A stretch of DNA of 64,000 nucleotides, taken from a virus. Positions 1 to 64,000 of this stretch are shown piece after piece. Where the stretch lies: UHGV virus genome UHGV-1493261; one strand, given 5' to 3'. The translations under genes were made by a program, and so were the position numbers. How positions within the stretch are numbered: position 1 is the stretch's first letter; every line of letters begins with the position of its first letter. Below the pieces are notes generated by a model. The model worked only from the letters and a program-made list of their open reading frames with translations, made no database searches and was not told where the DNA came from.

Positions 1-1
1 A

Positions 2-178
2 CGTCATGCTGCATACAATAACCATATCGGGGGGGATATTAGGATAGAAGATCCGTACGGGAATCCAAGTCAAACAGCTGAAAATGCAGCGTGGGGTAAC
101 AGGGTTACAGGGGAGATAGTTGTCAGCAATCAGATAACCGCTGACTCATTTGGTAATTACAGTGTCGCTGCGATTTAA
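2..178 (+). CDS. 3' end of an upstream gene (partial, frame 2), possibly another tail fibre/tailspike
   Basis: Open frame from window edge to TAA at 176-178 (..GNRVTGEIVVSNQITADSFGNYSVAAI*), followed by a terminator hairpin. Confidence 0.35.
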   Translation, partial: RHAAYNNHIGGDIRIEDPYGNPSQTAENAAWGNRVTGEIVVSNQITADSFGNYSVAAI

Positions 179-184
179 AATATA

Positions 185-209
185 AGCCCCTCAATCGAGG
201 GGCTTTTTC
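185..209 (+). terminator. Rho-independent terminator-like hairpin
   Basis: AGCCCCTC-AATC-GAGGGGCT stem-loop followed by a T-run. Confidence 0.5.
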
Positions 210-360
210 GTTTTGCAGTATTCCATCAGCTTTACCTTCAACACAAACACCTCCTGCTGCCGGGAGACATCGTGGTATTTCCCTGGTCTATGACGTCAAC
301 TACGACTACTGGTGTGTTGTTGGCATGTCTACATCTGACGAGTTGAGCGCTTGAGCACGA

Positions 361-389
361 AAAACCCCGCCGAAGCGGGGTTTTCTTTT
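361..389 (+). terminator. Rho-independent terminator-like hairpin
   Basis: CCCCGC-CGAA-GCGGGG stem-loop followed by TTTTCTTTT. Confidence 0.5.
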
Positions 390-432
390 ACATATTAGTA
401 GTATTTTTTATATAGAGTTTACGGTTTGCATT

Positions 433-458
433 ACCCTAACAGATACTGCTGTTAGGGT
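433..458. promoter_or_regulatory. Perfect 10-bp inverted repeat (candidate operator or RNA hairpin)
   Basis: ACCCTAACAG-atactg-CTGTTAGGGT; no T-run after it, so probably not a terminator. Confidence 0.3.
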
Positions 459-641
459 GATTACTTGCCCTGAGATATTAAGCATACCTAACTATGAAAG
501 GGTCCGTTGATCCAAGTGTGTAAGTAGCCAACGCATTATCTCTGTTAGCAATGTCCGTTTAACACTAGCGTCTCAACCTACTACTATAATTCCATTGGTT
601 CGTCTTGTTATACCTTTGTTCATAAATTTTATTAGTTCAGA

Positions 642-652
642 CTAAATACCCC
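642..652 (+). promoter_or_regulatory. Late-promoter-like motif CTAAATACCCC
   Basis: Analogue of the T4 late -10 element TATAAATA; the same motif recurs upstream of several structural genes in this window. Confidence 0.5.
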
Positions 653-684
653 ATATTGGCAAATCCTCTATGGGGTATCTTCAA

Positions 685-2967
685 ATGACCAGAAACGTCG
701 AGAGCATCTTTGGAGCGGTCGTAACAGCTCCGCACCAGATTCCATACACTTACACAGCAACGGGCGGAGAGAAGTTTATCTCCCTCCCTTTCTACCCTAT
801 CACTGGTATAGTCACAATCAACGGTGGTATGCAAGTTCCGTTAGACAACTTTGAAATCGATGGAAATACGTTGAATCTCGGGCGCGCATTATCCAAAGGT
901 GACGTTGTGTTCTGTCTGTTTGATAAGATTCTGTCTCCAGAAGATTATAAAACCGGGATTCGAATCTATAAGTTTCAGGCTATAGGAGGTGAAACCGAGT
1001 TCACTCCTGATTTCACATCTTATGGAGTCCAATCTCTTTATATCGGTGGTGAGTACAAAACACCCGAAATTGAATATTCCTATGACAGCACGACAGGGAA
1101 AGTGTCTTTACAAACTGCGCTGACTGCAGGCGTTTGGGTAGTCGCTGAAATGTCTGTTAAACAACCGAATATCAGTCCGTTGTTTGACCGAAGTATTCAG
1201 GAAATCGCCCGTTCAGCTAACGTAAAAGATTCTGAAGTGATTCTTAGTTCTGATACTACTCAGTCCCTTAATGGTAAGAAGATTATTTACTCTGTTAGTG
1301 AGCAGAAGACTTATGGTTTGCCAGCATTGCCGCCTAATGTGTACATCAGTTCTGTAACCAATGGACAATTAACCTATAACCCTGGTTCTGTTACAGTACC
1401 TTTAGTTGAAGTGCCTAATTCGGCTGCCAAGTTAAAAAGTGAACTTAATGCCAACACTGGTTCTAGCATGGTGCGTACTAGCTCAGGGATTACTGTTGAA
1501 GAATCCCTAGTTAAATTAAAGGATTCCTTCCAATTAGTAACACCTGAGCAGTTTTATGAGCAGTTCCCTGGTGAAACTGATTGGGCAGTGATGATTAATG
1601 CTGCATACGCTTATGCTCGTGGTCATAACAAAAGCGTATTACTTGCTAATGATTATCCAATCGAAAGTACTATTGTGCATATGGATGGACTTAATGTCAT
1701 ATGTACTGGACGTATTATTGCATCCCCAACTGGTACATATACGCATACCACCGCATCAGGTAATGAAGAGAAGGCTGCTTATGTAATTACTACAGAAAAC
1801 GGGGTGTTCAATAATGCTAAATCGTCTTCAATTATCGGCACTCTTACCTTGACTCACACCACTGACAGAGAGCCTACAGGCTATACAGATCCGCACATCA
1901 ATGCTACGGGTGTTGTTGTTACAGACATTGCCAACGTATACATTTCCAATATTCAAACTTTCGGATTCCTTGATGGTGGAATTGACGTCGGTGGTATCTC
2001 AGGCAACGGTTTTGAAATTGTAATCGACAAAAGTTTGTCATGGATTTACGCATGGGAGGATTCAGAGAAGATTGGTTTCCGTTGTAATGTAACCGATTCA
2101 ACGTTCAAAGACGTAGTAACCGTCGCTTACGGGATTGGAATTCACAACGTAAAAGGTGGTGGTAACGTTTATATCAACCCTCATCCGTGGGGGTACCCTC
2201 TGACTTCCACCAATTCATACCCTAATAGGCAGTGTAAAATTCACTTTGTTTTGACTGGTGGTGGTTCTACTTTTATCAGACCTTACGCGGACACTGTGAC
2301 AAAAATTGACAGTTCACTTAGCTCTAGTAGAGCAAACGGTGGTATAGGCTTTTATGTAGAAAACTGGCGTAATAAAATAATCGCAGGTGAGGCATTGCTT
2401 CATTCAGATGACGTAAACACAAACATGTCTCTGGTGTATCTTAAAGGCGATTCCGCCAGAAATGAGATTGAATTTGTAAATGTAACAAACCCGTCTAAGT
2501 TAATAGCGGAAAGAGTTTCGTATGATTCTGGATACCAAAACGCGTTATTTACTAACCTTGTTAGGGTTCCCGAATATATCGCTGGTAATTTAAGCAATCT
2601 TACAGGAAACATATCATTCAATGGTACAGGGGTTACTTCTTCTGGCACGTACAGTTTACGCAGAAGCGGTGAGTACATAGACATTGCTTTGATTATAAAT
2701 GTGACGTCAATCTCCAGTCCATCCGGTTCGTTATCCGTTACCTTGCCGCGGGGACTTGTTTGCCGTTTTGGTCCTACAGTTGAGCCAAGCCAGAATTCCT
2801 GCTTTGGAAATATCAACCAAAGCAACATTGGGGTGGTGGTGGTGTTGAACGGCAGTTCTATAGAGTTCTATTATAAAACGGCAAATGGCACACGAACTGC
2901 AATTAACGCAGCAGGTGTATCAACTGGTGCTCTTGAATTACATATACGTGGAAAGATTAGTAACTAA
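685..2967 (+). CDS. Tailspike protein (beta-helix, depolymerase-like)
   Basis: Long ORF (track start 670; ATG at 685 has a GGGG Shine-Dalgarno and typical spacing from the late motif). N-terminal anchor-like region and Gly/Asn/Thr-rich beta-helix-like repeats; preceded by the late motif. Confidence 0.8.
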   Translation: MTRNVESIFGAVVTAPHQIPYTYTATGGEKFISLPFYPITGIVTINGGMQVPLDNFEIDGNTLNLGRALSKGDVVFCLFDKILSPEDYKTGIRIYKFQAIGGETEFTPDFTSYGVQSLYIGGEYKTPEIEYSYDSTTGKVSLQTALTAGVWVVAEMSVKQPNISPLFDRSIQEIARSANVKDSEVILSSDTTQSLNGKKIIYSVSEQKTYGLPALPPNVYISSVTNGQLTYNPGSVTVPLVEVPNSAAKLKSELNANTGSSMVRTSSGITVEESLVKLKDSFQLVTPEQFYEQFPGETDWAVMINAAYAYARGHNKSVLLANDYPIESTIVHMDGLNVICTGRIIASPTGTYTHTTASGNEEKAAYVITTENGVFNNAKSSSIIGTLTLTHTTDREPTGYTDPHINATGVVVTDIANVYISNIQTFGFLDGGIDVGGISGNGFEIVIDKSLSWIYAWEDSEKIGFRCNVTDSTFKDVVTVAYGIGIHNVKGGGNVYINPHPWGYPLTSTNSYPNRQCKIHFVLTGGGSTFIRPYADTVTKIDSSLSSSRANGGIGFYVENWRNKIIAGEALLHSDDVNTNMSLVYLKGDSARNEIEFVNVTNPSKLIAERVSYDSGYQNALFTNLVRVPEYIAGNLSNLTGNISFNGTGVTSSGTYSLRRSGEYIDIALIINVTSISSPSGSLSVTLPRGLVCRFGPTVEPSQNSCFGNINQSNIGVVVVLNGSSIEFYYKTANGTRTAINAAGVSTGALELHIRGKISN

Positions 2968-2975
2968 AACATCCA

Positions 2976-2994
2976 CCCCTCTTCGGAGGGGTTT
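2976..2994 (+). terminator. Weak terminator/attenuator hairpin between the tailspike genes
   Basis: CCCCTC-TTCG-GAGGGG followed by a short TTT. Confidence 0.35.
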
Positions 2995-3017
2995 ACTAGA
3001 AAAACGAAGAGGTTGTT

Positions 3018-5126
3018 ATGAACGAAATGTTCTCACAAGGTGGTAAGGGTTCAACTGGAATCCTAACCAATAAACAAGCAGTGGCTCGACACTTTGGGGT
3101 TAAACAATCAGAGGTTGTTTACTTCTCAGCGGGTGCTCTGCTTACTGGTTACAAAGTCATCTATGACAAAGTGTCACAGCGTGCTTATTCCTTACCTGCT
3201 GGCATTGGTTCAGGGGTTACTGCTGTAAGCCTTAGTCCTGCTGGGGTATTAGTTCACTCTGCTGGTAATGTAGACTTAGGTGCACTAGCTGTTGCTCGCG
3301 AAGAATACGTAACCCTACCTGGTTCATTTGATACCGGTGTAACAGTTAATGCTAAGAATGAACTGGTTGTTTTTACTGACGGTAAGTACCGATGGGATGG
3401 TGCGCTTCCTAAAGTCGTTTCTGCTGGGTCTACTCCTATATCAACTGGTGGTATTAGTCTTGGCGCATGGGTTAGCGTTGGTGTTGCGTCATTACTAGCA
3501 AGGCTAAAAAGCAATAGCGCTGGTGAGGGCGCCTCCCTTATTACCTTTGAAAATGGCAATTCTGTTGAGAGTCTTTCCGACAGTGATGGTACTAAAAGCA
3601 TAGGTAGTGGTGAGAGAAGTTTGCAGGAACGTAATAATGATATTAAGCATTCTGGGGATTTCCTTACCTTACAAGCTGCGATAGATGCATCGTTACCGAA
3701 AAATGACTTACTTATTTCCCCTGGTGAATATACTGAAAAAGTTACTATTGGTAACGCACAGTTAAAAGGCGTTGGTGGGGCTGTAGTACTAAAAACACCA
3801 GCAGACTTTACAAACACTGTTCAGGTTAATTCATCTATACCCCATTGGCAATTCCGCCATAGTGGTGGTTTTGCTATAGATGGTTCCGGGACAACCGGGA
3901 GCGTAGGCATTAGTTTTGACCCGTCAGACCAATATTCCGGACGTCATAATTTTAGTGATTTATACATCCACAACATCAACAAGGCCATTCAGAAGCCTTC
4001 CGGGAACATCGGTAATACATGGAGAAATATTGGGATATCTACGTGTGATTGGGGTTACTGGGCGCAGTCTGCTTCTGAGATGCACTTAGGCACCGATACC
4101 CTTCAGAACATGCACTTTGATGGCATTAGTACTTACTGCGTTTATATGAACGCTACAGTAGGTGCAGTGCCGGGTACATTCGGAGGTGGTGTAGGCGGTT
4201 GGTGGATTAAGGATAGTGTCATGGAAGCCTCTGGCGGCGGCGGCATCTATCTCAAGAACAAAGCCGGAGACTGTCCTTCTGCTCCGTGCGGTGTATCCAA
4301 TGTATGGATGGAAGCTATCGCTACTACCCCAGCTGTTAATGTAGATGGTGTAGCTCAGAAGCCTCGTGTGCTTAAGCTCATTGACACTAGCATCTTCTTT
4401 GCAGAGTACACGTATCTGAACAACGTAGAGCTTCAGAACTCCAACCTTGTTGCTTATGGATGTCGTGTAGATAACTCAGATGGCCACATGGATATCTCTG
4501 TAGATGCCAGCAGCAGCTTTGTGGCTGAGCAATTGTACCTGAACGGTAGTTCTGGCAAGGATGTAATGGTGCGCTCTGTAGCGGCTCAGACGGGTATGAT
4601 TGGGCAGGGCTGGACACCTAATATGAGTATGCGTGGTTACCTGCCGGAAGGATACATCTATCGAGTATCGGGTAATAAACTCGTAGCTAAACCATTCGAC
4701 AGCGGTACTGCTGTGTTCGGCGGTACGGCAAGCAGTTCTGGCAGCTTGCAGCCACAAGGCCAGTTATCCCAGAACTGCATGTATTTTGAATTCCAAGGTG
4801 CTGCTGAGTTTGAACTTACTGATGCAGCATGGCAGGTAACCTCCGGTAATTGGTACGTATGGGGCATTAGCACTGAGCTGGTTCAGGGAACTCCTGCGAG
4901 CTTCCGTATTGGTGGGGATATCGGTGTGGGTGAAGTCTTTACTAAGCAGGGTCAGTGGGTGAGTACCTTCGGTGTAGCTCAGGCAAGTGCTTCGGGTGCA
5001 GTGAACCTCAGACTAAGTACTGCTGCAGGTGGTGTAGTAATGCGCTTAGCGGACTACTTCGTTGCTGAGTTCACTACTCAGGCAGAGGCTATGCGCTTCG
5101 TGAACAGTAGGCGTGCTCTGCGTTAA
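3018..5126 (+). CDS. Tailspike protein 2
   Basis: 702-aa ORF with an AAGAGG Shine-Dalgarno; N-terminus MNEMFSQGGKGSTGILTNKQAVARHFGVKQSEVVYF resembles the conserved N-terminal anchor of Vi1-like tailspikes (from memory); Gly-rich beta-helix-like body. Confidence 0.8.
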   Translation: MNEMFSQGGKGSTGILTNKQAVARHFGVKQSEVVYFSAGALLTGYKVIYDKVSQRAYSLPAGIGSGVTAVSLSPAGVLVHSAGNVDLGALAVAREEYVTLPGSFDTGVTVNAKNELVVFTDGKYRWDGALPKVVSAGSTPISTGGISLGAWVSVGVASLLARLKSNSAGEGASLITFENGNSVESLSDSDGTKSIGSGERSLQERNNDIKHSGDFLTLQAAIDASLPKNDLLISPGEYTEKVTIGNAQLKGVGGAVVLKTPADFTNTVQVNSSIPHWQFRHSGGFAIDGSGTTGSVGISFDPSDQYSGRHNFSDLYIHNINKAIQKPSGNIGNTWRNIGISTCDWGYWAQSASEMHLGTDTLQNMHFDGISTYCVYMNATVGAVPGTFGGGVGGWWIKDSVMEASGGGGIYLKNKAGDCPSAPCGVSNVWMEAIATTPAVNVDGVAQKPRVLKLIDTSIFFAEYTYLNNVELQNSNLVAYGCRVDNSDGHMDISVDASSSFVAEQLYLNGSSGKDVMVRSVAAQTGMIGQGWTPNMSMRGYLPEGYIYRVSGNKLVAKPFDSGTAVFGGTASSSGSLQPQGQLSQNCMYFEFQGAAEFELTDAAWQVTSGNWYVWGISTELVQGTPASFRIGGDIGVGEVFTKQGQWVSTFGVAQASASGAVNLRLSTAAGGVVMRLADYFVAEFTTQAEAMRFVNSRRALR

Positions 5127-5132
5127 GTGTAA

Positions 5133-5240
5133 TGGCATTACTATGGGTGGTTCAGGTGTGTGAGTAATTACTTTATCGCTGAGTTTACAACACAATCTCA
5201 GGCTTTGGCTTTCATTAACCCAGGGTTACCACTATCATGA
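5133..5240 (+). pseudogene. Vestigial in-frame duplicate of a tailspike 3' end
   Basis: Just after the TAA-GTG-TAA stops the same frame encodes ..SNYFIAEFTTQSQALAFINPGLPLS*, paralogous to the true C-terminus ..ADYFVAEFTTQAEAMRFVNSRRALR* (about 70% nt identity by eye). Confidence 0.45.
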
Positions 5241-5242
5241 AC

Positions 5243-5271
5243 AAAACCCCGCTTCGGCGGGGTTCTTTTTT
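5243..5271 (+). terminator. Rho-independent terminator
   Basis: CCCCGC-TTCG-GCGGGG hairpin followed by TTCTTTTTT. Confidence 0.6.
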
Positions 5272-5645
5272 ATGTACCTCAAACAAACCATTATGTAGAC
5301 TGTTTTAGTCAATTACGACTTAACTAACCTGAGAAAATCCCTATGGGAAATGAACCAGATAATGTAACTCTAGCCAGACTCGAAGAGAGACTCTGGTAGA
5401 ACTCCGAGATTCAAACAATGACATAGGCAATAGACTAAAGAACGTTGAGGCCAATATGCCAACTTGTGTGTTGTCTGGTAACATCCAGTTGGGCGGTGTA
5501 CGTCGATAGTACTCTGAAACTCTGATTTCTTCGGCGTCAGGCATTAACAGTGTCCGCGTGTACCTGGGAGACCTGAACGAGGGCAAATAATTGATGTTAG
5601 GACACGGCTTCTGCTGAGATCACCACAACCACAGAAAGATAATCA

Positions 5646-5666
5646 AAAGCCCCTTTGGGGTTTATT
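5646..5666 (+). terminator. Small terminator-like hairpin
   Basis: CCCC-TTT-GGGG followed by TTTATT. Confidence 0.35.
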
Positions 5667-5693
5667 CCTTTCTATTCCTCGGTTGGCTGTATA

Positions 5694-5700
5694 CTAAATA
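5694..5700 (+). promoter_or_regulatory. Late-promoter-like motif CTAAATA
   Basis: actaaatatc 35 nt upstream of the ATG at 5735. Confidence 0.4.
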
Positions 5701-5734
5701 TCTCTATAATGGCACCTATCGATGGAGCATCAAA

Positions 5735-8700
5735 ATGCAAGAAATGAACCTCAACCGCCGCCCATATTGGGATGACTGGAATCCAGAGAAGCGCTTTTCG
5801 CGCATCCTATTCCGTCCGGCACCTATCAAAGTTCAGACGCGTGAACTGAACCAGATGCAGACCATCTTCCAGGATCAACTGGAGAAACTTGGCAACCATC
5901 TGTTCAAAGACGGTTCAATGGTTATCCCCGGCGGCCTGACGATCACCAACACTGCAGTTTCCATGAAGTTCACTCTGGCTGGTGGTAGTGAGTTCACTGA
6001 TCTGGAAGGTATCTCCGAACTCTATGTTCTGGGTAAGGACAACAATGCGAAAGCACGCGTCCTGTCTCTGGAACGTTACCCAGCTGAACCGGATACAATG
6101 TATGCCATCTTAGAGATGACTGAGAGTGGTAGTTCAGACGGTTTCGAAGCTGGCGACAACCTATACTTCAACACCTATGACGTGAACGATAACTTCATCC
6201 GTGTCGGCTATGGTGTGGCCGATACTGTTGGCGGTTCGATTGTCGCTCGCATGACAAAGGGTGTTTATTTCGTTCGTGGTATGTTCCTGGATGTTGAACC
6301 AACCACTTTGATCGTAGACAACGCATCGAACTCTACATCTCACCGCATTGGTTTCAAAGTTACAGAAACAATCGTGACTGAAGCAGAAGATGAAAGTCTG
6401 TTCTCCAATGCTCAGGGTACTCCGAACTCTAAAGCCCCTGGTGCGCATCGCCTGCGCGTCGACCTCGTGTTGTCTCGCTACGATTATGATGAAGAAGTGG
6501 CCGACTTCGTTGAACTGGCGAAGGTGAAAGATGGTCGTATTCAGTCTATGGTCGCCCAGTCAACGTACAACATCCTCGAAGACGCGATGGCTCAGCGCAC
6601 CTATGAGACCAATGGTGACTACAATGTCTCTACTCACCAGATCGACCTGCGTGAACATCTGAAAGAGAACAACAACGGCGGCGTTTACGCTCCGGCTGAA
6701 GGTGGTGATGAAAGCAAATTCGTGGCGGTTATGAAGCCAGGGATATCCTACGTTCGTGGTCGTCGTATCGAAAACCTCGGCGAAGAGCTGGTCACAATTG
6801 ACAAAGCCCGTGACACTGATACCCTGAACAACAACCCTGTGGCTGTTTCGACTGGTAACTATCTGGTGTCCAAGAACTCCAAAGGGGTTCCGGTTGTCTC
6901 CCGTACAATCCGCTACAAGTTCCTGAACGCATCCAGCGATGTACAGGCCACCGCCCTGCTGATTTCGGCAGAGCGCTCCGGTACTGAATTCCGTCTGTAT
7001 ATGCGCGACCTCGTTGTCACCGGGGACATGGGCACGGTGACCAAAGTCGCTTATGAAGAAAGCGGTACAACGATGTTCTCTTGCGAACTGGAGTCCAATC
7101 AGTTCAGTCAGAGTTCGGCGATTGACCTGATCTTCCCTCTTCCTGTATTCGGCGTGAAGACCCTAGCACCTACTGGCACCATCGACATCAACTACACCGT
7201 CCTGCGTTCTAACAAAATCACATTGAACGCGGCAGGCACAGGCTCTATCTCTGCTCCTCTGGGATACAGCTTCAGTCCTGAGTTTTCTTTGTACTCAGCA
7301 GCGAAGGCAGACGGCACCACCGCTCAGTTCGATATCTCTTCGGGGCTGTCCCTGGCTGGTACTCCGGTTGGTTCAGCACTACAGATTTCCCTGGGTGCGG
7401 GGTACGCCAACCAGTCTATCAACCTGTTGGCATTGATGGTCCGCACCACAGCGACGATCAAGACCAAGACTGTTACCGAAGTCACCGAGACTGTGACGTT
7501 TACTGTGGCAGCCAGCGTACAACTTGGGAACCACGACGGATACAAGCTGGTCAGCGTGAAGAACGCAAATGGTGCTGACGTCACCTCGAACTTCACTCTG
7601 GACGGCGGTCAACGCGATGCGGCGTACTACCGTTCTAACCTCATATCGTCTACTGGAGCCATCTCAGGCGTGTTCACAGTGGTGTACCAGTACTTCGCTC
7701 ACAGCTCTGGTGATTTCTTCACAGCGGACTCCTATTCGTCCATCAACTACCCAGACATCCCGAACTATGTTTCATCCAGTTCTGGTACTGTGTATGGGTT
7801 GGCCGACAGTCTGGACTTCCGTCCCAAGATCACCAGCGGAGCGTCTGACACGGACATGGTTCGCCCGAACACCGCGATCATCCTAGATGCAGAGTACTAT
7901 CTGCCTCGTATTGATGCCGTGTATCTGGCAGACAACGGCGTGTTCAACGTTGCTCGCGGTGTGAGTTCCAACAACCTGGCTTCCCCTGCGATCCCAGACA
8001 ACGGCATGCGCCTGTATGAATTAATGATCCCACCATACACAGCCAACATTGACGACATCCAGATTCGCACTATCGACAACCGCCGCTACACGATGCGCGA
8101 TATCGGTAAACTGGAGACCCGTATCTCCAATGTCGAATATTACACCTCACTGTCTCAGCTGGAATCCTCGGCGATGGCGCAACAGGTGTTCGATCCAATT
8201 ACTGGCAACCCGCGCTTCAAGAACGGTATCGCAGCAGACCCGTTCAAAGACTTCCGTCTGATCGACGATTTGTCTGCAGACTGGGTGGGTTCAATCGACA
8301 CTGACAATGGTCGCCTGCGTCCGTTTGTTCAGCAGAACGCGATTGACCTGACGCCAGTCGGTTGGAACAACGTTCAGGATGGTATGGTTGTATGCAACTA
8401 CACCCGTGAGATCTCTGTCCGCCAGGACTATGCAACCACGACCATCAACGTGAACCCGTATGCGGTGTTCAACTGGGAAGGTTTCCTGAAACTGAACCCG
8501 ACTACTGATTACTGGTTTGAGAACTACTATGTTACTCCACGTGTGATCAACGAAACGATCAACACCCGTGGTGCGATCAAAGAAGGTTCTGTGTACGGCA
8601 CATGGCGTACTGTGTCCGTGTCTGAGCGTGTGTGGGAACCGCATGGTGCGGGTGGTGTATGGTGGGGCTACCGCTACCGCACGACTGTGTCCACCCGTGA

Positions 8701-10573
8701 CATTACCACGTACACGTACACCGACAGGACGACTACCACCATGACTGGTGAGCAGATCGTTGAAACGCAGGTAATCCCATACATGCGCAAAACGAACATC
8801 AACTTCGAAGCCACAGGCCTGCGTCCGTTCACTCGTGTGTATCCGTTCTTCTCCGGGCGTGATGTGAGCGCGTACTGTACCCCAAACGGTGGTGTACTGG
8901 GTGGTGCGTTGAACACTGATGCCAACGGTAACATCAAAGGTGTGTTTGCGGTTCCTCAGAACGAGACTATCAAGTTTAACACGGGTGACAACGTCTTCCG
9001 TCTGACTGACAGCCCTGTGGACAGCAAGTCTGCTGATGATACCCTGACCAATGCCGAGGCTGTTCATAAGTCCTTCGGCAAGAAACAGGGCATCCAGAAG
9101 ACTTATGTCAACACCCGCGTCCTGGGATACACTGCGACCAAGTCTACGGAAAACAAAACAGAGACGGTTGAAGTCGCGAAGTGGAAAGATCCTATCGCCC
9201 AGTCCTTCATGGTTGCCACCAATATCGGCGGCGAATATATCGAAGGCATCGAAGTGTTCTTCTCTACCAAGTCTCGCGATATTCCAATCACTTTGGAAAT
9301 CCGTGAGATGAGCAATGGTCTGCCAGCGACGACTGTCGTCACTCGTAAGACTCTGAATCCATCAGAAGTTTCCGTCTCCACAGACTCTTCTGTGCCGACG
9401 ATGTTCAAGTTTGATTATCCTGTGTATCTGCAGGCGCAAACCGAGTTCGCGATTGTTCTCTTGGCCAACACTCAGGACTACAACGCATACATCGCAGAGA
9501 TGGGCAAGAAGAACTTGCTGACCAACGAGTTCATTGCCAAACAGCCGTACACTGGCGTGTTCTTCACATCTTCAAATGGTACGACCTGGACTCCAAACCA
9601 GACTGCCGATATGAAGTTCCGTGTGTATCGCTGTAACTTCTCCGCTGGTTCAAACATCGTGACCTTCGATGCTAAAGTCGGTCCGAAGATCCGCCCTCTG
9701 GGTCTGAACACCGTGAAATGTGTCAACGGTTCTTCAACTGTTACTGTGTACGCTCCGGGGCATGGCCTGACTGCGGGTGAAAGTGTTACTCTGTCTGGGT
9801 TGACGGGTGGTTGCGGTTTCACTCCTGAGCAACTGAACGCTCAACACACTGTGACTGATGCGACGTTCACGACGTTCAAATTCGTTCTGAGTTCCAACGC
9901 CGACTCCGACGGTCAGATTGGTGGTGAAGCGGCTTCTTTCCTAGGCAACTACTTGGTAGACATGTTCTACGCAAGCGTCACCAATTCAGCCCTAGAAGGA
10001 TCTGTATTGAAACTGGAATACCGCTATCGCGATGCGACCTCCAACTCATTCTCTGATTGGGTTGAGTTCGAATCCGATACGGACGTGTCTCTACCGACGG
10101 AAGGTATCTATCGTCAGGTGGGCGACTTCCAGGTTCGTGCAACCATGACTCGCAACGAGAGTAATGTCTACACGGCTCCAATGATTGATGGGGATGATTT
10201 CACTATCATCTTCAACACATACGGTGTGGATCCGTTTGAAGACGTGTTCAGCTACGTGACCAAGGATATCGGATTCGATAACCCTTGCACCACTCTGAAA
10301 CAATACTTCGGCGCGATGCTACCTTCTCAGTCTTCAATGACTGTACAGGTTAAACTGCTGCGCGCAGGTCAGGAGATGGATGACGTGGAATGGGAAACTG
10401 TGACACCGACATCCCCTCTGGTCAATGACGGTTCTACATTCTTCGAATATGAGTATGACAAGACTGTAGCCAGTACCAATCCTTTCGTTGGCCTGAAGAT
10501 CCGCCTGCTGGTCAGAGGCAACCGCATAGCACCGCCGTCATTCAAAGATTTCCGTTTGATTGCTCTGGCATAA
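5735..10573 (+). CDS. Large virion structural protein (1612 aa; tail fibre/baseplate-associated candidate)
   Basis: Uninterrupted 4.8 kb ORF with a GGAG Shine-Dalgarno and an upstream late motif; beta-rich Thr/Ser/Gly composition typical of fibre or baseplate proteins. No family recognised. Confidence 0.75.
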   Translation: MQEMNLNRRPYWDDWNPEKRFSRILFRPAPIKVQTRELNQMQTIFQDQLEKLGNHLFKDGSMVIPGGLTITNTAVSMKFTLAGGSEFTDLEGISELYVLGKDNNAKARVLSLERYPAEPDTMYAILEMTESGSSDGFEAGDNLYFNTYDVNDNFIRVGYGVADTVGGSIVARMTKGVYFVRGMFLDVEPTTLIVDNASNSTSHRIGFKVTETIVTEAEDESLFSNAQGTPNSKAPGAHRLRVDLVLSRYDYDEEVADFVELAKVKDGRIQSMVAQSTYNILEDAMAQRTYETNGDYNVSTHQIDLREHLKENNNGGVYAPAEGGDESKFVAVMKPGISYVRGRRIENLGEELVTIDKARDTDTLNNNPVAVSTGNYLVSKNSKGVPVVSRTIRYKFLNASSDVQATALLISAERSGTEFRLYMRDLVVTGDMGTVTKVAYEESGTTMFSCELESNQFSQSSAIDLIFPLPVFGVKTLAPTGTIDINYTVLRSNKITLNAAGTGSISAPLGYSFSPEFSLYSAAKADGTTAQFDISSGLSLAGTPVGSALQISLGAGYANQSINLLALMVRTTATIKTKTVTEVTETVTFTVAASVQLGNHDGYKLVSVKNANGADVTSNFTLDGGQRDAAYYRSNLISSTGAISGVFTVVYQYFAHSSGDFFTADSYSSINYPDIPNYVSSSSGTVYGLADSLDFRPKITSGASDTDMVRPNTAIILDAEYYLPRIDAVYLADNGVFNVARGVSSNNLASPAIPDNGMRLYELMIPPYTANIDDIQIRTIDNRRYTMRDIGKLETRISNVEYYTSLSQLESSAMAQQVFDPITGNPRFKNGIAADPFKDFRLIDDLSADWVGSIDTDNGRLRPFVQQNAIDLTPVGWNNVQDGMVVCNYTREISVRQDYATTTINVNPYAVFNWEGFLKLNPTTDYWFENYYVTPRVINETINTRGAIKEGSVYGTWRTVSVSERVWEPHGAGGVWWGYRYRTTVSTRDITTYTYTDRTTTTMTGEQIVETQVIPYMRKTNINFEATGLRPFTRVYPFFSGRDVSAYCTPNGGVLGGALNTDANGNIKGVFAVPQNETIKFNTGDNVFRLTDSPVDSKSADDTLTNAEAVHKSFGKKQGIQKTYVNTRVLGYTATKSTENKTETVEVAKWKDPIAQSFMVATNIGGEYIEGIEVFFSTKSRDIPITLEIREMSNGLPATTVVTRKTLNPSEVSVSTDSSVPTMFKFDYPVYLQAQTEFAIVLLANTQDYNAYIAEMGKKNLLTNEFIAKQPYTGVFFTSSNGTTWTPNQTADMKFRVYRCNFSAGSNIVTFDAKVGPKIRPLGLNTVKCVNGSSTVTVYAPGHGLTAGESVTLSGLTGGCGFTPEQLNAQHTVTDATFTTFKFVLSSNADSDGQIGGEAASFLGNYLVDMFYASVTNSALEGSVLKLEYRYRDATSNSFSDWVEFESDTDVSLPTEGIYRQVGDFQVRATMTRNESNVYTAPMIDGDDFTIIFNTYGVDPFEDVFSYVTKDIGFDNPCTTLKQYFGAMLPSQSSMTVQVKLLRAGQEMDDVEWETVTPTSPLVNDGSTFFEYEYDKTVASTNPFVGLKIRLLVRGNRIAPPSFKDFRLIALA

Positions 10574-10586
10574 GTAGTATTAACAA

Positions 10587-10603
10587 GGCGGGGTTGCCCC
10601 GCC
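10587..10603 (+). promoter_or_regulatory. GC-rich stem-loop
   Basis: GGCGGGG-TTG-CCCCGCC without a T-run; member of the recurrent intergenic hairpin family. Confidence 0.4.
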
Positions 10604-10622
10604 ATTAACAGAGGATATTATC

Positions 10623-10871
10623 ATGCGTGGTGTAAAAGTACAAGGGCATGCATCGATGATGAGAAGTAGCTCTTGCCCTGGGGCTATCATCTGCACAGAC
10701 AATGCTGCCGGTTTGGCAGCACTGAACGCTCGTCGAAATCAGGAAGAAAAGGACAGAACTATTGCAGCGCAGGCAGCGCAAATAGATCAACTGACAGCGA
10801 TGGTACAACTCATGGCAGAACACCTCGGGATTGAACTCCCGTCAGGAGGCCAAGATGGCAACCCAAACTGA
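10623..10871 (+). CDS. Hypothetical small protein
   Basis: ATG with AGAGGA Shine-Dalgarno; 82 aa. Confidence 0.45.
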   Translation: MRGVKVQGHASMMRSSSCPGAIICTDNAAGLAALNARRNQEEKDRTIAAQAAQIDQLTAMVQLMAEHLGIELPSGGQDGNPN

Positions 10872-11193
10872 CACTGTGATCGATGTGAAAGCGATCCTCA
10901 CCGGGGTGCTGACGGCGACGATAGTCTCTGTTGGCTCGGTTGTTTGGATGATGGGTAAATTTGAGAATCGCCTTGATGTGGTTGAGCGTGACTCCAACAA
11001 GGTCGACCTAATCCTCACCAAGGTGAACGATATGAATGAGAAGATTGCTGTGTTAAACACAGACGTTAACTACGTCAAGCAGAACGTTGCTGAGTTGAAA
11101 CTCAATAGTAACAGTCTATCCGACGACGTTCGCACTTTACGTATCACCGTCGCTGATATCCAGAGCAACAAGGGGAATGGCAATGGCCGTTAA
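10855..11193 (+). CDS. Membrane-anchored coiled-coil protein
   Basis: ATG at 10855 (internal Met of track ORF 10831) with AGGAGG Shine-Dalgarno; N-terminal hydrophobic helix then heptad-like region. Confidence 0.5.
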   Translation: MATQTDTVIDVKAILTGVLTATIVSVGSVVWMMGKFENRLDVVERDSNKVDLILTKVNDMNEKIAVLNTDVNYVKQNVAELKLNSNSLSDDVRTLRITVADIQSNKGNGNGR

Positions 11194-11935
11194 TTCTATT
11201 GTTGATCGTAAAGGATTTATGAATTACATTCTCAAGAAATTGGGGGCACCTGTAATTCAGATCAACCTTGACCCAACGCAAGTTTCGGATGCTGTAGACG
11301 ATGCTCTACAGAAGTTTTGGGAGTATCATCGTGATGGCAGTCAGGACGCATTCTTTGTTCACCAGGTGACTGAAGAAACTATCACCAACGGTTACATCGA
11401 ATTCCCCAAAGACATCGATGACGTGGTTGAAGTCATCGTTGGCCCTCCGATTGAATCGATCGGTAACTGGGCAACCCCTCAATGGCAGATGGCCCAAGCC
11501 ATGTTGGTACCAAAGGCCGCCCTCGTTTCCATCCGCTTGGTCGACTATGTTTCAATGCAACAGCGTTTGTCTGACATCACCAGTGTGCTGAACGTGAAGC
11601 GCACCTTCGTTTACAAGAAATTCCAGCGCAAACTCTACCCACAATTCGCCCTGACAAAGGACGAGGTGTTGGCGTTCAAATGCTTCCAGAACATCGACCC
11701 AGAGGTTGAGGGTAATGAAGAAGCATGGAATGATATGTGGCTGAAGGCATATGCAACTGCGTTGGTCAAGCGCCGCTGGGCAGAAGTGCTCAAGAAGGCA
11801 AGAGGCATCCGTCTCCCTGGCGGTATCGAGCTGGATGGCGATAGTATGTTCAGTGAGGCTGAAGCGGAGATCGAGCGTTTAGAGGAAGAACTGCGCACTG
11901 GTCAGCAGTACCCTATCGACTTCTACATGGGATAA
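11183..11935 (+). CDS. Neck protein (T4 gp13/gp14-like by position)
   Basis: 250-aa ORF with AGGGGA Shine-Dalgarno; position in T4 order upstream of gp15/gp16/gp17. Confidence 0.55.
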   Translation: MAVNSIVDRKGFMNYILKKLGAPVIQINLDPTQVSDAVDDALQKFWEYHRDGSQDAFFVHQVTEETITNGYIEFPKDIDDVVEVIVGPPIESIGNWATPQWQMAQAMLVPKAALVSIRLVDYVSMQQRLSDITSVLNVKRTFVYKKFQRKLYPQFALTKDEVLAFKCFQNIDPEVEGNEEAWNDMWLKAYATALVKRRWAEVLKKARGIRLPGGIELDGDSMFSEAEAEIERLEEELRTGQQYPIDFYMG

Positions 11936-11940
11936 GGAAA

Positions 11941-11965
11941 GGCGGGATTACCCGCCCTTCTTTTA
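11941..11965. terminator. Terminator hairpin between convergent genes
   Basis: GGCGGG-ATTA-CCCGCC followed by CTTCTTTT. Confidence 0.5.
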
Positions 11966-12175
11966 GATTTTCAAATCCAGGTTTCCGTTGCCACTACCAC
12001 GCAGCAGACCGTCTTCTGTCTTGTCTTTGGAGTTCCACCACTCAATGAAGTCTGTGCCGTCTACTTCTTTCACCAGACCGACGATGTCGTAATCACCACC
12101 TCCAATCTTGGCGTCTACACAGATGATTCGGACGCGACGACCACTGCGAACTTCTTTGATGTCTTCCACTTGCAT
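11963..12175 (-). CDS. Small hypothetical protein (70 aa), only minus-strand ORF in the neck module
   Basis: ATG with GAGGAA Shine-Dalgarno; nested between two + strand morphogenesis genes. Confidence 0.35.
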   Translation of the reverse strand: MQVEDIKEVRSGRRVRIICVDAKIGGGDYDIVGLVKEVDGTDFIEWWNSKDKTEDGLLRGSGNGNLDLKI

Positions 12176-12204
12176 GAGCTATTCCTCAAAAGAATAAACT
12201 TCGA

Positions 12205-12213
12205 CTAAATACC
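12205..12213 (+). promoter_or_regulatory. Late-promoter-like motif CTAAATACC
   Basis: 22 nt upstream of the ATG at 12235. Confidence 0.4.
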
Positions 12214-12234
12214 TTCAAAATTGAGGGTATCGAT

Positions 12235-12885
12235 ATGGCCACTTCTAAATATTTCAACGCCACCAATCACCAAGGCACACAGAAGCTGATTGAAGATTTG
12301 GTACAGGAAATGATTGAGTTGCGCGGGATAGACATCAAGTATATACCCCGTTCCATCGTTGAAAAATTTCCTATCACCAACGATGCTAACCACAGGTTCG
12401 ACCAGGCGTTCGACATCGAAGCGTACATGCAGGATTATCAGGGCTTCAACACCCAGATGTGGGAGAAGTTTGGGGGTATCCAATTGCAAGACGAAGTGAC
12501 GTTCTCTATCTCGCGCCGCCGATTTGCCGAGGTGATAGGCAACGGTGTTGGGATTGAACAACAACCTCAGGAAGGTGACCTGATCTATCTACCACTGGCG
12601 AACAAGATCTTCAAGGTCAACAACCCGAACAACGATGAAGACTTCATGCAATTTGGCAAATGGTATACGTTCTCTCTGCCGTGCACGTTGTTCCAGTACG
12701 GCAACGAAAACTTCGATACGGGCGTTCCGGAGATCGACGATATCGACAAACGTCTGTCCATCTTGGACGAAGAGAACGAACCGGACGTGTACAAGGATTC
12801 TTCTCTACAGACCGACAATGCTTTAGCAGATGTTCTTGAGAAGGGGCTTGCAACAGACAAGATGAAGATCGACTTTGGAGAATAA
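12235..12885 (+). CDS. Neck protein (gp14-like by position)
   Basis: 216-aa ORF with GAGGG Shine-Dalgarno. Confidence 0.5.
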   Translation: MATSKYFNATNHQGTQKLIEDLVQEMIELRGIDIKYIPRSIVEKFPITNDANHRFDQAFDIEAYMQDYQGFNTQMWEKFGGIQLQDEVTFSISRRRFAEVIGNGVGIEQQPQEGDLIYLPLANKIFKVNNPNNDEDFMQFGKWYTFSLPCTLFQYGNENFDTGVPEIDDIDKRLSILDEENEPDVYKDSSLQTDNALADVLEKGLATDKMKIDFGE

Positions 12886-12887
12886 TC

Positions 12888-13583
12888 ATGGCCAGACCAT
12901 TTGAAAATTACTTCTACCATGATTCATTGATGAAATACATCAATCTGTTTGCCACCATTATGTCTGACCTGAAGGTGAACACAGAGCGTGGACTTATGGA
13001 AGTCCCATTACACATGGCCATCGGGAGACGCAATGACCTCAACAGGAACGTGCCGTCCAACATGCTTCCATTTGCGACCTTCTCTTTTGGTCAGTTTGAG
13101 ATCAACAAACAGGTGACGAAGACGTACCACAATCGACAATCGACACCAACAGCAGGGGCGAAGCAGCGAATCCCCCTGATTATCGATTTTGAGTACAATA
13201 TCCGAACCAAGAAATTGGTTGAGATGTTACAGGTGCTAGAGCAGGTTTATTCGGTATTCACTCCCTCTCTAGACTGTGGTATCAAGGACAACGATACACT
13301 ACAGCAAGACCAGAAGATCAAGATCCAACTGATCAGCCACCAGATGTCCGATAACTGGGAAGGGGATGCTTCTGATTCACCACACGTCGACTGCTCCTTC
13401 ATGTTCCAGCTGAGCGGCTTCATCTACGGGTATGACTATTGGGTGGACAACGGTGGAGGCGGGGATCCTAACGGGATCAAAGAGATAATTATCGAAATGT
13501 CTAATGATTTGAAAACACCGTGGACGGAACTGCCGGAGTGGTTCCGTGTTGACAAAGACGGTGTACATCATCCTGGAGATTGA
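12888..13583 (+). CDS. Tail completion/sheath stabiliser (gp15-like by position)
   Basis: 231-aa ORF with GGAGAA Shine-Dalgarno, directly upstream of the terminase genes. Confidence 0.5.
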   Translation: MARPFENYFYHDSLMKYINLFATIMSDLKVNTERGLMEVPLHMAIGRRNDLNRNVPSNMLPFATFSFGQFEINKQVTKTYHNRQSTPTAGAKQRIPLIIDFEYNIRTKKLVEMLQVLEQVYSVFTPSLDCGIKDNDTLQQDQKIKIQLISHQMSDNWEGDASDSPHVDCSFMFQLSGFIYGYDYWVDNGGGGDPNGIKEIIIEMSNDLKTPWTELPEWFRVDKDGVHHPGD

Positions 13584-13585
13584 TT

Positions 13586-14302
13586 ATGAGTGCTATGTCA
13601 GAACGCCTATTATCCACCCTCAGTGCTATCCAAGCGCGGGATGAGGTCGCTCAAGAAGTCATGGAGAAGACCTCGCCTATGGCCGGAAAAGATTACGATC
13701 CGGACACAGGCGAATGGTTGGGTGAAAAGCCTGCGGGGTATGAGTCTGCGGGGTATGAGCCTGTGGTGTTTCCTCCTTCATTGGACCCAGAAGAGCTGAA
13801 GCCCAAGGAGTCTAAGGTTCCAGACTTCGAAGACACTGATGCCACCACCGACTACAAACGTATCCGTGACACGACTTATGCCATGCAGGAAGCCACGATG
13901 TTCATGATGGGACAGGCAGCCAAACTTGCGACGACGACTGAAGCACCCCGTGCTTTCACAGTCTTCAAAGAGTTGGGTGAACTCATGCGCGGTCTGAACA
14001 AAGACCTGATGGAGAACCAGAAAACTATCAAGGCGGTCACGGGCGACAGAGAGCCACCTCCTGGAGACGAAACAACCGTCGAGGTCACCACGTCCCCTGA
14101 TGGCACAACCACGGTCAACGTCGGTAAACAGGCCAGGTCTTCTCGTGATCTACTGAAGACCATCGAAGACGCCCGTAAACGTGCTGAAGAACGTACTGCA
14201 GCGAAAGCTGCATCCAAAGGACCTGATCCCGAAGAAGATGTAATCGACGTTCAGGCAGAGCCGAAGGAAGAAGGTGAAGACGATGGCGTATCAGAAGCGT
14301 GA
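13586..14302 (+). CDS. gp16: Terminase small subunit (gp16-like)
   Basis: Segment DYKRIRDTTYAMQEATMFMMGQAAKLATTTEAPRAFTVFKELGELM aligns with remembered T4 gp16; acidic C-terminus; overlaps the large subunit start. Confidence 0.7.
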   Translation: MSAMSERLLSTLSAIQARDEVAQEVMEKTSPMAGKDYDPDTGEWLGEKPAGYESAGYEPVVFPPSLDPEELKPKESKVPDFEDTDATTDYKRIRDTTYAMQEATMFMMGQAAKLATTTEAPRAFTVFKELGELMRGLNKDLMENQKTIKAVTGDREPPPGDETTVEVTTSPDGTTTVNVGKQARSSRDLLKTIEDARKRAEERTAAKAASKGPDPEEDVIDVQAEPKEEGEDDGVSEA

Positions 14303-16493
14303 TGTAGAATATGCCCCGCTCAAGACGGGGTTTAAGACAGAAGACGTCAGACTGCGTATGGACCAAACGTTCATGCGCAAGCCGTCTGTGCGCGCTCCTC
14401 GCGTGGAGTTGATGCTAACAGATGAGCAGGAATCGGAGTTCGTCGAGTGCGCGATGGATGCCCATTACTTCGCCGCCAACTACTACAAGATCACGACCAT
14501 CGATAAAGGCTTCATCCTCTTTGACATGCACGATTACCAGAAGCAGTTGTTCCATGACTTCCAGGACTATCGATTCAATGCGGTCGTCCAGGCTCGTCAG
14601 TCTGGGAAATGTGTAAAAGGTGACACGCTTGTCACAGTTTACGATACTCTCAGCCAAGAGCAGTTGCTCCTGACCATAGGGGAGCTTCACAGCCGCTTCG
14701 AGGACGTCAACCACGCTGTGCCGCTGAATACCATTGGCAACCATGACAAGTTCGTGGACAGCCGCTTCGGCAAACGTTACTTTGTGCAATCCGATAGTGG
14801 CTGGGTTCCGGTTATCGCAGCGCATAAGACGAAGAAATATGCGGAATTCGTTATTGTGACTGTTACTGGGCGGCGAATTAACGTGGCCGACGAACATATA
14901 TTCTTCACTCCGGAAATGAAGGAGATATTTGCCAAAGACCTGAATGCTGGGTCATACATCATGACGTCAGAAGGTCCAGAAGAAATCCGTGAGATTTGGC
15001 AGACTGGTGAGACGCATCACATGTATGACCTACAGGTGAAATCTAGTGATCAGCGCTACTACACCAACGGCTTCCTCAGCCACAACACGACAGTCGTGGC
15101 AGCATTCCTTCTCTGGTATGCCATGTTCCACTCTGACAAAGAGATCGCAGTACTGGCGAACAAAGAGAAGCAGGCGATTGAAATCCTAGATCGTATTCGC
15201 AAAGCATATCAAGATTTGCCATTCTTCCTCCAACAGGGTTGTGAGAAGTTCGGTTCCACGCTGATCGAGTTCGAAAACGGATCAAAGATCTACGCCTATG
15301 CGACATCTTCCGACTCCATCCGTGGTCGATCTGTATCGCTCCTGTATGTGGACGAAGTGGCGTTCATTGAAAACGACTTTGAATTCTGGGAGTCTACATT
15401 CCCGGCGATTGCATCTGCAGAGACTTCACGTTGTATTCTGACCAGTACGCCGAAAGGTCAGCGCGGGTTGTTCTACGACATCGTCACCAAGGCGAACCCA
15501 GAACATCCACAATACAACGACTTCAAACTCACAGAGGTCCCATGGTATCGTGTTCCAACGTACACCAAAGATCCAGACTGGGAATCCAAACAGAGGGCGA
15601 AGCTGGGTGATGCACGTTTCGATCAAGAATTTGGCATTAAGTTCCGTGGTTCTGTGGGATCACTGATACCTGCCAAGTGTCTGGACAAGATGACCTCGAA
15701 GCTGTATCAGGAGCCGAACGAGTTCACCAAGATTTACCACGACTACGATCCGAAGCGCATTTATATGGGTATCGCAGATACAGGCAAGGGTGTCGAGGGG
15801 GATTATTCTGTGCTGACCATTATCGACATCACAGACTATCCTCACAAGATCGCAGCCAAGTATCGAAATAACACGATACCTCCAATGATGTATGCGTACA
15901 CAATCGCCGATATGGGCGAGAAGTATGGAACGTGCCCGATGCTAGTCGAGACTAACAACGACGTGGGTGGTCAGGTAATCACAATTCTATACCAGGAAAT
16001 TGAATATCCCGAGATCATCTTCACCACAACAGATACCAAGGGTACAGGCAAGAGAATCGGTGGTCGCCGCCCTGAACCTGGTATCAATACCAACAAGAAG
16101 GTGCGCACAAACGGCTGTGCCAACCTGAAAGCCCTGATTGAACGTGAAATGCTGGTGATAGATGACCAGGACACGATAGATGAACTCAGTACATTCGTAT
16201 GGACTGGGACAAGGTATGAAGCCGATGATGGTTGTCATGATGACTGTGTAATGCCTCTTGTGCTGTATGCATGGGCGGTGAAACAAGAATGGTTTAGTGA
16301 CCTCACCAACTCCAGTATCTCAGTCGACATGAGAGGACGGTTGTCTGCGATGGAAGAATCACAGATGCTACCATTTGGAGGTATGATGTCGGCGCCAGAT
16401 CCTCACTCTGTGGAGAACATCCCAGGGTTCGGTGGAATTCAGGTTTATGACGACCGCTCTGGTATGTCTATGGAAGAATGGCTGAGACGGTGA
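14283..16493 (+). CDS. gp17: Terminase large subunit (gp17-like), intein-containing
   Basis: Walker A QARQSGK|C..HN|T interrupted by a Hint domain; downstream ATPase/nuclease regions (LLYVDEVAF Walker B-like). ATG at 14283 (track GTG start 14274). Confidence 0.9.
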   Translation: MAYQKRDVEYAPLKTGFKTEDVRLRMDQTFMRKPSVRAPRVELMLTDEQESEFVECAMDAHYFAANYYKITTIDKGFILFDMHDYQKQLFHDFQDYRFNAVVQARQSGKCVKGDTLVTVYDTLSQEQLLLTIGELHSRFEDVNHAVPLNTIGNHDKFVDSRFGKRYFVQSDSGWVPVIAAHKTKKYAEFVIVTVTGRRINVADEHIFFTPEMKEIFAKDLNAGSYIMTSEGPEEIREIWQTGETHHMYDLQVKSSDQRYYTNGFLSHNTTVVAAFLLWYAMFHSDKEIAVLANKEKQAIEILDRIRKAYQDLPFFLQQGCEKFGSTLIEFENGSKIYAYATSSDSIRGRSVSLLYVDEVAFIENDFEFWESTFPAIASAETSRCILTSTPKGQRGLFYDIVTKANPEHPQYNDFKLTEVPWYRVPTYTKDPDWESKQRAKLGDARFDQEFGIKFRGSVGSLIPAKCLDKMTSKLYQEPNEFTKIYHDYDPKRIYMGIADTGKGVEGDYSVLTIIDITDYPHKIAAKYRNNTIPPMMYAYTIADMGEKYGTCPMLVETNNDVGGQVITILYQEIEYPEIIFTTTDTKGTGKRIGGRRPEPGINTNKKVRTNGCANLKALIEREMLVIDDQDTIDELSTFVWTGTRYEADDGCHDDCVMPLVLYAWAVKQEWFSDLTNSSISVDMRGRLSAMEESQMLPFGGMMSAPDPHSVENIPGFGGIQVYDDRSGMSMEEWLRR
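14610..15086 (+). mobile_element. Mini-intein (159 aa, no endonuclease domain) in the terminase P-loop
   Basis: Starts with Cys immediately after QSGK, ends ..MYDLQVKSSDQRYYTNGFLSHN followed by Thr (block F/G signature); removal restores QSGKT. Confidence 0.8.
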
Positions 16494-16496
16494 TCA

Positions 16497-16503
16497 CTAA
16501 ATA
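16497..16503 (+). promoter_or_regulatory. Late-promoter-like motif CTAAATA
   Basis: cactaaatatc upstream of the sheath gene. Confidence 0.4.
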
Positions 16504-16545
16504 TCTTTCAAATTGAGCGAAACTCTACAGAGAAGGAATAAGATT

Positions 16546-18441
16546 ATGGCAACTCAAAGCTTCAGCGTTGCGCCGTCCGTACAGTGGACTGAGCGTGATG
16601 CCACGCTTCAGACGTCTCCATCCGTTGTTGTTCAGGGTGCGACTGTCGGCAAATTCCAATGGGGTGAAGCAGAACTCCCTGTGTTGGTCACTGGTGGCGA
16701 AACTGGTCTGGTGAAGAAATTCTTCAAGCCAAACGATGCAACTGCCACCGACTTCTTGGTGATTGCTGACTTCCTGTCTTACAGCTCCGTTGCATGGGTG
16801 ACCCGTGTGGTCGGTCCGGCGGCACGCAACGCTGTAACCAAAGGTCAGACTGCAATCCTTATCCGCAACAAACTAGACTTCGAAACTGCGTCCCCATCTG
16901 CGTCTATTACCTGGACAGGTCGCTATGCTGGCTCTCTGGGTAACGACATTGCTGTGAACATCTGTGATGCTGCGCTGTTCCCGACCTGGGAATTCCGTAA
17001 CAACTTCGCATATGCTCCGCAGGCTGGCGAGTACCATATCGCCATCGTTGACAAAGTAGGTCGCATTACCGACTCTTCTGGCGCTGTTAGTCAGGTTGAT
17101 CGTATCTCTGTATCCGGTACTGCCTCCGCTTCTGGTTCCATCTCTGTTGCTGGTAAAGCCGTGGCGTACACTGACGCTGACACTCCGGCGACTCTGGCGA
17201 CAAAGATCGGAACCGCGCTGACGTCCCTGTCTGACGTGTATTCTTCTGTTGTCGTGAAGTCCAACACCGTCACCGTCACTCACAAAGCAATCGGTCCTCA
17301 GGCTGCGACTGCGATTGTTCCAGACGCGAATGGTCTGACTGCTACCGCTGCCGTCACCACTGTTGGTGCTTCCGGTACGATCATCGAGAAGTATGAACTG
17401 GTGCAGACCGCTCAGGGTTCTAAGAAATCTGATGGATCCAATGCGTACTTCAAAGACGTGATCAACGGCACCTCAAATTGGGTGTACACCTTCGCCACTA
17501 CCCTGGCTGCTGGTGTCATTGAACTCGAAGGTGGTGTAGACGATTACACTGGGAACCGTGTTGCGGCTATCCAGGCACTGAACAACGCCGAAGCGTATGA
17601 TGCCAAGCCAGTGTTCGGTTTCTGTGAAGAACTGATTGAGCAGCAGGCACTGATAGACCTGTCCACTGAGCGTAAAGACACAGTGTCCTTTGTGTCTCCT
17701 CTTCGCGATACGGTCGTCGGAAACCGTGGCCGTGAGATGGATGATGTTGTGGCCTGGCGTGAAAGCCTTGTTCGCGACTCCTCCTACTTCTTCATGGATG
17801 ACAACTGGGCGTATGTGTACGACAAGTACAACGACAAAATGCGTTGGATTCCGGCTTGTGGCGGCACCGCAGGTGTTTGGGCGCGAAGCATTGAAATCGC
17901 GGGTATCTACAAATCTCCGGCGTTCCACAACCGTGGTAAATACAACAACTATAATCGAATGGCTTGGTCTGCGTCTTCTGATGAGCGTGCTGTGCTGTAT
18001 CGCAACCAGATCAACAGCATTGTCACCTTCTCCAACGAAGGCATCGTGTTGTACGGCGACAAGACTGGCCTGACCCGCCCATCTGCGTTCGACCGCATCA
18101 ACGTTCGTGGTCTGTTCATTATGGCAGAACAGAACATCGCAGCCATCGCCAAATACTACCTTGGTGAGAACAACGATGCATTCACTCGTGGGTTGTTCAG
18201 CAACGCTGTCCGCCCATATATCCGCCAGTTGGCCAACATGGGCGCGATCTATGACGGGATGGTGAAGTGTGACGAGGACAACAACACCGCTGATGTTATC
18301 GCAGCCAACACCATGGTCGCGGGTATCTGGCTGAAACCAGAATACAGCATTAATTGGATTTATCTTGATTTTGCTTCCGTCCGTCCAGACATGGAATTCA
18401 GTGAGATCGAATCCGGCGGTGGTATCGTCGCTGCTTCCTGA
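16546..18441 (+). CDS. gp18: Tail sheath protein (gp18-like)
   Basis: 632-aa ORF, T4 gp18-like size and position after the terminase; ATG at 16546 with AGAAGGAA Shine-Dalgarno. Confidence 0.85.
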   Translation: MATQSFSVAPSVQWTERDATLQTSPSVVVQGATVGKFQWGEAELPVLVTGGETGLVKKFFKPNDATATDFLVIADFLSYSSVAWVTRVVGPAARNAVTKGQTAILIRNKLDFETASPSASITWTGRYAGSLGNDIAVNICDAALFPTWEFRNNFAYAPQAGEYHIAIVDKVGRITDSSGAVSQVDRISVSGTASASGSISVAGKAVAYTDADTPATLATKIGTALTSLSDVYSSVVVKSNTVTVTHKAIGPQAATAIVPDANGLTATAAVTTVGASGTIIEKYELVQTAQGSKKSDGSNAYFKDVINGTSNWVYTFATTLAAGVIELEGGVDDYTGNRVAAIQALNNAEAYDAKPVFGFCEELIEQQALIDLSTERKDTVSFVSPLRDTVVGNRGREMDDVVAWRESLVRDSSYFFMDDNWAYVYDKYNDKMRWIPACGGTAGVWARSIEIAGIYKSPAFHNRGKYNNYNRMAWSASSDERAVLYRNQINSIVTFSNEGIVLYGDKTGLTRPSAFDRINVRGLFIMAEQNIAAIAKYYLGENNDAFTRGLFSNAVRPYIRQLANMGAIYDGMVKCDEDNNTADVIAANTMVAGIWLKPEYSINWIYLDFASVRPDMEFSEIESGGGIVAAS

Positions 18442-18449
18442 TAAACAAA

Positions 18450-18478
18450 CCCCGCTTCGGCGGGGTTTTAAATTTTTT
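18450..18478 (+). terminator. Rho-independent terminator
   Basis: CCCCGC-TTCG-GCGGGG followed by a T-rich run. Confidence 0.6.
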
Positions 18479-18502
18479 CCCAGATTATTTTATTGAATTA
18501 CT

Positions 18503-18529
18503 TTACTTCTTCAATAACTCACGTATAAT
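18503..18529 (+). promoter_or_regulatory. Sigma70-like early promoter candidate
   Basis: TTTACT -35, 15-nt spacer, TATAAT -10; the -10 context TATAATTCTAAA recurs at 26705. Confidence 0.4.
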
Positions 18530-18577
18530 TCTAAACATAAGCAGTACGACACCAACTTGAAACGAAGGATCTATATC

Positions 18578-18934
18578 ATGACCAAGACCGAAATTAACGC
18601 TATCCTGAAAGAAATCGGCCTCTGTAACCTGAAACGCCGCATCAATCCTTACCAGCCTGCAAAGCCAGTACGCGACAGCCAGGGAAAGATGATAAAAGGG
18701 ATCTACTGTGCAGATGTTGGTCCAATGACGGTGACCAGTCCACACATTGACAGATTTAACGCTATCGTTGAGGAGTTTTGTGGTAAGGTTCTGGGTAAAC
18801 TATCTAATGATTTATGCTCCCCAGATACCAAAGTTGTAGCTTTCGGGAGCCACCTCGTCACCTTCCACCTCACCAGCTTCCGTGCCCACGGTGATTATCA
18901 TGTGTATTATGCTCAGGTTGGCATTCGCAAATAG
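18578..18934 (+). CDS. Hypothetical protein (119 aa)
   Basis: ATG with AAGGA Shine-Dalgarno inside a conserved leader (gaaggatctatatcATG) shared with the gene at 28953. Confidence 0.5.
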   Translation: MTKTEINAILKEIGLCNLKRRINPYQPAKPVRDSQGKMIKGIYCADVGPMTVTSPHIDRFNAIVEEFCGKVLGKLSNDLCSPDTKVVAFGSHLVTFHLTSFRAHGDYHVYYAQVGIRK

Positions 18935-18942
18935 TAGTTTAC

Positions 18943-18961
18943 CCCGCTGAGGCGGGGTTTT
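18943..18961. terminator. Bidirectional terminator hairpin between convergent genes
   Basis: CCCCGC-TGAG-GCGGGG followed by TTTTAGTTTT; overlaps the stop of the minus-strand gene. Confidence 0.5.
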
Positions 18962-20744
18962 AGTTTTCCAGTTCATACCGGATAAGACCACACCCCCAGA
19001 TACGCCCCAACCCGGCTTCTATCGCCAGCATATCTTCTGTTTTACCTTCTATATCGTATCCAAGTTTAAGGAATTTCTCTTTCCTGAAATTGAATTTGTG
19101 TATACGTAAGCTATAGTCTGGGGTCACATATTTGTAATCAGGGGGAAGGATTTCCTTTTCAACAAATCCGTTATTCAGGTAAACATTTTTCAGACGACTG
19201 ACAACACAACGATCACCAAAAGAATATACTGTCTCACCCCGATGTCGAGCGATATAATATTTCAGCAAGCGTGAGAATGCGCCATGGCAATTGTTAGAAG
19301 CAAATCTCACCAATTCAATACCATGCACTCGTTTGGTAAACAACATCACAGCCTGGATATTCCCAGTTTTGTCTACAAGGTGTATATAATCTGTCGCCAC
19401 CACACCACCTTGTATATGGAATCGGTCGAGAAAGTCCTTGGACGTCCTATAGGATCCTTCCAAAATGGTATGTTGGCGAGCGTATGACAATGGTTTCCCT
19501 ATCCCCAATTTTGCTTTAAGGAGTGATTTGACCACTTCCTGTTTCTCAACCCACTCATCTTCCCAGATATGGATTAATTGAATGCCCTGGGCTTCACAAT
19601 ACATGGTCTTTTCAAGATGGTAGTCTTTGTATCGATATTTCTCCGAATGCCAGTACAACCCATTAAATTCTATTGCCAACTTATGTTCTGGGCAGTATAT
19701 GTCTATCTGGCGTGTGGTCACCCTACCGTTGAACATTTTACCTCTGAGGACGGAGAAATTACCAGATTCATAAACGACACCCAATGAATCCAGGTATGAA
19801 CATATTTCTATTTCTGGCTGCGTTTGGTTTTGGCTGCTGGGGTACGTGAAAGAGTTCCTATATTCTTCAGAAGAGAAATAGTGAGATACGCCGTATTTTT
19901 CTTTTGAAATGATCCTGGTATTGACCTGGCTTCTATCCCATATAGCCTTTACCTTCAACGGATAATCAACCCCATATTTTAAGACGCATGTTTTCTTTCT
20001 CTTTTCTATAATGGAATTGAGGAACATTGGATGATCCACACCATAGATCTTCCTCCAAGTCTCAATCACCCTTTCCCTCACTTCTGGCATTTTCATGACG
20101 TGTGATACGCCATAGCGTTCCATGACGGAAGCAGCCACTCTGTCCTTTATAACATCAGACTTCATAGGGTGGTCGACCCCATATTTCTTAAGGACAGTTT
20201 CCCGTGACTTTTGTTTTACTTCTTCCAGCTGGAATGTGTTGGCTACGCCATATTTCTCTGATATGGCGTTTTCTAAGTTGGTCCGTTCTGAGCATCCCGC
20301 CTTCATTGATTTTCGTTGGCATTCTTCGGAACAAAACTTTTTGTATCTGGGTGGTTGGGCTTCCATTTCTAAGCCGACGTCAGCACCGCAAGTGACACAC
20401 TGCGACTTCGGAATATCGTACAGCCAAGCAGTTATCGCTTGTGGTTCTTCTAATAGGTCGTTGTGTGACACCACGTATCCAACAACATCAACCCCAGTAT
20501 GGGCTGTGAGTAGGGGATGAGAGATAAGTTTGTAGTTCAACGAACCATCTTTCTTCCTGAGTTTACTATCAACCCAAGAGCGGCATTCAGTTTCGGTCGT
20601 CGGGATGTTATCCAACAAACCCGGATTGCGTTTCATCGTTCCCAGCATGAATGATTTACATTCGTCACTACAATACAACGCAGCCTTCCTGGTTGGGGTG
20701 AACGGTTTGTGGCAGCATGAACAATTTTTATCGGGGAATGACAT
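18960..20744 (-). CDS. Freestanding homing-endonuclease-like protein: two zinc ribbons, tandem KYGV repeats, Vsr/DUF559-like PD-(D/E)xK nuclease domain
   Basis: 594 aa from ATG at 20744 (GAGGA Shine-Dalgarno). CxCC..CxxxC and CxxC..CxxxC motifs; about 33-aa repeats containing KYGV(x)HP; RQIDIYCPEHKLAIEFNGLYWH..IHIWEDEW nuclease core. Inserted on the opposite strand between sheath and tube genes. Confidence 0.8.
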   Translation of the reverse strand: MSFPDKNCSCCHKPFTPTRKAALYCSDECKSFMLGTMKRNPGLLDNIPTTETECRSWVDSKLRKKDGSLNYKLISHPLLTAHTGVDVVGYVVSHNDLLEEPQAITAWLYDIPKSQCVTCGADVGLEMEAQPPRYKKFCSEECQRKSMKAGCSERTNLENAISEKYGVANTFQLEEVKQKSRETVLKKYGVDHPMKSDVIKDRVAASVMERYGVSHVMKMPEVRERVIETWRKIYGVDHPMFLNSIIEKRKKTCVLKYGVDYPLKVKAIWDRSQVNTRIISKEKYGVSHYFSSEEYRNSFTYPSSQNQTQPEIEICSYLDSLGVVYESGNFSVLRGKMFNGRVTTRQIDIYCPEHKLAIEFNGLYWHSEKYRYKDYHLEKTMYCEAQGIQLIHIWEDEWVEKQEVVKSLLKAKLGIGKPLSYARQHTILEGSYRTSKDFLDRFHIQGGVVATDYIHLVDKTGNIQAVMLFTKRVHGIELVRFASNNCHGAFSRLLKYYIARHRGETVYSFGDRCVVSRLKNVYLNNGFVEKEILPPDYKYVTPDYSLRIHKFNFRKEKFLKLGYDIEGKTEDMLAIEAGLGRIWGCGLIRYELEN

Positions 20745-20792
20745 AATAAATATCCTCACTTTGGAGTATTTTAACCCCCATTTATTTCAAAA

Positions 20793-20799
20793 CTAAATA
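20793..20799 (+). promoter_or_regulatory. Late-promoter-like motif CTAAATA
   Basis: aactaaatattta upstream of the tail tube gene. Confidence 0.4.
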
Positions 20800-20825
20800 T
20801 TTACACTATTCAGAGGAGAACAACC

Positions 20826-21359
20826 ATGGCTACAGTTAATGAATTCAGAGCAGCTATGTCACGCGGGGGTGGCGTTCAGCGCCAACACCGTTGGCGTGTG
20901 ACTGTTAACTTCCCTTCCTTCGTGGCTGGAAGCGATACTATCCGTGATGTTTCGCTGTTGGCGGTGACCACAAACACCCCAACAGGCCAGCTCGGGGAAA
21001 TACTCGTCCCATGGGGTGGTCGTGAACTTCCATTCCCAGGCGACCGTCGTTTCGAAGCGCTGCCTGTAACGTTTATCAACGTTGTGGACAACGCCCCGTA
21101 CAACGCATTCGAAGTCTGGCAGCAGTATATCAACGGCAGCAACAACAACCGTGCGTCTGCTAACCCAGATGATTATTTCCGTGATGTAATCATGGAACTG
21201 CTGGATGCGAATGACAACGTCACCAAGACCTGGACCCTTCAGGGCACCTGGCCTCAGAACCTCGGTCAGCTGGAACTGGACATGTCTGCAATGGACTCTT
21301 ATACTCAGTTCACTGTTGACCTGCGTTACTTCCAGGCCATTTCAGACAAGTCTCTCTAA
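20826..21359 (+). CDS. gp19: Tail tube protein (gp19-like)
   Basis: C-terminal TWPQNLGQLELDMSAMDSYTQFTVDLRYF parallels remembered T4 gp19 LWPTNVGELQLDWDSNNEIQTFEVTLALDYW; AGAGGAGAA Shine-Dalgarno. Confidence 0.8.
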   Translation: MATVNEFRAAMSRGGGVQRQHRWRVTVNFPSFVAGSDTIRDVSLLAVTTNTPTGQLGEILVPWGGRELPFPGDRRFEALPVTFINVVDNAPYNAFEVWQQYINGSNNNRASANPDDYFRDVIMELLDANDNVTKTWTLQGTWPQNLGQLELDMSAMDSYTQFTVDLRYFQAISDKSL

Positions 21360-21425
21360 TGTCCTCAGTGCTGGGGGATCTTTATTCCCCCTCACTAATT
21401 ACAAGAAAATGTTGAGGACTTAATC

Positions 21426-23120
21426 ATGGCATTCGGTAATGGTGCATTCGGAAATGGGTTCTTCGGCCTGTTCGGTAGAGGCGGCAAAGTAGAAGCGCCG
21501 ATTGATACCGACAAGATGGTCACGAACCAAGAAGAGAAGTTGCTTTCAAAGGCGACTGTTGTTGCTCTGGACGATTCTCAGGATGGTTCCATCATCCTCC
21601 AGGGCGGCGCGAACACATTCAATTTCGTTGGTGTTGAGAATGAGTTGCTCAACGTCAAACAGCTGGTCGAAGAGTACCAGTCTATGGCTCAGCAGCCTGA
21701 GATTCGTAAGGCTGTGGATATCATTGTCAACGACATCGTCACCTGTGAAGAGGACGAGACTCCTGTAACTATCAACCTGGAAAAGGTAGATGGCATCACA
21801 AACGAAGTCAAAGAGAAGATCACCGACGCATTCAAAGAGATCATGCATCTCCTTGACTTTGACAACACAGCGTATCAGAAGATCCGCAAATGGTATATTG
21901 AAGGCCGTCAGGCATTCCACGTTGTAGTGGACCCGAAGAACAAGAAAGCGGGTATCGCCAAACTCATCATGATGGACTCACGCTGTATCCGTCCTGTATA
22001 CATCGTTCAAAAGGCGATGCGCGACGGTATCGAAGTCATCAATGACGTAAAACTTCAATACTACTACAACCCGAACTACAACCGCAACCAATTCACTGGA
22101 CAGTCCGGTACGTCTCAGAACTTCCAACCGTCACAGCAAGAGCTGGTGTTCGACGATGAGAGCATAGTGTATCTGGACAGTGGTGAAGAGCCTCTGGCGA
22201 ATGGGGTTGTACCCAGCCTGCTGAACCCAGCTATCCGTCCCCTGAACAACCTTGTTACAACTGAAGATGCAACGGTGATCTATGCGATCACACGTGCTCC
22301 TGAGAAGCGAGCGTTCTATCTCGACGTGGGTACGCTGGGTAAGAAGTCGGCCGAAGAATACATGCAAGCCATGATGGGCAAATTCAAGAACCGTCTGGCG
22401 TATGATCGCACCACTGGTAAGGTGGCTGGCAACACTCATTTGATGGGTATCGCTGAGGACTACTGGCTGCCACGTCGTGAAGGGCAGAACGCAACCGAGA
22501 TCTCCAACGTAGGCGGTGGCGATCAACTGGGTCAAATGGATCATGTGGTATACTTCCGCGAGAAGCTCTACGAGGCTCTGATGATCCCTAAGAGCCGCCT
22601 GCAAGAGGAAGGTTCTATCAACATCGGTGGTTCCAATCTTGCTGAAATCACACAGGAAGAACTGCGCTTCAACAAGTTCTGTGCGAGCCTGCGCCGTCGT
22701 TATTCTTCTGGTATCTTCCTGGAACTTCTGCGCCGTCAACTGATATTGAAAGGCATTACAGATCAGGCTGACTGGAATGAGAAGATCAAGCCGTTCGTCA
22801 AGTTCGAATTCACTTCTGACAGCTTCATCCGTGAACAACAAGAGAACGAAATCTTGTCACAGCGTATGGCGGCTCTCGGTCAGATCGAACCATATATCGG
22901 CACTCTCTTCTCTATCGATTTTGCTCAACGCAATTTGCTGCGTATGTCCGATGAAGACATCAAAGACCAGCAAGAGAAGATCGAGAAAGAGAAGAAAGAA
23001 GGCAAATACCCTGAAGTGCAGGCAGATGAGTCCGGCGGCTTCGGCAGCGGGGAAGTCAGTCCACTGAAATTCAGACCTAACGTCATCCCAGCGACTAACC
23101 CTCCTGGTGGTGAAGAATAA
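21426..23120 (+). CDS. gp20: Portal protein (gp20-like)
   Basis: 564-aa ORF directly upstream of the prohead core/protease/scaffold/capsid genes, as in T4; GAGGA Shine-Dalgarno. Confidence 0.85.
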   Translation: MAFGNGAFGNGFFGLFGRGGKVEAPIDTDKMVTNQEEKLLSKATVVALDDSQDGSIILQGGANTFNFVGVENELLNVKQLVEEYQSMAQQPEIRKAVDIIVNDIVTCEEDETPVTINLEKVDGITNEVKEKITDAFKEIMHLLDFDNTAYQKIRKWYIEGRQAFHVVVDPKNKKAGIAKLIMMDSRCIRPVYIVQKAMRDGIEVINDVKLQYYYNPNYNRNQFTGQSGTSQNFQPSQQELVFDDESIVYLDSGEEPLANGVVPSLLNPAIRPLNNLVTTEDATVIYAITRAPEKRAFYLDVGTLGKKSAEEYMQAMMGKFKNRLAYDRTTGKVAGNTHLMGIAEDYWLPRREGQNATEISNVGGGDQLGQMDHVVYFREKLYEALMIPKSRLQEEGSINIGGSNLAEITQEELRFNKFCASLRRRYSSGIFLELLRRQLILKGITDQADWNEKIKPFVKFEFTSDSFIREQQENEILSQRMAALGQIEPYIGTLFSIDFAQRNLLRMSDEDIKDQQEKIEKEKKEGKYPEVQADESGGFGSGEVSPLKFRPNVIPATNPPGGEE

Positions 23121-23157
23121 TTCGACTAAGTATAGAAAACATTTAGAGGATATGAAC

Positions 23158-23328
23158 ATGGCTGCTATCGATCTGGTAAAAGCAATCATCGCTGGTGATA
23201 CTGATGCCGCTGCTGCTGAATGCGAAATGGAGCTGTCCGCTCGCGCCCAAGAACTGGTCCAGCAGGGCACTGAATATGTCTTGAACTCCCTGAGCCAAGA
23301 CATGGGTCCTTTCGGCGACGACCAGTAA
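23158..23328 (+). CDS. Small prohead core protein (gp67-like by position)
   Basis: 56-aa acidic protein between portal and protease; preceded by the degenerate late motif CTAAGTA. Confidence 0.4.
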   Translation: MAAIDLVKAIIAGDTDAAAAECEMELSARAQELVQQGTEYVLNSLSQDMGPFGDDQ

Positions 23329-23340
23329 GAGGAATGTATC

Positions 23341-23646
23341 ATGGAAATCGAAGAAGTTGCAACGTTCGCTGATTTCCTGGCTTCCCGCATGGATGAGCAG
23401 AAAGTCATTGACAAGGTGAACGCAAGAGGCAAACGCCGTCGCCGTCTGCAGTGTGCTCCTGGTTTCAAACTGTCTGCGGATGGTTCCCGTTGTGAGGTGA
23501 TGGTCGCCAGTGAGCGCCGTACTCGCAAGCTGGGCAACCGCAAGGCGATCCGAGCCAAGAAACGCATGGGTATGGGATACCAGCGCAAAATCGAGCGTCG
23601 TAAGAAAAAAGCAATGAAGTTCCGTCGCATGATGGGGCTGAGTTAA
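23341..23646 (+). CDS. Prohead core protein (gp68-like by position)
   Basis: 101 aa with a very basic C-terminus; AGAGGAA Shine-Dalgarno. Confidence 0.45.
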   Translation: MEIEEVATFADFLASRMDEQKVIDKVNARGKRRRRLQCAPGFKLSADGSRCEVMVASERRTRKLGNRKAIRAKKRMGMGYQRKIERRKKKAMKFRRMMGLS

Positions 23647-23653
23647 GGAGCGA

Positions 23654-24322
23654 ATGATGAAACTGTTGCGTGAGATCACTGCGATAGGGAAAGACCTTCA
23701 GATTGGTGAAGCGGCCACGGCTACTGGCGGCAAAGCCATGTACATCGAAGGTCCATTCGTGATGTGTAACCAGGTGAACCGTAATGGTCGCAACTACGAT
23801 CTCCAAAAGGTGGGTATCCCTGCTGTCGAAGCATACGACAAAGAGTATATCCAGGATCGTCGTGCAATCGGTGAACTCAAGCATCCGGATTATCCTTTCC
23901 CCGATATCGAACACGCTGCACTCAAAACCGAATCTTTGCGCTGGGAAGGCACCAACGCTATCGGTCGAGCGCGGATCCTGAATACACCGAAAGGTCAGAT
24001 CATTCGTGCTCTGGCTGAAGCAGACTTCAACCTGGCCGTGTCTACACGTGGCCTTGGTGAGACCAAGTCAGTGAACGGCTATGATGACGTTCAACCCGGC
24101 TTTATGCTCACTGCTGTTGATGCAGTCGACCGTCCTTCTGGACAAGTTTGTTATGTAAAGGCTGTGAGCGAATCTGTGGAATGGCAGCTTGATGAATCTT
24201 CAGGAATTTGGGTTCCTAAGGACATTAAGGGGCATGTGGTCGATTCATTGGTGAAAACCAATATTCAGTTAGAAGACGACTTCCTGCGCCGCCTCGATAT
24301 CGCATTGAAACATCTGGGCTGA
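23654..24322 (+). CDS. gp21: Prohead core protease (gp21-like)
   Basis: 222 aa; GKAMYIEGPFVMCNQVNRNGRNY resembles remembered T4 gp21 around the catalytic region; position upstream of scaffold and capsid genes. Confidence 0.8.
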   Translation: MMKLLREITAIGKDLQIGEAATATGGKAMYIEGPFVMCNQVNRNGRNYDLQKVGIPAVEAYDKEYIQDRRAIGELKHPDYPFPDIEHAALKTESLRWEGTNAIGRARILNTPKGQIIRALAEADFNLAVSTRGLGETKSVNGYDDVQPGFMLTAVDAVDRPSGQVCYVKAVSESVEWQLDESSGIWVPKDIKGHVVDSLVKTNIQLEDDFLRRLDIALKHLG

Positions 24323-24333
24323 ATTCAGCCTCA

Positions 24334-24340
24334 CTAAATA
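24334..24340 (+). promoter_or_regulatory. Late-promoter-like motif CTAAATA
   Basis: cactaaatact upstream of the scaffold gene. Confidence 0.35.
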
Positions 24341-24367
24341 CTGAAAATCGTTCAGAAGGAAACAATC

Positions 24368-25216
24368 ATGAAACCTGAATTGCAAAAACTATTTGAGGGC
24401 GTTAACGGCCTCAGCACCGACTTCCTGGATAAAGTGTCTGGTCTGCTGGAATCTAAAGTAGAAGCCGCTCGCCTGACCGCTATTCAAGAAACCGAAAACG
24501 CTGCCAACGTTGAGCGCCTACGTCTGGTTGAAGCTCATCAGGCTGAGATTGCTCAGCTGAAAGAGTCTCACTTGATGGAAATCGCGACCAAAGTCGATGG
24601 CTTCCTGAACGCGGTTGTAGAAGAGTGGGCTAACAAGAACGCTCCTGCAATCGATGCTCAGATCAAACGTGAAGCGGCTGAAAATCTGCTGACTGGCCTG
24701 ACTGGTGTTCTGAAAGAAGCTGGTATCAACTTTGCCACCGACGAAAACGGCCAGATCGCTGCGCTGACCGCCCGCCTGACCGAAGCAGAACGACGTGCTG
24801 CGATTGCCGAAAACGAAAACCGTCAAATCAAAGAAGCCGCGAATGCGACTCTGCGTGACTCTGTGATCGCCCGTGTCTGTGAAGGTATGGTCGACACCAA
24901 GAAAGCAACGGTTGTCAATCTGCTGGAAGCTGTGCAGTTCACCACCGAAAGCGAATTCGCTTCCCGCGTACACACCTTCCGCAACCTGGTAGAAGGTAAG
25001 TCCGTGAAGAAAGAAGACGATGACGATGACTTCCAGGACAAAGTCGGCGGAAAAGACGGTGATGACGACAACAAAGATGTTAAAGTCGAAGAAGGCAAAA
25101 AGCCTAAGAAAGAAGGCGATGAAGACGACGATGAAGATGAAACAGACAAAGAGCTGAAAGAATCTATCAAGCGTCAGTTGGCCGACTATAATCGTCGCTT
25201 CGGCATCAACGGCTAA
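24368..25216 (+). CDS. gp22: Prohead scaffolding core protein (gp22-like)
   Basis: 282 aa, highly charged/acidic helical protein with a KEDDDDDF..DEDDDEDE tail, immediately upstream of the major capsid gene. Confidence 0.7.
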   Translation: MKPELQKLFEGVNGLSTDFLDKVSGLLESKVEAARLTAIQETENAANVERLRLVEAHQAEIAQLKESHLMEIATKVDGFLNAVVEEWANKNAPAIDAQIKREAAENLLTGLTGVLKEAGINFATDENGQIAALTARLTEAERRAAIAENENRQIKEAANATLRDSVIARVCEGMVDTKKATVVNLLEAVQFTTESEFASRVHTFRNLVEGKSVKKEDDDDDFQDKVGGKDGDDDNKDVKVEEGKKPKKEGDEDDDEDETDKELKESIKRQLADYNRRFGING

Positions 25217-25229
25217 TTTTAGCAGCCAC

Positions 25230-25255
25230 AGCCCTCGAAAGGGGGCTTGATTTTG
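25230..25255 (+). terminator. Terminator-like hairpin
   Basis: AGCCCTC-GAAA-GGGGGCT followed by TGATTTT. Confidence 0.45.
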
Positions 25256-25307
25256 AACTACTAAGTAATTTCAACTTAACTGAATATCAATGTAAGGAAT
25301 GACCATC

Positions 25308-26633
25308 ATGGCTAAGAAACTTGTTACCGAACAAATGCGCGAGCAGTGGCTGCCAGTTCTTCAGAAAGAATCTGAAAGCATCCAGCCGCTTTCTGCCGAA
25401 AACGTTGCCGTCCGTCTGCTGCAAAACCAGGCTGAGTGGAACGCCAAAAACCTGGGCGAATCTGACGCTCCTGGCTCCGTGAACGCCTCTGTTGGCAAAT
25501 GGCAGCCAGTCCTGATCGACATGGCCAAACGTCTGGCTCCGGTCAACATCGCGATGGACTTCTTCGGCGTTCAGCCGCTGTCTGGTCCTGACGGTCAGAT
25601 CTTTGCTCTGCGTGCTCGCCAGGGCATTTCAGACGGTGGATCCAACACCCAACATTCCCGTAAAGAACTGTTCATGCAGGAAGCTGATTCTGGCTACTCT
25701 GGTGACGACACTGCTCAGGCTGGCGACCCATCTGGCTTTACCCAGACTGAGATCGAAGGTTCCGGCGCTGCCACCACCACCATTGGTAAAGGCATGCCAA
25801 CCAAGGACGCTGAACTTCTGGGCACCACCACCAACCCATGGGCACGTGTTGGTATCACCGTTCAGAAAGCAACCGTGACTGCGAAGTCTCGCGGCCTGTA
25901 CGCTGACTACAGCCATGAACTGCGCCAGGACATGATGGCGATCCACGGCGAAGACGTTGACAGCATCCTGTCCGACGTGATGGTAACTGAAATTCAGGCA
26001 GAGATGAACCGTGAGTTTATCCGCACCATGAACTTCAGCGCAGTACGCTTCAAAAAATTCGGCAAGAACGGCATTGTGGACATCTCCACTGACATCTCCG
26101 GTCGTTGGGCGCTGGAAAAATGGAAGTACATGACTTTCATGCTGGAAGTTGAAGCGAACGGCATCGGTGTTGACACCCGTCGTGGTAAAGGCAACCGTGT
26201 TCTGTGCTCCCCGAACGTAGCATCCGCTCTGGCGATGTCTGGCATGCTGGATTATGCTCCGGCGCTGCAGGAAAACACCAAGCTGGCGATTGATCCGACT
26301 GGCCAAACCTTCGCTGGTGTGCTGTCTAACGGTATGCGTGTCTACATCGACCCGTATGCAGTAGCAGAATACATCACCCTGGCATACAAAGGCGCAACCG
26401 CACTGGATGCTGGTATCTTCTTCGCGCCATACGTGCCGCTGGAAATGTACCGCACCCAGGGTGAAACCACCTTCGCACCACGCATGGCGTTTAAAACCCG
26501 CTACGGTATCTGTGCTAACCCATTCGTTCAGATCCCAGCGAACCAGGATCCACAGGTCTATGTGACTGCGGACGGTATCGCCCAGGACAGCAACGTGTAC
26601 TTCCGTAAAGGGCTGATCAAAGGCCTGTTCTAA
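25308..26633 (+). CDS. gp23: Major capsid protein (gp23-like)
   Basis: DFFGVQPLSGPDGQIFALRA, FKTRYGICANPF and C-terminal YFRKGLIKGLF align with remembered T4 gp23 motifs (DICGVQPMNSPTGQVFALRA, FKTRYGIGINPF, YFRRVYVKGI). ATG at 25308 chosen for Shine-Dalgarno spacing (alternative 25299). Confidence 0.9.
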   Translation: MAKKLVTEQMREQWLPVLQKESESIQPLSAENVAVRLLQNQAEWNAKNLGESDAPGSVNASVGKWQPVLIDMAKRLAPVNIAMDFFGVQPLSGPDGQIFALRARQGISDGGSNTQHSRKELFMQEADSGYSGDDTAQAGDPSGFTQTEIEGSGAATTTIGKGMPTKDAELLGTTTNPWARVGITVQKATVTAKSRGLYADYSHELRQDMMAIHGEDVDSILSDVMVTEIQAEMNREFIRTMNFSAVRFKKFGKNGIVDISTDISGRWALEKWKYMTFMLEVEANGIGVDTRRGKGNRVLCSPNVASALAMSGMLDYAPALQENTKLAIDPTGQTFAGVLSNGMRVYIDPYAVAEYITLAYKGATALDAGIFFAPYVPLEMYRTQGETTFAPRMAFKTRYGICANPFVQIPANQDPQVYVTADGIAQDSNVYFRKGLIKGLF

Positions 26634-26661
26634 TCGAACAGTTGTCCTTAACCCTGACAAA

Positions 26662-26688
26662 CCCCGCCAACGTGCGGGGTTTTCTTTT
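26662..26688 (+). terminator. Rho-independent terminator
   Basis: CCCCGC-CAACGT-GCGGGG followed by TTTTCTTTT. Confidence 0.6.
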
Positions 26689-26737
26689 GAAACAAACCAG
26701 CATATAATTCTAAAATAATAACAGGTAGGATTAGATC

Positions 26738-27796
26738 ATGATTCACATATGCCGGACATGCAAAACCTCATTCGTCAATGCCCAGTCAAAGGCAGTCTAC
26801 TGTAGTGTTGATTGCAGAACCTTTTACCAAACAGTTGGCATCAAATTCTCCCCAGAGTTAATGTCGGACGCCAAATTTATTCAAACGGAAGATGACTACA
26901 AAGACTTCATCCGTGAATATTTCTATATGAAGAATGGCAACCTGAATTACCAACTACTGTCTTCACCCCTGTTGGCATCTTACCTTGGCGTAGACCCCCT
27001 CAAATATGCCAACCAGCACAACTCTGAAGAATCCGTGAACGCCCGTGTATTGGTCTGGTTACACGACGTCAAACCAACACCTTGTATCACCTGCGGTGCT
27101 AGAACTTCTGTCGAGATTAAGAAGTCTATCCCATCCTACCGGAAATATTGTTCGGAGGAATGCTATGCCCAATCAATGAAGTTGGGTGGTGAAGCCCGTA
27201 AAGTCTTGGACAAGACAATCCTTGACAAATATGGTGTATCCAACGTATTCCAGAATGAATCTGTAAAGGGCAGGGCAAGGGCTACCTTACTTCGGCGTTT
27301 CGGTGCGGAACATGTTATGCAATCAGAACATGGGCGACAGCTGTTCAAAGATTCCGTGATGGAGAAGTATGGAGTTGAGCATCCGATGCAGGTGGAAGAG
27401 GTCAAACAACGCGCCTGGGAAACCCTCGGTGCTCGGTCTTGGTATGCTACCCCAGAAGGTAAAGCGGCACGAGAGAAGGCATTCGGGGAGTATGAGGGCG
27501 GTCATCCTATGCGTGATGCTGCAGTCTTAAACAAATTGATCAAGACCAATTTAGAAAGATATGGAAAGGAATGGACGGGACAAGTACAAGAAATTCGAGA
27601 TAAGATAGGAAAAACTGTATTCGATCGTTACGGGGTTAAATGCTCTCTAAACACAGAAGTTTGCTTAGAAAATGCCAGGATAAAAAATATTGAGTTATAT
27701 GGCGTTCCGTATGCTATGCAAAACAAATCCGTTTGGGAATACGTTATTTCTTTCCGTAAATTCCAGTCCAAACCAGAAATAGAAATATCCGAGTAG
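26738..27796 (+). CDS. Homing-endonuclease-like paralog, N-terminal part (zinc ribbons + KYGV repeats), ends at an in-frame amber codon
   Basis: Paralogous to the N-terminal half of the minus-strand gene 18960-20744; TAG at 27794-27796 aligns with a Tyr codon of the intact copy. Confidence 0.6.
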   Translation: MIHICRTCKTSFVNAQSKAVYCSVDCRTFYQTVGIKFSPELMSDAKFIQTEDDYKDFIREYFYMKNGNLNYQLLSSPLLASYLGVDPLKYANQHNSEESVNARVLVWLHDVKPTPCITCGARTSVEIKKSIPSYRKYCSEECYAQSMKLGGEARKVLDKTILDKYGVSNVFQNESVKGRARATLLRRFGAEHVMQSEHGRQLFKDSVMEKYGVEHPMQVEEVKQRAWETLGARSWYATPEGKAAREKAFGEYEGGHPMRDAAVLNKLIKTNLERYGKEWTGQVQEIRDKIGKTVFDRYGVKCSLNTEVCLENARIKNIELYGVPYAMQNKSVWEYVISFRKFQSKPEIEISE

Positions 27797-27805
27797 CTCG
27801 CCTCA

Positions 27806-28648
27806 ATGGGTGTTGTACACAAGTGCTCAGACTTCACCCTCCTAAACAATATGAATTGCCAGGACGGTGGAACTCGGCGCCAGATCGACATCTACTGTCC
27901 AGACCACAAACTGGCAATTGAATTTAACGGCCTGTACTGGCATAGTGAGATACACAAATATCGCCGTTATCATCTCGAAAAGACAGAGGCATGTGAAGCA
28001 CAAGGCGTTCAGCTGATACACATCTGGGAAGATGAGTGGCATAACAACCCAGAGATCGTGAAAGGGTTGCTGGCTGCCAAACTCGGGATCAAGAAGCCAT
28101 CCGGGTACGCCCGTCAGTGTTATGTAGAGGAAGGTAAGAAGTCGGACATTCTAGAACTCCTGGCCTCTCAACACATACAGGGCACCATTCATTCGGCCAC
28201 GCATTACCTTCTCCTCAGAGATAAGAGAGACAACCGGGTTCGGGCTGTCATGACCTTTATCAAACGTGTGGTGAAGGGGGAACAGTGTATGGAACTTACG
28301 AGGTTTGCCTCCGACGGCATTCACGGGGCGTTCTCTAAACTGCTGGCGTACTACAAGGAACATCTCTGGGATGGCGTGAAGACTTTCTCCTTTGGCGATA
28401 GGTGTGTTGTTAGTCGGTTGTCCAACATTTATCTTTCTCACGGGTTCGCCGAGGAAGAAATACAAGACCCGGATTACAAATATCACAAACCAGGGACTCT
28501 CATGCGGGAGCACAAGTTTGGATTCAGAAAGACAGACTTTGCTCAGATGGGCTATGACGTAGAAGGTAAGACAGAAGATCAGTTAGCAACCGAAGCCGGG
28601 CTGGTCAGGATTTGGAATTGTGGACTGATCAAATATGTCTTGAACTAA
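27806..28648 (+). CDS. Homing-endonuclease-like paralog, C-terminal part (Vsr/DUF559-like nuclease domain)
   Basis: In frame with 26738-27796 (27806-26738 is divisible by 3); RQIDIYCPDHKLAIEFNGLYWH..IHIWEDEW matches the intact paralog. Confidence 0.6.
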   Translation: MGVVHKCSDFTLLNNMNCQDGGTRRQIDIYCPDHKLAIEFNGLYWHSEIHKYRRYHLEKTEACEAQGVQLIHIWEDEWHNNPEIVKGLLAAKLGIKKPSGYARQCYVEEGKKSDILELLASQHIQGTIHSATHYLLLRDKRDNRVRAVMTFIKRVVKGEQCMELTRFASDGIHGAFSKLLAYYKEHLWDGVKTFSFGDRCVVSRLSNIYLSHGFAEEEIQDPDYKYHKPGTLMREHKFGFRKTDFAQMGYDVEGKTEDQLATEAGLVRIWNCGLIKYVLN

Positions 28649-28710
28649 AAGAACATTTCAATAACGGGGTGAGAGGTATTATTGCCCCGTCTACTACCGA
28701 GGGCTGTGCC

Positions 28711-28935
28711 ATGTATCTGAAAAAGACTGTGAAGAATCCGAAAGGTGAGGTGATTGAAGTGCACCTGGTCGAGGCTTATGTTGACTCGTGGAATAGTGAG
28801 CAGCGTTACTTCATGGTCAATACGATGGTGTATGTGCCAGCCTCTCACCTGAACCGCGATTTCATCACAACCGAGAACATCGTCCGCTGGGAGATTGCAA
28901 CGCAGTCCGATATCGACGAACACAACATTCTTTGA
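28711..28935 (+). CDS. Hypothetical small protein (74 aa)
   Basis: Internal ATG of track ORF 28612 with GAGGG Shine-Dalgarno, just after the endonuclease stop. Confidence 0.35.
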   Translation: MYLKKTVKNPKGEVIEVHLVEAYVDSWNSEQRYFMVNTMVYVPASHLNRDFITTENIVRWEIATQSDIDEHNIL

Positions 28936-28952
28936 AAGGAAGGATCTATATC

Positions 28953-29396
28953 ATGTGTGACAAGAATTTCATTTTCATTAGTCCCGCCAAGAAACAGTTC
29001 TTCCGTAGTTCCGTTGGGGACAAGGTGAAAGGTTTCCGTAAATTCAAAGATTATCGCCTGGCATGCGGTGATGTTGATTTTCAGAGTTTCGACAATGATC
29101 GCCAGGATTTGAACGATGAGGGTTGGACAGAAGTTCCATCCCCACAGTTTATCGACGTCAAGCTGTACTACATGAAGGACAGTGGGAAGTATTATTCAGA
29201 GGGTGTGATCAAAATCAACCGTGGGGAGGCCGAGGCCGAACCTGCTAAGTCCTGGATGGAGACTATGGATAAAATCCGCTATCTGCTTGACTCAGGCAAT
29301 TTGCCTGGTTTGGTTAAAGGTGCCCAGTACGAGGTCTTCGTGACCGGAGAAGGGCATCCAGGTGGGTATCCGGCGGCATTCCGCGTTAACAACTGA
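28953..29396 (+). CDS. Hypothetical protein (147 aa)
   Basis: ATG in the conserved leader gaaggatctatatcATG (same as 18578). Confidence 0.5.
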   Translation: MCDKNFIFISPAKKQFFRSSVGDKVKGFRKFKDYRLACGDVDFQSFDNDRQDLNDEGWTEVPSPQFIDVKLYYMKDSGKYYSEGVIKINRGEAEAEPAKSWMETMDKIRYLLDSGNLPGLVKGAQYEVFVTGEGHPGGYPAAFRVNN

Positions 29397-29404
29397 GGTC
29401 AAAC

Positions 29405-29641
29405 ATGATTATCAAAAAGATCGGCACAAGTCCTCTCACTGGTACTATATTCCAGGGCAGGTTGAACACCAAAACCAGCATGTGGGTTGGTGGGAAGACC
29501 GACGTGACAGATGACTGCGTAGCAGCTGTAGCTGAACACTTGCGTCACATCAAGAAAGACTATTGCTTCCCAACGACGGATGGTAAGTTTCTGGTGCTGA
29601 GCGCCGAGGTTCACGACACCCTTCCTGATCGCTTCAAATAA
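29405..29641 (+). CDS. Hypothetical protein (78 aa)
   Basis: ATG with GAGG Shine-Dalgarno. Confidence 0.45.
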   Translation: MIIKKIGTSPLTGTIFQGRLNTKTSMWVGGKTDVTDDCVAAVAEHLRHIKKDYCFPTTDGKFLVLSAEVHDTLPDRFK

Positions 29642-29661
29642 ATTTTAAATTTATTCAATAA

Positions 29662-29690
29662 ACGGGGTTTAATTCTTCAATAAACCCCGT
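29662..29690 (+). promoter_or_regulatory. 10-bp-stem hairpin overlapping a -10-like TATACT
   Basis: ACGGGGTTTA-attcttcaa-TAAACCCCGT, then TATACT. Confidence 0.4.
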
Positions 29691-29842
29691 ATACTTCATT
29701 CCATAAGCAGCACAACACTGACTTGAAATGAAGGAACTATCACCACTCTCGTTACAAAGTAACATTGCAGCAATTTGTTCTAAACCTTTGAACAGGGTAT
29801 GTTAACCGCATACCCTATCCCCTACAAATAGAGGACTTTATC

Positions 29843-30163
29843 ATGGCTAATAGCATCCCGATTTTAGAAGCGGTCGTAAAAGAGAACCCTCGTGCACGCA
29901 AATCACGTCGCCGCCTGACCACCAAACTGGATATTCTGAAGCAGAAGTTCGGCGACCACAGCGTGTTCACTCGCATTCGCAATGCAATAAAGGAAGGGCG
30001 AACTGAGCTGGAGCTATATCGACCGAACGGTTCGACACGCGCGTATCAGACCACTGACGGCTTACTGGAACTGATCCGCCTGAGCGGGATGACGATCGAA
30101 CCTCGTTCGTCAGGCACTCCTCTGTGCTCCCTGTACGTAATCGGCAATCTTGGGGCGCTGTGA
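29843..30163 (+). CDS. Hypothetical protein (106 aa)
   Basis: ATG with AGAGGA Shine-Dalgarno; basic N-terminus. Confidence 0.5.
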   Translation: MANSIPILEAVVKENPRARKSRRRLTTKLDILKQKFGDHSVFTRIRNAIKEGRTELELYRPNGSTRAYQTTDGLLELIRLSGMTIEPRSSGTPLCSLYVIGNLGAL

Positions 30164-30167
30164 TTCT

Positions 30168-30590
30168 ATGAAGAAGTATATCGTTCTCATTACGGGTTCC
30201 CGCTCAATCACCGAGCGGGATAAGGTATTCGCCAAGCTGGACGAACTCCTCGATCCTCATGAAGTCTATACGTTGATCGAGGGTGAGGCCACGGGTGTCG
30301 ACACGATTTGCCGTGATTGGGCTGAAATCAATTATGTTCATATCACTCCCATGCCGATCCCTCCGAGCTATTATGAAAAGTATGGGAACGGGATGGGCAA
30401 CAAACGCAATCAGGACATGTTAGACAAGGCATTGGATCTCGTCAGGCAGACCAAGCTGGAAGTGTATCCGATTGCGATGTGGGATGGTTCGTCCACTGGC
30501 ACCCTGGACATGATCAACCGTTGCAAGAAAGCTGACCTCCCTGTGGATATCACTCTAATGGGTAAGCCGAAGACCAAGCGTCTTTTGTAA
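30168..30590 (+). CDS. SLOG-superfamily (DUF2493/YspA-like) nucleotide-binding protein
   Basis: IVLITGSRS near the N-terminus, EGEATGVDT, and C-terminal GNKRNQDML match the DUF2493/SLOG pattern (GSR .. G.A.G.D .. RN..M). Confidence 0.55.
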   Translation: MKKYIVLITGSRSITERDKVFAKLDELLDPHEVYTLIEGEATGVDTICRDWAEINYVHITPMPIPPSYYEKYGNGMGNKRNQDMLDKALDLVRQTKLEVYPIAMWDGSSTGTLDMINRCKKADLPVDITLMGKPKTKRLL

Positions 30591-30631
30591 CATATCATAA
30601 ATAATTTGAGTACACACAGCGGAGATACATC

Positions 30632-30802
30632 ATGTTTGTCGTCATCAATCTGTTCTGCTATATCTTCACGGCATACTTCTTGGGCGCGGTAGGGATCGAG
30701 ACCTACAATGACCTGAAGGATGGGGAATACGCCAACCGAATGGTTTATGTCAAGAAGTTTGTTCGTAAGTTCTGGTCCAACTTCGTATACAAACTACCAT
30801 GA
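30632..30802 (+). CDS. Small membrane protein (56 aa)
   Basis: ATG with GGAGAT Shine-Dalgarno; MFVVINLFCYIFTAYFLGAVGI hydrophobic helix; not in the ORF track (under 60 aa). Confidence 0.4.
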   Translation: MFVVINLFCYIFTAYFLGAVGIETYNDLKDGEYANRMVYVKKFVRKFWSNFVYKLP

Positions 30803-30805
30803 TCC

Positions 30806-30816
30806 CTAAATACCCC
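30806..30816 (+). promoter_or_regulatory. Late-promoter-like motif CTAAATACCCC
   Basis: Exact match to the motif at 642 and 34003; 24 nt upstream of the ATG at 30841. Confidence 0.5.
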
Positions 30817-30840
30817 CATCATCCATGGGGGTATTTTCTT

Positions 30841-31569
30841 ATGAACGCACAGATCTATGACGCCCTATCGCAGGGCAACGCCTTTACCAATCCTCTCCCG
30901 TCCCTCAGCAGCGCCTCACAGGGGTTAATCACCAGTGGTAAGGCGACTACAGCGTCACTGGCTAACACCGGAAATACGCAGATTCAGGAAGCGCTGGCGG
31001 CAGGTGGGTTGACTACATCCAAACTCAACGAATCTACAGCAATGTTCAACTCAGCCAACGACAGCATCACTACTTTGAACAACTATGGCTACCAGTCAGT
31101 GAACGAGGCATATTCCCGCATCGGTACATCTGTGTCGTATAAGTCCGCCCTGAAGTCTATAGGTCGAGAACCGAACAACTGTGATCTGATCAATAATGCA
31201 TTTGGGGTTATTCAGAACCTCGGCAAACAGTGGATCAACACAATGCAAAGTGTTCTCACAACTATCACAAACAAGATGAATGAGCTGGCTGAGTTGGTAG
31301 CTCAGGGTGTCAGTGCTGGTCTTGATGCTATTCAGGCACTGGCCGCTGAAGTTACTCAGGCCATCGACACTGCTGTCGCATCAGTAGCCTCTATTGCTCA
31401 GGACATCACGAACGGTATTGCAGCAGAGTTAGCCCATATCCAAGACATGGTTGGTAAGTGTCTTAACTTCTCTTTCGCCAACGTGATCTCAGAGTGGGCG
31501 AAAGATATCTGCGCCGGAGGTGTCATTAACAGCATCGGTTCCGATAATCTGAAGAACGCGCTGAAGTAA
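30841..31569 (+). CDS. Putative late (virion-associated) protein, Ala/Ser/Thr/Asn-rich
   Basis: Internal ATG of track ORF 30799 chosen because the late motif sits just upstream; 242 aa. Confidence 0.5.
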   Translation: MNAQIYDALSQGNAFTNPLPSLSSASQGLITSGKATTASLANTGNTQIQEALAAGGLTTSKLNESTAMFNSANDSITTLNNYGYQSVNEAYSRIGTSVSYKSALKSIGREPNNCDLINNAFGVIQNLGKQWINTMQSVLTTITNKMNELAELVAQGVSAGLDAIQALAAEVTQAIDTAVASVASIAQDITNGIAAELAHIQDMVGKCLNFSFANVISEWAKDICAGGVINSIGSDNLKNALK

Positions 31570-32049
31570 TCAGTGCTCCCGCGCCGGAAGAACTCCCACT
31601 GGTTCGATGCCATCCAACAGCAGGGAGTTCACACCCACATTACTCAGTCTGATTAAGATCGTTCCCCCTGGGTTAACTTCAAAAATACTCATCCCATTTC
31701 CAACCGCGTCGTTGTTAACGAACACACCCTGAGTTGCGATTCGTACTGGTTTATCTGAGTCATTCATGATCTTGAACGTCACGATTATATCTGATGTTGT
31801 ATCCAGTCGCCCAACCATGTGTTGCTTCAGCTTGGCATGGAATGATGGATTAAAGGTGATAATGATGCTGTTGTTCTGAGAGTAATAAATACTTGCTGAT
31901 AGGTACGGAATCTTCCCTTCATCGCCACGCCGCAGGAGAGGAATTGTGGTCTTCCAGTATGGCTTGAGGGTGCTCGTGTTCTCATCAAAGCAACCTAAAG
32001 GTACGAGCTTCTGGAAGGGCTGGAACTCTTGCACGATGATGTCCAGCAT
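31570..32049 (-). CDS. Hypothetical protein (159 aa; possible baseplate component); start uncertain
   Basis: Track ORF extends to 32385 (271 aa) but the N-terminal 112 codons are Arg/Ser/Leu/Cys-rich like antisense shadow and would overlap the divergent gene at 32249; beta-rich C-terminal part looks protein-like. Confidence 0.4.
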   Translation of the reverse strand: MLDIIVQEFQPFQKLVPLGCFDENTSTLKPYWKTTIPLLRRGDEGKIPYLSASIYYSQNNSIIITFNPSFHAKLKQHMVGRLDTTSDIIVTFKIMNDSDKPVRIATQGVFVNNDAVGNGMSIFEVNPGGTILIRLSNVGVNSLLLDGIEPVGVLPAREH

Positions 32050-32248
32050 ACCCTTGTTACAAGTGGGAACGCTGGCCGACAACGTCACAGGTACAGTGCG
32101 CACTTCTGGGTTCCAGAGTTCGGAAACAGAAATTATTGGCGTGACAAAGATGCGACAGCTCGTAAACAAGAGCATCGAGCATGCCAACAACAATCTACTG
32201 ATCCCGCGCATCAGGGTCACAAAATATCTCCACAGTAAAGGTGCTATT

Positions 32249-32761
32249 ATGTCCAACGTACAATTTAAGAACGAAAACCCTAATTTCGCGGCGTCCGATA
32301 AGTGGCGTCTGACTATCGGAGACCTTGTACTCCTAACCCGTAACATCCATGACTTCAGTATACCAGGGGTGTACTCCGAAGGCATCGATGGTCCGTCTCC
32401 TGGCGACGTGTTGGTTTCTATCCCATCAGAGCGTTTAACCTATGATCCCGTCGTATTTACTTTCGTTATCGATGAGGAGTGGAAATCATGGTTACAGATC
32501 CACCAATGGATCACCAGCAACGTCGGCAAGGATTTGCCTGTCAGCAAGGACATTACCATTGAATTGCTGGATAACCTCAATCGACCGATTGGCCTCACTC
32601 TCGTGCTGGAGGAAGCCCGCCCGACTGCTTTGGACAACGTACTGGTGGACGTAGACGCGGCTGTACCTCAGCTGGTGACGACAGTGACCTTCAAGTTCCA
32701 ACAGCTGGTTCCACTATCTGGTGGGAAGGCGATTGATTCTAATCCACGAAATGCGGTATAA
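32249..32761 (+). CDS. Tail-tube-like paralog (gp19 fold; baseplate tube/initiator candidate)
   Basis: 170 aa; DPVVFTFVIDEEWKSWLQIHQWITSNVG resembles ALPVTFINVVDNAPYNAFEVWQQYING of the tube protein at 20826; track ORF starts earlier at 31946. Confidence 0.5.
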   Translation: MSNVQFKNENPNFAASDKWRLTIGDLVLLTRNIHDFSIPGVYSEGIDGPSPGDVLVSIPSERLTYDPVVFTFVIDEEWKSWLQIHQWITSNVGKDLPVSKDITIELLDNLNRPIGLTLVLEEARPTALDNVLVDVDAAVPQLVTTVTFKFQQLVPLSGGKAIDSNPRNAV

Positions 32762-32791
32762 TTCTATGACATTGACAAGCTGGGATATTTT

Positions 32792-33244
32792 ATGAAAGAA
32801 CAACTACAGACAATGGCTACCGAGGACATCATGAACGAACTGGAGCCGCTGATCACAGTGGACCCAGAAGACATGAACCTTGACCAGATCTCGCTGAAAA
32901 TCGGGCGCTCTTGGATGGCTGTACAGCGGCATTATCTGCGCGAGGGGCGTTATCTTGAATTTCTCAACGGGCGCTTCCGCCAGATCGATCTCTATCTGCG
33001 CCGCTACTATGCAGGGGAGTTGCCCCCTAACATCTACGCAGAGCGCCCCCTGAAGGTTCGCCCCCTGAAGTCTGACCTGGATACATGGGTCAAAGCAGAC
33101 GATGACTATGTGGAGTTGTCTGTTCTGTTACAAGAACAAAAAGCAAAAGTCAAGTTCATAGAGACTTGTTTGGATCGCCTGAACAAACTGGGATACGAAG
33201 TGAAAAATGCTATTGAGTGGAGAAAATATATTGATGGTGTATAA
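32792..33244 (+). CDS. uvsY: Recombination mediator UvsY-like
   Basis: RRYYAGELP and KSDLDTWVKADDDYVELSVLLQEQKAKVKFIETCLDRLNKLGYEVKNAIEWRKY align with remembered T4 UvsY (DYYSGRG .. KSEMKTVLSADKDVLKVDTSLQYWGILLDFCSGALDAIKSRGFAIKHIQDMRAF). Confidence 0.7.
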   Translation: MKEQLQTMATEDIMNELEPLITVDPEDMNLDQISLKIGRSWMAVQRHYLREGRYLEFLNGRFRQIDLYLRRYYAGELPPNIYAERPLKVRPLKSDLDTWVKADDDYVELSVLLQEQKAKVKFIETCLDRLNKLGYEVKNAIEWRKYIDGV

Positions 33245-33259
33245 CGAGGATCACACATA

Positions 33260-34006
33260 ATGGCATCTCTCCAGGATCTACGCAAGCTGAATGACTTCGA
33301 AAACCGTCATTACACATTCCAGCAATACGAACTTCCTCATAAGGAACTGGAGTGTGTTACGACGGAGAACGGTCGTCATTACGTTTCACCGTCTGGTGTT
33401 AAACTGACATCCGTCACGACTATGCTGGGACGCACTGGAGATCATGAATGGCTTGAGTCTTGGAGGAAGAAGCTGGGCGCAGAGGCCGCTGACCTTGAGA
33501 CTATGCGCTGTGCTGACCGAGGGGAGAAGCTGCACCTTGCGTGTGAACTGTATCTAAAGAACCGCCCAATGAAAGAAGTGTTGGAAGCGGCTGGCGAATA
33601 CATGTTCATGTTCAAGCAGCTGTTCCCTTACCTGAACAAGATGACAAAGATCTATGCTCAGGAGATCCCATTATATAGCGAGGTGCTTGGTCTTGCAGGT
33701 CGTGTAGACCTTATCGGGGTTTATGAGGGTAAACCTGCTGTCATCGACTTCAAGACATCGAACACCATGAAGACGCGGGGCATGATCGAGGATTACAGTA
33801 TCCAGCTGTGCTTATATTCGGTCATGTTCCAGCAGATGTTCGGCGTCAAGATCACCCGCCTCATCAACGTGATTGCCAACGAGTCTTCCCCTCTACCAAC
33901 CGTCATTGAGTTCAACCGTGATGACATTCTGACTAAGATGTTTGAGCGTGTTCGTCTGTATCATCGCATGGATAAAGAACAAAACGGAGTCTGGCCGGAT
34001 CACTAA
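33260..34006 (+). CDS. PD-(D/E)xK nuclease (RecB/Cas4-like fold)
   Basis: GRVDLIGVYEGKPAVIDFKTSNT and QLCLYSVMF give a D .. (E/D)xK .. QxxxY pattern. Confidence 0.6.
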   Translation: MASLQDLRKLNDFENRHYTFQQYELPHKELECVTTENGRHYVSPSGVKLTSVTTMLGRTGDHEWLESWRKKLGAEAADLETMRCADRGEKLHLACELYLKNRPMKEVLEAAGEYMFMFKQLFPYLNKMTKIYAQEIPLYSEVLGLAGRVDLIGVYEGKPAVIDFKTSNTMKTRGMIEDYSIQLCLYSVMFQQMFGVKITRLINVIANESSPLPTVIEFNRDDILTKMFERVRLYHRMDKEQNGVWPDH

Positions 34007-34013
34007 ATACCCC
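34003..34013 (+). promoter_or_regulatory. Late-promoter-like motif CTAAATACCCC
   Basis: Embedded in the last codons of the upstream gene, 22 nt before the uvsW ATG. Confidence 0.5.
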
Positions 34014-34034
34014 ATAATCCTTGGGAGATTTTGT

Positions 34035-35543
34035 ATGGCAGACATTCAGATTGTTAAGGTTAACGAAGTCCGCATGCGTTGCATCGCAGATCTTTCTATC
34101 AGGGAAGAACTTAATGACTACTTCAAATTCGAAGACCCGAACTTCGTTCCCAACCCCTTCTCTAAATGGGACGGGGTTGTCCGCCTATTTACCAAGTCAT
34201 CTGGTCTAATCGATATCGGTCTGCTGTTTGAGGTATTTAAGTTCTGTAAGAACAACGGATACACCATTGAACTGGATCCGGCACTGAAGTACATTCAGGA
34301 CATCCCAGATGAAGAAATCCGTGACTTCATCGACAGTCTGCATCCAAAGATCCGCACCGAAAATCACGAATATATCGATGCCGAGACTCGTGACTACCAG
34401 TACGACACCATTGCCAAGGCTATGCGTCAAACCAGATGCGTCTGTGAACTGGCTACGAGTGCCGGTAAGTCCTTTATTCTGTATGTCATGGCGCGGTACT
34501 ACAGGCGGCGCAGAGAAGCTCTCGAAAGTCCTCTGAAGACGCTTATCGTGGTGCCGTCAATCCACCTAGTCACTCAGCTGTACGACAACTTCGAAGAGTA
34601 TGCGCATGGCAGTGATTGGAAGCCCGTTGTTAACACCCAGCTGATTTTTGAGGGCGCGACAAAGGATATCAGCAAACCAATCGTCATCAGTACATGGCAA
34701 GGCATTCAAGACCAGCCGAAGGAATGGTTCCACCAGTTCGGTGATATCGTGGTGGACGAAGTGCACACCTCCAAGTCTGAGAAACTGTCTTACATCCTAA
34801 ACAACTGCATCTATGCCGACCAGCGCCTGGGGGTTACAGGTACGCTGGCGAACACCAAAGTTGCCGGGCTTCAGGTGGTGGCTCACTTCGGGGCGTACCA
34901 TAAGATCATCACGGCTCGCGACCTTATCAATCTCGGGTACGCCACTGACATCAAAGTGAAGATGATTCAGCTGAAGCACACTCCGGCGGATGCCGTTGGT
35001 CTGGACGGGGATTATTCCAAGGAAATAGAATACCTTATTACACACCAGTCCCGCAACGAACTGATCGCAAAGATGGCGCTGAATCTGAAAGGAAACGTGG
35101 CCATCATGTTCGAGCGTATTGATGGCCACATGATGGTCGTGTATGATATGCTGAGCGCAGTCAAGCCCAACGTGTTTGTCATCAACGGGGAAGTGAAGAT
35201 CGAAGACCGCCGCCACATACAGAAAGCGATGGAGGACGGAGAGGACATCACCCTGTTAGCATCATACGGAACAATGCAGCAGGGTGTGTCAATCAATAAG
35301 CTGCACCACCTTGTACTGGCACACCCGAGCAAGTCATATATCCGCGTCATACAGACATTGGGTCGTCTGATGCGTCAGCACTCCTCTAAGGACGTTGCGT
35401 GGATATGGGACTTAGTTGATGATGCATCGTATAACGCCAGCACGAACCACGCTCTTAGGCACTCTCATGAGCGTTACAAGTTTTACCTGGCAGAGCGCCA
35501 CCCTGTGGAGTTCATGAAGGTGGCGCTGGGTAATCACGATTAA
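34035..35543 (+). CDS. uvsW: UvsW-like SF2 DNA helicase
   Basis: 502 aa; TSAGKSF Walker A, VVDEVH box, LHHLVLAH, QTLGRLMRQH and WDLVDDA align closely with remembered T4 UvsW. Confidence 0.9.
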   Translation: MADIQIVKVNEVRMRCIADLSIREELNDYFKFEDPNFVPNPFSKWDGVVRLFTKSSGLIDIGLLFEVFKFCKNNGYTIELDPALKYIQDIPDEEIRDFIDSLHPKIRTENHEYIDAETRDYQYDTIAKAMRQTRCVCELATSAGKSFILYVMARYYRRRREALESPLKTLIVVPSIHLVTQLYDNFEEYAHGSDWKPVVNTQLIFEGATKDISKPIVISTWQGIQDQPKEWFHQFGDIVVDEVHTSKSEKLSYILNNCIYADQRLGVTGTLANTKVAGLQVVAHFGAYHKIITARDLINLGYATDIKVKMIQLKHTPADAVGLDGDYSKEIEYLITHQSRNELIAKMALNLKGNVAIMFERIDGHMMVVYDMLSAVKPNVFVINGEVKIEDRRHIQKAMEDGEDITLLASYGTMQQGVSINKLHHLVLAHPSKSYIRVIQTLGRLMRQHSSKDVAWIWDLVDDASYNASTNHALRHSHERYKFYLAERHPVEFMKVALGNHD

Positions 35544-35911
35544 TCTTGATTCACATAGGCGGGGGTGGCCTCGCCTTCATCAGATACTACGCCGAACAAT
35601 TTGTCCAGAGAAGCCAGACATTGTGAGTTCAGGTGTTCACTGATCGTATCCTTCAGCATTTGTTCACTACCCAATTTGAATGGCAGAACCTTCGCTTCGA
35701 TGCCGTTTTCAAACGTCACAACGCCGACATACAGACCAACTTTCAGGCCTGTCATCAAGCCAAGGGGGACAAATCGCGGTTCCGATGGTAAGTTCTTGTC
35801 TGACGCCAGCTGTGTCAGATAAACTGGGGTGCTTGTGACAAATTGCCCTGCGGTGAGGATGGCGTCTGGCTTACTGCATCCGACCGCATATAATCCTACG
35901 AACTGTTTCAT
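35540..35911 (-). CDS. Hypothetical protein (123 aa), possible lipoprotein
   Basis: ATG with GAGAG Shine-Dalgarno; N-terminus MKQFVGLYAVGC is lipobox-like; convergent 4-bp overlap with uvsW. Confidence 0.5.
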   Translation of the reverse strand: MKQFVGLYAVGCSKPDAILTAGQFVTSTPVYLTQLASDKNLPSEPRFVPLGLMTGLKVGLYVGVVTFENGIEAKVLPFKLGSEQMLKDTISEHLNSQCLASLDKLFGVVSDEGEATPAYVNQD

Positions 35912-36006
35912 ATATTACTCTCGTGTGTTGGTTAACATGACATACATATTATTTCGCGTGCATGTTTAGACCAAATAAATTAATTTTGCTGTTGAATAAA
36001 AACTGC

Positions 36007-36036
36007 TTTCTTGTTGAACAATGGCGTGGTATTATA
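36007..36036 (+). promoter_or_regulatory. Extended -10 promoter candidate (TGgTATTAT)
   Basis: TG at 36027-36028 then TATTAT at 36030-36035 in an AT-rich divergent intergenic region. Confidence 0.3.
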
Positions 36037-36102
36037 CGAGTTGTGAGCGTTAGCGAACAACGAGTATTTGTTTTATGAGCGAAGCGAATAGGATTAATAA
36101 AG

Positions 36103-36140
36103 ATTATTATCTTTAATAAAGGTTATTATCTTTAATAAAG
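36103..36140. repeat. Two tandem 19-bp direct repeats (iteron-like)
   Basis: ATTATTATCTTTAATAAAG / GTTATTATCTTTAATAAAG; each unit contains the inverted half-sites TTATTA..TAATAA. Confidence 0.6.
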
Positions 36141-36143
36141 TCC

Positions 36144-36164
36144 ATAAATGCCGAAGGCATTTAT
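36144..36164. promoter_or_regulatory. Perfect palindrome ATAAATGCC-GAA-GGCATTTAT
   Basis: 9-bp arms, directly after the iteron-like repeats, upstream of the replication cluster. Confidence 0.5.
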
Positions 36165-36272
36165 TATAACGCGTAGCGCAATTTGCCACTTGTTCTATAA
36201 GCAAAACACAGCGATACTAGATTGCGTCAAACATGACTTGAATCCCCCACTATATTTTGAGGATACATACAA

Positions 36273-36941
36273 ATGCAAGAGATCACTCTCTCCGAACGTA
36301 CACTTCAGTTGCTGGCCAACTTTGAGACCATCAACCCATCTATCGTTCTGACACCGGGCAAGATGCTGCGCAGTATTAATGATTCTTCTACTGTGATCGC
36401 CGTGGCGCAGATCGAAGAAGACTTCCCGTTTGAGTTCCCGATTCTGGACCTGACCAAACTTCTGGCCATCCAGCGCCTACCTTCCTTCAAAGGTGCCAAA
36501 GCCGAATTTCATCAGGACTACATCCTGTTGAAAGGTGAAAGCTCTCAACTGCAGTTCTGGCGCTCCGCCAAAGAACTGACTGTGGTCCCGGCCGACACCA
36601 TCGAACTGCCTTCCGTCGACTTTGAAGCGATCATCACTCCAGAGAAGATGAAAGAACTGACCCGCGCCTGTTCTACCCTCGGACACAAGACTGTGCGCCT
36701 GGTTGCTCAGGGTGGCAAAACACGCCTGGTTGCAACCACCACTACCCTAGACAACTCCAACAACTACACTGTTGAGCTGGGCGAAACCGCACTGCCGGAC
36801 TTCGTAATGCCGCTGGATGTTGCCAACCTGAAAATGATCGAAGGCAACTACACTCTGCGTGCATGTGCTGATCTACAGATGGTGAACTTCCAATCATCCG
36901 ACGCGACGATCAATTACTTCGTCGGCGCACAGATTGAGTAA
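36273..36941 (+). CDS. gp45: Sliding clamp (gp45-like)
   Basis: 222 aa; N-terminus LSERTLQLLANFETINPSIVL parallels remembered T4 gp45 LSKDTTALLKNFATINSGIML; followed by the clamp loader genes. Confidence 0.85.
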   Translation: MQEITLSERTLQLLANFETINPSIVLTPGKMLRSINDSSTVIAVAQIEEDFPFEFPILDLTKLLAIQRLPSFKGAKAEFHQDYILLKGESSQLQFWRSAKELTVVPADTIELPSVDFEAIITPEKMKELTRACSTLGHKTVRLVAQGGKTRLVATTTTLDNSNNYTVELGETALPDFVMPLDVANLKMIEGNYTLRACADLQMVNFQSSDATINYFVGAQIE

Positions 36942-36960
36942 TCAATCTCCAGCCTGATGC

Positions 36961-36998
36961 TATAATGTGTGGGCGGGGCGTTCCCCGCCTATTTGAAA
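36961..36998 (+). promoter_or_regulatory. Cassette: TATAAT, GC hairpin (GGGCGGGGCG-TT-CCCCGCC), ATTTGAAA
   Basis: One of five similar cassettes placed 15-30 nt upstream of start codons. Confidence 0.4.
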
Positions 36999-37021
36999 TG
37001 ATTCTTCTACACGAGGCTGAA

Positions 37022-38011
37022 ATGTCTAATATCACTATCGTTTCCGACCAGTACGCATGGGAAAACAAGTACCGCCCTGACAACCTGGACGAGATTATCA
37101 TCCCTCAAGACGTCCGCGCTAAAATCCATGGCTACATCACCAGCGGCAACGGCAACATCCCGTCTATGCTGTTCTACTCCCCTCAGCCTGGTACTGGCAA
37201 GACTACCTCTGCTCTGGCCGTGTGTAATGAAATCGGCTGTAAGCAACCACTGATGATCAACGCATCCCTGGACAACAGCATCGACGTTATCCGTGACCGC
37301 GTGATTCAGTACTCTACTGGTGTGAGTGTATTCGGTGGCCGCAAAGTCGTTATTCTCGACGAAGTAGAGCGTCTGTCTATGGCGGCACAGGAGTCGCTGA
37401 AGGGTATTGTGGAGAAAGTCTCCAAGAACTGTTCATTCATCCTGACCACCAACGCCAAGCAACGCGTGAACGAACCTCTGCGCTCTCGTTGCCGTGAAAT
37501 CGACTTTATCTGGAACGAGCAGGAAGCACTGGAAGTTCAGAACAAGTTCTGTTTGCGTTGCGTTGAAATCCTCCGCGCCGAAGGTGTTGAGTTCGTTCCC
37601 CAGGTTCTGGCTGCTATCGTTAAGCGCCATTTCCCCGATAATCGCCGCATTATGGGCACCCTGCAGGATAACGTCACCACCTATGGCAAGATTGACGAAC
37701 GCGCCCTGGCTGTGCTGAAAGCAGGCGATATGGGCACGCTGGTCGGTATGCTGAAGACTGAAGATTGGGCTGGTATGAAGCAATGGGTGACTGACAACCA
37801 GAACTACATCACAGAAGACTTCTATTCTCGCTTCTTCCAATTCTGTGTACCACAGGATAAAGAGAAGCCGACGATGGTTAAGAACGAGTCTATCCCAGAT
37901 CTGGTCTGTGTCTGTGGTCAGTCACAAATCGAACATCGTCAGGTGGGTGATGTGTGGCTTCACGCCGTTTATTTCCTGACCAACGTCATGCTCAACATTA
38001 AGTGGAAGTGA
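37022..38011 (+). CDS. gp44: Clamp loader large subunit (gp44-like AAA+ ATPase)
   Basis: PQPGTGKTT Walker A, VVILDEVE Walker B, SRC motif (PLRSRC); ATG at 37022 is Met20 of track ORF 36965. Confidence 0.9.
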   Translation: MSNITIVSDQYAWENKYRPDNLDEIIIPQDVRAKIHGYITSGNGNIPSMLFYSPQPGTGKTTSALAVCNEIGCKQPLMINASLDNSIDVIRDRVIQYSTGVSVFGGRKVVILDEVERLSMAAQESLKGIVEKVSKNCSFILTTNAKQRVNEPLRSRCREIDFIWNEQEALEVQNKFCLRCVEILRAEGVEFVPQVLAAIVKRHFPDNRRIMGTLQDNVTTYGKIDERALAVLKAGDMGTLVGMLKTEDWAGMKQWVTDNQNYITEDFYSRFFQFCVPQDKEKPTMVKNESIPDLVCVCGQSQIEHRQVGDVWLHAVYFLTNVMLNIKWK

Positions 38012-38015
38012 TACG

Positions 38016-38438
38016 ATGGCCGCTCCTGCACTGTTCGATTTCCGCAACGCGCTCATGGAAACGAAGGAAGATATCCTCCGCACGACTGACCCAGAAGTGT
38101 TGAAGGCATTTGACCCGTTCATGATCCGGCGCTGTTTTGCTCAGAGTAAGGACACACTGGTAACGGCAGAGCAGTTGAATAAACTGCACGCCATCACGCC
38201 ATGGATGCAATGGTCATATGCCTTTTACACCATTCCGGCTCGGAAACGCTACGACAAATGGTCTAAGAAAGGTCCGATTGATCCTGACGTGAAGTTACTC
38301 TCAGAGTACTTCTACATCAGCATGGAGAAGGCATCGGAGTACGTCCGTTTCTTGCCGAAGGAAGTTCTGGCCGAGATACGCGAGAAGATGGGACGTACTG
38401 AGCTGAACGCCAAAGCGAAACCGCGCAAGGCTAAGTAG
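38016..38438 (+). CDS. gp62: Clamp loader small subunit (gp62-like)
   Basis: Position between gp44 and regA as in T4; RKRYDKWSKK resembles T4 gp62 RGKRYGKWAKL. Confidence 0.6.
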   Translation: MAAPALFDFRNALMETKEDILRTTDPEVLKAFDPFMIRRCFAQSKDTLVTAEQLNKLHAITPWMQWSYAFYTIPARKRYDKWSKKGPIDPDVKLLSEYFYISMEKASEYVRFLPKEVLAEIREKMGRTELNAKAKPRKAK

Positions 38439-38467
38439 TTCAAACTATTGTAAAAGGGGAATGAGTC

Positions 38468-38932
38468 ATGGCGCGTAATACGCTAGACATATTGAATATT
38501 TCAGCAGTCAACGATGAGGCCAGCATCGTTGATTGTATGGTTGAAGTTCAATTGAACCAAGATCGGCCAGGTATATTCCTGGGGATCAAGGAAACACTGA
38601 GCCGGATTGGGGTAAACACGCGCCAAGAGCCGAATACTCTGTATCAGACTTGCCATATTCTTCATAAGTGTGGTAAGTATTATATCGTCCACTTTAAGCA
38701 TCTATTTATGCTGGACGGGCATTACAACGGATTTAACCGCGAAGATGTCCTGAGGATGAACCGAATCATCAAGCTGCTGGAGCAGTGGAACATGGTGAAG
38801 GTCATTCATCCCGAGCAGGTCACCGAAGCCGCCGATATGTCACGCATTAAAGTGGTTAAACACGATCAGGTTCCTGAATGGAAGCTGGTCCCAAAATACA
38901 TTATCCGGCCCACAAAGGCCAAAAGCGAATAA
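38468..38932 (+). CDS. regA: Translational repressor RegA-like
   Basis: LYQTCHILHKCGKYYIVHFKHLF and EWKLVPKYIIRP match remembered T4 RegA LYQSCHILQKKGLYYIVHFKEM .. EWKLVPKYTIGN. Confidence 0.8.
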   Translation: MARNTLDILNISAVNDEASIVDCMVEVQLNQDRPGIFLGIKETLSRIGVNTRQEPNTLYQTCHILHKCGKYYIVHFKHLFMLDGHYNGFNREDVLRMNRIIKLLEQWNMVKVIHPEQVTEAADMSRIKVVKHDQVPEWKLVPKYIIRPTKAKSE

Positions 38933-38948
38933 CTGGAGTCTCTAAATC

Positions 38949-39821
38949 ATGACAACTACATTTTCTAAGAACGTGAATCTGAATCTGGCTTTCGGTAATG
39001 CAAAGGGCGACGTCACATCGCCTGACTTTGGTAAGATCCGCAATCAGGCGAAACTGGTGCTGGAAGAGACCCGCGAACTGCTGGAAGCGGCGTTCTTTGA
39101 CCATGATGTGAAGGTGGAATTCACTGCAACTCCACGAGTCCTGAAAGAACCTGTTGTTGTCGACATCAAAGGCATTATGCGCCAGATCATGGATGCCCAT
39201 GGCGACATCACAACAGTCAACGACGGTGTGGCTCATATTGCTGGTTTCGACGGTGACGAATGCCTACAGCGCGTGTATGCCTCTAACATGAGCAAGTTCG
39301 TCCGCAATGAAGGTGAAGTTGTTCCAGCGCTGGAGTATTACTACAACAAAGGCTTCCCACGCGAAAGTCTACGCATCGAAGGGGAATTCCCTCAGGCATG
39401 CATCAAAGTGGTGGACACCATCACCGTCGACGGCAAAGAATACCCGGCTGGCAAGTTCCTGAAGAACATGGCAACCTTCAAAGAGCCTGACTTCTCTGAT
39501 ATGTTGACCACCGAGCCTAAGCGCCAGATCACCGAAATCATTCTGACGGGCACGGCTACCCCAGGTCGACTCAGTTCTAACGAACATGCTGGTGTTGCCT
39601 ACGCGCCGTTCGATTTTATTGACGAGATCGTAGGATACACCAAGATGGGCTTCCAGGCGTTCTCTGGTGAAACAATCGAGAGTTATATTCCTGTGTTTGT
39701 TTTCAATGAAGACAACTTCCCAACTCTGCCGTTGATCTGGGGTGAATGGAAAGCCAACGTTCGTATCTATGTGTCCAGCCCAGTACAATCATCTATCACC
39801 CAACTGACCCGTATCGATTAA
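38949..39821 (+). CDS. Protein with N-terminal MazG-like (all-alpha NTP pyrophosphohydrolase) signature; candidate dNTPase
   Basis: LVLEETRELLEAAF carries the EExxE motif; sits where T4 has the DNA polymerase gene after regA. Remaining about 170 aa unassigned. Confidence 0.4.
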   Translation: MTTTFSKNVNLNLAFGNAKGDVTSPDFGKIRNQAKLVLEETRELLEAAFFDHDVKVEFTATPRVLKEPVVVDIKGIMRQIMDAHGDITTVNDGVAHIAGFDGDECLQRVYASNMSKFVRNEGEVVPALEYYYNKGFPRESLRIEGEFPQACIKVVDTITVDGKEYPAGKFLKNMATFKEPDFSDMLTTEPKRQITEIILTGTATPGRLSSNEHAGVAYAPFDFIDEIVGYTKMGFQAFSGETIESYIPVFVFNEDNFPTLPLIWGEWKANVRIYVSSPVQSSITQLTRID

Positions 39822-39843
39822 GATATACAGTTATTCACTAAAC

Positions 39844-39875
39844 AACAGAGGCTATAATGGCCTCTGTTTTCTTAT
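39844..39875 (+). terminator. Rho-independent terminator
   Basis: AACAGAGGC-TATAATG-GCCTCTGTT followed by TTTTCTT; the track ATG at 39857 lies in the loop. Confidence 0.6.
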
Positions 39876-39889
39876 TCTGTGAGGATACC

Positions 39890-41086
39890 ATGAAAGACAA
39901 AGCCCTGGACGTCCCGTACTGCGGTGTCCGCGAAGAAAAGATAAAGTCGGCCAAACCGGTTCTCAGTCCGACCCATACCCGCCTGTCTTACGAATGGATG
40001 CGCGATCGTTATCAGATCCACGTCAAGAAGGACGTCCAGCGCCTTCCTGCTCCTTGGACTGATAATCCCATATTACGCCAGGTTAAATTCTGTAACGTCC
40101 GGAGAGAGCACGACAGGCAGTCTCTCAACCTGATCAATAACATTGTCAAGAACGATGCTCTGGGCATGGCAGACAAGATGTTCAACTGCGTGTTGTTCCG
40201 CATGTTCAACCTCTGGGATCCGATCCAGGCTATCGGCGGCGCGATGACGATCAAAGAATTCGCCAAGATCAACCTCGATGCAACCCGCGAACGACTTCAG
40301 AAGTTCGAGGCCGACGGCGGTAAAGTATTCACCAATGCCTTCAACACGGGCGGTCTGAAGCAATGCCTGGCTTTCCCTGAGATGGTTGTCAACCACAAGG
40401 AGCAGCGCTTCGGTGGGATGATGGTGAATCTGATCTGTAAAGACGGTTCAACCCAGAACATGGATTATAAAGAAGCCAAGGCGATAGCCGAAGCAGAGCC
40501 GGACTTCTACACCATCGAAGGTTGGGAACCGTACATGCCAATGCGTGTCATCCGCTCCCTGAAGGCATTCGTCAACAAGTATCCAAATTATTTCCATGAC
40601 CTGCTGCGCCTTGATACGCCTTTGGAAGTATACCAGCGCATGTACGACGACATCGAAGGGCTTGGTCCATTCCTGGCCTATCAGATCTGGGTTGATTTCA
40701 CGTACATTCCTGGATATCCTTTCAGTGAGAACCACTTCACGGTTGCTGGACCAGGCTGTCGCGCAGGGATTGATCTTCTGTTCCTGAACAAAGACGGTAT
40801 GACCCACGAAGAATGCATCTTCTGGTTGCGGGACAATCAGGACGCAGTTTATGGTCCTCTTGGGTATAACAGGGAAGAATTTTGGTCTGAGGAAGAGCCT
40901 TGGGATCGCCATTTAAATATAATGGCAGGAGAAAATATGTTTTGTGAACTTCAGAAATATACCCGTTGTGTAGAGGCCATACAGCAAGGTAAAAAACCGC
41001 GCGGGAAGGTTGGATACGATGGGGAAGGACGACCTAAAGCGACGACATCTGGTTCTAAAAACCTACTAAATTTATTTAAAAAGTAA
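39890..41086 (+). CDS. Hypothetical protein (398 aa), enzyme-like
   Basis: ATG with GAGGA Shine-Dalgarno after the terminator; no family recognised. Confidence 0.6.
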   Translation: MKDKALDVPYCGVREEKIKSAKPVLSPTHTRLSYEWMRDRYQIHVKKDVQRLPAPWTDNPILRQVKFCNVRREHDRQSLNLINNIVKNDALGMADKMFNCVLFRMFNLWDPIQAIGGAMTIKEFAKINLDATRERLQKFEADGGKVFTNAFNTGGLKQCLAFPEMVVNHKEQRFGGMMVNLICKDGSTQNMDYKEAKAIAEAEPDFYTIEGWEPYMPMRVIRSLKAFVNKYPNYFHDLLRLDTPLEVYQRMYDDIEGLGPFLAYQIWVDFTYIPGYPFSENHFTVAGPGCRAGIDLLFLNKDGMTHEECIFWLRDNQDAVYGPLGYNREEFWSEEEPWDRHLNIMAGENMFCELQKYTRCVEAIQQGKKPRGKVGYDGEGRPKATTSGSKNLLNLFKK

Positions 41087-41145
41087 CTTACTTTGTGAGT
41101 TAATAAAGTATATTATAACAGGAACTTTCATTTGGAGTTCCTGTT

Positions 41146-42075
41146 ATGTTTTACGAATTATTGATTTCTAAAGGCGGTAAACCGCATTTTATCAAGAAGT
41201 ATTTGAGGATGATTCAATCTTTCAAATATTCTGATGGTGACTACACTGAATTACACCACATCCTTCCCAAGAGCATGTTCCCTGAATATTCTAAAGATAA
41301 GATCAATTTGGCAAGACTTACTGGCAGGCAACATTATCTTGCCCATGTGTGTTTGGCCTTGGCTTTCCCGAATTCTGATATGGTATATGCTGTTATTTTG
41401 ATGAGCCGTGGGGGTAGGTATACACCAACGGGTATAAAATTTAATTCTCACCTTTACGAAAAGTTAAGGAAAGAATTTGGACAAAGAATATCCAAACTCA
41501 CAAAGGGTGTCTCTAAATGCGTCGGGGCAAACAACCCAATGTATGGGAGAAGAGGAAAGAATAATCCCCAATATAGATATAAGAGAACTCCAGAGCAAGT
41601 CAAGAAAATTACCAAAGGATTGATGAAAATCCATGAAAGGATGGCTTCTGATCCTGAATATAAAAGGCGGGTTTTAGAGAAACGCCGCGCCAACATGGAT
41701 TTAGAACAATTTTCTGAACGTGCCAGGAAAGCTAAACTTGGGGAACTTAATCCAAATCATGGCAAAGATATTACCAACACGTTTACCCCTGAACAACGAC
41801 AGAAACAAATAGAAGGTATTAGAAAAGCCCATTTATCAAAAATGCCCTGGGAGAAACCGCGTTGGTCTGATGAAAAGGACATGTATTGGGCGAAAGCTGA
41901 TAAATTCCTTGAAGCAATGAAAACAATGAAAAGAGCGGAAGCCCTCATGCATGTGTACGGAACAAAGGATTTGAAGGCTTTTAATGCGACAAACAGCATT
42001 ATCGAACGTTTCAATAGAGGGTGGGAACCTTTGAAATGTCCTAAATGGACAGAACGATACGGTTCTTCTGAATAA
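41146..42075 (+). CDS. HNH homing endonuclease with NUMOD3-like motifs
   Basis: TELHHILPKSMFPEY .. NLARLTGRQHYLAHV HNH core; NPMYGRRGKNNP and GELNPNHGKD NUMOD3-like; AT-rich coding sequence; hairpin CAGGAACT..AGTTCCTG immediately upstream. Confidence 0.8.
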   Translation: MFYELLISKGGKPHFIKKYLRMIQSFKYSDGDYTELHHILPKSMFPEYSKDKINLARLTGRQHYLAHVCLALAFPNSDMVYAVILMSRGGRYTPTGIKFNSHLYEKLRKEFGQRISKLTKGVSKCVGANNPMYGRRGKNNPQYRYKRTPEQVKKITKGLMKIHERMASDPEYKRRVLEKRRANMDLEQFSERARKAKLGELNPNHGKDITNTFTPEQRQKQIEGIRKAHLSKMPWEKPRWSDEKDMYWAKADKFLEAMKTMKRAEALMHVYGTKDLKAFNATNSIIERFNRGWEPLKCPKWTERYGSSE

Positions 42076-42115
42076 AGATTCCCTTTACTTCGTTCTTCAA
42101 TAACTCAATCCAGCG

Positions 42116-42169
42116 TATATTGACCTCACTTAAACGAAGCGCCCTGGCAAACGGGGCGCACATTTGAAC
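42116..42169 (+). promoter_or_regulatory. Cassette: TATATT, GC hairpin (GCGCCC..GGGCGC), CATTTGAAC
   Basis: Same architecture as the cassette at 36961. Confidence 0.35.
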
Positions 42170-42189
42170 TGAAACAGGAAGATTACATC

Positions 42190-44208
42190 ATGTCAGATTT
42201 TAAGTCCTTCGCAGTAGCTGTCAACAATAACGTGCTGGCCATGTCAGCAACTGGTCTGTTCATGACCAACATCGATAAAGATGCTCTGTGGGATCTGTAT
42301 CTGTCTTCTTTCCCTGCTGGCACTAACCCGCTTTATCGTGAGCGTACCGAGCACGACTGCACCTGCTGTAAACAATTCATCCGTAACATTGGCGGTGTGG
42401 TCACCATCGACTCCGACCTGAACGTGATCTCTATCTGGGATAACATTCAGCTGGGTAACGAATACGACGTTGTCTCTGCGGCGCTGTCAGCGTATGTTAA
42501 GCAGCACGCAATCGTCGACGTGTACTTCAACGACACCAAGAAAGTTGGTGTTGAGTCGAATCACGAAATGAAAGACGGTATTGTCCGCACCTACAACCAC
42601 TTCCACACCGACCTGCTGGGTAGCTATGTTCTGCGGGCAGATACCATCGCTTCTAAGAAGGGTGAAATCCGCCAGGCGATTGAAGTGTTTGAGCGCGGCC
42701 TGCGCGAACTGTCTCTGGAATCGGCTGAAATCGTCCTGGAACTGATCGATCAGAATTCTCTGTATCGCGGTGAAGAGCACAAAGCGGCAGTGCAGGCGTT
42801 CGTGGTGAACAAGACCATGTACGAACAAACTGCAGAAGAGAAACGCGCTCTGTGGGCTTGGCGCACTGGCTACCGTGCAAACGGTCATACCCCTCACGGC
42901 ATTCGTAATACCGTGATTGGCTCTCTGCTGGTAGACCTCAATGAAGGCCGGGATCTGGAAACCGCCGTGAAGTCCTTTGAAGCCAAAGTCGCTCCGACGA
43001 ACTACAAGCGCCCGACTGCGCTGGTGACAAAGTCGATGATCGAAAACGCGCAGAAAGAAGTCGAAGCGCTGGGTCTGACTGATTCGCTGGGTCGCCGTTA
43101 TGCCGTGTATGACGATCTGACCATCAACAACGTTCTGTTCGCCGATCTGGCAGCGCAGAAGAAGATGGACCCGTTTGCTCAACTGGCGTCTGAAGTGAAG
43201 ACTCCGACCAAGTCCCTGGATAAGGTTGAAGAGATCACCATCGACGACTTCCTGGCCAACGTGTTGCCAAAGGCGCATTCCATGGAAGTGCTGGTTGAGA
43301 ACTCTCACATTGGCAACCTGATGTCTCTGATCGCTCCGGCGAACCCAGATGCACCTAACCTGTTCAAGTGGAACAACGGCTTCAGCTGGTCATACAACGG
43401 TGAAGTGGCAGACTCCATCAAAGAGCGCGTGAAGACCGCTGGTGGCAACGTTGACAGCTTCCTCCGTGTGTCACTGGCTTGGCATAACAACGACGACCTG
43501 GATCTGAGCCTGAACGATCCTCTTCACAACCACGTGTACTTCCGCAACCGTCGTTCGTCAACAGGTGCAACCCTGGACATCGATATGAACGGTATGGATG
43601 GCATTGACCCAAATCGCCGTCCGGTGGAGAACATCTTCTTCAGCGATGAACGCAAGCTACGTGACGGGAATTATGAGTTCTATGTCACCAACTACAACAA
43701 GCGTGAAACCTGTGACGTTGGCTTCGAAATCGAAGTCGAATACAAAGGCCAGACCAAGCGCTTCTCACATCCTGGTCTGGGTAACAAAGATCGCACGTTG
43801 GCTGTTGTGGTTCAGGTTCGCGCTGGTCAGGTAGTAGACATCCGTTCCACCCTGAAAGACGACGAACGCTCTCAGGAAATCTGGGGTATCAAGACTGCTA
43901 CCTTCCAGAAAGTACAGCTGGTCCTGAATTCACCAAACCATTGGGACGGCGAGCAGACGGGCAACAAGCACGTGTTCTTCATCCTGGAAGGTTGCGCCAA
44001 CCCTGTGGGCACCCGTGGCTTCTACAACGAATATCTGAAGCCGGAACTGGATAAACACCGCAAGGTTTTTGAAATGTTAGGTGGTAAGATTAAAGTACAG
44101 CCAAGCACTGAGCAGCTGTCCGGTCTGGGCTTCTCTACCACCCAACGCAACCACGTGTTCGTGAAGGTGAGCGGCTCGTTCAACCGCACTGTGAAAGTTG
44201 TGTTCTAA
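42190..44208 (+). CDS. Hypothetical protein (672 aa)
   Basis: Uninterrupted ORF with AGGAAG Shine-Dalgarno; contains HDCTCC and EMKDG motifs but no family recognised. Confidence 0.7.
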   Translation: MSDFKSFAVAVNNNVLAMSATGLFMTNIDKDALWDLYLSSFPAGTNPLYRERTEHDCTCCKQFIRNIGGVVTIDSDLNVISIWDNIQLGNEYDVVSAALSAYVKQHAIVDVYFNDTKKVGVESNHEMKDGIVRTYNHFHTDLLGSYVLRADTIASKKGEIRQAIEVFERGLRELSLESAEIVLELIDQNSLYRGEEHKAAVQAFVVNKTMYEQTAEEKRALWAWRTGYRANGHTPHGIRNTVIGSLLVDLNEGRDLETAVKSFEAKVAPTNYKRPTALVTKSMIENAQKEVEALGLTDSLGRRYAVYDDLTINNVLFADLAAQKKMDPFAQLASEVKTPTKSLDKVEEITIDDFLANVLPKAHSMEVLVENSHIGNLMSLIAPANPDAPNLFKWNNGFSWSYNGEVADSIKERVKTAGGNVDSFLRVSLAWHNNDDLDLSLNDPLHNHVYFRNRRSSTGATLDIDMNGMDGIDPNRRPVENIFFSDERKLRDGNYEFYVTNYNKRETCDVGFEIEVEYKGQTKRFSHPGLGNKDRTLAVVVQVRAGQVVDIRSTLKDDERSQEIWGIKTATFQKVQLVLNSPNHWDGEQTGNKHVFFILEGCANPVGTRGFYNEYLKPELDKHRKVFEMLGGKIKVQPSTEQLSGLGFSTTQRNHVFVKVSGSFNRTVKVVF

Positions 44209-44252
44209 ACCTGATTTGAAATTGTGTCCCATTCATCATTGAGGATAGTAAA

Positions 44253-44624
44253 ATGTTTGATAAAGTAACCCGTCTGAAACTGCGCTTCGAGTCTAACAAA
44301 GGTCTGCTGTCTGTTGAGCAGGTCTGGGACCTGAGCCTGACCGCTCTGAACGAAATGGCGAAAAGCCTGAGCCGTCAGGTGAAGGCAGCGGAAACCGATG
44401 AAGAAGATTTCATTGGCACCAAAAGCAACGTTGACTCCGAACTGCAGCTGCGCTTCGACGTTGTCAAGCACATCATCGGCGTTAAGCTGAAAGAACGTGA
44501 CGACAGCAGAGACGCGGCAGAGCGTAAGGCGAACAACCAGGTTATCCTGGAGCTGATCCAGCGTAAGAAACAGCAAGAGCTGGAAAGCAAATCTGTTGAA
44601 GAACTGGAAGCGCTGCTGAAATAA
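44253..44624 (+). CDS. Hypothetical protein (123 aa), charged helical
   Basis: ATG with GAGGATAG Shine-Dalgarno. Confidence 0.55.
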   Translation: MFDKVTRLKLRFESNKGLLSVEQVWDLSLTALNEMAKSLSRQVKAAETDEEDFIGTKSNVDSELQLRFDVVKHIIGVKLKERDDSRDAAERKANNQVILELIQRKKQQELESKSVEELEALLK

Positions 44625-44645
44625 CCCTGTTGGCCTCGGCCTGAG

Positions 44646-44673
44646 CAACCCCGCCATGTGCGGGGTTTCTTTT
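44646..44673 (+). terminator. Rho-independent terminator
   Basis: CCCCGC-CATGT-GCGGGG followed by TTTCTTTT. Confidence 0.6.
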
Positions 44674-44684
44674 GGACAAAGAAT

Positions 44685-45059
44685 ATGAAACCTGTTATAT
44701 GTGATTACTGTGGCCTCCCAGCCGAATTCGTCGGTGGTGATGTTCTCTACCCTCATCGCCCTGACCTCCGTAATCTGAAGTTCTGGGTTTGCACCCCGTG
44801 TGATGCCCGTGTCGGTTGCCATGCCCATGGCGGCGGCAGACAACCTTTGGGAAGGATGGCGAATGCCGCTCTCCGTGCCGAGAAGCAAAATGCCCATAGA
44901 TCGTTTGACCCATTGTGGAAAAGCGGAGAGAGGAGCAGGAGCGACGCTTACAGTTGGCTGGCGCATAAGCTGGGGATAAAGAAGCGTGAGTGTCATATTG
45001 GTTTGTTCGATATCGACATGTGCCGTAAAGTAGTGGAGGTCTGTAAACAAATATCATAG
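44685..45059 (+). CDS. Zinc-ribbon protein (124 aa)
   Basis: CDYCG .. CTPCD cysteine pairs; internal ATG of track ORF 44658, whose GTG start lies in the terminator. Confidence 0.5.
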   Translation: MKPVICDYCGLPAEFVGGDVLYPHRPDLRNLKFWVCTPCDARVGCHAHGGGRQPLGRMANAALRAEKQNAHRSFDPLWKSGERSRSDAYSWLAHKLGIKKRECHIGLFDIDMCRKVVEVCKQIS

Positions 45060-45067
45060 GATAACAC

Positions 45068-45940
45068 ATGACAAATCGTACTGGCATAAAACTCACTCCT
45101 GAAGTCCTGAAGTCACATATCGCTGAGGTGATTTACGAAGACCGCGAAGTCGGCGGTCACCGGGCTATCACTTGTCATTTCAAGATGGATAACGGCTTCG
45201 TCGTTCACGGCACCAAGCCCAGCACATCCATAGACCCGGCCAACTTCGATGAAGCCCTGGGCAAAGAGATTTCCTACAATAACACCTTCGACCAGCTGTG
45301 GCAGCTGGAGGCGTACCGGGCGCTTGTTGAACAAGATCTGTTGGCCAAAGCCACGGAAACGGCAGAGATACAGATCGATCAATACGCTGTTGAACGTAGC
45401 GCCCTCTGTCCGGCCTATCACCTCGGCTTCAATGTGATGGTTCAGGAAGTGATGTTCAAAGCGGAAAATGGTGAGCGCTTCTTGGCATCTTTCGTTTGTG
45501 GGCCGGATGACATGGAACTTGTTGTTGAATCTCACAACGCCAAATCTCGTAAGGCTGTTAGTGATTTCCTGCGCGCCAACTCCAAACTCGATCTCACTTA
45601 TTCGCCATTGGTTCTGCGCATCGCCAAGATTTGTCATGAAGCCAACCGCGCATACTGCAAGTCTATTGGTGACGACTCTCAACTGCCTTGGGAACAATCT
45701 CCGGCCTGGCAGCGTGAGAGCGCTTGCAAAGGTGTTATCTTCCATCTCACTGGTGATCGTAAGCCCAGCGAATCGCATGAGAGATGGATGGCGGAGAAGG
45801 AGTCTGAGGGATGGGTGTATGGCCCAGTCAAAGACCCTCAGACCAAGCAACACCCTTGCATGGTTCCGTATGGAGAACTCCCGGTACAACAACGCTCCAA
45901 AGATTATATTTTCAAATCCATTGTAGACTCCTTTAAATAA
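45068..45940 (+). CDS. RyR-domain-containing protein
   Basis: C-terminal ESHERWMAEKESEGWVYGPVKDPQTKQHPCMVPYGELPVQQRSKD matches the RyR repeat pattern (W..GW.YG .. K.HP.LVPY.EL). Confidence 0.6.
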   Translation: MTNRTGIKLTPEVLKSHIAEVIYEDREVGGHRAITCHFKMDNGFVVHGTKPSTSIDPANFDEALGKEISYNNTFDQLWQLEAYRALVEQDLLAKATETAEIQIDQYAVERSALCPAYHLGFNVMVQEVMFKAENGERFLASFVCGPDDMELVVESHNAKSRKAVSDFLRANSKLDLTYSPLVLRIAKICHEANRAYCKSIGDDSQLPWEQSPAWQRESACKGVIFHLTGDRKPSESHERWMAEKESEGWVYGPVKDPQTKQHPCMVPYGELPVQQRSKDYIFKSIVDSFK

Positions 45941-45974
45941 GCTCTGAATAATATTTCAACCTGTCAATAATATA

Positions 45975-46006
45975 ATGCCCGGTTATATTCAATCGGGCAT
46001 TTTTAT
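45975..46006 (+). terminator. Rho-independent terminator
   Basis: ATGCCCG-gttatattcaat-CGGGCAT followed by TTTTT. Confidence 0.55.
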
Positions 46007-46014
46007 TATATTAA

Positions 46015-46045
46015 TTGGCATCAATACCGCCTGTCGTAATATAAT
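46015..46045 (+). promoter_or_regulatory. Sigma70-like promoter candidate
   Basis: TTGGCA -35, 16-19 nt spacer, TAATAT/TATAAT -10. Confidence 0.4.
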
Positions 46046-46090
46046 AGTCCCATGTTGAAATAGTTGGGAAATATAACTCACGAGAGCCTG

Positions 46091-46267
46091 ATGACCGACA
46101 ACAAATTAAAACGCGCCGGACTTGATTGTCTTGACAATTCATTCCGCCCCAGTGATGTTCTGGTCGCCCAAATGGAAAACAACCGGGATTTCATTGAAAC
46201 TATGCTGGAGAACGCCGACGCGAACTCCAAACACTCCAAAGCCCAAAAAGGTCAAAACGATGATTGA
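46091..46267 (+). CDS. Small hypothetical protein (58 aa)
   Basis: ATG overlapping the vWA gene start. Confidence 0.35.
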   Translation: MTDNKLKRAGLDCLDNSFRPSDVLVAQMENNRDFIETMLENADANSKHSKAQKGQNDD

Positions 46268-48461
46268 GTCATTAACATTTAAGAATGCGGTTGCGACCGT
46301 CGCGCCGTCTAACCATGTAATCGTTGTGGATATCTCCGGTTCCATGTATCGTTCACTTCCAGAAGTCCGTAAGCATCTGAAGGAGAACCTGCCTTCCCTG
46401 GTGAAACCCGAAGATACTGTGAGCATCCTTTACTTTTCATCTCGCGGTGATTTCGGAACGGTATTTGCCGGACGTCAGATCGGTGTCGCATCTGACCTGA
46501 GCGAGCTGAATAAGCTGATCGACCGTTTCCTGCAACCATCCGGCTGTACTGGTTTTGTTGAGCCATTGAAACTGGCGATGGATACTGCGCGCGGCCTGAA
46601 GAAACCCGGCTACGTCAACAACCTGGCATTCATGACCGATGGTTATGACAACTGCTGGCGCTCCAATGAAATCCTGGATACCGCCGAAAAACTTCCTTCC
46701 GCGTTCGACAACGTTACATTCATCGAATACGGCTGGCACTGTAACCGTGAACTGCTGGCGCAGATGGCCGAACGCTCTGGTGCAACCCACGTTTTCGCCG
46801 AAGGTCAGACTGAATATCAGACCGAGCTGGAAAACGTGCTGAAGTCATCAGTGCCGAAGGTGAAAGTTGATGTCCCAGTCATCTACACCCATGCCATCTA
46901 CGTCGAAAACGGTGTGGCAACAGTACTGGCGGTGCAGGACGATGACGCTCACCCGGTCGGTTATGTGAGCATCCCTGAGAGCGTCACCAAGCTGTGGGTT
47001 GTAAACCCTAACATGATCGACCAGATGGATAGCCTGACGGACATCCAGGCGGCATACGTGCTGGCGTTCTACGGCGTACACACTATGGACGCAGATCTGG
47101 TTTGGGCTGCGCTGAAGAAGACGGGCGACGTTCGCTTCATCAAACAGTACAGCAACTGCTTCACCAAGCAGGACTACTCCAACATCAAGAACGATCTGAC
47201 CCAGGCCATCGTTGATGACCAGCTGCGCGGCGTTGACGGTATTGACTATGACCTGGTTCCAGCTGAAGATGCGACCACCGTCGTTGATGTGCTGACGTAC
47301 CTGGCTGAAGCTGGTGTGCCTGTTGCTACCAAGCATCCGATGTTCTCCTATAAGAGTATCGGGCGCGGTACGGTTCAGAAAACCGACGACACCGAAGACA
47401 AGCTGGCAGAACAGATCGCGAATGCTCAGTCCAAAGAAGAGCGTAAAGCCCTGGCTCTCAAGCTGGCAGAACACGAAGAGTGGAACCCGACGTTCGAACC
47501 TACCAACGACCTGGGTGTTGTGCCAATCAGCGATTTGGTCTATAATTCCGAACGCCCGAACATCAGTGTGCGTACAATTCAACACGGTACTGTGGCTGTG
47601 CCTGAATTCGCACAGAAGAAGTTTGGCCTGCCTGAAGAACTGGATACTTTCCAGTGGCGCAACTACACCATCGTCAAAGATGGTATCATCAACGTGAAGA
47701 CCCTGCCGTTCAAGGCTGATATCGAAGTTGTACAGAAGCTGATCGAAATGGGCGTCCACGTGTTTGGTGGTCCGGAAGTGTTCATCTTGAACCTGGAAAG
47801 CGTACCGCTGGTCAACCGCGCCATGGTCAAGAACATCAGTGCTGCTCAGTTCTTTGCGGATAATGTCCGTCTGGAAGCCCTGAAAGGCAAGCAGAAGGTG
47901 CTGAAGTTCTATCGAGACGCCCTGGTTGGTAAGGGTAACGCCAAAGGCCTGGCAGTACAGTACGGCGCTGAGGCGGCCGAGTTCCTGTCCTCCTATGGCA
48001 TCCGCGATTACGGCTTCTCACCGAAGACTGAGACCAAAGAGTCTACCGACTTCTACATGAGCCGTGAGCTGAACGTGAAGATCGCTGGCGCTTCTTCTCT
48101 ACCGTCTATCGCAGCGGTACAGAAGAAGATAGCCGAGAACAAGAAACTCAATGCTGGTGACTTGTTCATCGCCAATGCGCTGAAGGAGTACGAAGCATTC
48201 GTGAAGTCTCCTATGATCACTGCCGTGCCTGAAGCCTTACAGAAACATCTGATCGAAAACTGGATCGACGCTGCTGCCAAGGCGGCCATCACCGAAGTCC
48301 GTGCTCTGAACAAGACGCTGTCTAAAGTGGTGTATGGTATCGTTGCTGGTCATGGCTGGTTCACCGACCTCGACCTGGAAGAGTCCACCATGGAAGTTGA
48401 AGTGGATGGGGTGAAGTACAAGGTCACTGCCGAACTGGCAGAGAAAGAAATCAAAATCTAA
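46260..48461 (+). CDS. von Willebrand factor A (vWA) domain protein (733 aa)
   Basis: MIDAS motif VIVVDISGSM (DxSxS) near the N-terminus; AAAGG Shine-Dalgarno; long C-terminal region of unknown fold. Confidence 0.7.
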   Translation: MIESLTFKNAVATVAPSNHVIVVDISGSMYRSLPEVRKHLKENLPSLVKPEDTVSILYFSSRGDFGTVFAGRQIGVASDLSELNKLIDRFLQPSGCTGFVEPLKLAMDTARGLKKPGYVNNLAFMTDGYDNCWRSNEILDTAEKLPSAFDNVTFIEYGWHCNRELLAQMAERSGATHVFAEGQTEYQTELENVLKSSVPKVKVDVPVIYTHAIYVENGVATVLAVQDDDAHPVGYVSIPESVTKLWVVNPNMIDQMDSLTDIQAAYVLAFYGVHTMDADLVWAALKKTGDVRFIKQYSNCFTKQDYSNIKNDLTQAIVDDQLRGVDGIDYDLVPAEDATTVVDVLTYLAEAGVPVATKHPMFSYKSIGRGTVQKTDDTEDKLAEQIANAQSKEERKALALKLAEHEEWNPTFEPTNDLGVVPISDLVYNSERPNISVRTIQHGTVAVPEFAQKKFGLPEELDTFQWRNYTIVKDGIINVKTLPFKADIEVVQKLIEMGVHVFGGPEVFILNLESVPLVNRAMVKNISAAQFFADNVRLEALKGKQKVLKFYRDALVGKGNAKGLAVQYGAEAAEFLSSYGIRDYGFSPKTETKESTDFYMSRELNVKIAGASSLPSIAAVQKKIAENKKLNAGDLFIANALKEYEAFVKSPMITAVPEALQKHLIENWIDAAAKAAITEVRALNKTLSKVVYGIVAGHGWFTDLDLEESTMEVEVDGVKYKVTAELAEKEIKI

Positions 48462-48468
48462 TCCAACG

Positions 48469-48490
48469 GGCGGGTTGCCCCGCCTTTCTT
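48469..48490 (+). terminator. Terminator hairpin
   Basis: GGCGGG-TTG-CCCCGCC followed by TTTCTTT. Confidence 0.5.
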
Positions 48491-48503
48491 TGGGAGAAGT
48501 AGC

Positions 48504-48830
48504 ATGAGCAGTAAACCAACATATGTTGAAGTCATGCGTCATCTGGCTCAGTACGCCACTGACAATTTGAACTTAGATGCAGATGAGGTGAAATACCCAG
48601 ACGTCAAGAAAATGATTGACGGCGAAGTTGTCATAGACGATGCGTTGGACAAGTTTGCAGGCCTCCGCACCAAGAAAGATCTGGGTGGTGACGAACTCGA
48701 TACCATCGAAATCGTGATGGACCTGGAAGAAGAGTTCAACGTCGAAATCGACGACGGTTGGCTAGGTAGTAAAGGCGATGACCCGACCATGGGTGAACTC
48801 GCTGAACTCGTGGTTGCCCTGCGCAAATAA
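48504..48830 (+). CDS. Acyl carrier protein-like protein lacking the phosphopantetheine-attachment serine
   Basis: DLGGDELDTIEIVMDLEEEFNVEIDD versus E. coli ACP [26 protein letters not shown]: 19 of 26 identical, with the conserved Ser replaced by Glu (GAA at 48693-48695). GGGAGAAG Shine-Dalgarno. Confidence 0.7.
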   Translation: MSSKPTYVEVMRHLAQYATDNLNLDADEVKYPDVKKMIDGEVVIDDALDKFAGLRTKKDLGGDELDTIEIVMDLEEEFNVEIDDGWLGSKGDDPTMGELAELVVALRK

Positions 48831-48836
48831 CAGAAG

Positions 48837-48862
48837 TCCCCAACAAACGTTGGGGATTTTTA
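48837..48862 (+). terminator. Rho-independent terminator
   Basis: TCCCCAAC-aaac-GTTGGGGA followed by TTTTT. Confidence 0.6.
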
Positions 48863-48872
48863 CTTTTAGGGG

Positions 48873-48902
48873 GTTTACTTCCTCTAAGGAATGTCCTATT
48901 AT
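48873..48902 (+). promoter_or_regulatory. Sigma70-like early promoter candidate
   Basis: GTTTAC -35 (T4 early-like), 18-nt spacer, TATTAT -10. Confidence 0.45.
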
Positions 48903-48953
48903 TCAATAACTGGCGAACGATGGGTTCACCGGGTTGAAAGGTAAGATTATATC

Positions 48954-49193
48954 ATGAAGAACAAAATGGTCGAAACTTCAGTAGAGATTGATCGCAATTG
49001 GGGATTGCTCCGCGCTAAAGGGTTCCGTCGTGTGTATGCGACCAAAGAAGTCTACGCACAGCGCCGTGACGTTATCATCAGCAAGAAAGGCAAAGAGTGG
49101 GTTGCTGAAGAAGTTGATGTCGAGACAGGCATCGTAGGAAAGGTAAAGGCCAAGGCCGTGATCCTCTTCGCTCTTCTGAAGCACATCAGTTAA
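48954..49193 (+). CDS. Hypothetical protein (79 aa)
   Basis: ATG with AAGGTAAGA Shine-Dalgarno. Confidence 0.5.
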   Translation: MKNKMVETSVEIDRNWGLLRAKGFRRVYATKEVYAQRRDVIISKKGKEWVAEEVDVETGIVGKVKAKAVILFALLKHIS

Positions 49194-49196
49194 TTC

Positions 49197-49238
49197 TATA
49201 ACTTTGGGCGGGGTATGATTACCCCGTCTATTTGAAAT
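49197..49238 (+). promoter_or_regulatory. Cassette: TATAAC, hairpin CGGGGTATGATTACCCCG, TATTTGAAAT
   Basis: Hairpin core identical to the copy at 49765-49786. Confidence 0.45.
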
Positions 49239-49252
49239 GCAGGAACTATACC

Positions 49253-49759
49253 ATGACCGATCAACAAATTCAAGATTTATTTTACCTCGTCCATGATAAG
49301 TCCCACATCATGCGCCCCGGTACTGTTTCCCCTGCCGTCCGTGATCTGGTGCAAGAATTGCGCGAACCACAGACGACCACACTTTATCGCGGGTTGCCTA
49401 AAGAGGACGTTGCGCGTTTAGAGATGATGTTTGAACGAGGCGACATGTTCCAGACATGGGATTCTTGCCTTAGCTTCAGTGAACTGAAGCATGTGGCCAA
49501 AAAATTTTCTAAATCGTACGGAACCCAAGCTGTTGCCCGCATTTGTTACAAACATCGAAACAGACTCCCGGAGGGGCTTAATGTCTATGGTTCTCTAGAA
49601 AAATTTGTGAACAAAGGCGATGAATCAGAAATGGATATGCTGGACTTGGCGTCCATGGAGAAAGAATGGATATTCTGCCAGCCTCGCGTCATACCAGTTT
49701 CAAGAAAAATGGCAACAGACGGGACGATGGTTTTTACCGTATCACTTGTTACTCTATAA
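49253..49759 (+). CDS. Hypothetical protein (168 aa), candidate mono-ADP-ribosyltransferase
   Basis: Possible R-S-E triad: YRG, SxS in WDSCLSFSE, ExE in MEKEWIF. Assignment is speculative. Confidence 0.5.
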   Translation: MTDQQIQDLFYLVHDKSHIMRPGTVSPAVRDLVQELREPQTTTLYRGLPKEDVARLEMMFERGDMFQTWDSCLSFSELKHVAKKFSKSYGTQAVARICYKHRNRLPEGLNVYGSLEKFVNKGDESEMDMLDLASMEKEWIFCQPRVIPVSRKMATDGTMVFTVSLVTL

Positions 49760-49796
49760 CCCACGGCGGGGTATGATTACCCCGCCCATTTGAAAC
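49755..49796 (+). promoter_or_regulatory. Cassette: TATAAC, hairpin GGCGGGGTATGATTACCCCGCC, CATTTGAAAC
   Basis: Near-identical repeat of the cassette at 49197. Confidence 0.45.
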
Positions 49797-49810
49797 CAAG
49801 AGACTATATC

Positions 49811-50185
49811 ATGAAAAAGTTAATCCTCGCTGTTGCCCTGCTGGGCGCTTCCTTTGCTGCTGTTTCCGCTCCTCCTGTCATTACCGGGGTGTCTACCAAC
49901 GGTGTTTATGCTTTCAAGGCGTATGGTCAAGACCTCGTTCTGTATAAGAACGGGAAGATGATTGAGCGCTGCGTATCAGAAGACGTGAATCGTGGGATCG
50001 ACAATCAGGGTAGCCCATACGTCCTGGACATCTATGCCTGCTCCAACGGGACGAAGTCCTTTGGTGTCAAGACCTTTGGCAACGTCGCCGTCGGCGGCTG
50101 GGGCTTCATGATCGAAACCCGCAACCACCAACCGGTCAAGACCATGCAAGAAGAGTTCTTGATCTCTGTCGGGGGTACGTTATGA
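49811..50185 (+). CDS. Secreted small protein (Sec signal peptide)
   Basis: MKKLILAVALLGASFAAVSA then a mature domain with two Cys. Confidence 0.6.
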   Translation: MKKLILAVALLGASFAAVSAPPVITGVSTNGVYAFKAYGQDLVLYKNGKMIERCVSEDVNRGIDNQGSPYVLDIYACSNGTKSFGVKTFGNVAVGGWGFMIETRNHQPVKTMQEEFLISVGGTL

Positions 50186-50469
50186 CACCATCAGAGAGAA
50201 GTTCTATCAAGGAGATGATCAGAGACAAGGCGTGTGTTGGCCATACTCAGTCAGAGAACATCTTGCGCCTGATGGTAATAAAGAACGATATCGATAACAG
50301 CCGATTCCAAACAGCGTTGTATGGCATGCTGGAGTTTATATCGCGGTCATCTGATCTTGGCACGGTCCGATATCTTGATGATCTAACCAAGCTGTTGAAC
50401 ACGGGCGGGGAAACTTTCGACACCGCTCGTATCCTGATTGACGGTGGACCTGAAGAAGACGAGGTATAA
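50182..50469 (+). CDS. Hypothetical protein (95 aa)
   Basis: ATGA overlap with the upstream gene. Confidence 0.5.
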   Translation: MTPSERSSIKEMIRDKACVGHTQSENILRLMVIKNDIDNSRFQTALYGMLEFISRSSDLGTVRYLDDLTKLLNTGGETFDTARILIDGGPEEDEV

Positions 50470-50470
50470 T

Positions 50471-50629
50471 TTGGATAAAGAATTGGTTTGGGAAATTGTG
50501 AAGGGTGTCCTAGTGATAATTGCGGTGGTTTTCATCTTGGGTGGGAACTTCTTCTATTGGTTATTCCGATCCGACCAGAAACGTCGCGAACGCAAGGAGA
50601 AAGAGAGAAAGGATCGATGGATGCGCTAA
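50471..50629 (+). CDS. Tiny single-pass membrane protein (TTG start), tentative
   Basis: GAGGT Shine-Dalgarno 5 nt before TTG; VKGVLVIIAVVFILGGNFFYWLF helix then a basic tail. No ATG available. Confidence 0.25.
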   Translation: MDKELVWEIVKGVLVIIAVVFILGGNFFYWLFRSDQKRRERKEKERKDRWMR

Positions 50630-50661
50630 CTAAGGGATAACCCTATATCCCGAGGTGTGTC

Positions 50662-51111
50662 ATGTTCCTTACATCCTTTATTGACTGGTTGAACATCATT
50701 AACGGCCTGAGGATCCCTGTTGGGAACCTCGGGCTTTCTCGTTCTTCTATGCCGCAAATCGATGCCGACAAACAAGAAGATTTTCACAAATATCTTGAAG
50801 ACAACGGCGTGTCCATAGATGCTGCGCAAGTGCCCATCAAAATGCTTCGTCTTACCCAGAACGAAATCAACAAGATGAAGGTCTGGAAGATTATGAAGCA
50901 GATCAGAAATAAGAAACCTATGGGTCGAGTTTGGGTGTCTTCTGACAATTACGTTGTTGACGGTTCTCACCGATTTGTCGCTGCGTTGAACATGGACGGC
51001 AAACAGCGCATGAAGGTCTACAAAGTTGATTTACCAGCGATGGAATTTGTTAAACTCGCTAAACAGTTTCAGGGTGTGCGATACAGAACGGTCAGCGATA
51101 CCCGTTTCTGA
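50662..51111 (+). CDS. ParB/Srx-fold (ParB-like nuclease domain) protein
   Basis: VVDGSHRFVAAL matches the ParB N-terminal DGxHR motif; GAGGTG Shine-Dalgarno. Confidence 0.55.
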   Translation: MFLTSFIDWLNIINGLRIPVGNLGLSRSSMPQIDADKQEDFHKYLEDNGVSIDAAQVPIKMLRLTQNEINKMKVWKIMKQIRNKKPMGRVWVSSDNYVVDGSHRFVAALNMDGKQRMKVYKVDLPAMEFVKLAKQFQGVRYRTVSDTRF

Positions 51112-51190
51112 ATACGATAGTTTATTGAATCCCTTTACTCATCATGGTGAGCCGCCTATCATTTCATCCAATGAAATAAGGAGAATCACC

Positions 51191-51877
51191 ATGAAACGTT
51201 TAATCCTCGGGGTTGTGCTGGCTGGTCTGGCATTACCCGCCGCTGCCAAGCTGAACTCCACAGGTGATAAACTGTGGTCCGACCTTTCCTATTGTGCTGG
51301 GTTCTCCCAGGCGGTTGCTATCGACAAGTCTGGTTCCATAGAGAACTTCGCTGAACTCTGGAACACAGGCAACGTCTCCACCGCTGTCATCAATGCCGGA
51401 ATTGAGTTCAACCGTTACAAACAGGGAGCCTATAACCTCAAGGGCTACCTCAATGACGACGAATTTAACCGTGGAGGCATGGAGGCTGGCGATTTGATCA
51501 TGACTGGGCGTATGGGCACCCAAGGCCGAATGACCGTAAGACAGTGCCGTTCGCTCCCTTCTCCGGCATTACAGAAGGGTGTGCAGATAGGCCGCCGTCA
51601 CCTGAACCTCATCAACGATGGCAACCAGTGCATCAAAGTATTCGAATACAGCGCTACGCAGACCTCTGATCGCGTCCTGAAGAAGGAATGGCGCACTCGC
51701 GCTCTCGGTCTCAGAGCCTGGCTGGTTGAGAACGATTATTACTTTGAAGACAGGGTTCAGAACGGTCTGAAAGACCTGGCCACGAATCTGAGCGTGAACC
51801 TTGATGATCCTCGCATGTCGCGCGAACTCCAGCAGACTCGTGTTGACTGCGACAATATGATGAAGGAGAACGAGTGA
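51191..51877 (+). CDS. Secreted protein (228 aa, Sec signal peptide)
   Basis: MKRLILGVVLAGLALPAAA; AGGAG Shine-Dalgarno; internal ATG of track ORF 51026. Confidence 0.6.
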   Translation: MKRLILGVVLAGLALPAAAKLNSTGDKLWSDLSYCAGFSQAVAIDKSGSIENFAELWNTGNVSTAVINAGIEFNRYKQGAYNLKGYLNDDEFNRGGMEAGDLIMTGRMGTQGRMTVRQCRSLPSPALQKGVQIGRRHLNLINDGNQCIKVFEYSATQTSDRVLKKEWRTRALGLRAWLVENDYYFEDRVQNGLKDLATNLSVNLDDPRMSRELQQTRVDCDNMMKENE

Positions 51878-52203
51878 TGAAATGTAAAATCCTGCTCTTG
51901 TTGGTACTGATAGCCGGGTGTGTAAACGCCGCGCCACCGTCCAAACTGAACACATGTGTGGCATGGATGGAGACGTATCAGCAGTTCCACCCAGATGACA
52001 AAGATACATCTATCCTCTTGTCTGACTTCGAGGGAGAGCTGAAGCGCCTTGATCTGTTCAGTGTTGATCAGATAGAGAATGCGCTGGATCTTCCCATGAT
52101 GCTGACTGCGGCTGACAACAGTTCACAAACGAAGAAAGACCTGATGTATTGCCGGGGGATTGCCCAGGACTTTGTCGGATTTCAAAATAAAGTTTCGGGT
52201 TAA
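51877..52203 (+). CDS. Lipoprotein (108 aa)
   Basis: MKCKILLLLVLIAGC with lipobox LIAGC; GAAGGAGAA Shine-Dalgarno; several mature-domain Cys. Confidence 0.6.
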   Translation: MKCKILLLLVLIAGCVNAAPPSKLNTCVAWMETYQQFHPDDKDTSILLSDFEGELKRLDLFSVDQIENALDLPMMLTAADNSSQTKKDLMYCRGIAQDFVGFQNKVSG

Positions 52204-52243
52204 AATTTTAGCTCTACATTGTGAACTGAAGGAATACACTGTG

Positions 52244-53110
52244 ATGCTCCTGACCAAAACAATCGCTGCAGCGATTATCGAAAAGAATAAGGCTTTTGCC
52301 CCCAACGCAGCCAAAGTTATGTTGGTACACGAAGACGCTCGCGTGATCTTCGCCGAGAAGTTCGAGATGGGCGCGAAGTTCTGGTATGCCGACAACTTAC
52401 GTGAGAGCAAACTTCAGGGTATCATCCACAAACTGACTCTGGTCGCCAAGCGTAATGACCAGGGTGACTGGGTCGGCGTTTCTGACTTCAGTACGAAGAT
52501 CACCCCAAAGGCTCCACTTTCTCGTCAAGAGCGCATTCTGGAAGCCCAGGAAAAGCTGCGTGCGGCTCGGAGTACCCCAAAGGCGAAACCAGATGCAAGC
52601 CCTGTCATCAAGCCAGCGGTTGTTCCTAAGTCCAAATACCTCCCGCCCGTGAGTCAAAAGGCTGTGGAGCAATTGGTTGAGAAGCGCAAGGGTGACGTTG
52701 TGATGAAGTCTGACTCTTCAGTGGAGCCGTTCAAGCCGGATCCAGCAGAAGTACAGGCGCTGGCAGAAAAGGTAAAGAATTCACAATTCATTTCCCTGCG
52801 TGAACTTGAACCGCCTACTCGCCGTCGTATCGCCAACGAGCTGTTTGTGTCGTTCAGGTCGGATGGCAAGATCGTCCTGTGCAAAGCCCTGCGCGATGCA
52901 ATCCCTTGGACAACTCTGAACATGATGGTCACTCGCGACTTCAAGCGTTTTGGTATCATGCAAGGCAAGGACTACAACGTGAACCAGAGTGGGACTTATG
53001 TTAATCGCGCCATGTGTGACAAACTGACCTTCCCAGAAGATACTGGAACGATCCGTGTCGTTCTGAATTGGGACGACAAGCTGAACATGTATGTTGGCGA
53101 TTTCCAATAA
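52244..53110 (+). CDS. Hypothetical protein (288 aa) with a basic Pro/Lys-rich linker
   Basis: ATG with GAAGGAA Shine-Dalgarno (track ORF 52160). Confidence 0.55.
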   Translation: MLLTKTIAAAIIEKNKAFAPNAAKVMLVHEDARVIFAEKFEMGAKFWYADNLRESKLQGIIHKLTLVAKRNDQGDWVGVSDFSTKITPKAPLSRQERILEAQEKLRAARSTPKAKPDASPVIKPAVVPKSKYLPPVSQKAVEQLVEKRKGDVVMKSDSSVEPFKPDPAEVQALAEKVKNSQFISLRELEPPTRRRIANELFVSFRSDGKIVLCKALRDAIPWTTLNMMVTRDFKRFGIMQGKDYNVNQSGTYVNRAMCDKLTFPEDTGTIRVVLNWDDKLNMYVGDFQ

Positions 53111-53121
53111 TCAATAACCTC

Positions 53122-53157
53122 GGGCGGCTTATCATAAAGCTGCCCTTTCATTTGAGT
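53122..53157 (+). promoter_or_regulatory. Cassette: GC hairpin (GGGCGGCTT..AAGCTGCCC), CATTTGAG
   Basis: Same architecture as the cassettes at 36961, 42116, 49197 and 49755. Confidence 0.3.
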
Positions 53158-53166
53158 GACTATATC

Positions 53167-53829
53167 ATGGAAAAACTTTATTCTATTATCGTCGGTCCTG
53201 ATCCTGACGGATTATTCTTCGCCCCGTTGTCTTATATTGCCCACGCCCGTATCGGCAGCCATTACGCATATTGCACACGTGGCCACGACGGTTCCAATAT
53301 CCTCCATTATAGCCGCCTGAACGATTTCCTGGCACTTCAACCAGAAGATGTTGTGCTGGCGCGTCGCGTGTTCATCGACTTCAACGCTATGCACAACAAC
53401 GAAATTGACGCTCGCTATCATGCCATGCGTTCTATGGAAGGGGGAGACTGCATTTATCGTATCGACCATTTTAGTGAGTTTACCCAATCTATTGATTGGT
53501 TCGTTTCAGAAAAGACGTTGGGTGAAAGAATCGTCACAACTCCGTGGGCACATGCGGAACAACTTCGTGTGTCTACCGATGCGTACAAAGAAGTCGACAA
53601 TCTGTGCAACAAGTTCCGCATCTCTGTGACCTGTAATCAAGACCCGGGCGAAGAGATACAATGGACAGCCGAGTCTCCTCATTTCAGTGGCCTGGTGATG
53701 ACGGCCGAAACCCGTTCCCGTGCTGTTGTCCAGTTAGTACTCTGGGCGTTCTACCAGCGCACCCCGTTCTCATACATGGGACAGAAAGAGATTGATGAAC
53801 TCCTGAAGTCTCACGCGGTGGAGGTGTGA
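53167..53829 (+). CDS. Hypothetical protein (220 aa)
   Basis: ATG in a ctatatcATG leader. Confidence 0.55.
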   Translation: MEKLYSIIVGPDPDGLFFAPLSYIAHARIGSHYAYCTRGHDGSNILHYSRLNDFLALQPEDVVLARRVFIDFNAMHNNEIDARYHAMRSMEGGDCIYRIDHFSEFTQSIDWFVSEKTLGERIVTTPWAHAEQLRVSTDAYKEVDNLCNKFRISVTCNQDPGEEIQWTAESPHFSGLVMTAETRSRAVVQLVLWAFYQRTPFSYMGQKEIDELLKSHAVEV

Positions 53830-53830
53830 T

Positions 53831-54268
53831 ATGGCTGGCGTATGGTGTGATGTCTTGCTGGTTCGTTACAGCGTAAATGGGAGCACGCAAGTGTGTTCTG
53901 CTTTCTATCCGGTCCCGTTCTCTTCCGGTGGCCTGACGGTTCAGCGAGTTCTTGATATTGAGGCAGATCTGAACACGAAGCCATATATCGGTGATACACA
54001 AGTGTTGGGATACGATCTTCTGAACGAAATGTTGATCGATGAAGATCGTGTAGAAACCATTGTTAGCCGTCAAGAAATGGAGGTCTTGATGAAACCGGAA
54101 GGCACCGAAAAGACTGAAGTTCAAACGATGTCTGTGCCTGTCGCGCCAACACAGGAACGCCTTGATGCCATTGCTGGATTATTCACGTATGGATTTTGTG
54201 ATGATCGCATGGCTCGTGGTATCTATGCCGCCGCACTGGGCGTTGAGAAACAAACGGAGCAAATATGA
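53831..54268 (+). CDS. Hypothetical protein (145 aa)
   Basis: Tightly packed after the upstream stop. Confidence 0.5.
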   Translation: MAGVWCDVLLVRYSVNGSTQVCSAFYPVPFSSGGLTVQRVLDIEADLNTKPYIGDTQVLGYDLLNEMLIDEDRVETIVSRQEMEVLMKPEGTEKTEVQTMSVPVAPTQERLDAIAGLFTYGFCDDRMARGIYAAALGVEKQTEQI

Positions 54269-54534
54269 GCACAAAGACTGTAATCGTGTGGGGAGTCGGT
54301 ATGGGGCGTTGTTGTCCTCACAAGACGATCACATTCACACAGGATGACCGTGTAGAAATCTCTCGCATCGAGACAGCCGAAGCACCTGTTGGGGATTCAA
54401 TGATCAGAACTCCGGTGTCCCGTGTGCAGGTATTGCGCCCAGTAGTTGAGGTCATTTGCGAAGATTGCGGACAGCGCGGCACCATGATGTTGGAAGAGAA
54501 TTCTGATGAAGAAATCGTGGTGAAAGGCTATTAA
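54265..54534 (+). CDS. Small Cys-containing protein (89 aa)
   Basis: RCCPH .. CEDC; ATGA overlap with the upstream gene. Confidence 0.4.
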   Translation: MSTKTVIVWGVGMGRCCPHKTITFTQDDRVEISRIETAEAPVGDSMIRTPVSRVQVLRPVVEVICEDCGQRGTMMLEENSDEEIVVKGY

Positions 54535-54624
54535 TTCCGCTTTATTCAATATGTTTTGTTAGTTAAACTGTAGTCCTCTTGTAGTGAACATGAAAGTAAA
54601 CATTAACCCAACGGAGAAATCCAG

Positions 54625-54903
54625 ATGAATCGTACTGAATTTGTTGCCCACATTGCTTCGACCCAGAATATCACCAAAGGCGAAGCGGAGAAAGTGGTGG
54701 CATCCTTTATCGACGGTGTTAAAACTGCAGTTGCTGCAGGCGCATCTGTACAGCTGGTCGGCTTCGGTGCGTTCGAAGTGAAACACCAAGAAGCGCGTGA
54801 AGGTCGCAACCCTCTGAACGGCCAGACCATTCAGATCGCGGCGAAAAACGTTGTGAAATTCAAAGTGGGCGAAGGTCTGAAGAACGCTGCCAACGGCAAG
54901 TAA
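54625..54903 (+). CDS. HU/IHF-family DNA-binding protein
   Basis: GFGAFEVKHQEAREGRNPLNGQTIQIAAKNVVKFKVGEGLK matches the HU beta-arm signature. Confidence 0.85.
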   Translation: MNRTEFVAHIASTQNITKGEAEKVVASFIDGVKTAVAAGASVQLVGFGAFEVKHQEAREGRNPLNGQTIQIAAKNVVKFKVGEGLKNAANGK

Positions 54904-54954
54904 TTCTATCTGACGCGCGGCCAGGCTCTGCAATCAGGGCATGGCAAAAGAGAA

Positions 54955-54983
54955 AGCCGGAGTACAATGCTCCGGCTTTTTCG
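54955..54983 (+). terminator. Rho-independent terminator
   Basis: AGCCGGAG-tacaatg-CTCCGGCT followed by TTTTT. Confidence 0.65.
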
Positions 54984-55031
54984 TTCTTGGGGATCGGGTA
55001 AACTATAGGCAAATCCCATAGGAGGAAGAAA

Positions 55032-56750
55032 GTGACAGCATTCAACCAATATACCAAGGCGCTTGACGGCGTCGGACCAGTCAGCATAGACCGCATCAAG
55101 TCTCTTGCCACTGAGTTCTTCCCGTATGACACCGCCAACCCCGGCCAGATGGAATGCATCGTTGAAGCCATTGATGCCCTTGTGAATAAGAAATTCAAAC
55201 ACGTGATCATCGAGGCTCCGACTGGTGTAGGTAAATCCCTCATCGGCACTACCATCCATAACGTGCTTCGCCATTTGGTTCTTGAGCACAACCCGTATGG
55301 TCAGTTCCGCACGTCTATCACGACGCCGACCAAAGGTTTACAGGATCAGTATGCAGCAGAGAAAGCCGTGGCGATAGACATCCTGAAGGGCAAGAAGAAC
55401 TACCGTTGCCACATCAGTCCCGACCTATACTACAACGCCATTCAGTGCCGTATGGCATGCCGTGATGGCCACTGTAGTAAGAATCGTTGCCCATATGTTC
55501 AGGCGCGTCGACAGTGGACCGACGTCTCCTCCTTGCGCTGCACCAACGCCGCCATGATGGTGGAGATGTGCACGACGATCTGTATGAAGCCGGAAAACCG
55601 CGCCGATATGCTGATCCTTGACGAGTGTCATAAGATGCCCTCTACGCTCCTAGAGCATACTATCATGGAATACAACACAAAGGCTGTGGAAGGGCTGCTT
55701 ACGATCCCCGAGGGAGTGCCTATCGTGGAGACCATCAAGGATATCATCATCCGCACAGAGAACTATGAATTGGGCAAGCTGTATTCCCTGTCTGGTGAGA
55801 TGCATGCGATATTTGATGAACTGCACGGCAAGGTTGAAGCCCTGTTGGAAACTCTTGAGGAACTGGTAGAGGACGAGCGCCTGACTGAAGCCCAGGTGAT
55901 GAAGCTGTCTGATATTATTGATACTCTTCACAACCTCAGCGACTACTGTGGTATCATGGGGCAGACCAACGCCAGCACTTTCATCGTACAGGAGAAGGAC
56001 AAGGGTATGATTCAGTTCAAGCCTGTCATCGCCTCTGATGTATCCCAGTTCGGTCTGTTCCGCAAGGGTGACTACCACGTCCACATGTCGGCGACCATTT
56101 GTGGGATTGACTCGTACGCCCGGTCACTGGGTATCCGTGAGGGTGAGTACCACAAGATACAGATCGGCAACCCTATCCCGATTGAGAACCGGAAAGTCAA
56201 CTACATGCCCATCATGAAGATGACGGCGAACATGGGTGACTACGAGATGAAGAAGCTGGCTGAATACGTGGATGAGATTATCGCGTTCCACCCTGGACAG
56301 TCTGGCATCATTCACACAGTCAGTTATGACCGCGCCCTGGCTCTACAGAAGTTCAGTAAGTACCGGAATATGATTCACGTTCCTCGTACTCGTAAGGCTC
56401 TGATGGACATCATGGAACACGCGTTCAGGACGAAGACGCCTTGTGTCATCGCCAGTCCGGCCATGGAAGAGGGGTATGACTTCAAAGGCGATTATAGTCG
56501 ATTTCAGATCTTGATCAAGGTGCCATACGATTACCTTGGTGATCCTCTGGTGGCCCACGTCAACAGTGTGGACCCATCGGCGTACTTCAGGATGGCGGTA
56601 CTGCGTATCGTTCAGATGTGTGGGCGTTCTGTCAGGGGCGTGAATGACTGGGCTGCGACATACATCCTTGATTCTTCTTTTGAATCACTGATGATGCGCA
56701 ACCCAGAGTTCTTCCCCGCTTGGTTCACTGATGCCGTGTTTGAGGTTTAG
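55032..56750 (+). CDS. DinG/XPD-family (Rad3-like) Fe-S helicase
   Basis: GTG start with GGAGGAAG Shine-Dalgarno; APTGVGKS Walker A, LILDECHK DEAH-like box, four-Cys cluster CHISPDLYYNAIQCRMACRDGHCSKNRC. Confidence 0.8.
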   Translation: MTAFNQYTKALDGVGPVSIDRIKSLATEFFPYDTANPGQMECIVEAIDALVNKKFKHVIIEAPTGVGKSLIGTTIHNVLRHLVLEHNPYGQFRTSITTPTKGLQDQYAAEKAVAIDILKGKKNYRCHISPDLYYNAIQCRMACRDGHCSKNRCPYVQARRQWTDVSSLRCTNAAMMVEMCTTICMKPENRADMLILDECHKMPSTLLEHTIMEYNTKAVEGLLTIPEGVPIVETIKDIIIRTENYELGKLYSLSGEMHAIFDELHGKVEALLETLEELVEDERLTEAQVMKLSDIIDTLHNLSDYCGIMGQTNASTFIVQEKDKGMIQFKPVIASDVSQFGLFRKGDYHVHMSATICGIDSYARSLGIREGEYHKIQIGNPIPIENRKVNYMPIMKMTANMGDYEMKKLAEYVDEIIAFHPGQSGIIHTVSYDRALALQKFSKYRNMIHVPRTRKALMDIMEHAFRTKTPCVIASPAMEEGYDFKGDYSRFQILIKVPYDYLGDPLVAHVNSVDPSAYFRMAVLRIVQMCGRSVRGVNDWAATYILDSSFESLMMRNPEFFPAWFTDAVFEV

Positions 56751-57514
56751 TAACCCGCAACGAAGGACAGATGGCACTTGACATTCGGTTCCAACGACGT
56801 CACAGAAACCGTCATATTGTCCGTATCTTGGCTGAAGTCAATGGTGGCGAGAGGTTTGGTCTGAATATGGTTATAGACACTGTAGATCAGATCCTCGCCA
56901 CGATACCCTACCTTCCCATCGGTGTCTTGCCAATGACCCAGTGTCTCATCGTAGACATGCACTCTGAACTCGATCATATGGAAGAGTGCCTTGGGGATGT
57001 CCTTGAGTACGCTGGTGCCAACCACGGGAATCTCTATACTGGAATCATTGGAGTTCCCTTCATAGACCGAAGCCCATGCAAAGGTAGGATCACCCCCAGC
57101 AACAGGGGTTCGCTTCCAGTATTGGAATTCTGGGTTGCCCGAAGCGTTCTTCTGAAGTAGAATGACCTCACCACCTTTGAAGTTCGAGGTATCGATGTCG
57201 CCTCGCTGAAGTTCATCTGCTGGAGATCCAATAAATTTCCAACCTTCGCGATCCAGTAAAGACTTATAATAGTCGGTGAACACGTTGCTGTCTTCTGCAT
57301 CGTTGATGGCATCTTTGAGACCTTGGCCTGTCACCATCTCGTTGAGCTTCAACCACATGTTCTTGACAGCAGACGCTGCTGCGACTTGTCCAGCAGTCCC
57401 ACCTGCAGCATAATCATAGATGATATCTTCTGACTTGATAGCATCATAGATAGAGAGGAGCAATTGCTCAATCTGCGGGGCGGTGAGACTGAAACGATAT
57501 GCGCGGGGTGCCAT
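56747..57514 (-). CDS. Hypothetical protein (255 aa); start uncertain
   Basis: ATG at 57514 with AGAGGAA Shine-Dalgarno; track ORF extends to 57673 but would overlap the divergent RNase H gene. Confidence 0.5.
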   Translation of the reverse strand: MAPRAYRFSLTAPQIEQLLLSIYDAIKSEDIIYDYAAGGTAGQVAAASAVKNMWLKLNEMVTGQGLKDAINDAEDSNVFTDYYKSLLDREGWKFIGSPADELQRGDIDTSNFKGGEVILLQKNASGNPEFQYWKRTPVAGGDPTFAWASVYEGNSNDSSIEIPVVGTSVLKDIPKALFHMIEFRVHVYDETLGHWQDTDGKVGYRGEDLIYSVYNHIQTKPLATIDFSQDTDNMTVSVTSLEPNVKCHLSFVAGY

Positions 57515-57559
57515 AGTTTCATTCCTCTTTCTATAAAACCAGTTTGGGATATTTATATC

Positions 57560-58087
57560 ATGATAGAAATTTATTCTGACGGGGGTTCTAACCCGAAGAC
57601 CAACCAGGCCGCAGGCTGGGCATTTGTCATCAGGCCAATAACGGGTATGCAATGGAAGGTGTTCTTCGGCCATCTACCTCCCCCGTCCACCAACAATATC
57701 GCCGAGTTGTTGGGCGTGACCAACGCATTGAAGCTACTGTGGGCATTCTCAGGAAAGGGTGAGCGCAGAATACCAAAGGCAACAATTTGGTCTGACAGCC
57801 AATACACCATCAAGAGTGTCACCGAATGGCGAACGAAGTGGGAGTATCAGGGGTTCCCAGAAAAGAACGTTGAACTCATCAAAGATCTGTTCAGAATCTA
57901 TGATCTCGTTTGTTCAATCTGTGAAGTTGAACTAAAATGGGTTAAGGGTCATGCGGGGCACGAAGGCAACGAACTTGCCGATGACTGGGCCACAGCAGCC
58001 AAAAACGACAGCAACTTCCTGATTGAGAATGACAATATCTCGGTGAAGAAGGTTGTTGGATCTTTTGATGAATTTATCGGTATCTGA
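57560..58087 (+). CDS. rnhA: Ribonuclease HI (bacterial-type RNase H)
   Basis: IYSDGGSNPKTNQAAGWAFVI, NNIAELLGVTNALK, IWSDSQYTI and KGHAGHEGNELADDWA match the RNase HI DEDD fold. Confidence 0.85.
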   Translation: MIEIYSDGGSNPKTNQAAGWAFVIRPITGMQWKVFFGHLPPPSTNNIAELLGVTNALKLLWAFSGKGERRIPKATIWSDSQYTIKSVTEWRTKWEYQGFPEKNVELIKDLFRIYDLVCSICEVELKWVKGHAGHEGNELADDWATAAKNDSNFLIENDNISVKKVVGSFDEFIGI

Positions 58088-58098
58088 GGGCTATCATA

Positions 58099-58890
58099 AT
58101 GGGAATGAACTTCGTGGACAGAGGGGAGAATGTCGTCAAATATTTCACAGACGAAGATAACGAGCGTGTCATCAGCATCCTGCGTGATTGGATCCCTGCT
58201 CGTAAGAAGGCTCTGGCTGAAGGCACCAGGCTTCCAAAGATCCCCAACTATGTTGCTCTACAGGTCCAGCGCATCATCACCAAGATGAGCACCCGCTACA
58301 ACTATCGCGACTATCCCTTCCGTGAAGACATGGTCTCTGAAGCAATAGTCAACATATTGCGCTACCTCCACACATTTGACGTCGAACACATTGGAAAGAA
58401 AGGGAAGATCAACTTCTTCTCTTGGGTGACCATGTGTGCTGATCGATCATTTGCTCGTAAACTGAACATCGAAGAAGAGCACACGTACATTAAATTGCGC
58501 TCATTTGAAGAGGCGGGTGGGTTCGCAGGCCTGGCAGACGACCCCGACTTCCAACAAGAGATCTTTGTTGACGCGACAGGGATTGGTATGGACTTCCGTG
58601 AGCGTATCGGCAACTTTGAGAACAAAAAGGACGCTCAAAGACAGAAGGAGCGAGAGAAGGTGGAGGCAGCTCGTCTCGCAGAATCGAATAAAAAGATTGC
58701 GAAAGGCATACTTCAATACATGGCGCAGGCTAAGAATACGGTAACAGCGCAGGCCGAAGACAATTCAGATCAGGACTTTGGCAAAACCCAATTCAATCTG
58801 GAAGATGATATCTGTGCGATGGAACCAGATTGGGAAGCCCTCAAACAAAGATTAGAAGAACGGGAGAAAAAGAATAATGGCGATTGCTAA
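58099..58890 (+). CDS. Late-transcription sigma factor (gp55-like), tentative
   Basis: Directly upstream of gp47/gp46 as in T4; FFSWVTMCADRSFARKLNIEEE resembles T4 gp55 ITQACFNAFVQRIKKERKE. Longer than T4 gp55 (263 vs 185 aa). Confidence 0.5.
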   Translation: MGMNFVDRGENVVKYFTDEDNERVISILRDWIPARKKALAEGTRLPKIPNYVALQVQRIITKMSTRYNYRDYPFREDMVSEAIVNILRYLHTFDVEHIGKKGKINFFSWVTMCADRSFARKLNIEEEHTYIKLRSFEEAGGFAGLADDPDFQQEIFVDATGIGMDFRERIGNFENKKDAQRQKEREKVEAARLAESNKKIAKGILQYMAQAKNTVTAQAEDNSDQDFGKTQFNLEDDICAMEPDWEALKQRLEEREKKNNGDC

Positions 58891-59992
58891 AATCGGCGAT
58901 CTGCATATCGGGAGCCGTAATGGTTCCCGTTACGTTCGCGACTTCATCAAGAACTACCTCATCAATTATTTCATCCCTGAACTTGCCGACTCTGATATCA
59001 AAGAGGTCTGGCAGTTCGGTGATACGTTTGATGTCCGCAAATTCATGTACGGTCGTGACAAAGACTGGCTGAAGGATGAACTCACCCCTGCGTTGAAAGC
59101 GGCTGGTATCAAGTGGAATGGCATCGTGGGCAACCATGACATCACCCTGGAAGAGTCCAACCGCATCAACTGGCCATCCTACCTGAACGAACTCGACCCG
59201 GATGTGTACTGCTATTACAGCGAACCGACCGAAGTGATGATCGAGGGTGTCAAGACTCTGCTGCTGCCTTGGATCAACAAGGAGAACTATGATGCGTCTA
59301 TTAAAGCGATACAGGATACAGACGCCGAGTACTGTTTTGCGCATCTGGAGCTGGCGGGGTTCAAAATGTACCAGTCTTCTACTTGTGATCACGGTCAGAT
59401 CGACGTTGCGCTGCTTTCCAAGTTTACCAGGGTCGACACGGGGCATTTCCATACCCGTTCGATGGAAGGTAACATTCAATATATTGGGACTCCGTATCAC
59501 CTGAACTGGGAAGACTACAAAGACGGGACCAATCGTGGCTTCTATGTAGACGACATGCGTGGTGGTGAGATCTTTATCCCGAACGCCGAGCACCAGACGC
59601 TGTTCCGCTATGTGGAATATGATTACACCAAGTTGTCCTCTGATGAAGAAGGTAATTGGATCGACCCGGAATGGTTGAACACAGGCTTGGGTATTGAAGG
59701 GCAAATCGTTAAGGTTATTGTACAGAACCGTGACAATGCTAAGCATTATGAAAAGTTCTGTGATGCCATGAAGCGATGCAAGTGTATTGACTACAACTTC
59801 ATCGACCGGACGATTACTGTTGCTGCCGAGAAGGTTGAGGTCACCGAAGAGATGGTGGCGACCGATGCGGTGGAAGTCCTGAAGAAGGATATCCGCGCCG
59901 GGAACAACATTCAGCGCCCCGACAACGTCTGTAAACTGGCAGAGCACTTCTATAATGCTGCCCAACAACGCCTGAACAAACTGGATGCATAA
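58877..59992 (+). CDS. gp47: Mre11/SbcD-like recombination nuclease subunit (gp47-like)
   Basis: GDLHIG and GNHD calcineurin-like phosphoesterase motifs; GGGAGAA Shine-Dalgarno. Confidence 0.85.
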   Translation: MAIAKIGDLHIGSRNGSRYVRDFIKNYLINYFIPELADSDIKEVWQFGDTFDVRKFMYGRDKDWLKDELTPALKAAGIKWNGIVGNHDITLEESNRINWPSYLNELDPDVYCYYSEPTEVMIEGVKTLLLPWINKENYDASIKAIQDTDAEYCFAHLELAGFKMYQSSTCDHGQIDVALLSKFTRVDTGHFHTRSMEGNIQYIGTPYHLNWEDYKDGTNRGFYVDDMRGGEIFIPNAEHQTLFRYVEYDYTKLSSDEEGNWIDPEWLNTGLGIEGQIVKVIVQNRDNAKHYEKFCDAMKRCKCIDYNFIDRTITVAAEKVEVTEEMVATDAVEVLKKDIRAGNNIQRPDNVCKLAEHFYNAAQQRLNKLDA

Positions 59993-59993
59993 C

Positions 59994-62330
59994 ATGACTC
60001 AGAGCACAGATATCTTGACCAAATTTGGTAATCTTTTGAAGGAAGCCGACGCCCCGGTCGAGGTTGAAGTCCCATTTGAAGTGCGTAACGTTGTTACACA
60101 CAAACTGACCTTCCGCAAAGGCCGCGCCAAGAACTTCCGCTCCATCGGCAATCAGTTCATGGAGATTGATTATCAGCGCAACCCGGCCACCCTTGTCACT
60201 TCTGATGACAACGGCGCGGGTAAATCCACTATGCTGGTATGGCTGCTGTTTTTCGTACTGTACAACGACACGTACAGTAAGAAGGAGAAGAAGGCAGGCC
60301 TGGTTAACTCACAAAGCCGCAAGGAATGTGTGGGTGAGGTGGAGTTTGCCTGCCGTGGTAGCGAATGGAAGGTTCGCCGTGGCATTAAACCTGACTTTGT
60401 TGAAGTCTACCAGATGGTGGACGGCAAGTGGTTGAAGATCGATAACGAAGCAGCCAAGGCCGACATGAACAAGTACATCGTGAACCTCATCGGTGTAGAC
60501 CAGAAGATGTTTGAGAACTCTCTGGTGCTGGGTAAAGAGAAGTTCATTCCGTTTACGGAGATGTACACTGCCGACCGTCGCGCCATGGTGGAGACAATTT
60601 GGGACTTGGGCTTCTTCAGCCTGATGAACGAAGATGTCAAGGCCGCCATCAAAAAGGCAAATGCAACGCTGGACTCCATATCTAACGAATGCGCACTGAA
60701 GGTTATTGACCACACCAACAAGAAGACGCAGCTTCAGCAGATCGAGCAATCCAACGCCCTGATCCAACAGCAGTCGGCCGATATCCTTGTACAGCAACAG
60801 GAAGCCCTGAATTCCCTGGATGCTGACATCGCTTCCCAGAACGAAGAGCGCACCCGCCTCACTGCGGTTGAGTTAGAAGCCACCCAGGAAATGAAGACGG
60901 TAGAAAACCGCCTGCATGATGAATCCATGGTGGAGATCGAGGCTGTCAAGAAAGACTTTGATACCAAGATCCAGGCGGTGAAGGACGCCGCGCAGGACAA
61001 GGCTGACGATTATGAGCGCATCGAAGTGTCTACTGCGGAGCATGATCTTCAGGTCTTGCGTGACCGCGCCTTTACAGTGGCCGAACGCAAGAACACCCTG
61101 CTGACCGAGCGCAACACAAACCTGGACGCTCTGAACGCTGCTATTCAGCGCCGCCAGCAGGGTGAGAACTTCCGCATCAAGTTCCAGACCGAAATGGATG
61201 GCCACCAGTCGGCCATCAAGCGCTTCCACGACATGGGGACTTGCCCAACATGTACCCAACTGGTGTCTGATGACACCAAGGCGCGGATTGAGAGTGAGTA
61301 CAATCCTCAGATCCAGGAACTACAGTCGAAGTTAGATCAACTGGACAAAGTTACCGCCGATATCAATGTCCTGATCGATGACCACAAAGCCCAGGACGAC
61401 AAGTTGGTTGCTGACATTGCTGTGTTGGATGCTGAACTGGATGCAATGCGCAAGCAGGCCGACGAAATCGTTGACAACATCAAGCAGCTGCGCCGTGATA
61501 TTCAAGGTTTTCATGATGCCGCCACGATTGAGTGTAATTCGCTGAACCGTGAATGCCAACAGAAGATCCTTGACATCCGTAAGGCACTGAACGTTCGTTT
61601 TGAAGACATCACTGCGTCACTACAACAAACGCGAGAGAATGCCGTCAGCGGGATTAAAGCCGTCGATGATAAGATCGCCGAGCTGAAAGCCCGTCGTGCT
61701 CCTCTCGTGGCGTCTATTGCCGATCTGGAGCGTAAACTGGCTGTACAGCCAACACCTACCACCGACCTAGAGAACTCTATCGCTGCGTTGGAGGGTGAAC
61801 TGGAGGATCTATACCAGCGCCGCGAGGATGCCGACCAGGAACTCCAGGACTTACAGCACCTGCTGTTCTTCTTGAAAGATGACCAGACCAAGGCGCGTAT
61901 CATCGCCCTGTATCTGCCATTCCTCAATAGCAAGATCAACGAGTATCTTGAAGCCCTCAACATGTTCTTGGACATCGTTGTTGACGATACCTTTGAGATC
62001 ACCATGAGCGCAGCAGGCCGCAAAGGACAGAGTATCTTCTCCCTGTCTACTGGTCAGCGCAGTCGTCTGAACCTGGCTGTGACATTAGCCCTGCGCGATG
62101 TGGCTAACCTCAAGGCGTCTGTACAATGTAACCTGTTCGTGCTGGACGAGATCCTTGAGAACATGAGCGAGCGCGGGGTGCAGGAATCGGTTGAGATGTT
62201 GAAGCATAAGTTCGGCGGGAACAACCTGTTTGTCATCAGCCAGCGTGAGCAGGAGTTCCAGGAATACTTCCAACACAATATTCGCTATGGCCTGCGCAAC
62301 GGCCTGACCGAAGTTATCAAGAAGGATTGA
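59994..62330 (+). CDS. gp46: Rad50/SbcC-like recombination ATPase (gp46-like)
   Basis: DDNGAGKST Walker A, long coiled coil with CPTC zinc hook, LSTGQRSRLNLA signature, LFVLDEIL Walker B. ATG at 59994 (track 59985). Confidence 0.85.
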   Translation: MTQSTDILTKFGNLLKEADAPVEVEVPFEVRNVVTHKLTFRKGRAKNFRSIGNQFMEIDYQRNPATLVTSDDNGAGKSTMLVWLLFFVLYNDTYSKKEKKAGLVNSQSRKECVGEVEFACRGSEWKVRRGIKPDFVEVYQMVDGKWLKIDNEAAKADMNKYIVNLIGVDQKMFENSLVLGKEKFIPFTEMYTADRRAMVETIWDLGFFSLMNEDVKAAIKKANATLDSISNECALKVIDHTNKKTQLQQIEQSNALIQQQSADILVQQQEALNSLDADIASQNEERTRLTAVELEATQEMKTVENRLHDESMVEIEAVKKDFDTKIQAVKDAAQDKADDYERIEVSTAEHDLQVLRDRAFTVAERKNTLLTERNTNLDALNAAIQRRQQGENFRIKFQTEMDGHQSAIKRFHDMGTCPTCTQLVSDDTKARIESEYNPQIQELQSKLDQLDKVTADINVLIDDHKAQDDKLVADIAVLDAELDAMRKQADEIVDNIKQLRRDIQGFHDAATIECNSLNRECQQKILDIRKALNVRFEDITASLQQTRENAVSGIKAVDDKIAELKARRAPLVASIADLERKLAVQPTPTTDLENSIAALEGELEDLYQRREDADQELQDLQHLLFFLKDDQTKARIIALYLPFLNSKINEYLEALNMFLDIVVDDTFEITMSAAGRKGQSIFSLSTGQRSRLNLAVTLALRDVANLKASVQCNLFVLDEILENMSERGVQESVEMLKHKFGGNNLFVISQREQEFQEYFQHNIRYGLRNGLTEVIKKD

Positions 62331-62332
62331 TC

Positions 62333-62497
62333 ATGAACTACGAACAAATTAAACTCGCAATCCTGGTCTTTGCATGCATCATTGACATCGTTGCGTTTTC
62401 TCGTGAAGTCGAAAGGAAAAACTACCTGAAAGCACTGGGGTATCTCGGGTTCTCTGTCTGGTTCTGTTATCTACTTGCAGGTCAAATCCTGAAATGA
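62333..62497 (+). CDS. Small membrane protein (54 aa)
   Basis: GAAGGA Shine-Dalgarno; hydrophobic helices; stop overlaps the next start; not in the ORF track. Confidence 0.4.
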   Translation: MNYEQIKLAILVFACIIDIVAFSREVERKNYLKALGYLGFSVWFCYLLAGQILK

Positions 62498-62823
62498 AAG
62501 TCGTCCACTTCAAGAAGGAGCCATATGACGTCTACATTGGTCGGCCTGGTAAATGGGGGAACCCGTTTGAGGTCAAAGACCATGGACGAGGCGTCTGTAT
62601 CGAACTGTTTGAGGACGACCTGTATGTGCGCCTGATTGAAGGGGATATCACTGAGGATGAACTCCTTGATCTTGACGGGAAGGTATTGGGGTGCTGGTGT
62701 AAGCCGCGCCCCTGTCACGGAGATGTTTACGTCAAAGTCATTGGTCGTATTAAACTATTCCGCAAGCTGGGTAAATCCTTTACCGAACACCTGAGACAAA
62801 CGTATGTCAGAAAACAAAGATGA
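62494..62823 (+). CDS. DUF4326-family protein
   Basis: GCWCKPRPCHGDV matches the DUF4326 signature. Confidence 0.6.
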   Translation: MKVVHFKKEPYDVYIGRPGKWGNPFEVKDHGRGVCIELFEDDLYVRLIEGDITEDELLDLDGKVLGCWCKPRPCHGDVYVKVIGRIKLFRKLGKSFTEHLRQTYVRKQR

Positions 62824-63088
62824 AATTCAGGAATCCTGTGACATTGCTGTGGAGATATGGAATCGCAGGAATCCTCATTACCAAGTGACCGTCACTCTGA
62901 ATCGTTATCTTGAGCAGGGCGGCCTGATTGTGGTTGATGCTGTACTCGCTTTCAACAAGTACCAAGATATGCAGATCCTGGACGGCAACTTTACCGTCGC
63001 GACCAAGACGGCATGGGATGACCCTCTACAGTTCGTCTATGGCTGGCTGGAGTGTATCGAGGAATCCTACCACCTCATCTACGAATGA
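62804..63088 (+). CDS. Hypothetical protein (94 aa)
   Basis: Overlapping start. Confidence 0.5.
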   Translation: MSENKDEIQESCDIAVEIWNRRNPHYQVTVTLNRYLEQGGLIVVDAVLAFNKYQDMQILDGNFTVATKTAWDDPLQFVYGWLECIEESYHLIYE

Positions 63089-63094
63089 GGCTGA

Positions 63095-63127
63095 AGGGCA
63101 CTAAATATCACGTGCCCTTTATCTTTT
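63095..63127 (+). terminator. Terminator hairpin whose loop carries CTAAATAT
   Basis: AGGGCAC-taaatatcac-GTGCCCT followed by TTATCTTTT. Confidence 0.5.
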
Positions 63128-63184
63128 AACCCCTGTCAGGAGGCTCAATCGAGCTGCAAGTCGACAAACATAAGGAACGCCATC

Positions 63185-63799
63185 ATGACGATGACAACGT
63201 TGAAGGCCATGGCCTTGTCCGTGACCTTTACCATTGCCAGCGGGAATGTGCACGCTTCCCAAAATACAAGTCAATGTGGTTATAATTTCTCCGAGCAACA
63301 ACTTAATACGATGGCAACCGCCTATCACGTAGGCAAGACACAAGATCTTGGCTACACTCTGGCCGCCATATCTTGGCGAGAGAGCCGCGCTGGTGAAGAT
63401 GTAGTGTCAATGCGATACGGCCTCAAGGCGGCCAACATGGGAGCCTTTCAGAACAAGGTGAAGACAGTTGGTGATCGCGAAGGTTGTAAGAATCGCAAGT
63501 GCTATGCCAATGTCGCCATAAAGTTGCTGACCGACCAAGAATATGCCGCGCAAGCCGCCCTCGATGAGATGCAGTTCTGGCTGACCTATCACAATCAGAA
63601 TATCCGCAAATCCCTCTCCTCTTACAATGCTGGCTTCGCCCGTAATCCTGCATCGAACGCTTATGCTGCCGACGTCGTGAAGAAAGCTAAATATCTTCAG
63701 AAATGTGTGTCTTTCGAAGGCCGGACCATCTCCGAGGTAGATCCTCAGGTGATCGCCATGAACAAGCACACAATAGAGAAACTGAAGAGGACAAGATAA
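63185..63799 (+). CDS. Secreted lytic transglycosylase (SLT domain)
   Basis: Signal-peptide-like N-terminus; ISWRESRAG (catalytic ES), GAFQ and YNAGF match SLT-domain motifs. Confidence 0.7.
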   Translation: MTMTTLKAMALSVTFTIASGNVHASQNTSQCGYNFSEQQLNTMATAYHVGKTQDLGYTLAAISWRESRAGEDVVSMRYGLKAANMGAFQNKVKTVGDREGCKNRKCYANVAIKLLTDQEYAAQAALDEMQFWLTYHNQNIRKSLSSYNAGFARNPASNAYAADVVKKAKYLQKCVSFEGRTISEVDPQVIAMNKHTIEKLKRTR

Positions 63800-64000
63800 T
63801 GAACATCACTCCATCTCAGGCCGGATATGAACATATCTTGGTCTTCATTGCTCTACAGGGTGCGAAGGAAGGCATCATCGTATCCGAGTACTCAGGCACG
63901 GTTCGCCTTGCTGATTATGTCGCACCGGAGGCATTTATCAAGAAGTGTATTGACGCATGGTGCCTCTATGCCCTCAGCACATACCCTGCTCCTCCTGATG
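63799..64000 (+). CDS. Hypothetical protein, 5' partial at window end
   Basis: TAATG stop/start overlap with the transglycosylase gene; open to the window edge. Confidence 0.4.
   Translation, partial: MNITPSQAGYEHILVFIALQGAKEGIIVSEYSGTVRLADYVAPEAFIKKCIDAWCLYALSTYPAPPD

What the first reader, a model, noticed from the sequence alone, without database searches (positions are those of the whole stretch)
26738..28648. Homing-endonuclease-like gene split by an in-frame amber codon, with an intact paralog on the opposite strand
ORFs 26738-27796 and 27806-28648 share one frame, separated only by TAG at 27794-27796. Against the intact paralog (18960-20744, minus strand) the stop aligns with a Tyr (EIEICSYLDSLGVV vs EIEISE*LASMGVV). 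The break falls between the zinc-ribbon/KYGV-repeat region and the Vsr/DUF559-like nuclease domain. Both halves are otherwise intact, so this is either a recent nonsense mutation, a two-piece enzyme, or readthrough-controlled expression. Both copies interrupt the T4 structural order (between gp18/gp19 and after gp23), as freestanding homing endonuclease genes do.
Basis: seen in the sequence. Interest (0 to 1): 0.6.

Follow-up and report, generated by a model that had tools for sequence, protein, structure and literature searches.

The report
Homing endonuclease gene broken by stop
A selfish "homing endonuclease" gene sitting behind the capsid gene of a ViI-like (Ackermannviridae) phage carries a single G-to-A change that turns a conserved tryptophan codon into a stop; this is ordinary early decay of a mobile gene, not a new expression mechanism.

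Summary
ORFs 26738-27796 and 27806-28648 share one frame and are separated only by TAG at 27794-27796. Together they match the intact paralog at 18960-20744 (minus strand) end to end (44% identity, E 8e-172).

The interpretation reduces to the plainest option. Eleven distinct intact 636-aa versions of this same allele exist in other metagenomes, and all have TGG (Trp) at codon 353. So do the 662-aa orthologs of phages A221 and PC3. The window differs from two intact copies at 16-17 of 1911 bases, one of which is G->A at 27795.

The gene belongs to the known Hef-like / EDxHD (Vsr-like) homing endonuclease family. It sits at a known insertion hot-spot after gp23, the site of F-LimVII in Dickeya phage LIMEstone1.

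The stop is not at a domain border. It lies in the first helix of the nuclease domain, after conserved Glu347 and before Asp384, Glu395 and His402.

Nothing supports programmed expression. There is no Shine-Dalgarno before the second ATG, no tRNA in the window and no suppressor tRNA in relatives, and TAG is a normal stop elsewhere.

The amber allele is known from one metagenome-assembled genome, so a consensus error cannot be excluded. Interest is low.

The parts
26659..26682 (+). Terminator-like hairpin after gp23 (stop 26631-26633). Homology to relatives with a different or no endonuclease gene ends at 26641-26689, so this marks the upstream edge of the cassette.
   Evidence: 9-bp stem, 6 GC pairs, T-run; homology breakpoints.
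26687..26716 (+). Sigma-70-like promoter match (TTGAAA-18-TAAAAT, 10 of 12), followed by AGGTAGG (Shine-Dalgarno-like) before ATG 26738. A consensus match only.
26738..28648 (+). Whole Hef-like/EDxHD homing endonuclease gene (636 codons when codon 353 is read as Trp), now interrupted.
26738..27796 (+). First ORF, 352 aa + TAG. It holds two Cys4 zinc-ribbon-like motifs (aa 5-26 and 116-142), helical K/R-Y/F-G-V repeats (DUF7487, aa ~152-340) and the first 9 residues of the nuclease domain, including the S-K-P-E347 motif.
27794..27796 (+). Amber codon TAG at codon 353. Position 27795 is A here and G (TGG, Trp) in every intact allele and ortholog. It lies in predicted helix 345-356.
27806..28648 (+). 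Second ORF, 280 aa, starting at Met357 of the full protein. It holds the rest of the Vsr-like nuclease domain (Asp384, Glu395, His402; to about aa 450) plus a GNAT-fold C-terminal domain (aa 455-636). There is no Shine-Dalgarno in the 20 nt before its ATG.
27767..28087 (+). [quoted passage not shown]
   Evidence: 3R3P, E 3.1e-9, alignment starts at the S-x-P-E motif.
28100..28645 (+). C-terminal GNAT (acetyltransferase)-like fold domain, aa 455-636, conserved across the family; role unknown.
   Evidence: 2fia, E 0.014; Foldseek 1y9k E 2.5e-4, 4ua3 E 4.4e-4; pLDDT > 90.
18960..20744 (-). Intact paralog, 594 aa, same architecture. It lies between the tail sheath and tail tube genes and matches the LIMEstone1 stretch that carries F-LimVIII at 89.5% nucleotide identity.

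Best explanation
The locus is a free-standing Hef-like (EDxHD, Vsr-like PD-(D/E)xK) homing endonuclease gene. It occupies the mobile-element hot-spot just downstream of the major capsid gene gp23 in an Ackermannviridae (Aglimvirinae-like) phage genome assembled from a metagenome.

In this one genome a single G->A transition at 27795 changed Trp353 (TGG) to amber (TAG). Translation from ATG 26738 should therefore stop after 352 residues. The product would be a DNA-binding fragment (zinc ribbons plus DUF7487 helical repeats) carrying only the first turns of the nuclease domain.

The rest of the gene (nuclease core plus GNAT-like domain) is at best made in trace amounts, by reinitiation at ATG 27806 or by background readthrough, and it would lack the first helix with conserved Glu347. 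The gene is thus most likely a very young pseudogene: the first step of the invasion, fixation, decay and loss cycle expected for homing endonuclease genes once no empty target sites remain.

Shown: the mutation, its polarity, the family, and the position of the stop in the fold. Inferred: loss of activity, and that the change is a true mutation rather than a consensus error.
For: 1. One internal stop in an otherwise full-length gene.
2. The 90%-identity protein cluster holds 11 distinct intact 636-aa variants, together recorded on at least 27 contigs, and all have W353. The only fragments of 352, 311 and 280 aa come from this genome.
3. DNA of two intact copies from other samples (L005, L006) has the same length and no indels, with 16-17 differences in 1911 nt, one of them TGG versus TAG. 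Of the 17 differences to L005, 10 are synonymous, 6 missense and 1 nonsense, so most divergence predates any relaxation of constraint.
4. The A221 and PC3 orthologs also have TGG.
5. The family is assigned by three lines of evidence. PHROG 3339 'homing endonuclease' scores E 1e-105 and 3.5e-34 for the two halves. Hits to LIMEstone1 F-LimVII, III and X, classed as Hef-like in PMC3296691, appear. A family profile matches the I-Bth0305I nuclease structure 3R3P at E 3.1e-9, and PMC3239194 places Hef-type enzymes in that EDxHD family.
6. The stop lies within helix 345-356 of a confident model and between near-invariant E347 and invariant D384/E395/H402.
7. The site after gp23 holds 636-, 662-, 508- or 490-aa Hef-like alleles or none (MK-13), with sharp homology breaks at about 26690 and 28650, as expected for a mobile cassette.
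Against: The amber allele rests on one assembled genome. The ENA and JGI records are identical over about 27 kb (0 differences) and so are not independent. Reads could not be inspected, so a consensus error or a minority variant is possible. Both halves are otherwise undamaged, so loss of function is inferred, not shown. A Met codon 10 nt after the stop leaves some room for reinitiation. About 90 kb of the source genome, including the region where relatives carry tRNA genes, could not be retrieved.
Confidence: 0.8

Rival explanations
1. Assembly or sequencing artefact: the phage really has TGG, and the A at 27795 is a consensus error or a minority variant fixed by the assembler.
For: Only one metagenome-assembled genome carries it. 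The two database records are the same sequence. All other alleles have G at this position.
Against: The allele also has its own private changes on both sides of the stop: S80A and A599T, plus four synonymous differences in the first 150 nt where L005, L006, A221 and PC3 all agree against the window. It therefore looks like a genuine separate lineage rather than a chimera. From general knowledge, single-base consensus errors in short-read assemblies are rare, while nonsense mutations in homing endonuclease genes are common.
Confidence: 0.1
2. Functional two-piece enzyme: the N-terminal DNA-binding fragment and a C-terminal nuclease/GNAT fragment, restarted at ATG 27806, associate and still cut DNA. 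Alternatively, the DNA-binding fragment alone has a role, for example masking the target site.
For: Both ORFs are intact, and the ATG lies 10 nt after the stop in the same frame. A few short stand-alone nuclease+GNAT proteins exist in the family, 5 of the best 150 cluster representatives.
Against: The split is not seen in any of the 11 sister alleles, the orthologs or the paralog. It cuts the first helix of the nuclease fold and separates Glu347 from the other conserved nuclease-domain residues, D384, E395 and H402. There is no Shine-Dalgarno before ATG 27806. In 145 of the 150 best family representatives the N-terminal region and the nuclease are fused, and the best-preserved short one, P0249, keeps the whole first helix.
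Confidence: 0.05
3. Regulated expression by amber readthrough or suppression: a small amount of full-length nuclease is made through a host or phage suppressor tRNA or through leaky termination, limiting toxicity.
For: The base after the stop is C (TAG-C), which from memory of E. coli termination studies is a weak termination context. Some relatives carry tRNA-Tyr(GTA), one anticodon mutation away from an amber suppressor.
Against: - The window contains no tRNA and no Rfam hit.
- A221, of which 150,000 of 153,297 bases were scanned, has only Ser(GCT) and Met(CAT). Other relatives add Asn, Tyr and Arg, and none has a CTA anticodon.
- TAG ends 5 other long ORFs in the window, so it is a normal stop.
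- There is no unusual RNA structure after the stop (z -1.4).
- The stop is not conserved in any relative.
Confidence: 0.04

Closest known systems
F-LimVII and F-LimVIII, Hef-like free-standing homing endonucleases of Dickeya phage LIMEstone1 (Adriaenssens et al. 2012, PMC3296691)
   Same: Same protein family (P0010 = F-LimVII, E 2e-144). Same genomic sites: F-LimVII lies next to the major capsid gene, and F-LimVIII lies on the opposite strand beside the tail tube gene. The window stretch holding the paralog and its right-hand neighbours is 89.5% identical in DNA to the LIMEstone1 stretch with F-LimVIII.
   Different: F-LimVII is 490 aa with a different, shorter N-terminal region (55% identity over 57% of the query), and it is intact. 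The window allele is of the 636-aa type and carries an amber codon.
Hef of T4-like phage U5 (Sandegren, Nord and Sjoberg 2005, NAR 33:6203; cited in PMC2988022 and PMC3296691)
   Same: It is the founding member of the 'homing endonuclease-like function' family: a free-standing gene between conserved phage genes. The review PMC2988022 says it targets nrdB.
   Different: The link to U5 Hef is indirect. It rests on annotations of relatives as Hef-like; the U5 sequence and the original paper were not available here. The host phage family and the insertion site both differ.
I-Bth0305I, prototype of the EDxHD (Vsr-like) homing endonucleases (Taylor et al. 2011, PMC3239194; PDB 3R3P)
   Same: The catalytic domain is homologous (profile E 3.1e-9) from the S/T-x-P-E helix onward. 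That paper lists phage Hef-type enzymes as members of the family.
   Different: I-Bth0305I is intron-encoded, 266 aa, and has NUMOD-type DNA-binding motifs and no C-terminal extension. The window protein is free-standing, with zinc ribbons, DUF7487 repeats and a GNAT-like C-terminal domain.
Defunct homing endonuclease genes in T4-type phages, e.g. I-TevIII of T4 (PMC2790892, PMC2988022)
   Same: A homing endonuclease gene inactivated by mutation while still resident at its site; an expected stage of the life cycle of such elements.
   Different: A different nuclease family. I-TevIII sits in the nrdB intron, whereas here the gene is free-standing and the lesion is a single nonsense codon.

Membership tests
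Hef-like / EDxHD (Vsr-like) homing endonucleases | Vsr-like nuclease domain homologous to I-Bth0305I | tested here: met
   A family profile built around the intact allele hits 3R3P at E 3.1e-9, with the alignment covering the whole catalytic domain. Pfam MTES_1575/DUF559 hits are sub-threshold.
Hef-like / EDxHD (Vsr-like) homing endonucleases | Conserved catalytic-type residues (Glu in the first helix, Asp, His, plus further acidic residues) present on one polypeptide | tested here: not met
   All the residues are encoded: E347 near-invariant, and D384, E395 and H402 invariant in 31 sequences. In the window, however, TAG at codon 353 separates E347 from the rest. The feature is met in the 11 intact sister alleles. 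The window copy is therefore a disrupted member.
Hef-like / EDxHD (Vsr-like) homing endonucleases | Sequence relationship to proteins named Hef-like | tested here: met
   Hits to F-LimVII, III and X (E 2e-144 to 9e-115), which PMC3296691 classes as Hef-like. GenBank relatives are annotated 'Hef-like homing endonuclease' and 'homing endonuclease EDxHD'. A direct comparison with U5 Hef was not made.
Hef-like / EDxHD (Vsr-like) homing endonucleases | Free-standing gene between conserved genes, with presence/absence and allele polymorphism among close relatives | tested here: met
   The site after gp23 holds 636-, 662-, 508- or 490-aa alleles or no endonuclease gene (MK-13). Homology breaks at about 26690 and 28650.
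Hef-like / EDxHD (Vsr-like) homing endonucleases | Site-specific cleavage of the gene-less allele and homing in mixed infection | not testable with these tools
   Needs nuclease assays and phage crosses.
Programmed stop-codon readthrough or suppressor-dependent gene | The stop codon is conserved among relatives | tested here: not met
   All 11 intact alleles and the A221 and PC3 orthologs have TGG; the paralog has a Tyr codon.
Programmed stop-codon readthrough or suppressor-dependent gene | A suppressor tRNA (anticodon CUA) in the genome, or a readthrough-promoting element | tested here: inconclusive
   None in the 64-kb window, none in A221 or four other relatives, and no special RNA fold after the stop. 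The remaining ~90 kb of the source contig could not be fetched.
Naturally split (two-gene) nuclease | Break at a domain border, own translation start signal, and recurrence in relatives | tested here: not met
   The break is inside the first nuclease helix. There is no Shine-Dalgarno before ATG 27806. The split is unique to this genome, and 145 of the 150 best family representatives are fused.

The most novel reading that the evidence does not exclude
The amber codon is tolerated or even useful. One version: the 352-aa fragment acts on its own as a sequence-specific DNA-binding protein, for example protecting or marking the homing site. Another version: trace amounts of nuclease activity, made by reinitiation at ATG 27806 with reassembly of the two fragments, or of full-length protein made by readthrough, keep a toxic nuclease at a safe level.
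Probability: 0.05. Interest if true: 0.45.

Novelty: new member of a known kind. Interest (0 to 1): 0.12.

Why it matters
It matters little on its own. It is a clean, datable example of the first step of homing endonuclease gene decay: one transition, with intact sister alleles still circulating. For annotation, the two ORFs should be merged and flagged as a disrupted Hef-like homing endonuclease gene rather than called as two hypothetical proteins. The wider family may merit study in its own right. It is very large (18,019 cluster representatives at 50% identity with E <= 0.001) and barely characterised, and it carries a conserved GNAT-like domain of unknown role. That point does not depend on this amber codon.

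Tried and rejected
1. Global TAG reassignment: rejected. TAG ends 6 of 57 long ORFs in the window, including a 572-aa helicase gene.
2. Suppressor tRNA: none in the window; none in A221 or in relatives L015, L016, L017 and L029.
3. Fetching the tRNA region of the source contig: failed. The metagenome scan, the viral-contig scan, a protein search and a contig look-up returned only relatives.
4. Exact-pattern scans of IMG/VR for the TAG/TGG junction and for a conserved 35-mer of the gene: no matches.
5. RNA element promoting readthrough: the fold is not unusual (z -1.4) and there is no Rfam family in the window.
6. Chimeric assembly with the paralog as the source of the diverged middle part: rejected. 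The middle part is 99% identical to independent intact alleles L005 and L006 and only 44% identical in protein to the paralog.
7. Independent confirmation from the second database record: rejected. The ENA and JGI contigs show 0 differences over 6,843 and 18,969 bases, whereas other phages encoding the identical helicase protein differ by 15-22 nt in that one 1.7-kb gene.
8. The original Hef paper (PMC1275590) is not held. P0131, a 265-aa cluster member, could not be looked up.

Full report
**Observation.** The window holds ORF 26738-27796 (352 codons, ending in TAG) and ORF 27806-28648 (280 codons) in the same frame. A straight translation of 26738-28648 has a single internal stop at codon 353. 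An intact 594-aa ORF lies at 18960-20744 on the minus strand. The joined sequence aligns to it from residue 5 to 635 at 44% identity, E 8e-172, with the stop opposite a Tyr. Pfam finds DUF7487 (helical K-Y-G-V repeats) in the first ORF and sub-threshold Vsr-like hits (MTES_1575, DUF559) in the second. PHROG 3339 'homing endonuclease' covers the two halves consecutively, at E 3.5e-34 and 1e-105.

**Source.** The window equals positions 1-64000 of JGI contig Ga0495776_138208 (154,275 bp). The same sequence is in ENA assembly ERZ28576386, scaffold_69, 154,887 bp. The two records show no differences over 6,843 and 18,969 bases. Other phages that encode the identical helicase protein differ by 15-22 nt in that gene alone. 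The two records therefore represent one genome, not two observations. The nearest GenBank phages are Escherichia phages A221, PC3 and PH4 (Ackermannviridae, Aglimvirinae), at 92-94% identity. This is a ViI-like phage with a T4-like structural module, not a T4 phage proper.

**Polarity of the change.** A protein search with the joined sequence returned an intact 636-aa protein at 99% identity (P0001).
- Its 90%-identity cluster holds 11 distinct intact 636-aa variants, together recorded on at least 27 contigs.
- The only fragments of 352, 311 and 280 aa in that cluster come from this genome.
- There is also one 265-aa member that I could not trace.
- All 11 intact variants read ...PEIEISEWL....
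- DNA of two intact copies from other samples (L005, L006) has the same length and no indels. It differs at 16-17 of 1911 positions, one of which is TGG versus TAG, with G->A at 27795.
- Of the 17 differences to L005, 10 are synonymous, 6 missense and 1 nonsense.
- The 662-aa orthologs of A221 and PC3 also have TGG.
- The changes private to the window are S80A, W353* and A599T.

The stop is therefore derived, is unique to this genome, and is recent relative to the ~0.9% divergence among these alleles.

**Family.** The hits include F-LimVII, F-LimIII and F-LimX of Dickeya phage LIMEstone1, which the LIMEstone1 paper classes as Hef-like free-standing homing endonucleases. That paper places F-LimVII next to the major capsid gene and F-LimVIII on the opposite strand beside the tail tube gene (PMC3296691). 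These are the two sites occupied in the window, and the stretch holding the paralog matches the LIMEstone1 stretch that carries F-LimVIII at 89.5%. [quoted passage not shown] The I-Bth0305I paper assigns phage Hef-type enzymes to that 'EDxHD', Vsr-like family (PMC3239194). GenBank relatives are annotated 'Hef-like homing endonuclease', 'homing endonuclease EDxHD' and, once, 'nuclease/acetyltransferase'. The family is very large: 18,019 cluster representatives at E <= 0.001.

**Where the stop falls.**
- The 3R3P alignment begins at the S-x-P-E motif (S344-K-P-E347), which forms the first helix of the crystallised nuclease domain.
- In the alignment E347 is near-invariant, and D384, E395 and H402 are invariant.
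- An AlphaFold model of the intact allele (mean pLDDT 84) has helix 345-356 followed by the beta-strands that carry D384 and E395.
- Codon 353 is therefore inside the nuclease domain, six residues after E347. In the family consensus it is an aromatic, core-type position (W, Y or F), aligned to Ile in I-Bth0305I.
- The 280-aa ORF starts at Met357 and lacks that helix.

**Tests of programmed expression.**
- There is no Shine-Dalgarno in the 20 nt before ATG 27806, whereas the gene's own start has AGGTAGG and a sigma-70-like promoter match after the gp23 terminator.
- TAG ends 6 of 57 long ORFs in the window.
- The window has no tRNA and no Rfam hit.
- A221 (150,000 of 153,297 bases scanned) has only tRNA-Ser(GCT) and tRNA-Met(CAT). 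Four other relatives add Asn, Tyr(GTA) and Arg, and none has a CTA anticodon.
- The RNA after the stop folds no better than shuffles (z -1.4).
- Of the 150 best family representatives, 145 have the nuclease fused to a long N-terminal region. Five are short, and the best-preserved of these (P0249) keeps the full first helix.
- I could not retrieve the other ~90 kb of this contig, so a phage-encoded suppressor is not formally excluded.

**Mobility context.** Homology to relatives breaks just after the gp23 terminator (26641-26689) and resumes at 28652-28656, next to the gene's stop. The site carries a 636-aa allele (this lineage), a 662-aa allele (A221, PC3), a 508-aa allele (fGh-Ecl02), a 490-aa allele (ZQ1, RPN242, and the LIMEstone group at 490-491 aa), or two small unrelated ORFs (MK-13).

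The alleles are mosaics. Compared with A221, the first ~480 nt and the last ~800 nt are nearly identical, while the repeat region is only about 80% identical and is 78 nt shorter, roughly one repeat unit. The fGh-Ecl02 allele shares only 27850-28696, at 98.9%. Recombination between repeats in the DNA-binding regions of phage homing endonuclease genes has been described before (PMC10448857).

**Verdict.** This is a Hef-like homing endonuclease gene with a single, recent TGG->TAG nonsense mutation. That is the expected early decay of a selfish gene, or less likely a consensus error in a metagenome assembly. It is a disrupted new allele of a known family at a known site. Interest is low.

Noticed in passing
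window 28100-28645 (aa 455-636 of the joined protein); the same region in the paralog at 18960-20744 (-): The conserved C-terminal third of Hef-like endonucleases has a GNAT (acetyltransferase) fold: profile hit 2fia at E 0.014, Foldseek hits 1y9k at E 2.5e-4 and 4ua3 at E 4.4e-4, and model pLDDT above 90. G530, S533 and K534 are (near-)invariant where GNATs bind CoA. Pfam has no model for this region. One GenBank record calls a relative 'nuclease/acetyltransferase'. Its role in a homing endonuclease is unknown.
   Followed up: partly
window 27220-27830 versus L001 (A221) 2720-3410: The alleles at the post-gp23 site are mosaics. The 5' ~480 nt and 3' ~800 nt are nearly identical to A221, but the DUF7487 repeat region is ~80% identical and 78 nt shorter (about one repeat). 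The fGh-Ecl02 allele shares only 27850-28696 (98.9%). This suggests module exchange or repeat recombination in the presumed DNA-binding region.
   Followed up: partly
window 14274-16493 (+): The terminase large subunit ORF is 739 aa and has a sub-threshold Pfam Intein_splicing hit at aa 130-231 (29.5 bits against a cutoff of 35.8), ahead of Terminase_6N (aa 272-464). This may be an intein remnant or an insertion.
   Followed up: no
window 28652-28696; L001 (A221) 4231-4534: A 45-nt stretch just after the endonuclease gene aligns to two places in A221 that flank an extra small ORF (L001 4291-4491) absent from the window. RPN242 has that ORF and ZQ1 lacks it. This looks like an indel between direct repeats.
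   Followed up: no
window 28670-29654 versus L005/L006: The contigs that carry the intact 636-aa allele lack this ~1-kb block of three small ORFs directly downstream of the gene and have other ORFs instead. The flank of the endonuclease gene is itself variable.
   Followed up: no
window 18300-21500 versus LIMEstone1 (H54) and window 26000-29500 versus LIMEstone1 (H38): The stretch holding the paralog, the tail tube gene and the start of the portal gene matches Dickeya phages at 89.5% identity. The gp23-side flank of the split gene matches them at only ~83-84%. This hints at more recent exchange of the F-LimVIII-type element between phage genera.
   Followed up: no
L017 6911-6999: ARAGORN reports a tRNA-like gene with an undetermined two-base anticodon next to tRNA-Ser in a related IMG/VR contig. 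It is probably a pseudo-tRNA or a false call.
   Followed up: no

Follow-up and report, generated by a model that had tools for sequence, protein, structure and literature searches.

The two tandem 19-bp repeats and the perfect palindrome found ahead of the sliding-clamp gene gp45 in the window (the whole stretch of 64,000 nucleotides of viral DNA that was analysed) form the downstream part of a conserved non-coding module, in which a promoter-like motif is followed by small hairpins with covarying stems. Neither the repeats nor the palindrome is an unusual kind of feature, but the module to which they belong has not been described previously. By itself the repeat amounts to a common length polymorphism between strains, and the palindrome to a weak hairpin of terminator-like form. 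Their value lies in the context that they expose, namely a conserved, covarying module placed before the clamp/clamp-loader cluster and before the baseplate genes 5 and 6. We favor, tentatively and with a little less than even confidence, the view that a short non-coding transcription unit ends here, with the repeat-bearing hairpin (HP3) as its variable hairpin and the palindrome (HP4) as the hairpin that marks its boundary or terminates it.

The window belongs to an Agtrevirus-like phage of the family Ackermannviridae. The 1.6 kb around the repeats is 98.8% identical to Salmonella phage vB_CECAV_050, with an identity of 91-97% to other Aglimvirinae. According to the list of open reading frames, the intergenic gap spans 35912-36272 and is flanked by a minus-strand ORF of 123 amino acid residues (ORF123) and by gp45. 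Its GC content is 0.32-0.35, compared with the window mean of 0.49, and the segment 36088-36167, with 21% GC, is the second most AT-rich 80 bp in the window. Rightward lies a T4-like cluster that contains gp45, the clamp loader and RegA, while leftward ORF123 is followed by uvsW and then uvsY. The gp45 protein gives a weak match to Pfam gp45-slide_C and is annotated as "sliding clamp" in relatives, and a RegA family match is found further downstream. The small ORFs inside the intergenic region are chance frames only, and none of them is conserved. The full intergenic region is matched in 274 phage records, 271 of which cover at least 80% of its length. The features of the region are as follows.

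35540-35911, minus strand: ORF123, the lone divergent gene (phrog_4255)
35974-35946, minus strand: ORF123 promoter-like site, TTGGTC (35974-35969), 17 nt, TAATAT (35951-35946)
35996-36035, plus strand: module promoter-like motif, consisting of the A-tract AATAAAAACTG, a -35 element TTTCTT (36007-36012), 17 nt and a TG-extended -10 element TATTAT (36030-36035)
36037-36064, plus strand: HP1, a GUUA-looped hairpin in which the tandem G·A step occurs twice, topped by GCGTTAGC (36047-36054) and found by exact motif search
36075-36089, plus strand: HP2, ATGAGC-GAA-GCGAAT, with GCGAAGC at 36079-36085 and the same tandem G·A step as HP1
36091-36143, plus strand: HP3, an AU-rich hairpin that holds the 19-bp tandem units and is closed by GGAUU/AGUCC, defined from the repeats, the relatives and folding
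36144-36164, no strand assigned: HP4, the perfect palindrome ATAAATGCC-GAA-GGCATTTAT, a 9+3+9 inverted repeat forming a terminator-shaped boundary hairpin
36170-36178, plus strand: mini-hairpin CGC-GUA-GCG, with GCGTAGC at 36171-36177, inside a conserved CGCGCG block
36190-36218, plus strand: gp45 promoter-like site, TTGTTC, 17 nt, GATACT
36273-36941, plus strand: gp45 sliding clamp, the first gene of the 45-44-62-regA cluster, from the ORF list

The anatomy given in the preliminary description of this DNA is retained with small adjustments. It had placed the elements in an AT-rich divergent gap of about 360 bp between a minus-strand gene and gp45, and the measured gap is 361 bp with the low GC content stated above. 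It had also reported two tandem 19-bp repeats with inverted half-sites and a perfect 21-bp palindrome. Both are present; the palindrome has 9-bp arms, and the repeat array is slightly longer than was thought, with 2.5 copies over 36094-36140.

The AT-richest stretch of the window as a whole is located elsewhere, at 41087-42067 (approximately 27% GC). It contains an ORF of 309 amino acid residues (41146-42075) for which no Pfam match was found, and it is without a counterpart in the closest relative, PQ306799.1. This stretch looks like an insertion.

The geometry of the module promoter-like motif (TAnTAT with 17-nt spacing) is kept in five genera and in a paralogous locus of the same genome, locus 2, described below. 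In phage Kevin the motif takes the near-consensus form TTGGAC-17-TAGTAT. The motif is common to loci 1 and 2 and is present at module loci only. It did not pass a generic sigma-70 scan, and from its geometry and conservation we infer that it may act as a promoter. On the other side of the module, the gp45 promoter-like site also failed the generic scan, while its elements CTTGTTCTATA and GCGATACTA are kept across genera. TTGTTC-17-GATACT would be the promoter of gp45 itself.

The pairs of HP1 run in the order C-G, G·A, A·G, five Watson-Crick pairs, G·A, A·G, G-C and C-G, ending in the GUUA loop. In the tabulated variants the top pair is C:G, U:A or A:U, and the length of the lower stem is 5, 6 or 8 bp. 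In HP2 the flanking pair alternates between U:A and C:G, pair 55:82 is altered on both sides, and the loop is GAA, GUA, AAA or UUCA or is replaced by an 18-nt stem extension. HP1 and HP2 were compared by means of a regex-parsed table and a pair count on HP2 together with HPa and HPb, two further hairpins of the paralogous loci, since MAFFT misplaced the stems of variable length. For HPa, HPb and HP2, 97.7% of the cells are paired and five pairs are changed on both sides, and the observed covariation score was obtained in none of 500 shuffles. Every wobble pair is a G·U on the sense strand, and therefore the sense strand is the folding strand. Downstream of the palindrome, several genera have a CGCGCG(C)GAG block at both locus 1 and locus 2.

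In the IMG/VR contigs of Ackermannviridae, each genome has two occurrences of the HP1 pattern. Three related loci are found in the close relative PQ306799.1, and only the first of them falls in the window.

Locus 1, PQ306799.1 89487-89847: upstream of gp45
Locus 2, PQ306799.1 131873-132238: upstream of a gp6-like baseplate wedge gene, with the extra hairpins HPa and HPb between HP1 and HP2
Locus 3, PQ306799.1 45499-45861: upstream of a gp5-like hub/lysozyme gene, with HPa, HPb, HP2 and an A-rich tail and without HP1

The HP2 of locus 3 is identical to that of locus 1, and locus 3 ends in the terminal hairpin GGAAGC-AGA-GCTTCC. Loci 2 and 3 are kept in approximately 270 Ackermannviridae records, together with their extra covarying hairpins HPa (GCC-UCCAU-GGC) and HPb, and the module is present in three copies in every enterobacterial Ackermannviridae genome examined. 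The divergent ORFs of loci 1 and 2 were compared and have no homology. It may be added that the HPa loop of locus 2, CCUCCAU, is anti-Shine-Dalgarno-like; the gp6-like gene downstream has the complement, AUGGAG, in its ribosome-binding region. This match is imperfect in Taipeivirus.

The module is absent upstream of the gp45 homologue in a more distant Vibrio phage, and in 596 Gb of prokaryotic (bacterial and archaeal) genomes a single exact match to the HP1 pattern was obtained, which equals the chance expectation. This lone match, in the alphaproteobacterial MAG CAWHUO010000014.1, has a GGCC loop and lies in a GC-rich context. A search of loci 1 and 2 against Rfam at permissive thresholds gave nothing credible (the best hit, Gut-1, scored 22 bits against a threshold of 50), and ARAGORN found no tRNA or tmRNA. 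In the literature on Ackermannviridae transcripts and origins, only the in-silico promoter predictions for LIMEstone1 were found, and the terms promoter, transcription, origin of replication, non-coding and intergenic are all absent from a 2024 review of the family.

It is important to compare the individual blocks of the region with those of Vi01. The sequence identity is 89% for the promoter block, 88% for HP1-HP2, 95% for the palindrome and 90% for 36165-36272, while for the flanking genes it is only 77% (gp45 coding sequence) and 69% (ORF123). The non-coding blocks are thus better conserved than the genes around them, with the exception of the repeat block, which at 71% is the least conserved block.

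The two 19-bp units, ATTATTATCTTTAATAAAG (36103-36121) and GTTATTATCTTTAATAAAG (36122-36140), differ by one A/G substitution, and each carries the inverted half-sites TTATTA/TAATAA. The 9-bp sequence TTAATAAAG is found three times at a spacing of 19 bp, at 36094, 36113 and 36132, which accounts for the 2.5 copies. The array is the top-scoring tandem repeat of the window (TRF score 87), and three matches to the unit were seen in none of 100 shuffles. Neither the unit nor its 13-bp core recurs elsewhere in the 64-kb window. The number of units is one in Ag3, LIMEstone1 and AV101, two in the window, in vB_CECAV_050 and in one IMG/VR genome, and three in Escherichia phage A221; these phages are at least 93% identical. 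If the half unit is counted, the array has 2.5 copies here and 1.5, 2.5 or 3.5 in close relatives. Of the records compared by span length, seven equal the window, one exceeds it by approximately 20 bp and the others fall 17-22 bp short of it; most Aglimvirinae records have the span length of a single unit. Different small tandem duplications are found in the same AT-rich segment of other genera, TATTTGAG twice in IME250 and CTTAATTTAAG twice in phiEa2809. The repeat sequence is replaced in Kuttervirus, Taipeivirus, Miltonvirus and Nezavisimistyvirus and is not conserved beyond the Aglimvirinae.

The unit itself is quasi-palindromic (TTAATAAAGAT / ATCTTTAATAA) and is bracketed by the 9-bp direct repeats TTAATAAAG. 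A quasi-palindrome between short direct repeats is a classic substrate for slippage. The arrangement of the unit therefore indicates that it was duplicated by replication slippage in this lineage. With one, two or three units the RNA folds into a single nested hairpin that has the same basal helix each time and stacks on HP4. The fold energies, with HP4 included, are -17.4, -20.7 and -29.4 kcal/mol, respectively, and none of 200 shuffles folded as well. Because all three versions give one nested hairpin, an added unit lengthens this hairpin and does not create an independent site.

These results bear on the proposal that the 19-bp units are iterons or operators and that the palindrome is the site of a dimeric protein, an initiator or a transcription factor, acting in replication or divergent transcription. 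Such an arrangement is suggested by the regular spacing of the direct repeats, by their internal dyad symmetry, by their position beside a perfect and highly conserved palindrome in a divergent promoter region, and by the precedent of T4 oriE, which has 12-nt iterons of still unknown role (PMC3016281). However, most relatives have one unit only and the number changes among nearly identical phages, the repeat sequence is confined to one subfamily, and no second copy of either motif occurs in the 64 kb. The spacer of the palindrome is 3 nt in the Aglimvirinae but 4 nt in Kuttervirus, between identical arms, and no initiator or HTH protein could be identified among the genes nearby. We consider this proposal very improbable. 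An iteron-type origin, in which a fixed and conserved number of repeats (usually at least 3-4) accompanies a cognate Rep gene, is not supported, as the number of units is variable and the flanking genes are ORF123 and gp45. The palindromic operator of a dimeric regulator is not supported either, since neither fixed spacing nor recurrence at co-regulated promoters was found.

The preliminary description had read the two elements as a binding array for a dimeric protein, such as an origin or a transcription-factor site. This reading is supported in part, in that the elements are non-random, are located in a strongly conserved, regulatory intergenic region beside the replication genes, and may still have a function of the origin type; the array itself is not supported, in view of the variable unit number (1-3), the 71% identity of the repeat to Vi01, the spacer of 3 or 4 nt, the uniqueness of both motifs and the absence of a DNA-binding fold match for ORF123. 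Conservation in related genomes, which that description had proposed as a check, divides the two elements, the palindrome being conserved at 95-100% and the repeat block being the least conserved and present in one to three copies.

The divergent neighbor ORF123 was considered as a possible initiator or regulator. Its homologues are confined to the Ackermannviridae. The protein has no Pfam match and no sequence match in the PDB, and its AF2 model (pLDDT 79) gave no Foldseek match at E ≤ 0.001 and thus no match to a PDB fold. On these grounds a role of this kind was rejected. Invariant sequences are found at its N-terminus (MKQFVGLYAVG) and at its C-terminus (GEATPAYVNQD), and the protein also contains an SLDKLFG motif. 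We take the SLDKLFG motif to be similar to the sliding-clamp interaction motif of T4, which is of note in a gene beside gp45. In the promoter-like site of ORF123, GTTTAGACCAA and the position of the -10 element are kept across genera, and TTGGTC-17-TAATAT would serve this gene. With the module promoter-like motif it makes up a pair of back-to-back promoter-like sites on the left of the region.

The palindrome HP4 behaves differently from the repeats. Perfect hairpins with arms of at least 9 bp give 15 matches (approximately 11 distinct) in the window, compared with 1.7 ± 1.3 in shuffles, and the folding energy of HP4 is -8.2 kcal/mol (z about -4). No further copy of the palindrome occurs in the 64-kb window, even when three mismatches are allowed. 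The sequence is invariant in the Aglimvirinae. In Kuttervirus the arms are identical and the loop is GTCA (4 nt) in place of GAA (3 nt). Because a dimeric binder would be intolerant of such a change in spacing whereas a hairpin loop tolerates it, HP4 is better regarded as a hairpin than as a dimer site. Miltonvirus, Nezavisimistyvirus and Taipeivirus lack HP4 or have another sequence in its place, which in Taipeivirus is a different AT-rich palindrome. In locus 3 the analogous hairpin shows a compensatory change of A:U to U:A, GGAAGC/GCTTCC becoming GGATGC/GCATCC in phage May.

HP4 has the A-tract/stem/T-tract shape of the terminators of this phage, with a weak GC core. Its 9-bp stem contains only three G:C pairs, and its plus-strand tail, UAUAACG, is without a proper U-tract. 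The terminator scan accepted only the minus-strand version of the hairpin, both in the window and in Vi01, as it did for the analogous hairpin of locus 3, and in loci 1 and 3 the sense strand upstream of the hairpin is A-rich. Nearly identical perfect hairpins of the form AAACCCCGC-loop-GCGGGGTTT are found at 362-383, 18447-18468 and 26659-26682, and also at 184-205 and 54954-54978. Apparently these are the standard bidirectional terminators of the phage.

The strand preference of the scan raises the alternative that HP4 works on the opposite strand only. In this case HP4 and the T-rich complement of HP3 would form an intrinsic terminator that stops leftward transcripts antisense to gp45, the terminator would shield the module and the ORF123 promoter, and expansion of the repeat would only extend the T-rich tail. 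The minus-strand result of the scan and the A-rich sense strand upstream of HP4 are in agreement with this possibility, and T4 offers a known case of early transcription antisense to late genes, its oriE primer RNA being complementary to the transcript of gene 5. However, no minus-strand gene or promoter is evident for several kb to the right of 36164, the stem is weak in G:C pairs and in folding energy, and the closure of HP3 by a basal helix stacked on HP4 is left unexplained. This alternative appears improbable to us.

The palindrome was also considered as a late promoter of the T4 type and rejected, since its arm CCATAAATGCC differs from CTAAATAYC at two positions and lies 129 nt from the ATG of gp45. 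The sequence CTAAATAYC itself occurs 30-45 nt upstream of start codons at 642, 5694, 12205, 16497, 20793, 24334, 30806 and 34003 on the plus strand, including that of uvsW. It is probably the late-promoter consensus of this phage, a variant of the T4 sequence TATAAATA.

The anatomy, the pattern of conservation, the variation in copy number, the covariation of the module hairpins and the folds are observed directly, and they allow us to propose the following arrangement, in which the promoter activity, the transcript ends and the termination are inferred from sequence. The non-coding unit would lie between the promoter of ORF123 and that of gp45, and would consist, in order, of the promoter-like motif (-10 at 36030-36035), HP1, HP2, the AU-rich HP3 and the palindrome HP4, with HP3 and HP4 as its downstream end. 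The 19-bp duplication would have arisen by replication slippage, and the extra copy would lengthen HP3 and be tolerated, without constituting a counted binding array. HP4, a selected hairpin, most likely forms a boundary that leaks and may work in both directions. For plus-strand RNA, HP4 would terminate a module transcript of approximately 105-145 nt, depending on the number of units, or protect its 3' end, while on the minus strand it would stop antisense transcription. It would also separate the module from the gp45 mRNA, which would start approximately 60 nt further on.

Several observations count against this transcription unit. Its putative promoter fails the sigma-70 scan and has a motif confined to module loci, HP4 is without a proper plus-strand U-tract, and HP4 is missing or replaced in three genera. 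The -10 element of locus 1 abuts HP1, and consequently a normal start site would remove the lower stem of HP1. In addition, the GNA and GNNA loops fit the rules for DNA mini-hairpins as well as those for RNA.

An alternative is that the three-copy module is a replication origin of the Ackermannviridae, of the T4 oriF/oriG type, in which a promoter fires into an AT-rich unwinding element, here the HP3/HP4 segment. The transcript would form a persistent R-loop that primes the leading strand, and the conserved hairpins would form either in the pre-primer RNA or on the non-template strand that is displaced. We regard this alternative as unlikely on balance, though deserving serious attention. If the module is an origin, the part played by the repeats would be that of an AT-rich unwinding element rather than that of iterons. 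They would be merely easily melted DNA, so that their number could drift, and the length of the element would differ between strains.

The minimal origins of T4 consist of a promoter with a sigma-70-type -10 element and an A+T-rich DUE, the sequence of which can be exchanged (PMC3016281). An exchangeable DUE fits a segment that is AT-rich throughout the relatives, is not conserved in sequence and tolerates duplications, and the 80 bp at 36088-36167 resembles the AT-rich element of oriF/oriG-type origins in that its sequence varies while its AT-richness is retained. Loci 1 and 2 are the two AT-richest 200-bp stretches in the genome of the close relative, locus 1 being the richest, and locus 2 lies at the minimum of the cumulative GC skew. 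Each genome has three copies of the module, placed where transcription diverges locally. In the annotation of T4, oriF is at uvsY beside uvsW and oriE is within gene 5, while the modules here are near uvsW and upstream of the homologues of genes 5 and 6. The top of HP1 and the core of HP2, GCGTTAGC and GCGAAGC, are the DNA mini-hairpin motifs described for St-1/alpha3 and related phages, where they have been reported at origins that depend on primase (PMC13037366). Wobbles of the G·U type only would fit a displaced DNA strand equally well.

However, the AT-rich tract is just approximately 20-30 nt in loci 2 and 3, and T4 origins do not need conserved hairpins. The GC skew in this genome follows the orientation of the genes and is therefore confounded as an indicator of an origin, and the positional parallels with T4 are loose. 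An R-loop origin of the T4 kind, in which the pre-primer RNA is structured or the displaced strand forms mini-hairpins like those at primase-dependent origins of single-stranded DNA phages, and in which the unwinding element is prone to slippage, is doubtful at present. If it were confirmed, the interest of the module would rise.

Phages of the Ackermannviridae are widely used in biocontrol and detection, and the module offers concrete candidates for their regulatory RNAs or origins. Strains can also be told apart conveniently by their number of 19-bp units.

The arrangement can be compared with several known systems. The likeness to the iterons of T4 oriE and of plasmids lies in evenly spaced, AT-rich direct repeats near replication genes. 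However, the units here number 1.5-3.5, are polymorphic, are absent outside one subfamily and have no evident initiator gene beside them, and they are quasi-palindromic and fold into one hairpin. The PeSL cassettes of T4-type phages combine a terminator stem-loop with a sigma-70-like early promoter, and occur as many repeats of conserved sequence in hyperplastic regions (PMC2839356, PMC4122927). In the present case HP4 is likewise followed, approximately 25 nt on, by a sigma-70-like promoter-like site for the next gene. However, HP4 is located between core genes, its stem is much weaker than that of a normal terminator, and a PeSL cassette was rejected because the palindrome is unique in the window and not one of many copies. 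HP4 also resembles the phage's own AAACCCCGC-loop-GCGGGGTTT terminators, with which it shares the symmetric order of A-tract, stem, short loop and T-tract and a loop of the C-GAA-G type, but its GC core is 4 bp (3 G:C) compared with about 6 bp, and its plus-strand U-tract is too poor for the scan.

The module resembles oriF/oriG of T4 in that a putative promoter with a sigma-70-type -10 element is followed within approximately 100 bp by a very AT-rich segment of non-conserved sequence, as well as in the presence of several copies per genome, in local transcriptional divergence and in a position near uvsW/uvsY. The T4 origins, however, have MotA-dependent promoters and no conserved hairpins, while here covarying hairpins lie between the promoter-like motif and the AT tract. 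Two of the three module copies have short AT tracts only. The origins of G4, St-1 and alpha3 belong to single-stranded DNA genomes and are recognized by the host primase, whereas the present motifs are in double-stranded DNA downstream of a promoter-like site, where a role at the RNA level is equally possible. Nevertheless, the mini-hairpins of these phages, GCGNAGC/GCGNNAGC, are represented here by the exact motifs GCGTTAGC, GCGAAGC and GCGTAGC, which flank the repeats and the palindrome, and the loop of HP4 is C-GAA-G.

Follow-up and report, generated by a model that had tools for sequence, protein, structure and literature searches.

Several genes of the virus genome UHGV-1493261 are preceded by much the same short stretch of DNA, which raises the question of whether these stretches are copies of one control element and, if so, of what kind. 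We analyzed a stretch of 64,000 nucleotides ("the window"), which is 92-97% identical to the Aglimvirinae phages AV101, ZQ1, fGh-Ecl02 and others and which, by sequence comparison, is assigned to an Agtrevirus-like, ViI-like phage of the Ackermannviridae. S1 to S5 denote the cassettes before the starts at 37022, 42190, 49253, 49811 and 53167; these five start codons agree with the CDS lengths annotated in phage AV101.

The original prediction, that the same succession of hairpin, YATTTGAR and ATG stands before five genes, was borne out by direct reading of the window (5/5 sites), with YATTTGAR lying 1-5 nt past a strong GC-rich hairpin on the sense strand. The window contains 46 ATTTGA strings on its two strands, and a hairpin of at least -16 kcal/mol strength directly precedes only those at S1-S5, all of them on the coding strand. 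Given the 84 hairpins of the window, chance would yield 0.18 such pairs, and five are observed (Poisson P = 1.4e-6); random placement yielded a maximum of four in 20,000 placements. YATTTGAR by itself is not enriched in the window (16 found vs. 11 expected), so the signal is its pairing with the hairpin, and the expectation that the motif would exceed chance holds for hairpin-linked ATTTGA but not for the motif alone. The recurrence is real: S1-S5 are copies of a single small control element lying between genes, and the kind of element is largely familiar.

Anatomy of the cassettes

Each site lies between a stop codon and the next start, on the + strand, where a bipartite promoter-like motif is combined with a stem-loop of G-run and C-run and with an SD/ATG. 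S1 (36941..37024) lies between the genes for the gp45 sliding clamp (stop TAA 36939-36941) and the gp44 clamp loader. Its box, ATCAATCT (36941-36948), is degenerate, matching at 5/8 positions, and is separated by a 12-nt spacer from TGcTATAAT (TATAAT at 36961-36966); the hairpin GGCGGGG-cgtt-CCCCGCC (36972-36989), ATTTGAAA (36991-36998), an SD, GAGG (37013-37016), and the ATG at 37022 follow. S2 (42084..42192), 5' of a 672-aa ORF, begins with TTTACT (42084-42089) and continues with box TTCAATAA (42096-42103), TATATT (42116-42121), the hairpin GCGCCC-tggcaaac-GGGGCGC (42139-42159), ATTTGAAC (42162-42169), SD AGGAAG from 42176 and the ATG at 42190.

The remaining cassettes carry their -10-like hexamers within the hairpin loops. 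S3 (49194..49255) has box TTCTATAA (49194-49201), a hairpin at 49206-49229 with two G.U pairs at the RNA level and TATGAT (49214-49219) in the loop, then ATTTGAAA (49230-49237), SD AGGAA, ACTATACC and the ATG at 49253. In S4 (49752..49813), box CTCTATAA (49752-49759) contains the upstream stop codon (TAA 49757-49759); the hairpin GGCGGGG-TATGATTA-CCCCGCC (49765-49786), with TATGAT at 49772-49777, is followed by ATTTGAAA (49788-49795), SD GAGA, ACTATATC and the ATG at 49811. Box ATCAATAA of S5 (53110..53169; box 53110-53117) overlaps the stop TAA at 53108-53110, and the hairpin GGGCGGC-TTATCATAAA-GCTGCCC (53122-53145), with TATCAT at 53130-53135, precedes TTTC, ATTTGAG (53150-53156), ACTATATC and the ATG at 53167; the GAG of ATTTGAG is probably the SD. 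The stem-loop therefore covers the -10 at S3-S5, lies just past it at S1 and begins 17 nt past it at S2.

This layout revises part of the original prediction, which placed TATAAT or TATAAC before each hairpin. That description fits S1, where TATAAT directly precedes the stem; the S2 hexamer is TATATT and does not adjoin the stem, and the TATAAC/AATAAC strings taken for the -10 at S3-S5 are the 3' parts of TTCAATAA-like boxes, which at S4 include the stop codon of the upstream gene. The gap between YATTTGAR and ATG, put at 15-20 nt, is in fact 9-23 nt. The identical 18-nt hairpin core, CGGGGTATGATTACCCCG, was confirmed at 49209-49226 and 49767-49784.

Further members lie beyond the five first listed. 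The one at 28657..28690 (+) has box TTCAATAA (28657-28664) and a hairpin, ACGGGG...CCCCGT (28664-28690), with TATTAT (28677-28682) in its loop. At 39834..39868 (+), box TTCACTAA (39834-39841) is followed by the hairpin AACAGAGGC-TATAAT-GGCCTCTGTT (39844-39868), with TATAAT at the apex (39853-39858) and an ordinary T-rich tail, TTCTTATTC; the TATAAT loop is retained in L019 despite an altered stem. The member at 45963..46001 (+) has box GTCAATAA (45963-45970), the hairpin AATGCCCGG...CGGGCATT (45974-46001) with TATATT (45984-45989) in the loop, and a T-rich tail.

The bipartite promoter-like motif

In its letters and spacing, the bipartite motif (box TTCAATAA, 12 bp, TAnnnT) is the same as the published group signature TTCAAT[N14]TATAAT, which a passage of PMC7283392 quotes for Viunalikevirus/Ackermannviridae. 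S2 is a full match save one -10 base (TATATT), and S3, S5 and the members at 28657, 39834 and 45963 match at equal spacing with TAnnnT and at most one box mismatch. The passages that cite the signature give the string only, and mention neither the embedding of the -10 in the loop of a GC hairpin nor a link to gene shuffling.

TTCAATA occurs in 17 intergenic regions of AG3, where 0.94 are expected. A scan for the box (≤1 mismatch)-N11-13-TAnnnT found 29 matches in AG3 vs. 3.6 ± 2.1 in shuffles, an enrichment of about 8-fold, and 17 of the 29 are sense and intergenic. The same scan of the window gave 8 matches vs. 1.8, of which seven are sense and intergenic, S2, S3 and S5 among them; S4 is picked up at two box mismatches. 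A histogram of box-to-TAnnnT spacers has a sharp peak at 12 (11/44 boxes).

A consensus sigma-70 -35/-10 early promoter was rejected, the motif being the group-specific one: a sigma-70 consensus scan showed no enrichment and recovered 0/5 cassette sites. If the box is read as a hexamer, 14 bp separate it from the -10. This is less than a sigma-70 -35 element requires, and host polymerase may therefore be unable to use these sites unaided. Mapped transcript ends for any Ackermannviridae phage were not found in the literature. The motif resembles the T4 middle, MotA/AsiA-dependent promoters (Hinton 2010, PMC2988021) in having an upstream box in place of the -35, 12 ± 1 bp from a sigma-70-type -10 (TAnnnT), and in preceding replication-type genes, but the box here is TTCAATAA, whereas that of T4 is (a/t)(a/t)(a/t)TGCTTtA. 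According to PMC3184105, ViI-like phages have neither a MotA nor an AsiA homologue.

Conservation and alternative explanations

Across the sampled genera the hairpin, TAnnnT and (A)TTTGA are conserved together with the box and its spacing, and the stems vary with compensation. At S1, (T/A)TCAAT-N14/15-TAnnnT is retained (as TATAAT, TATTAT or TAATAT) in 3/4 lineage groups; L019 and L020 keep TATAAT, and the box is absent. S1 orthologues in the sampled lineages retain a stable stem and TTTGA(A), and their stems, which vary by lineage (GGCGGGG, GCAGGGGC, GGGCGG), all have folding energies of -14 to -19 kcal/mol. The S2 stem shows covariation from GC to AU and from CG to UG (alignment A4). In keeping with stems at the RNA level, S3 has its two G.U pairs, and a score on the opposite strand was obtained for the stems of S1 and S4 alone. 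At S5, box-N12-TAnnnT with the hexamer in the loop is kept in three genera (TATCAT, TATTAT, TATAAT), and the stems differ.

A competing account is that S1-S5 are plain factor-independent terminators (or attenuators) separating genes of the same orientation, their boxes and hexamers being incidental products of stop-codon neighborhoods or shared descent. The stems are all sense-strand and GC-rich (-15 to -18 kcal/mol), with G.U pairs, and lead into a T-run. Table S2 for Shigella phage AG3 (PMC3121705) lists orthologues of four of the hairpins as rho-independent terminators, Torf165 (S1), Torf160 (S2), Torf138 (S4) and Torf131 (S5), with tails ...tattt or ...cattt. S5, alone among the five cassettes, passed a standard terminator scan. 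In L076 and L077 the loop of the second cassette copy is inverted (TAATCATA) and has no sense-strand TAnnnT; the loop hexamer is therefore not kept in every copy. Against these points, the box-N12-TAnnnT enrichment is strand- and intergenic-specific with its sharp spacer peak, and TAnnnT and its spacing persist at S1 and S5 in several genera in which stems, loops and flanks vary. As a departure from such terminators, the U-runs of the cassettes are short and interrupted (YAUUUGA), and the hairpins overlap the promoter-like motif. Tail scores are 0.55-2.3 for S1-S4, and most of the window's other hairpins score roughly 2-3.6; the U-runs of S2 and S4 are poor, with 3 U and none at the first two positions. 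Termination may be weak, the U-tract does not fully account for the conservation of ATTTGAA, and we regard plain termination as unlikely.

It is quite improbable that the hairpin and AUUUGA form an RNase E-type endonuclease site, single-stranded and AU-rich beside a stem, at which polycistronic RNA would be cut between genes, leaving a protective 3' hairpin on the upstream RNA and a new 5' end on the downstream RNA. AUUUG is found in the classical RNase E sites of RNA I and 9S RNA, and intercistronic RNase E processing is known in T4, from which the consensus RAUUW, with a purine before AUU, derives. ATTTGA keeps close to the 3' base of the stem, at 1-5 nt, its distances to the ATG (9-23 nt) and to the predicted start (4-35 nt) being variable, and (A)TTTGA is retained at S1, S2 and S5 in the sampled genera despite drifting flanks. 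However, the base before AUU is C or U at 5/5 sites, departing from that consensus, the Kuttervirus S1 reads CUUUGAAA, without the A, and TTGAAM is found also in hairpin-free leaders.

It is very improbable that ATTTGAAA...AGGAACTATAYC-AUG is a common operator or enhancer of translation, serving for instance a RegA-type repressor, with the hairpin acting just as an insulator. In favor of this reading, (T)TTGAAM-N2-4-AGGAACTATATC-ATG precedes about 15 genes in the window and AG3, whether or not a hairpin is present, ACTATAYCATG (≤1 mismatch) occurs 8 times vs. 1.6 expected, and a RegA homologue is encoded at 38468-38932 (Pfam PF01818, E = 2e-34); S1 precedes gene 44, a classical RegA target in T4. 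Against it, the CTATATC module is missing from S1, where the gap is 23 nt, and cassette duplication alone could yield the recurrence of the leader.

A probable composite cassette and gene exchange

We consider it fairly probable that S1-S5 are composite promoter, terminator/attenuator and leader cassettes, typical of Ackermannviridae and analogous to the T4-type PeSLs; promoter activity, terminator/attenuator activity and a role for ATTTGAA are what we infer from the sequence. Points against this reading are the box-to-hexamer distance, which does not suit sigma-70, the degenerate S1 box and its absence from L019 and L020, the inverted loops of L076 and L077, the short U-runs and the incompletely explained conservation of ATTTGAA. 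The cassette comprises four modules: TTCAATAA-12 bp-TAnnnT; a GC-rich stem-loop; YATTTGAR, a short U-run plus GAA 1-5 nt past the stem; and a leader with ribosome site that the copies have in common, (T)TTGAAM-N2-4-AGGAACTATAYC-ATG. RNA from the upstream gene would carry the entire hairpin and short U-run, and so might be terminated or attenuated, or left with a protective 3' hairpin. From the cassette's own -10, RNA polymerase would start about 7 nt downstream, at G36973, A42128, G49226, G49784 and G53142. Because the predicted starts of S3-S5 fall within the 3' arm, these transcripts would lack the hairpin and continue into the next gene; those of S1 and S2 would have it at or near the 5' end, where the weak U-run may permit passage.

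PeSL cassettes are known in the T4-type phages RB49/phi1, T4/PST and KVP40/nt-1 (Arbiol et al. 2010, PMC2839356; Comeau et al. 2014, PMC4122927), with subclasses in which the position of the stem-loop relative to the promoter varies (PMC2839356). The likeness originally proposed stands for architecture and evolutionary behavior: both are small composite units, between a stop codon and the next SD/ATG, of a promoter (here promoter-like) and a GGGG...CCCC stem-loop whose place varies, over the -10, after it or between the boxes; both are repeated in regions of small function-unassigned genes, and both have copies beside presence/absence genes with recombinant junctions inside the cassette. It fails for the promoter, which in PeSLs follows the sigma-70 -35/-10 consensus and has an AT-rich UP region, and here is TTCAATAA-N12-TAnnnT. 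The phage family also differs, being Ackermannviridae, and one copy lies in the conserved replication core (gp45/gp44) rather than in plastic regions only.

The comparison of flanks in related phages, proposed originally as a check, revealed shuffling. Between S3 and S4 lies a variable 168-aa gene (49253..49759, +), absent from AG3, PC3 and several others, that weakly matches the phage RNA polymerase ADP-ribosylase family phrog_832. Where the window has S3, this gene and S4, PC3 has a single chimeric cassette, S3 on the left and S4 on the right; the repeats in S3 and S4 are 558 bp apart, and at this locus several relatives are shorter by ~560 bp. In other Ackermannviridae the same cassette stands before at least four ORFs that are unrelated (MKKLIL.., MTDQQIQ.., MTDQRSI.., MTRINVIP..). 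Since about 40-60 bp of the cassette are repeated, the copies would serve as patches of homology, between which phage recombination would add, remove or swap single genes. Recombinant junctions fall inside the cassette, and the repeated copies mark points of gene gain and loss among relatives.

Hairpins joined to ATTTGA upstream of five genes

We define S1 to S5 as the cassette sites that precede the start codons at 37022, 42190, 49253, 49811 and 53167. Direct reading showed the same order at all five: a GC-rich hairpin, YATTTGAR at 1-5 nt from the 3' end of the stem, and the ATG. The repeated arrangement described in the original prediction is real, though partly mis-described: the ATG is present at each site, at 9-23 nt from the motif instead of the 15-20 nt claimed. 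The identical 18-nt core attributed to S3 and S4 was confirmed by direct reading. Among the 46 occurrences of ATTTGA on both strands of the window, only S1-S5 are preceded by a hairpin of -16 kcal/mol or lower. With 84 hairpins in the window, hairpin and ATTTGA were found together five times versus 0.18 expected (P ~1e-6). As a free-standing motif, YATTTGAR is not enriched in the window (16 found versus 11 expected). The stems form best on the sense strand: that of S3 includes two G.U pairs, and of the five only the stems of S1 and S4 appear among the minus-strand hairpins, which points to a role at the RNA level.

The genes at S1-S5 are all oriented on the + strand. S1 has the gp45 sliding clamp gene upstream and the gp44 clamp loader gene downstream, S2 lies upstream of the gene for a conserved 672-aa protein, and S3-S5 are found among small hypothetical genes. 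Pfam gave no match for the four genes after S2-S5 or for the 79-aa gene upstream of S3, and no Rfam family matched at the gathering score anywhere in the window. Positions 30000-55000 are 92-97% identical to the Aglimvirinae phages AV101, ZQ1, fGh-Ecl02, A221 and SKML-39, of the family Ackermannviridae; identity to Kuttervirus phages, CBA120 among them, is about 80%.

A box and a -10-like hexamer at a preferred spacing

A k-mer screen of co-directional intergenic DNA in Shigella phage AG3 returned TTCAATA in 17 regions (0.94 expected) and TTCAATAA in 12 (0.29 expected). In context, the TTCAATAA box stands 12 bp upstream of a TAnnnT hexamer, and the distribution of spacers peaks sharply at 12. 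The pattern box-N11-13-TAnnnT, with at most one box mismatch, has 29 matches in AG3 versus 3.6 ± 2.1 in shuffles, 17 of them sense intergenic; in the window it has 8 versus 1.8, of which 7 are sense intergenic. Box-N12-TAnnnT is the published TTCAAT[N14]TATAAT, quoted as a "unique regulatory motif" of this phage group (PMC7283392).

Each cassette carries a form of this motif. S2 (box TTCAATAA, hexamer TATATT), S3 (TTCTATAA, TATGAT) and S5 (ATCAATAA, TATCAT) have at most one box mismatch, S4 (CTCTATAA, TATGAT) has two, and S1 (ATCAATCT, TATAAT) has three in the window versus 0-1 in Kuttervirus and the L015 group of loci. By this fit, the box at S3-S5 ends in the TATAAC previously taken as -10-like, and the -10-like hexamer there sits in the hairpin loop. 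The stem-loop surrounds the -10 at S3-S5; at S1 it follows the -10 immediately, and at S2 it follows after a gap of 17 nt. When up to two box mismatches are allowed, which adds S4, a strong GC hairpin carries the hexamer at its apex in six of the eight intergenic copies in the window (28657, 39834, 45963, S3, S4 and S5). At least nine copies in AG3 are likewise embedded in a hairpin.

A second promoter-like class, TTTACTTCTTCAATAA-N6-TATAMT, places the TTCAATAA box 6 bp from the -10, with TTTACT as the -35. It occurs in the window at 18487-18580 and 29654-29760 and on the minus strand of AG3 (L023-L025) at about 64896, 79813, 100541 and 144196, and is often trailed by a repeated leader of about 50 nt, TCATTCCATAAGCAGTACGACAC...TTGAAA..AGGAACTATATCATG. 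At 29662-29690 a GGGG/CCCC stem surrounds the -35 and box of one copy. A separate motif, CTAAATAC, has five copies in the window versus 1.15 expected, all on the + strand (642, 12205, 24334, 30806 and 34003), and agrees with the second published group motif, CTAAATAcCcc, which is regarded as their late promoter. Unrelated IMG/VR viral contigs (L068, L069, L072, L075 and others) carry GGGGTATAATTACCCC, in which a GGGG/CCCC stem holds TATAAT as its loop, and in L069 a perfect TTGACA-17-TATAAT surrounds it, which indicates that hairpin-wrapped -10 elements are widespread in phages.

Canonical sigma-70 early promoters were rejected for S1-S5 because a consensus scan of 36-56 kb gave 25 sites versus 20.7 expected and none at the cassettes. 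No -35 stands 16-18 bp from the TAnnnT at S1-S5; in S1-S5 and the S1 orthologues, reading showed no TTGAAA placed as a -35 ahead of a -10, and no inverted counterpart of TTTGAAA on the 5' side of the stem. The early and middle promoters of ViI-like phages have been reported as not identified (PMC3184105; PMC3121705). Our literature search returned no relevant transcriptome, transcription start or terminator mapping for Ackermannviridae, and promoters go unmentioned in a 2024 review of the family.

The proposed analogy to the promoter-early stem-loop (PeSL) cassettes of T4-type phages is partly supported: architecture and shuffling agree with it, the consensus sigma-70 promoter does not, and promoter and terminator activity are predicted. 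Like PeSLs, all five sites lie between an upstream stop codon and a downstream SD/ATG, have a G-run/C-run stem-loop at variable position, and include copies that flank inserted, deleted or replaced genes and contain internal crossovers. PeSL promoters have a TTGACA-like -35, a spacer of about 17 bp, TATAAT and an AT-rich upstream region, whereas the box of S1-S5 is 12 bp from the -10. The latter geometry is that of T4 middle promoters, in which the box is 12 ± 1 bp upstream of TAnnnT (PMC2988021), although the MotA box has a TGCTT core and the cassette box is TTCAATAA. MotA and AsiA are reported to be absent from ViI-like phages (PMC3184105). The shared geometry, MotA-dependent in T4, raises the possibility of another activator in these phages.

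Terminator-like features and the role of ATTTGAA

The hairpins orthologous to S1, S2, S4 and S5 are listed for AG3 as the rho-independent terminators Torf165, Torf160, Torf138 and Torf131 (PMC3121705). S1-S5 have the stem expected of such terminators: GC-rich, 5 bp or longer, closing a loop of 3-10 nt, and placed on the transcribed strand downstream of a stop codon. A U-tract (at least five T in the eight positions after the stem) is present at S5 only; S1 and S3 have four T, S2 and S4 three. S5 alone among the five passed a standard terminator scan. S1-S4 had tail scores of 0.55-2.3, and most of the window's other hairpins scored roughly 2-3.6, on a home-made approximation of the d'Aubenton-Carafa score that is uncalibrated as a terminator predictor.

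ATTTGAA keeps its place relative to the foot of the stem rather than to the ATG or the predicted transcription start, and is short for a U-tract. The related TTGAAM is part of a leader, (T)TTGAAM-N2-4-AGGAACTATATC-ATG, that recurs ahead of about 15 genes, some with hairpins and some without. We interpret ATTTGAA as a weak U-run merged with the beginning of the leader. It may instead be part of a translational operator. A recurrent start context, (A/T)CTATAYC-ATG, has eight matches with at most one mismatch versus 1.6 expected (positions include 18570, 28945, 29835, 48946, 49245, 49803 and 53159), and could be a putative operator for the RegA homologue (38468-38932) or have been copied along with the cassettes. 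An RNase E-type site is also possible, but the RNase E consensus, RAUUW, calls for a purine before AUU(A/U) in single-stranded RNA beside a stem, and a pyrimidine (C or U) stands before AUUU at each of the five.

In the proposed mechanism, transcripts arriving from upstream would carry the whole hairpin and be attenuated or ended there. At S3-S5, transcripts begun about 7 nt after their own TAnnnT would lack the 5' arm and proceed; at S1 and S2 they would bear a 5'-proximal hairpin, and the weak U-run would permit passage. A joint reading of these elements, which we consider rather unlikely, is that TTCAATAA boxes 12 ± 1 bp from TAnnnT form a putative middle-type promoter class, served by host polymerase and a candidate Ackermannviridae activator that would replace the -35 contact, as MotA/AsiA do in T4. 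The -10 in the loop of the GC hairpin would then be a device that stops upstream transcripts and restarts them without the hairpin, and the new leader would begin with the conserved AUUUGAA or contain it as a processing site.

Conservation of the cassettes and exchange of genes

Conservation of S1 was followed in 21 IMG/VR loci around gp44. TAnnnT is kept as TATAAT, TATTAT or TAATAT, and the stem remains stable (-14 to -19 kcal/mol) over sequences that vary by lineage (GGCGGGG, GCAGGGGC or GGGCGG). TTTGA(A) is kept and the sequence 3' of it drifts; three of four lineage groups retain the (T/A)TCAAT box at N14/15, which L019/L020 lack. These stems were folded per sequence, since MAFFT misaligned stems of different length and RNAalifold consequently gave no structure for the S1 orthologues. 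S2 keeps TATWTT-GACCTCAC..-stem-(N)ATTTGAACTGAAACAGGAAG, with stem changes of GC to AU and CG to UG. S5 keeps box-N12-TAnnnT in the loop (TATCAT, TATTAT or TATAAT) over three different stems, together with ATTTGA, and TATAAT stays in the loop of the hairpin at 39844 even when its stem differs. Upstream of gp44 in the Limestonevirus-like L002 and L003, a different leader of about 45 nt, ending AAACTATATCATGGGAATTCATAATG, follows the S1 hairpin and ATTTGAAA, and in L002 the hairpin is missing altogether, which indicates that this lineage has remodelled its gp45-gp44 spacer.

Comparison of flanks in related phages bore out the predicted shuffling. AG3 and PC3 have a single cassette in place of the window's S3-gene-S4, and that of PC3 is a chimera, S3 up to ATTTGAAA and S4 beyond, which indicates a crossover inside the repeat. 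S3 and S4 repeat at a spacing of 558 bp; in that region several relatives are shorter by about 560 bp. In IMG/VR Ackermannviridae contigs the ORFs that come after the same cassette are of at least four unrelated kinds: a lipoprotein-like gene (MKKLIL..), the window's own 168-aa gene (49253-49759), a 92-aa ORF, and a 151-aa ORF starting MTRINVIP.., which we take to resemble T4 endonuclease V. Some right-hand junctions fall in the common ..GAGACTATATCATG leader. For the 168-aa gene, phrog_832, "RNA polymerase ADP-ribosylase", gave a weak and partial match (E = 6e-15), and Pfam gave none.

In other relatives the S3-S4 slot holds an endonuclease V-like ORF (MTRINVIPVESLCDQHLLAEY...) or the 92-aa ORF, or is empty. 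In L076 and L077 the second copy, after the 168-aa gene, has the loop TAATCATA, the reverse complement of TATGATTA in S4 of the window; the loop is flipped in an unchanged stem, so the sense-strand TAnnnT is lost. Two segments in the structural gene region, 18465-20825 and 26642-28655, have no AG3 counterpart, and their edges adjoin GC hairpins at 18447-18468, 26659-26682 and 28664-28690. An extra 225-bp gene upstream of S2 in AV101 was rejected as a cassette-borne insertion because cassettes do not border it.

The elements are individually known, as terminators in AG3 and as the signature motif. The fusion of motif and hairpin, and its apparent role as a recombination linker in Ackermannviridae, look like a further case of a familiar kind of element, and would extend the PeSL idea past the T4-like subfamily of its first description. 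Uses in biocontrol and diagnostics have been widely suggested for ViI-like phages. If fusion of the motif with hairpins is the rule, it would provide concrete, testable boundaries of transcription units and a mechanism for swapping single accessory genes, such as those of the ADP-ribosyltransferase-like and endonuclease V-like proteins.
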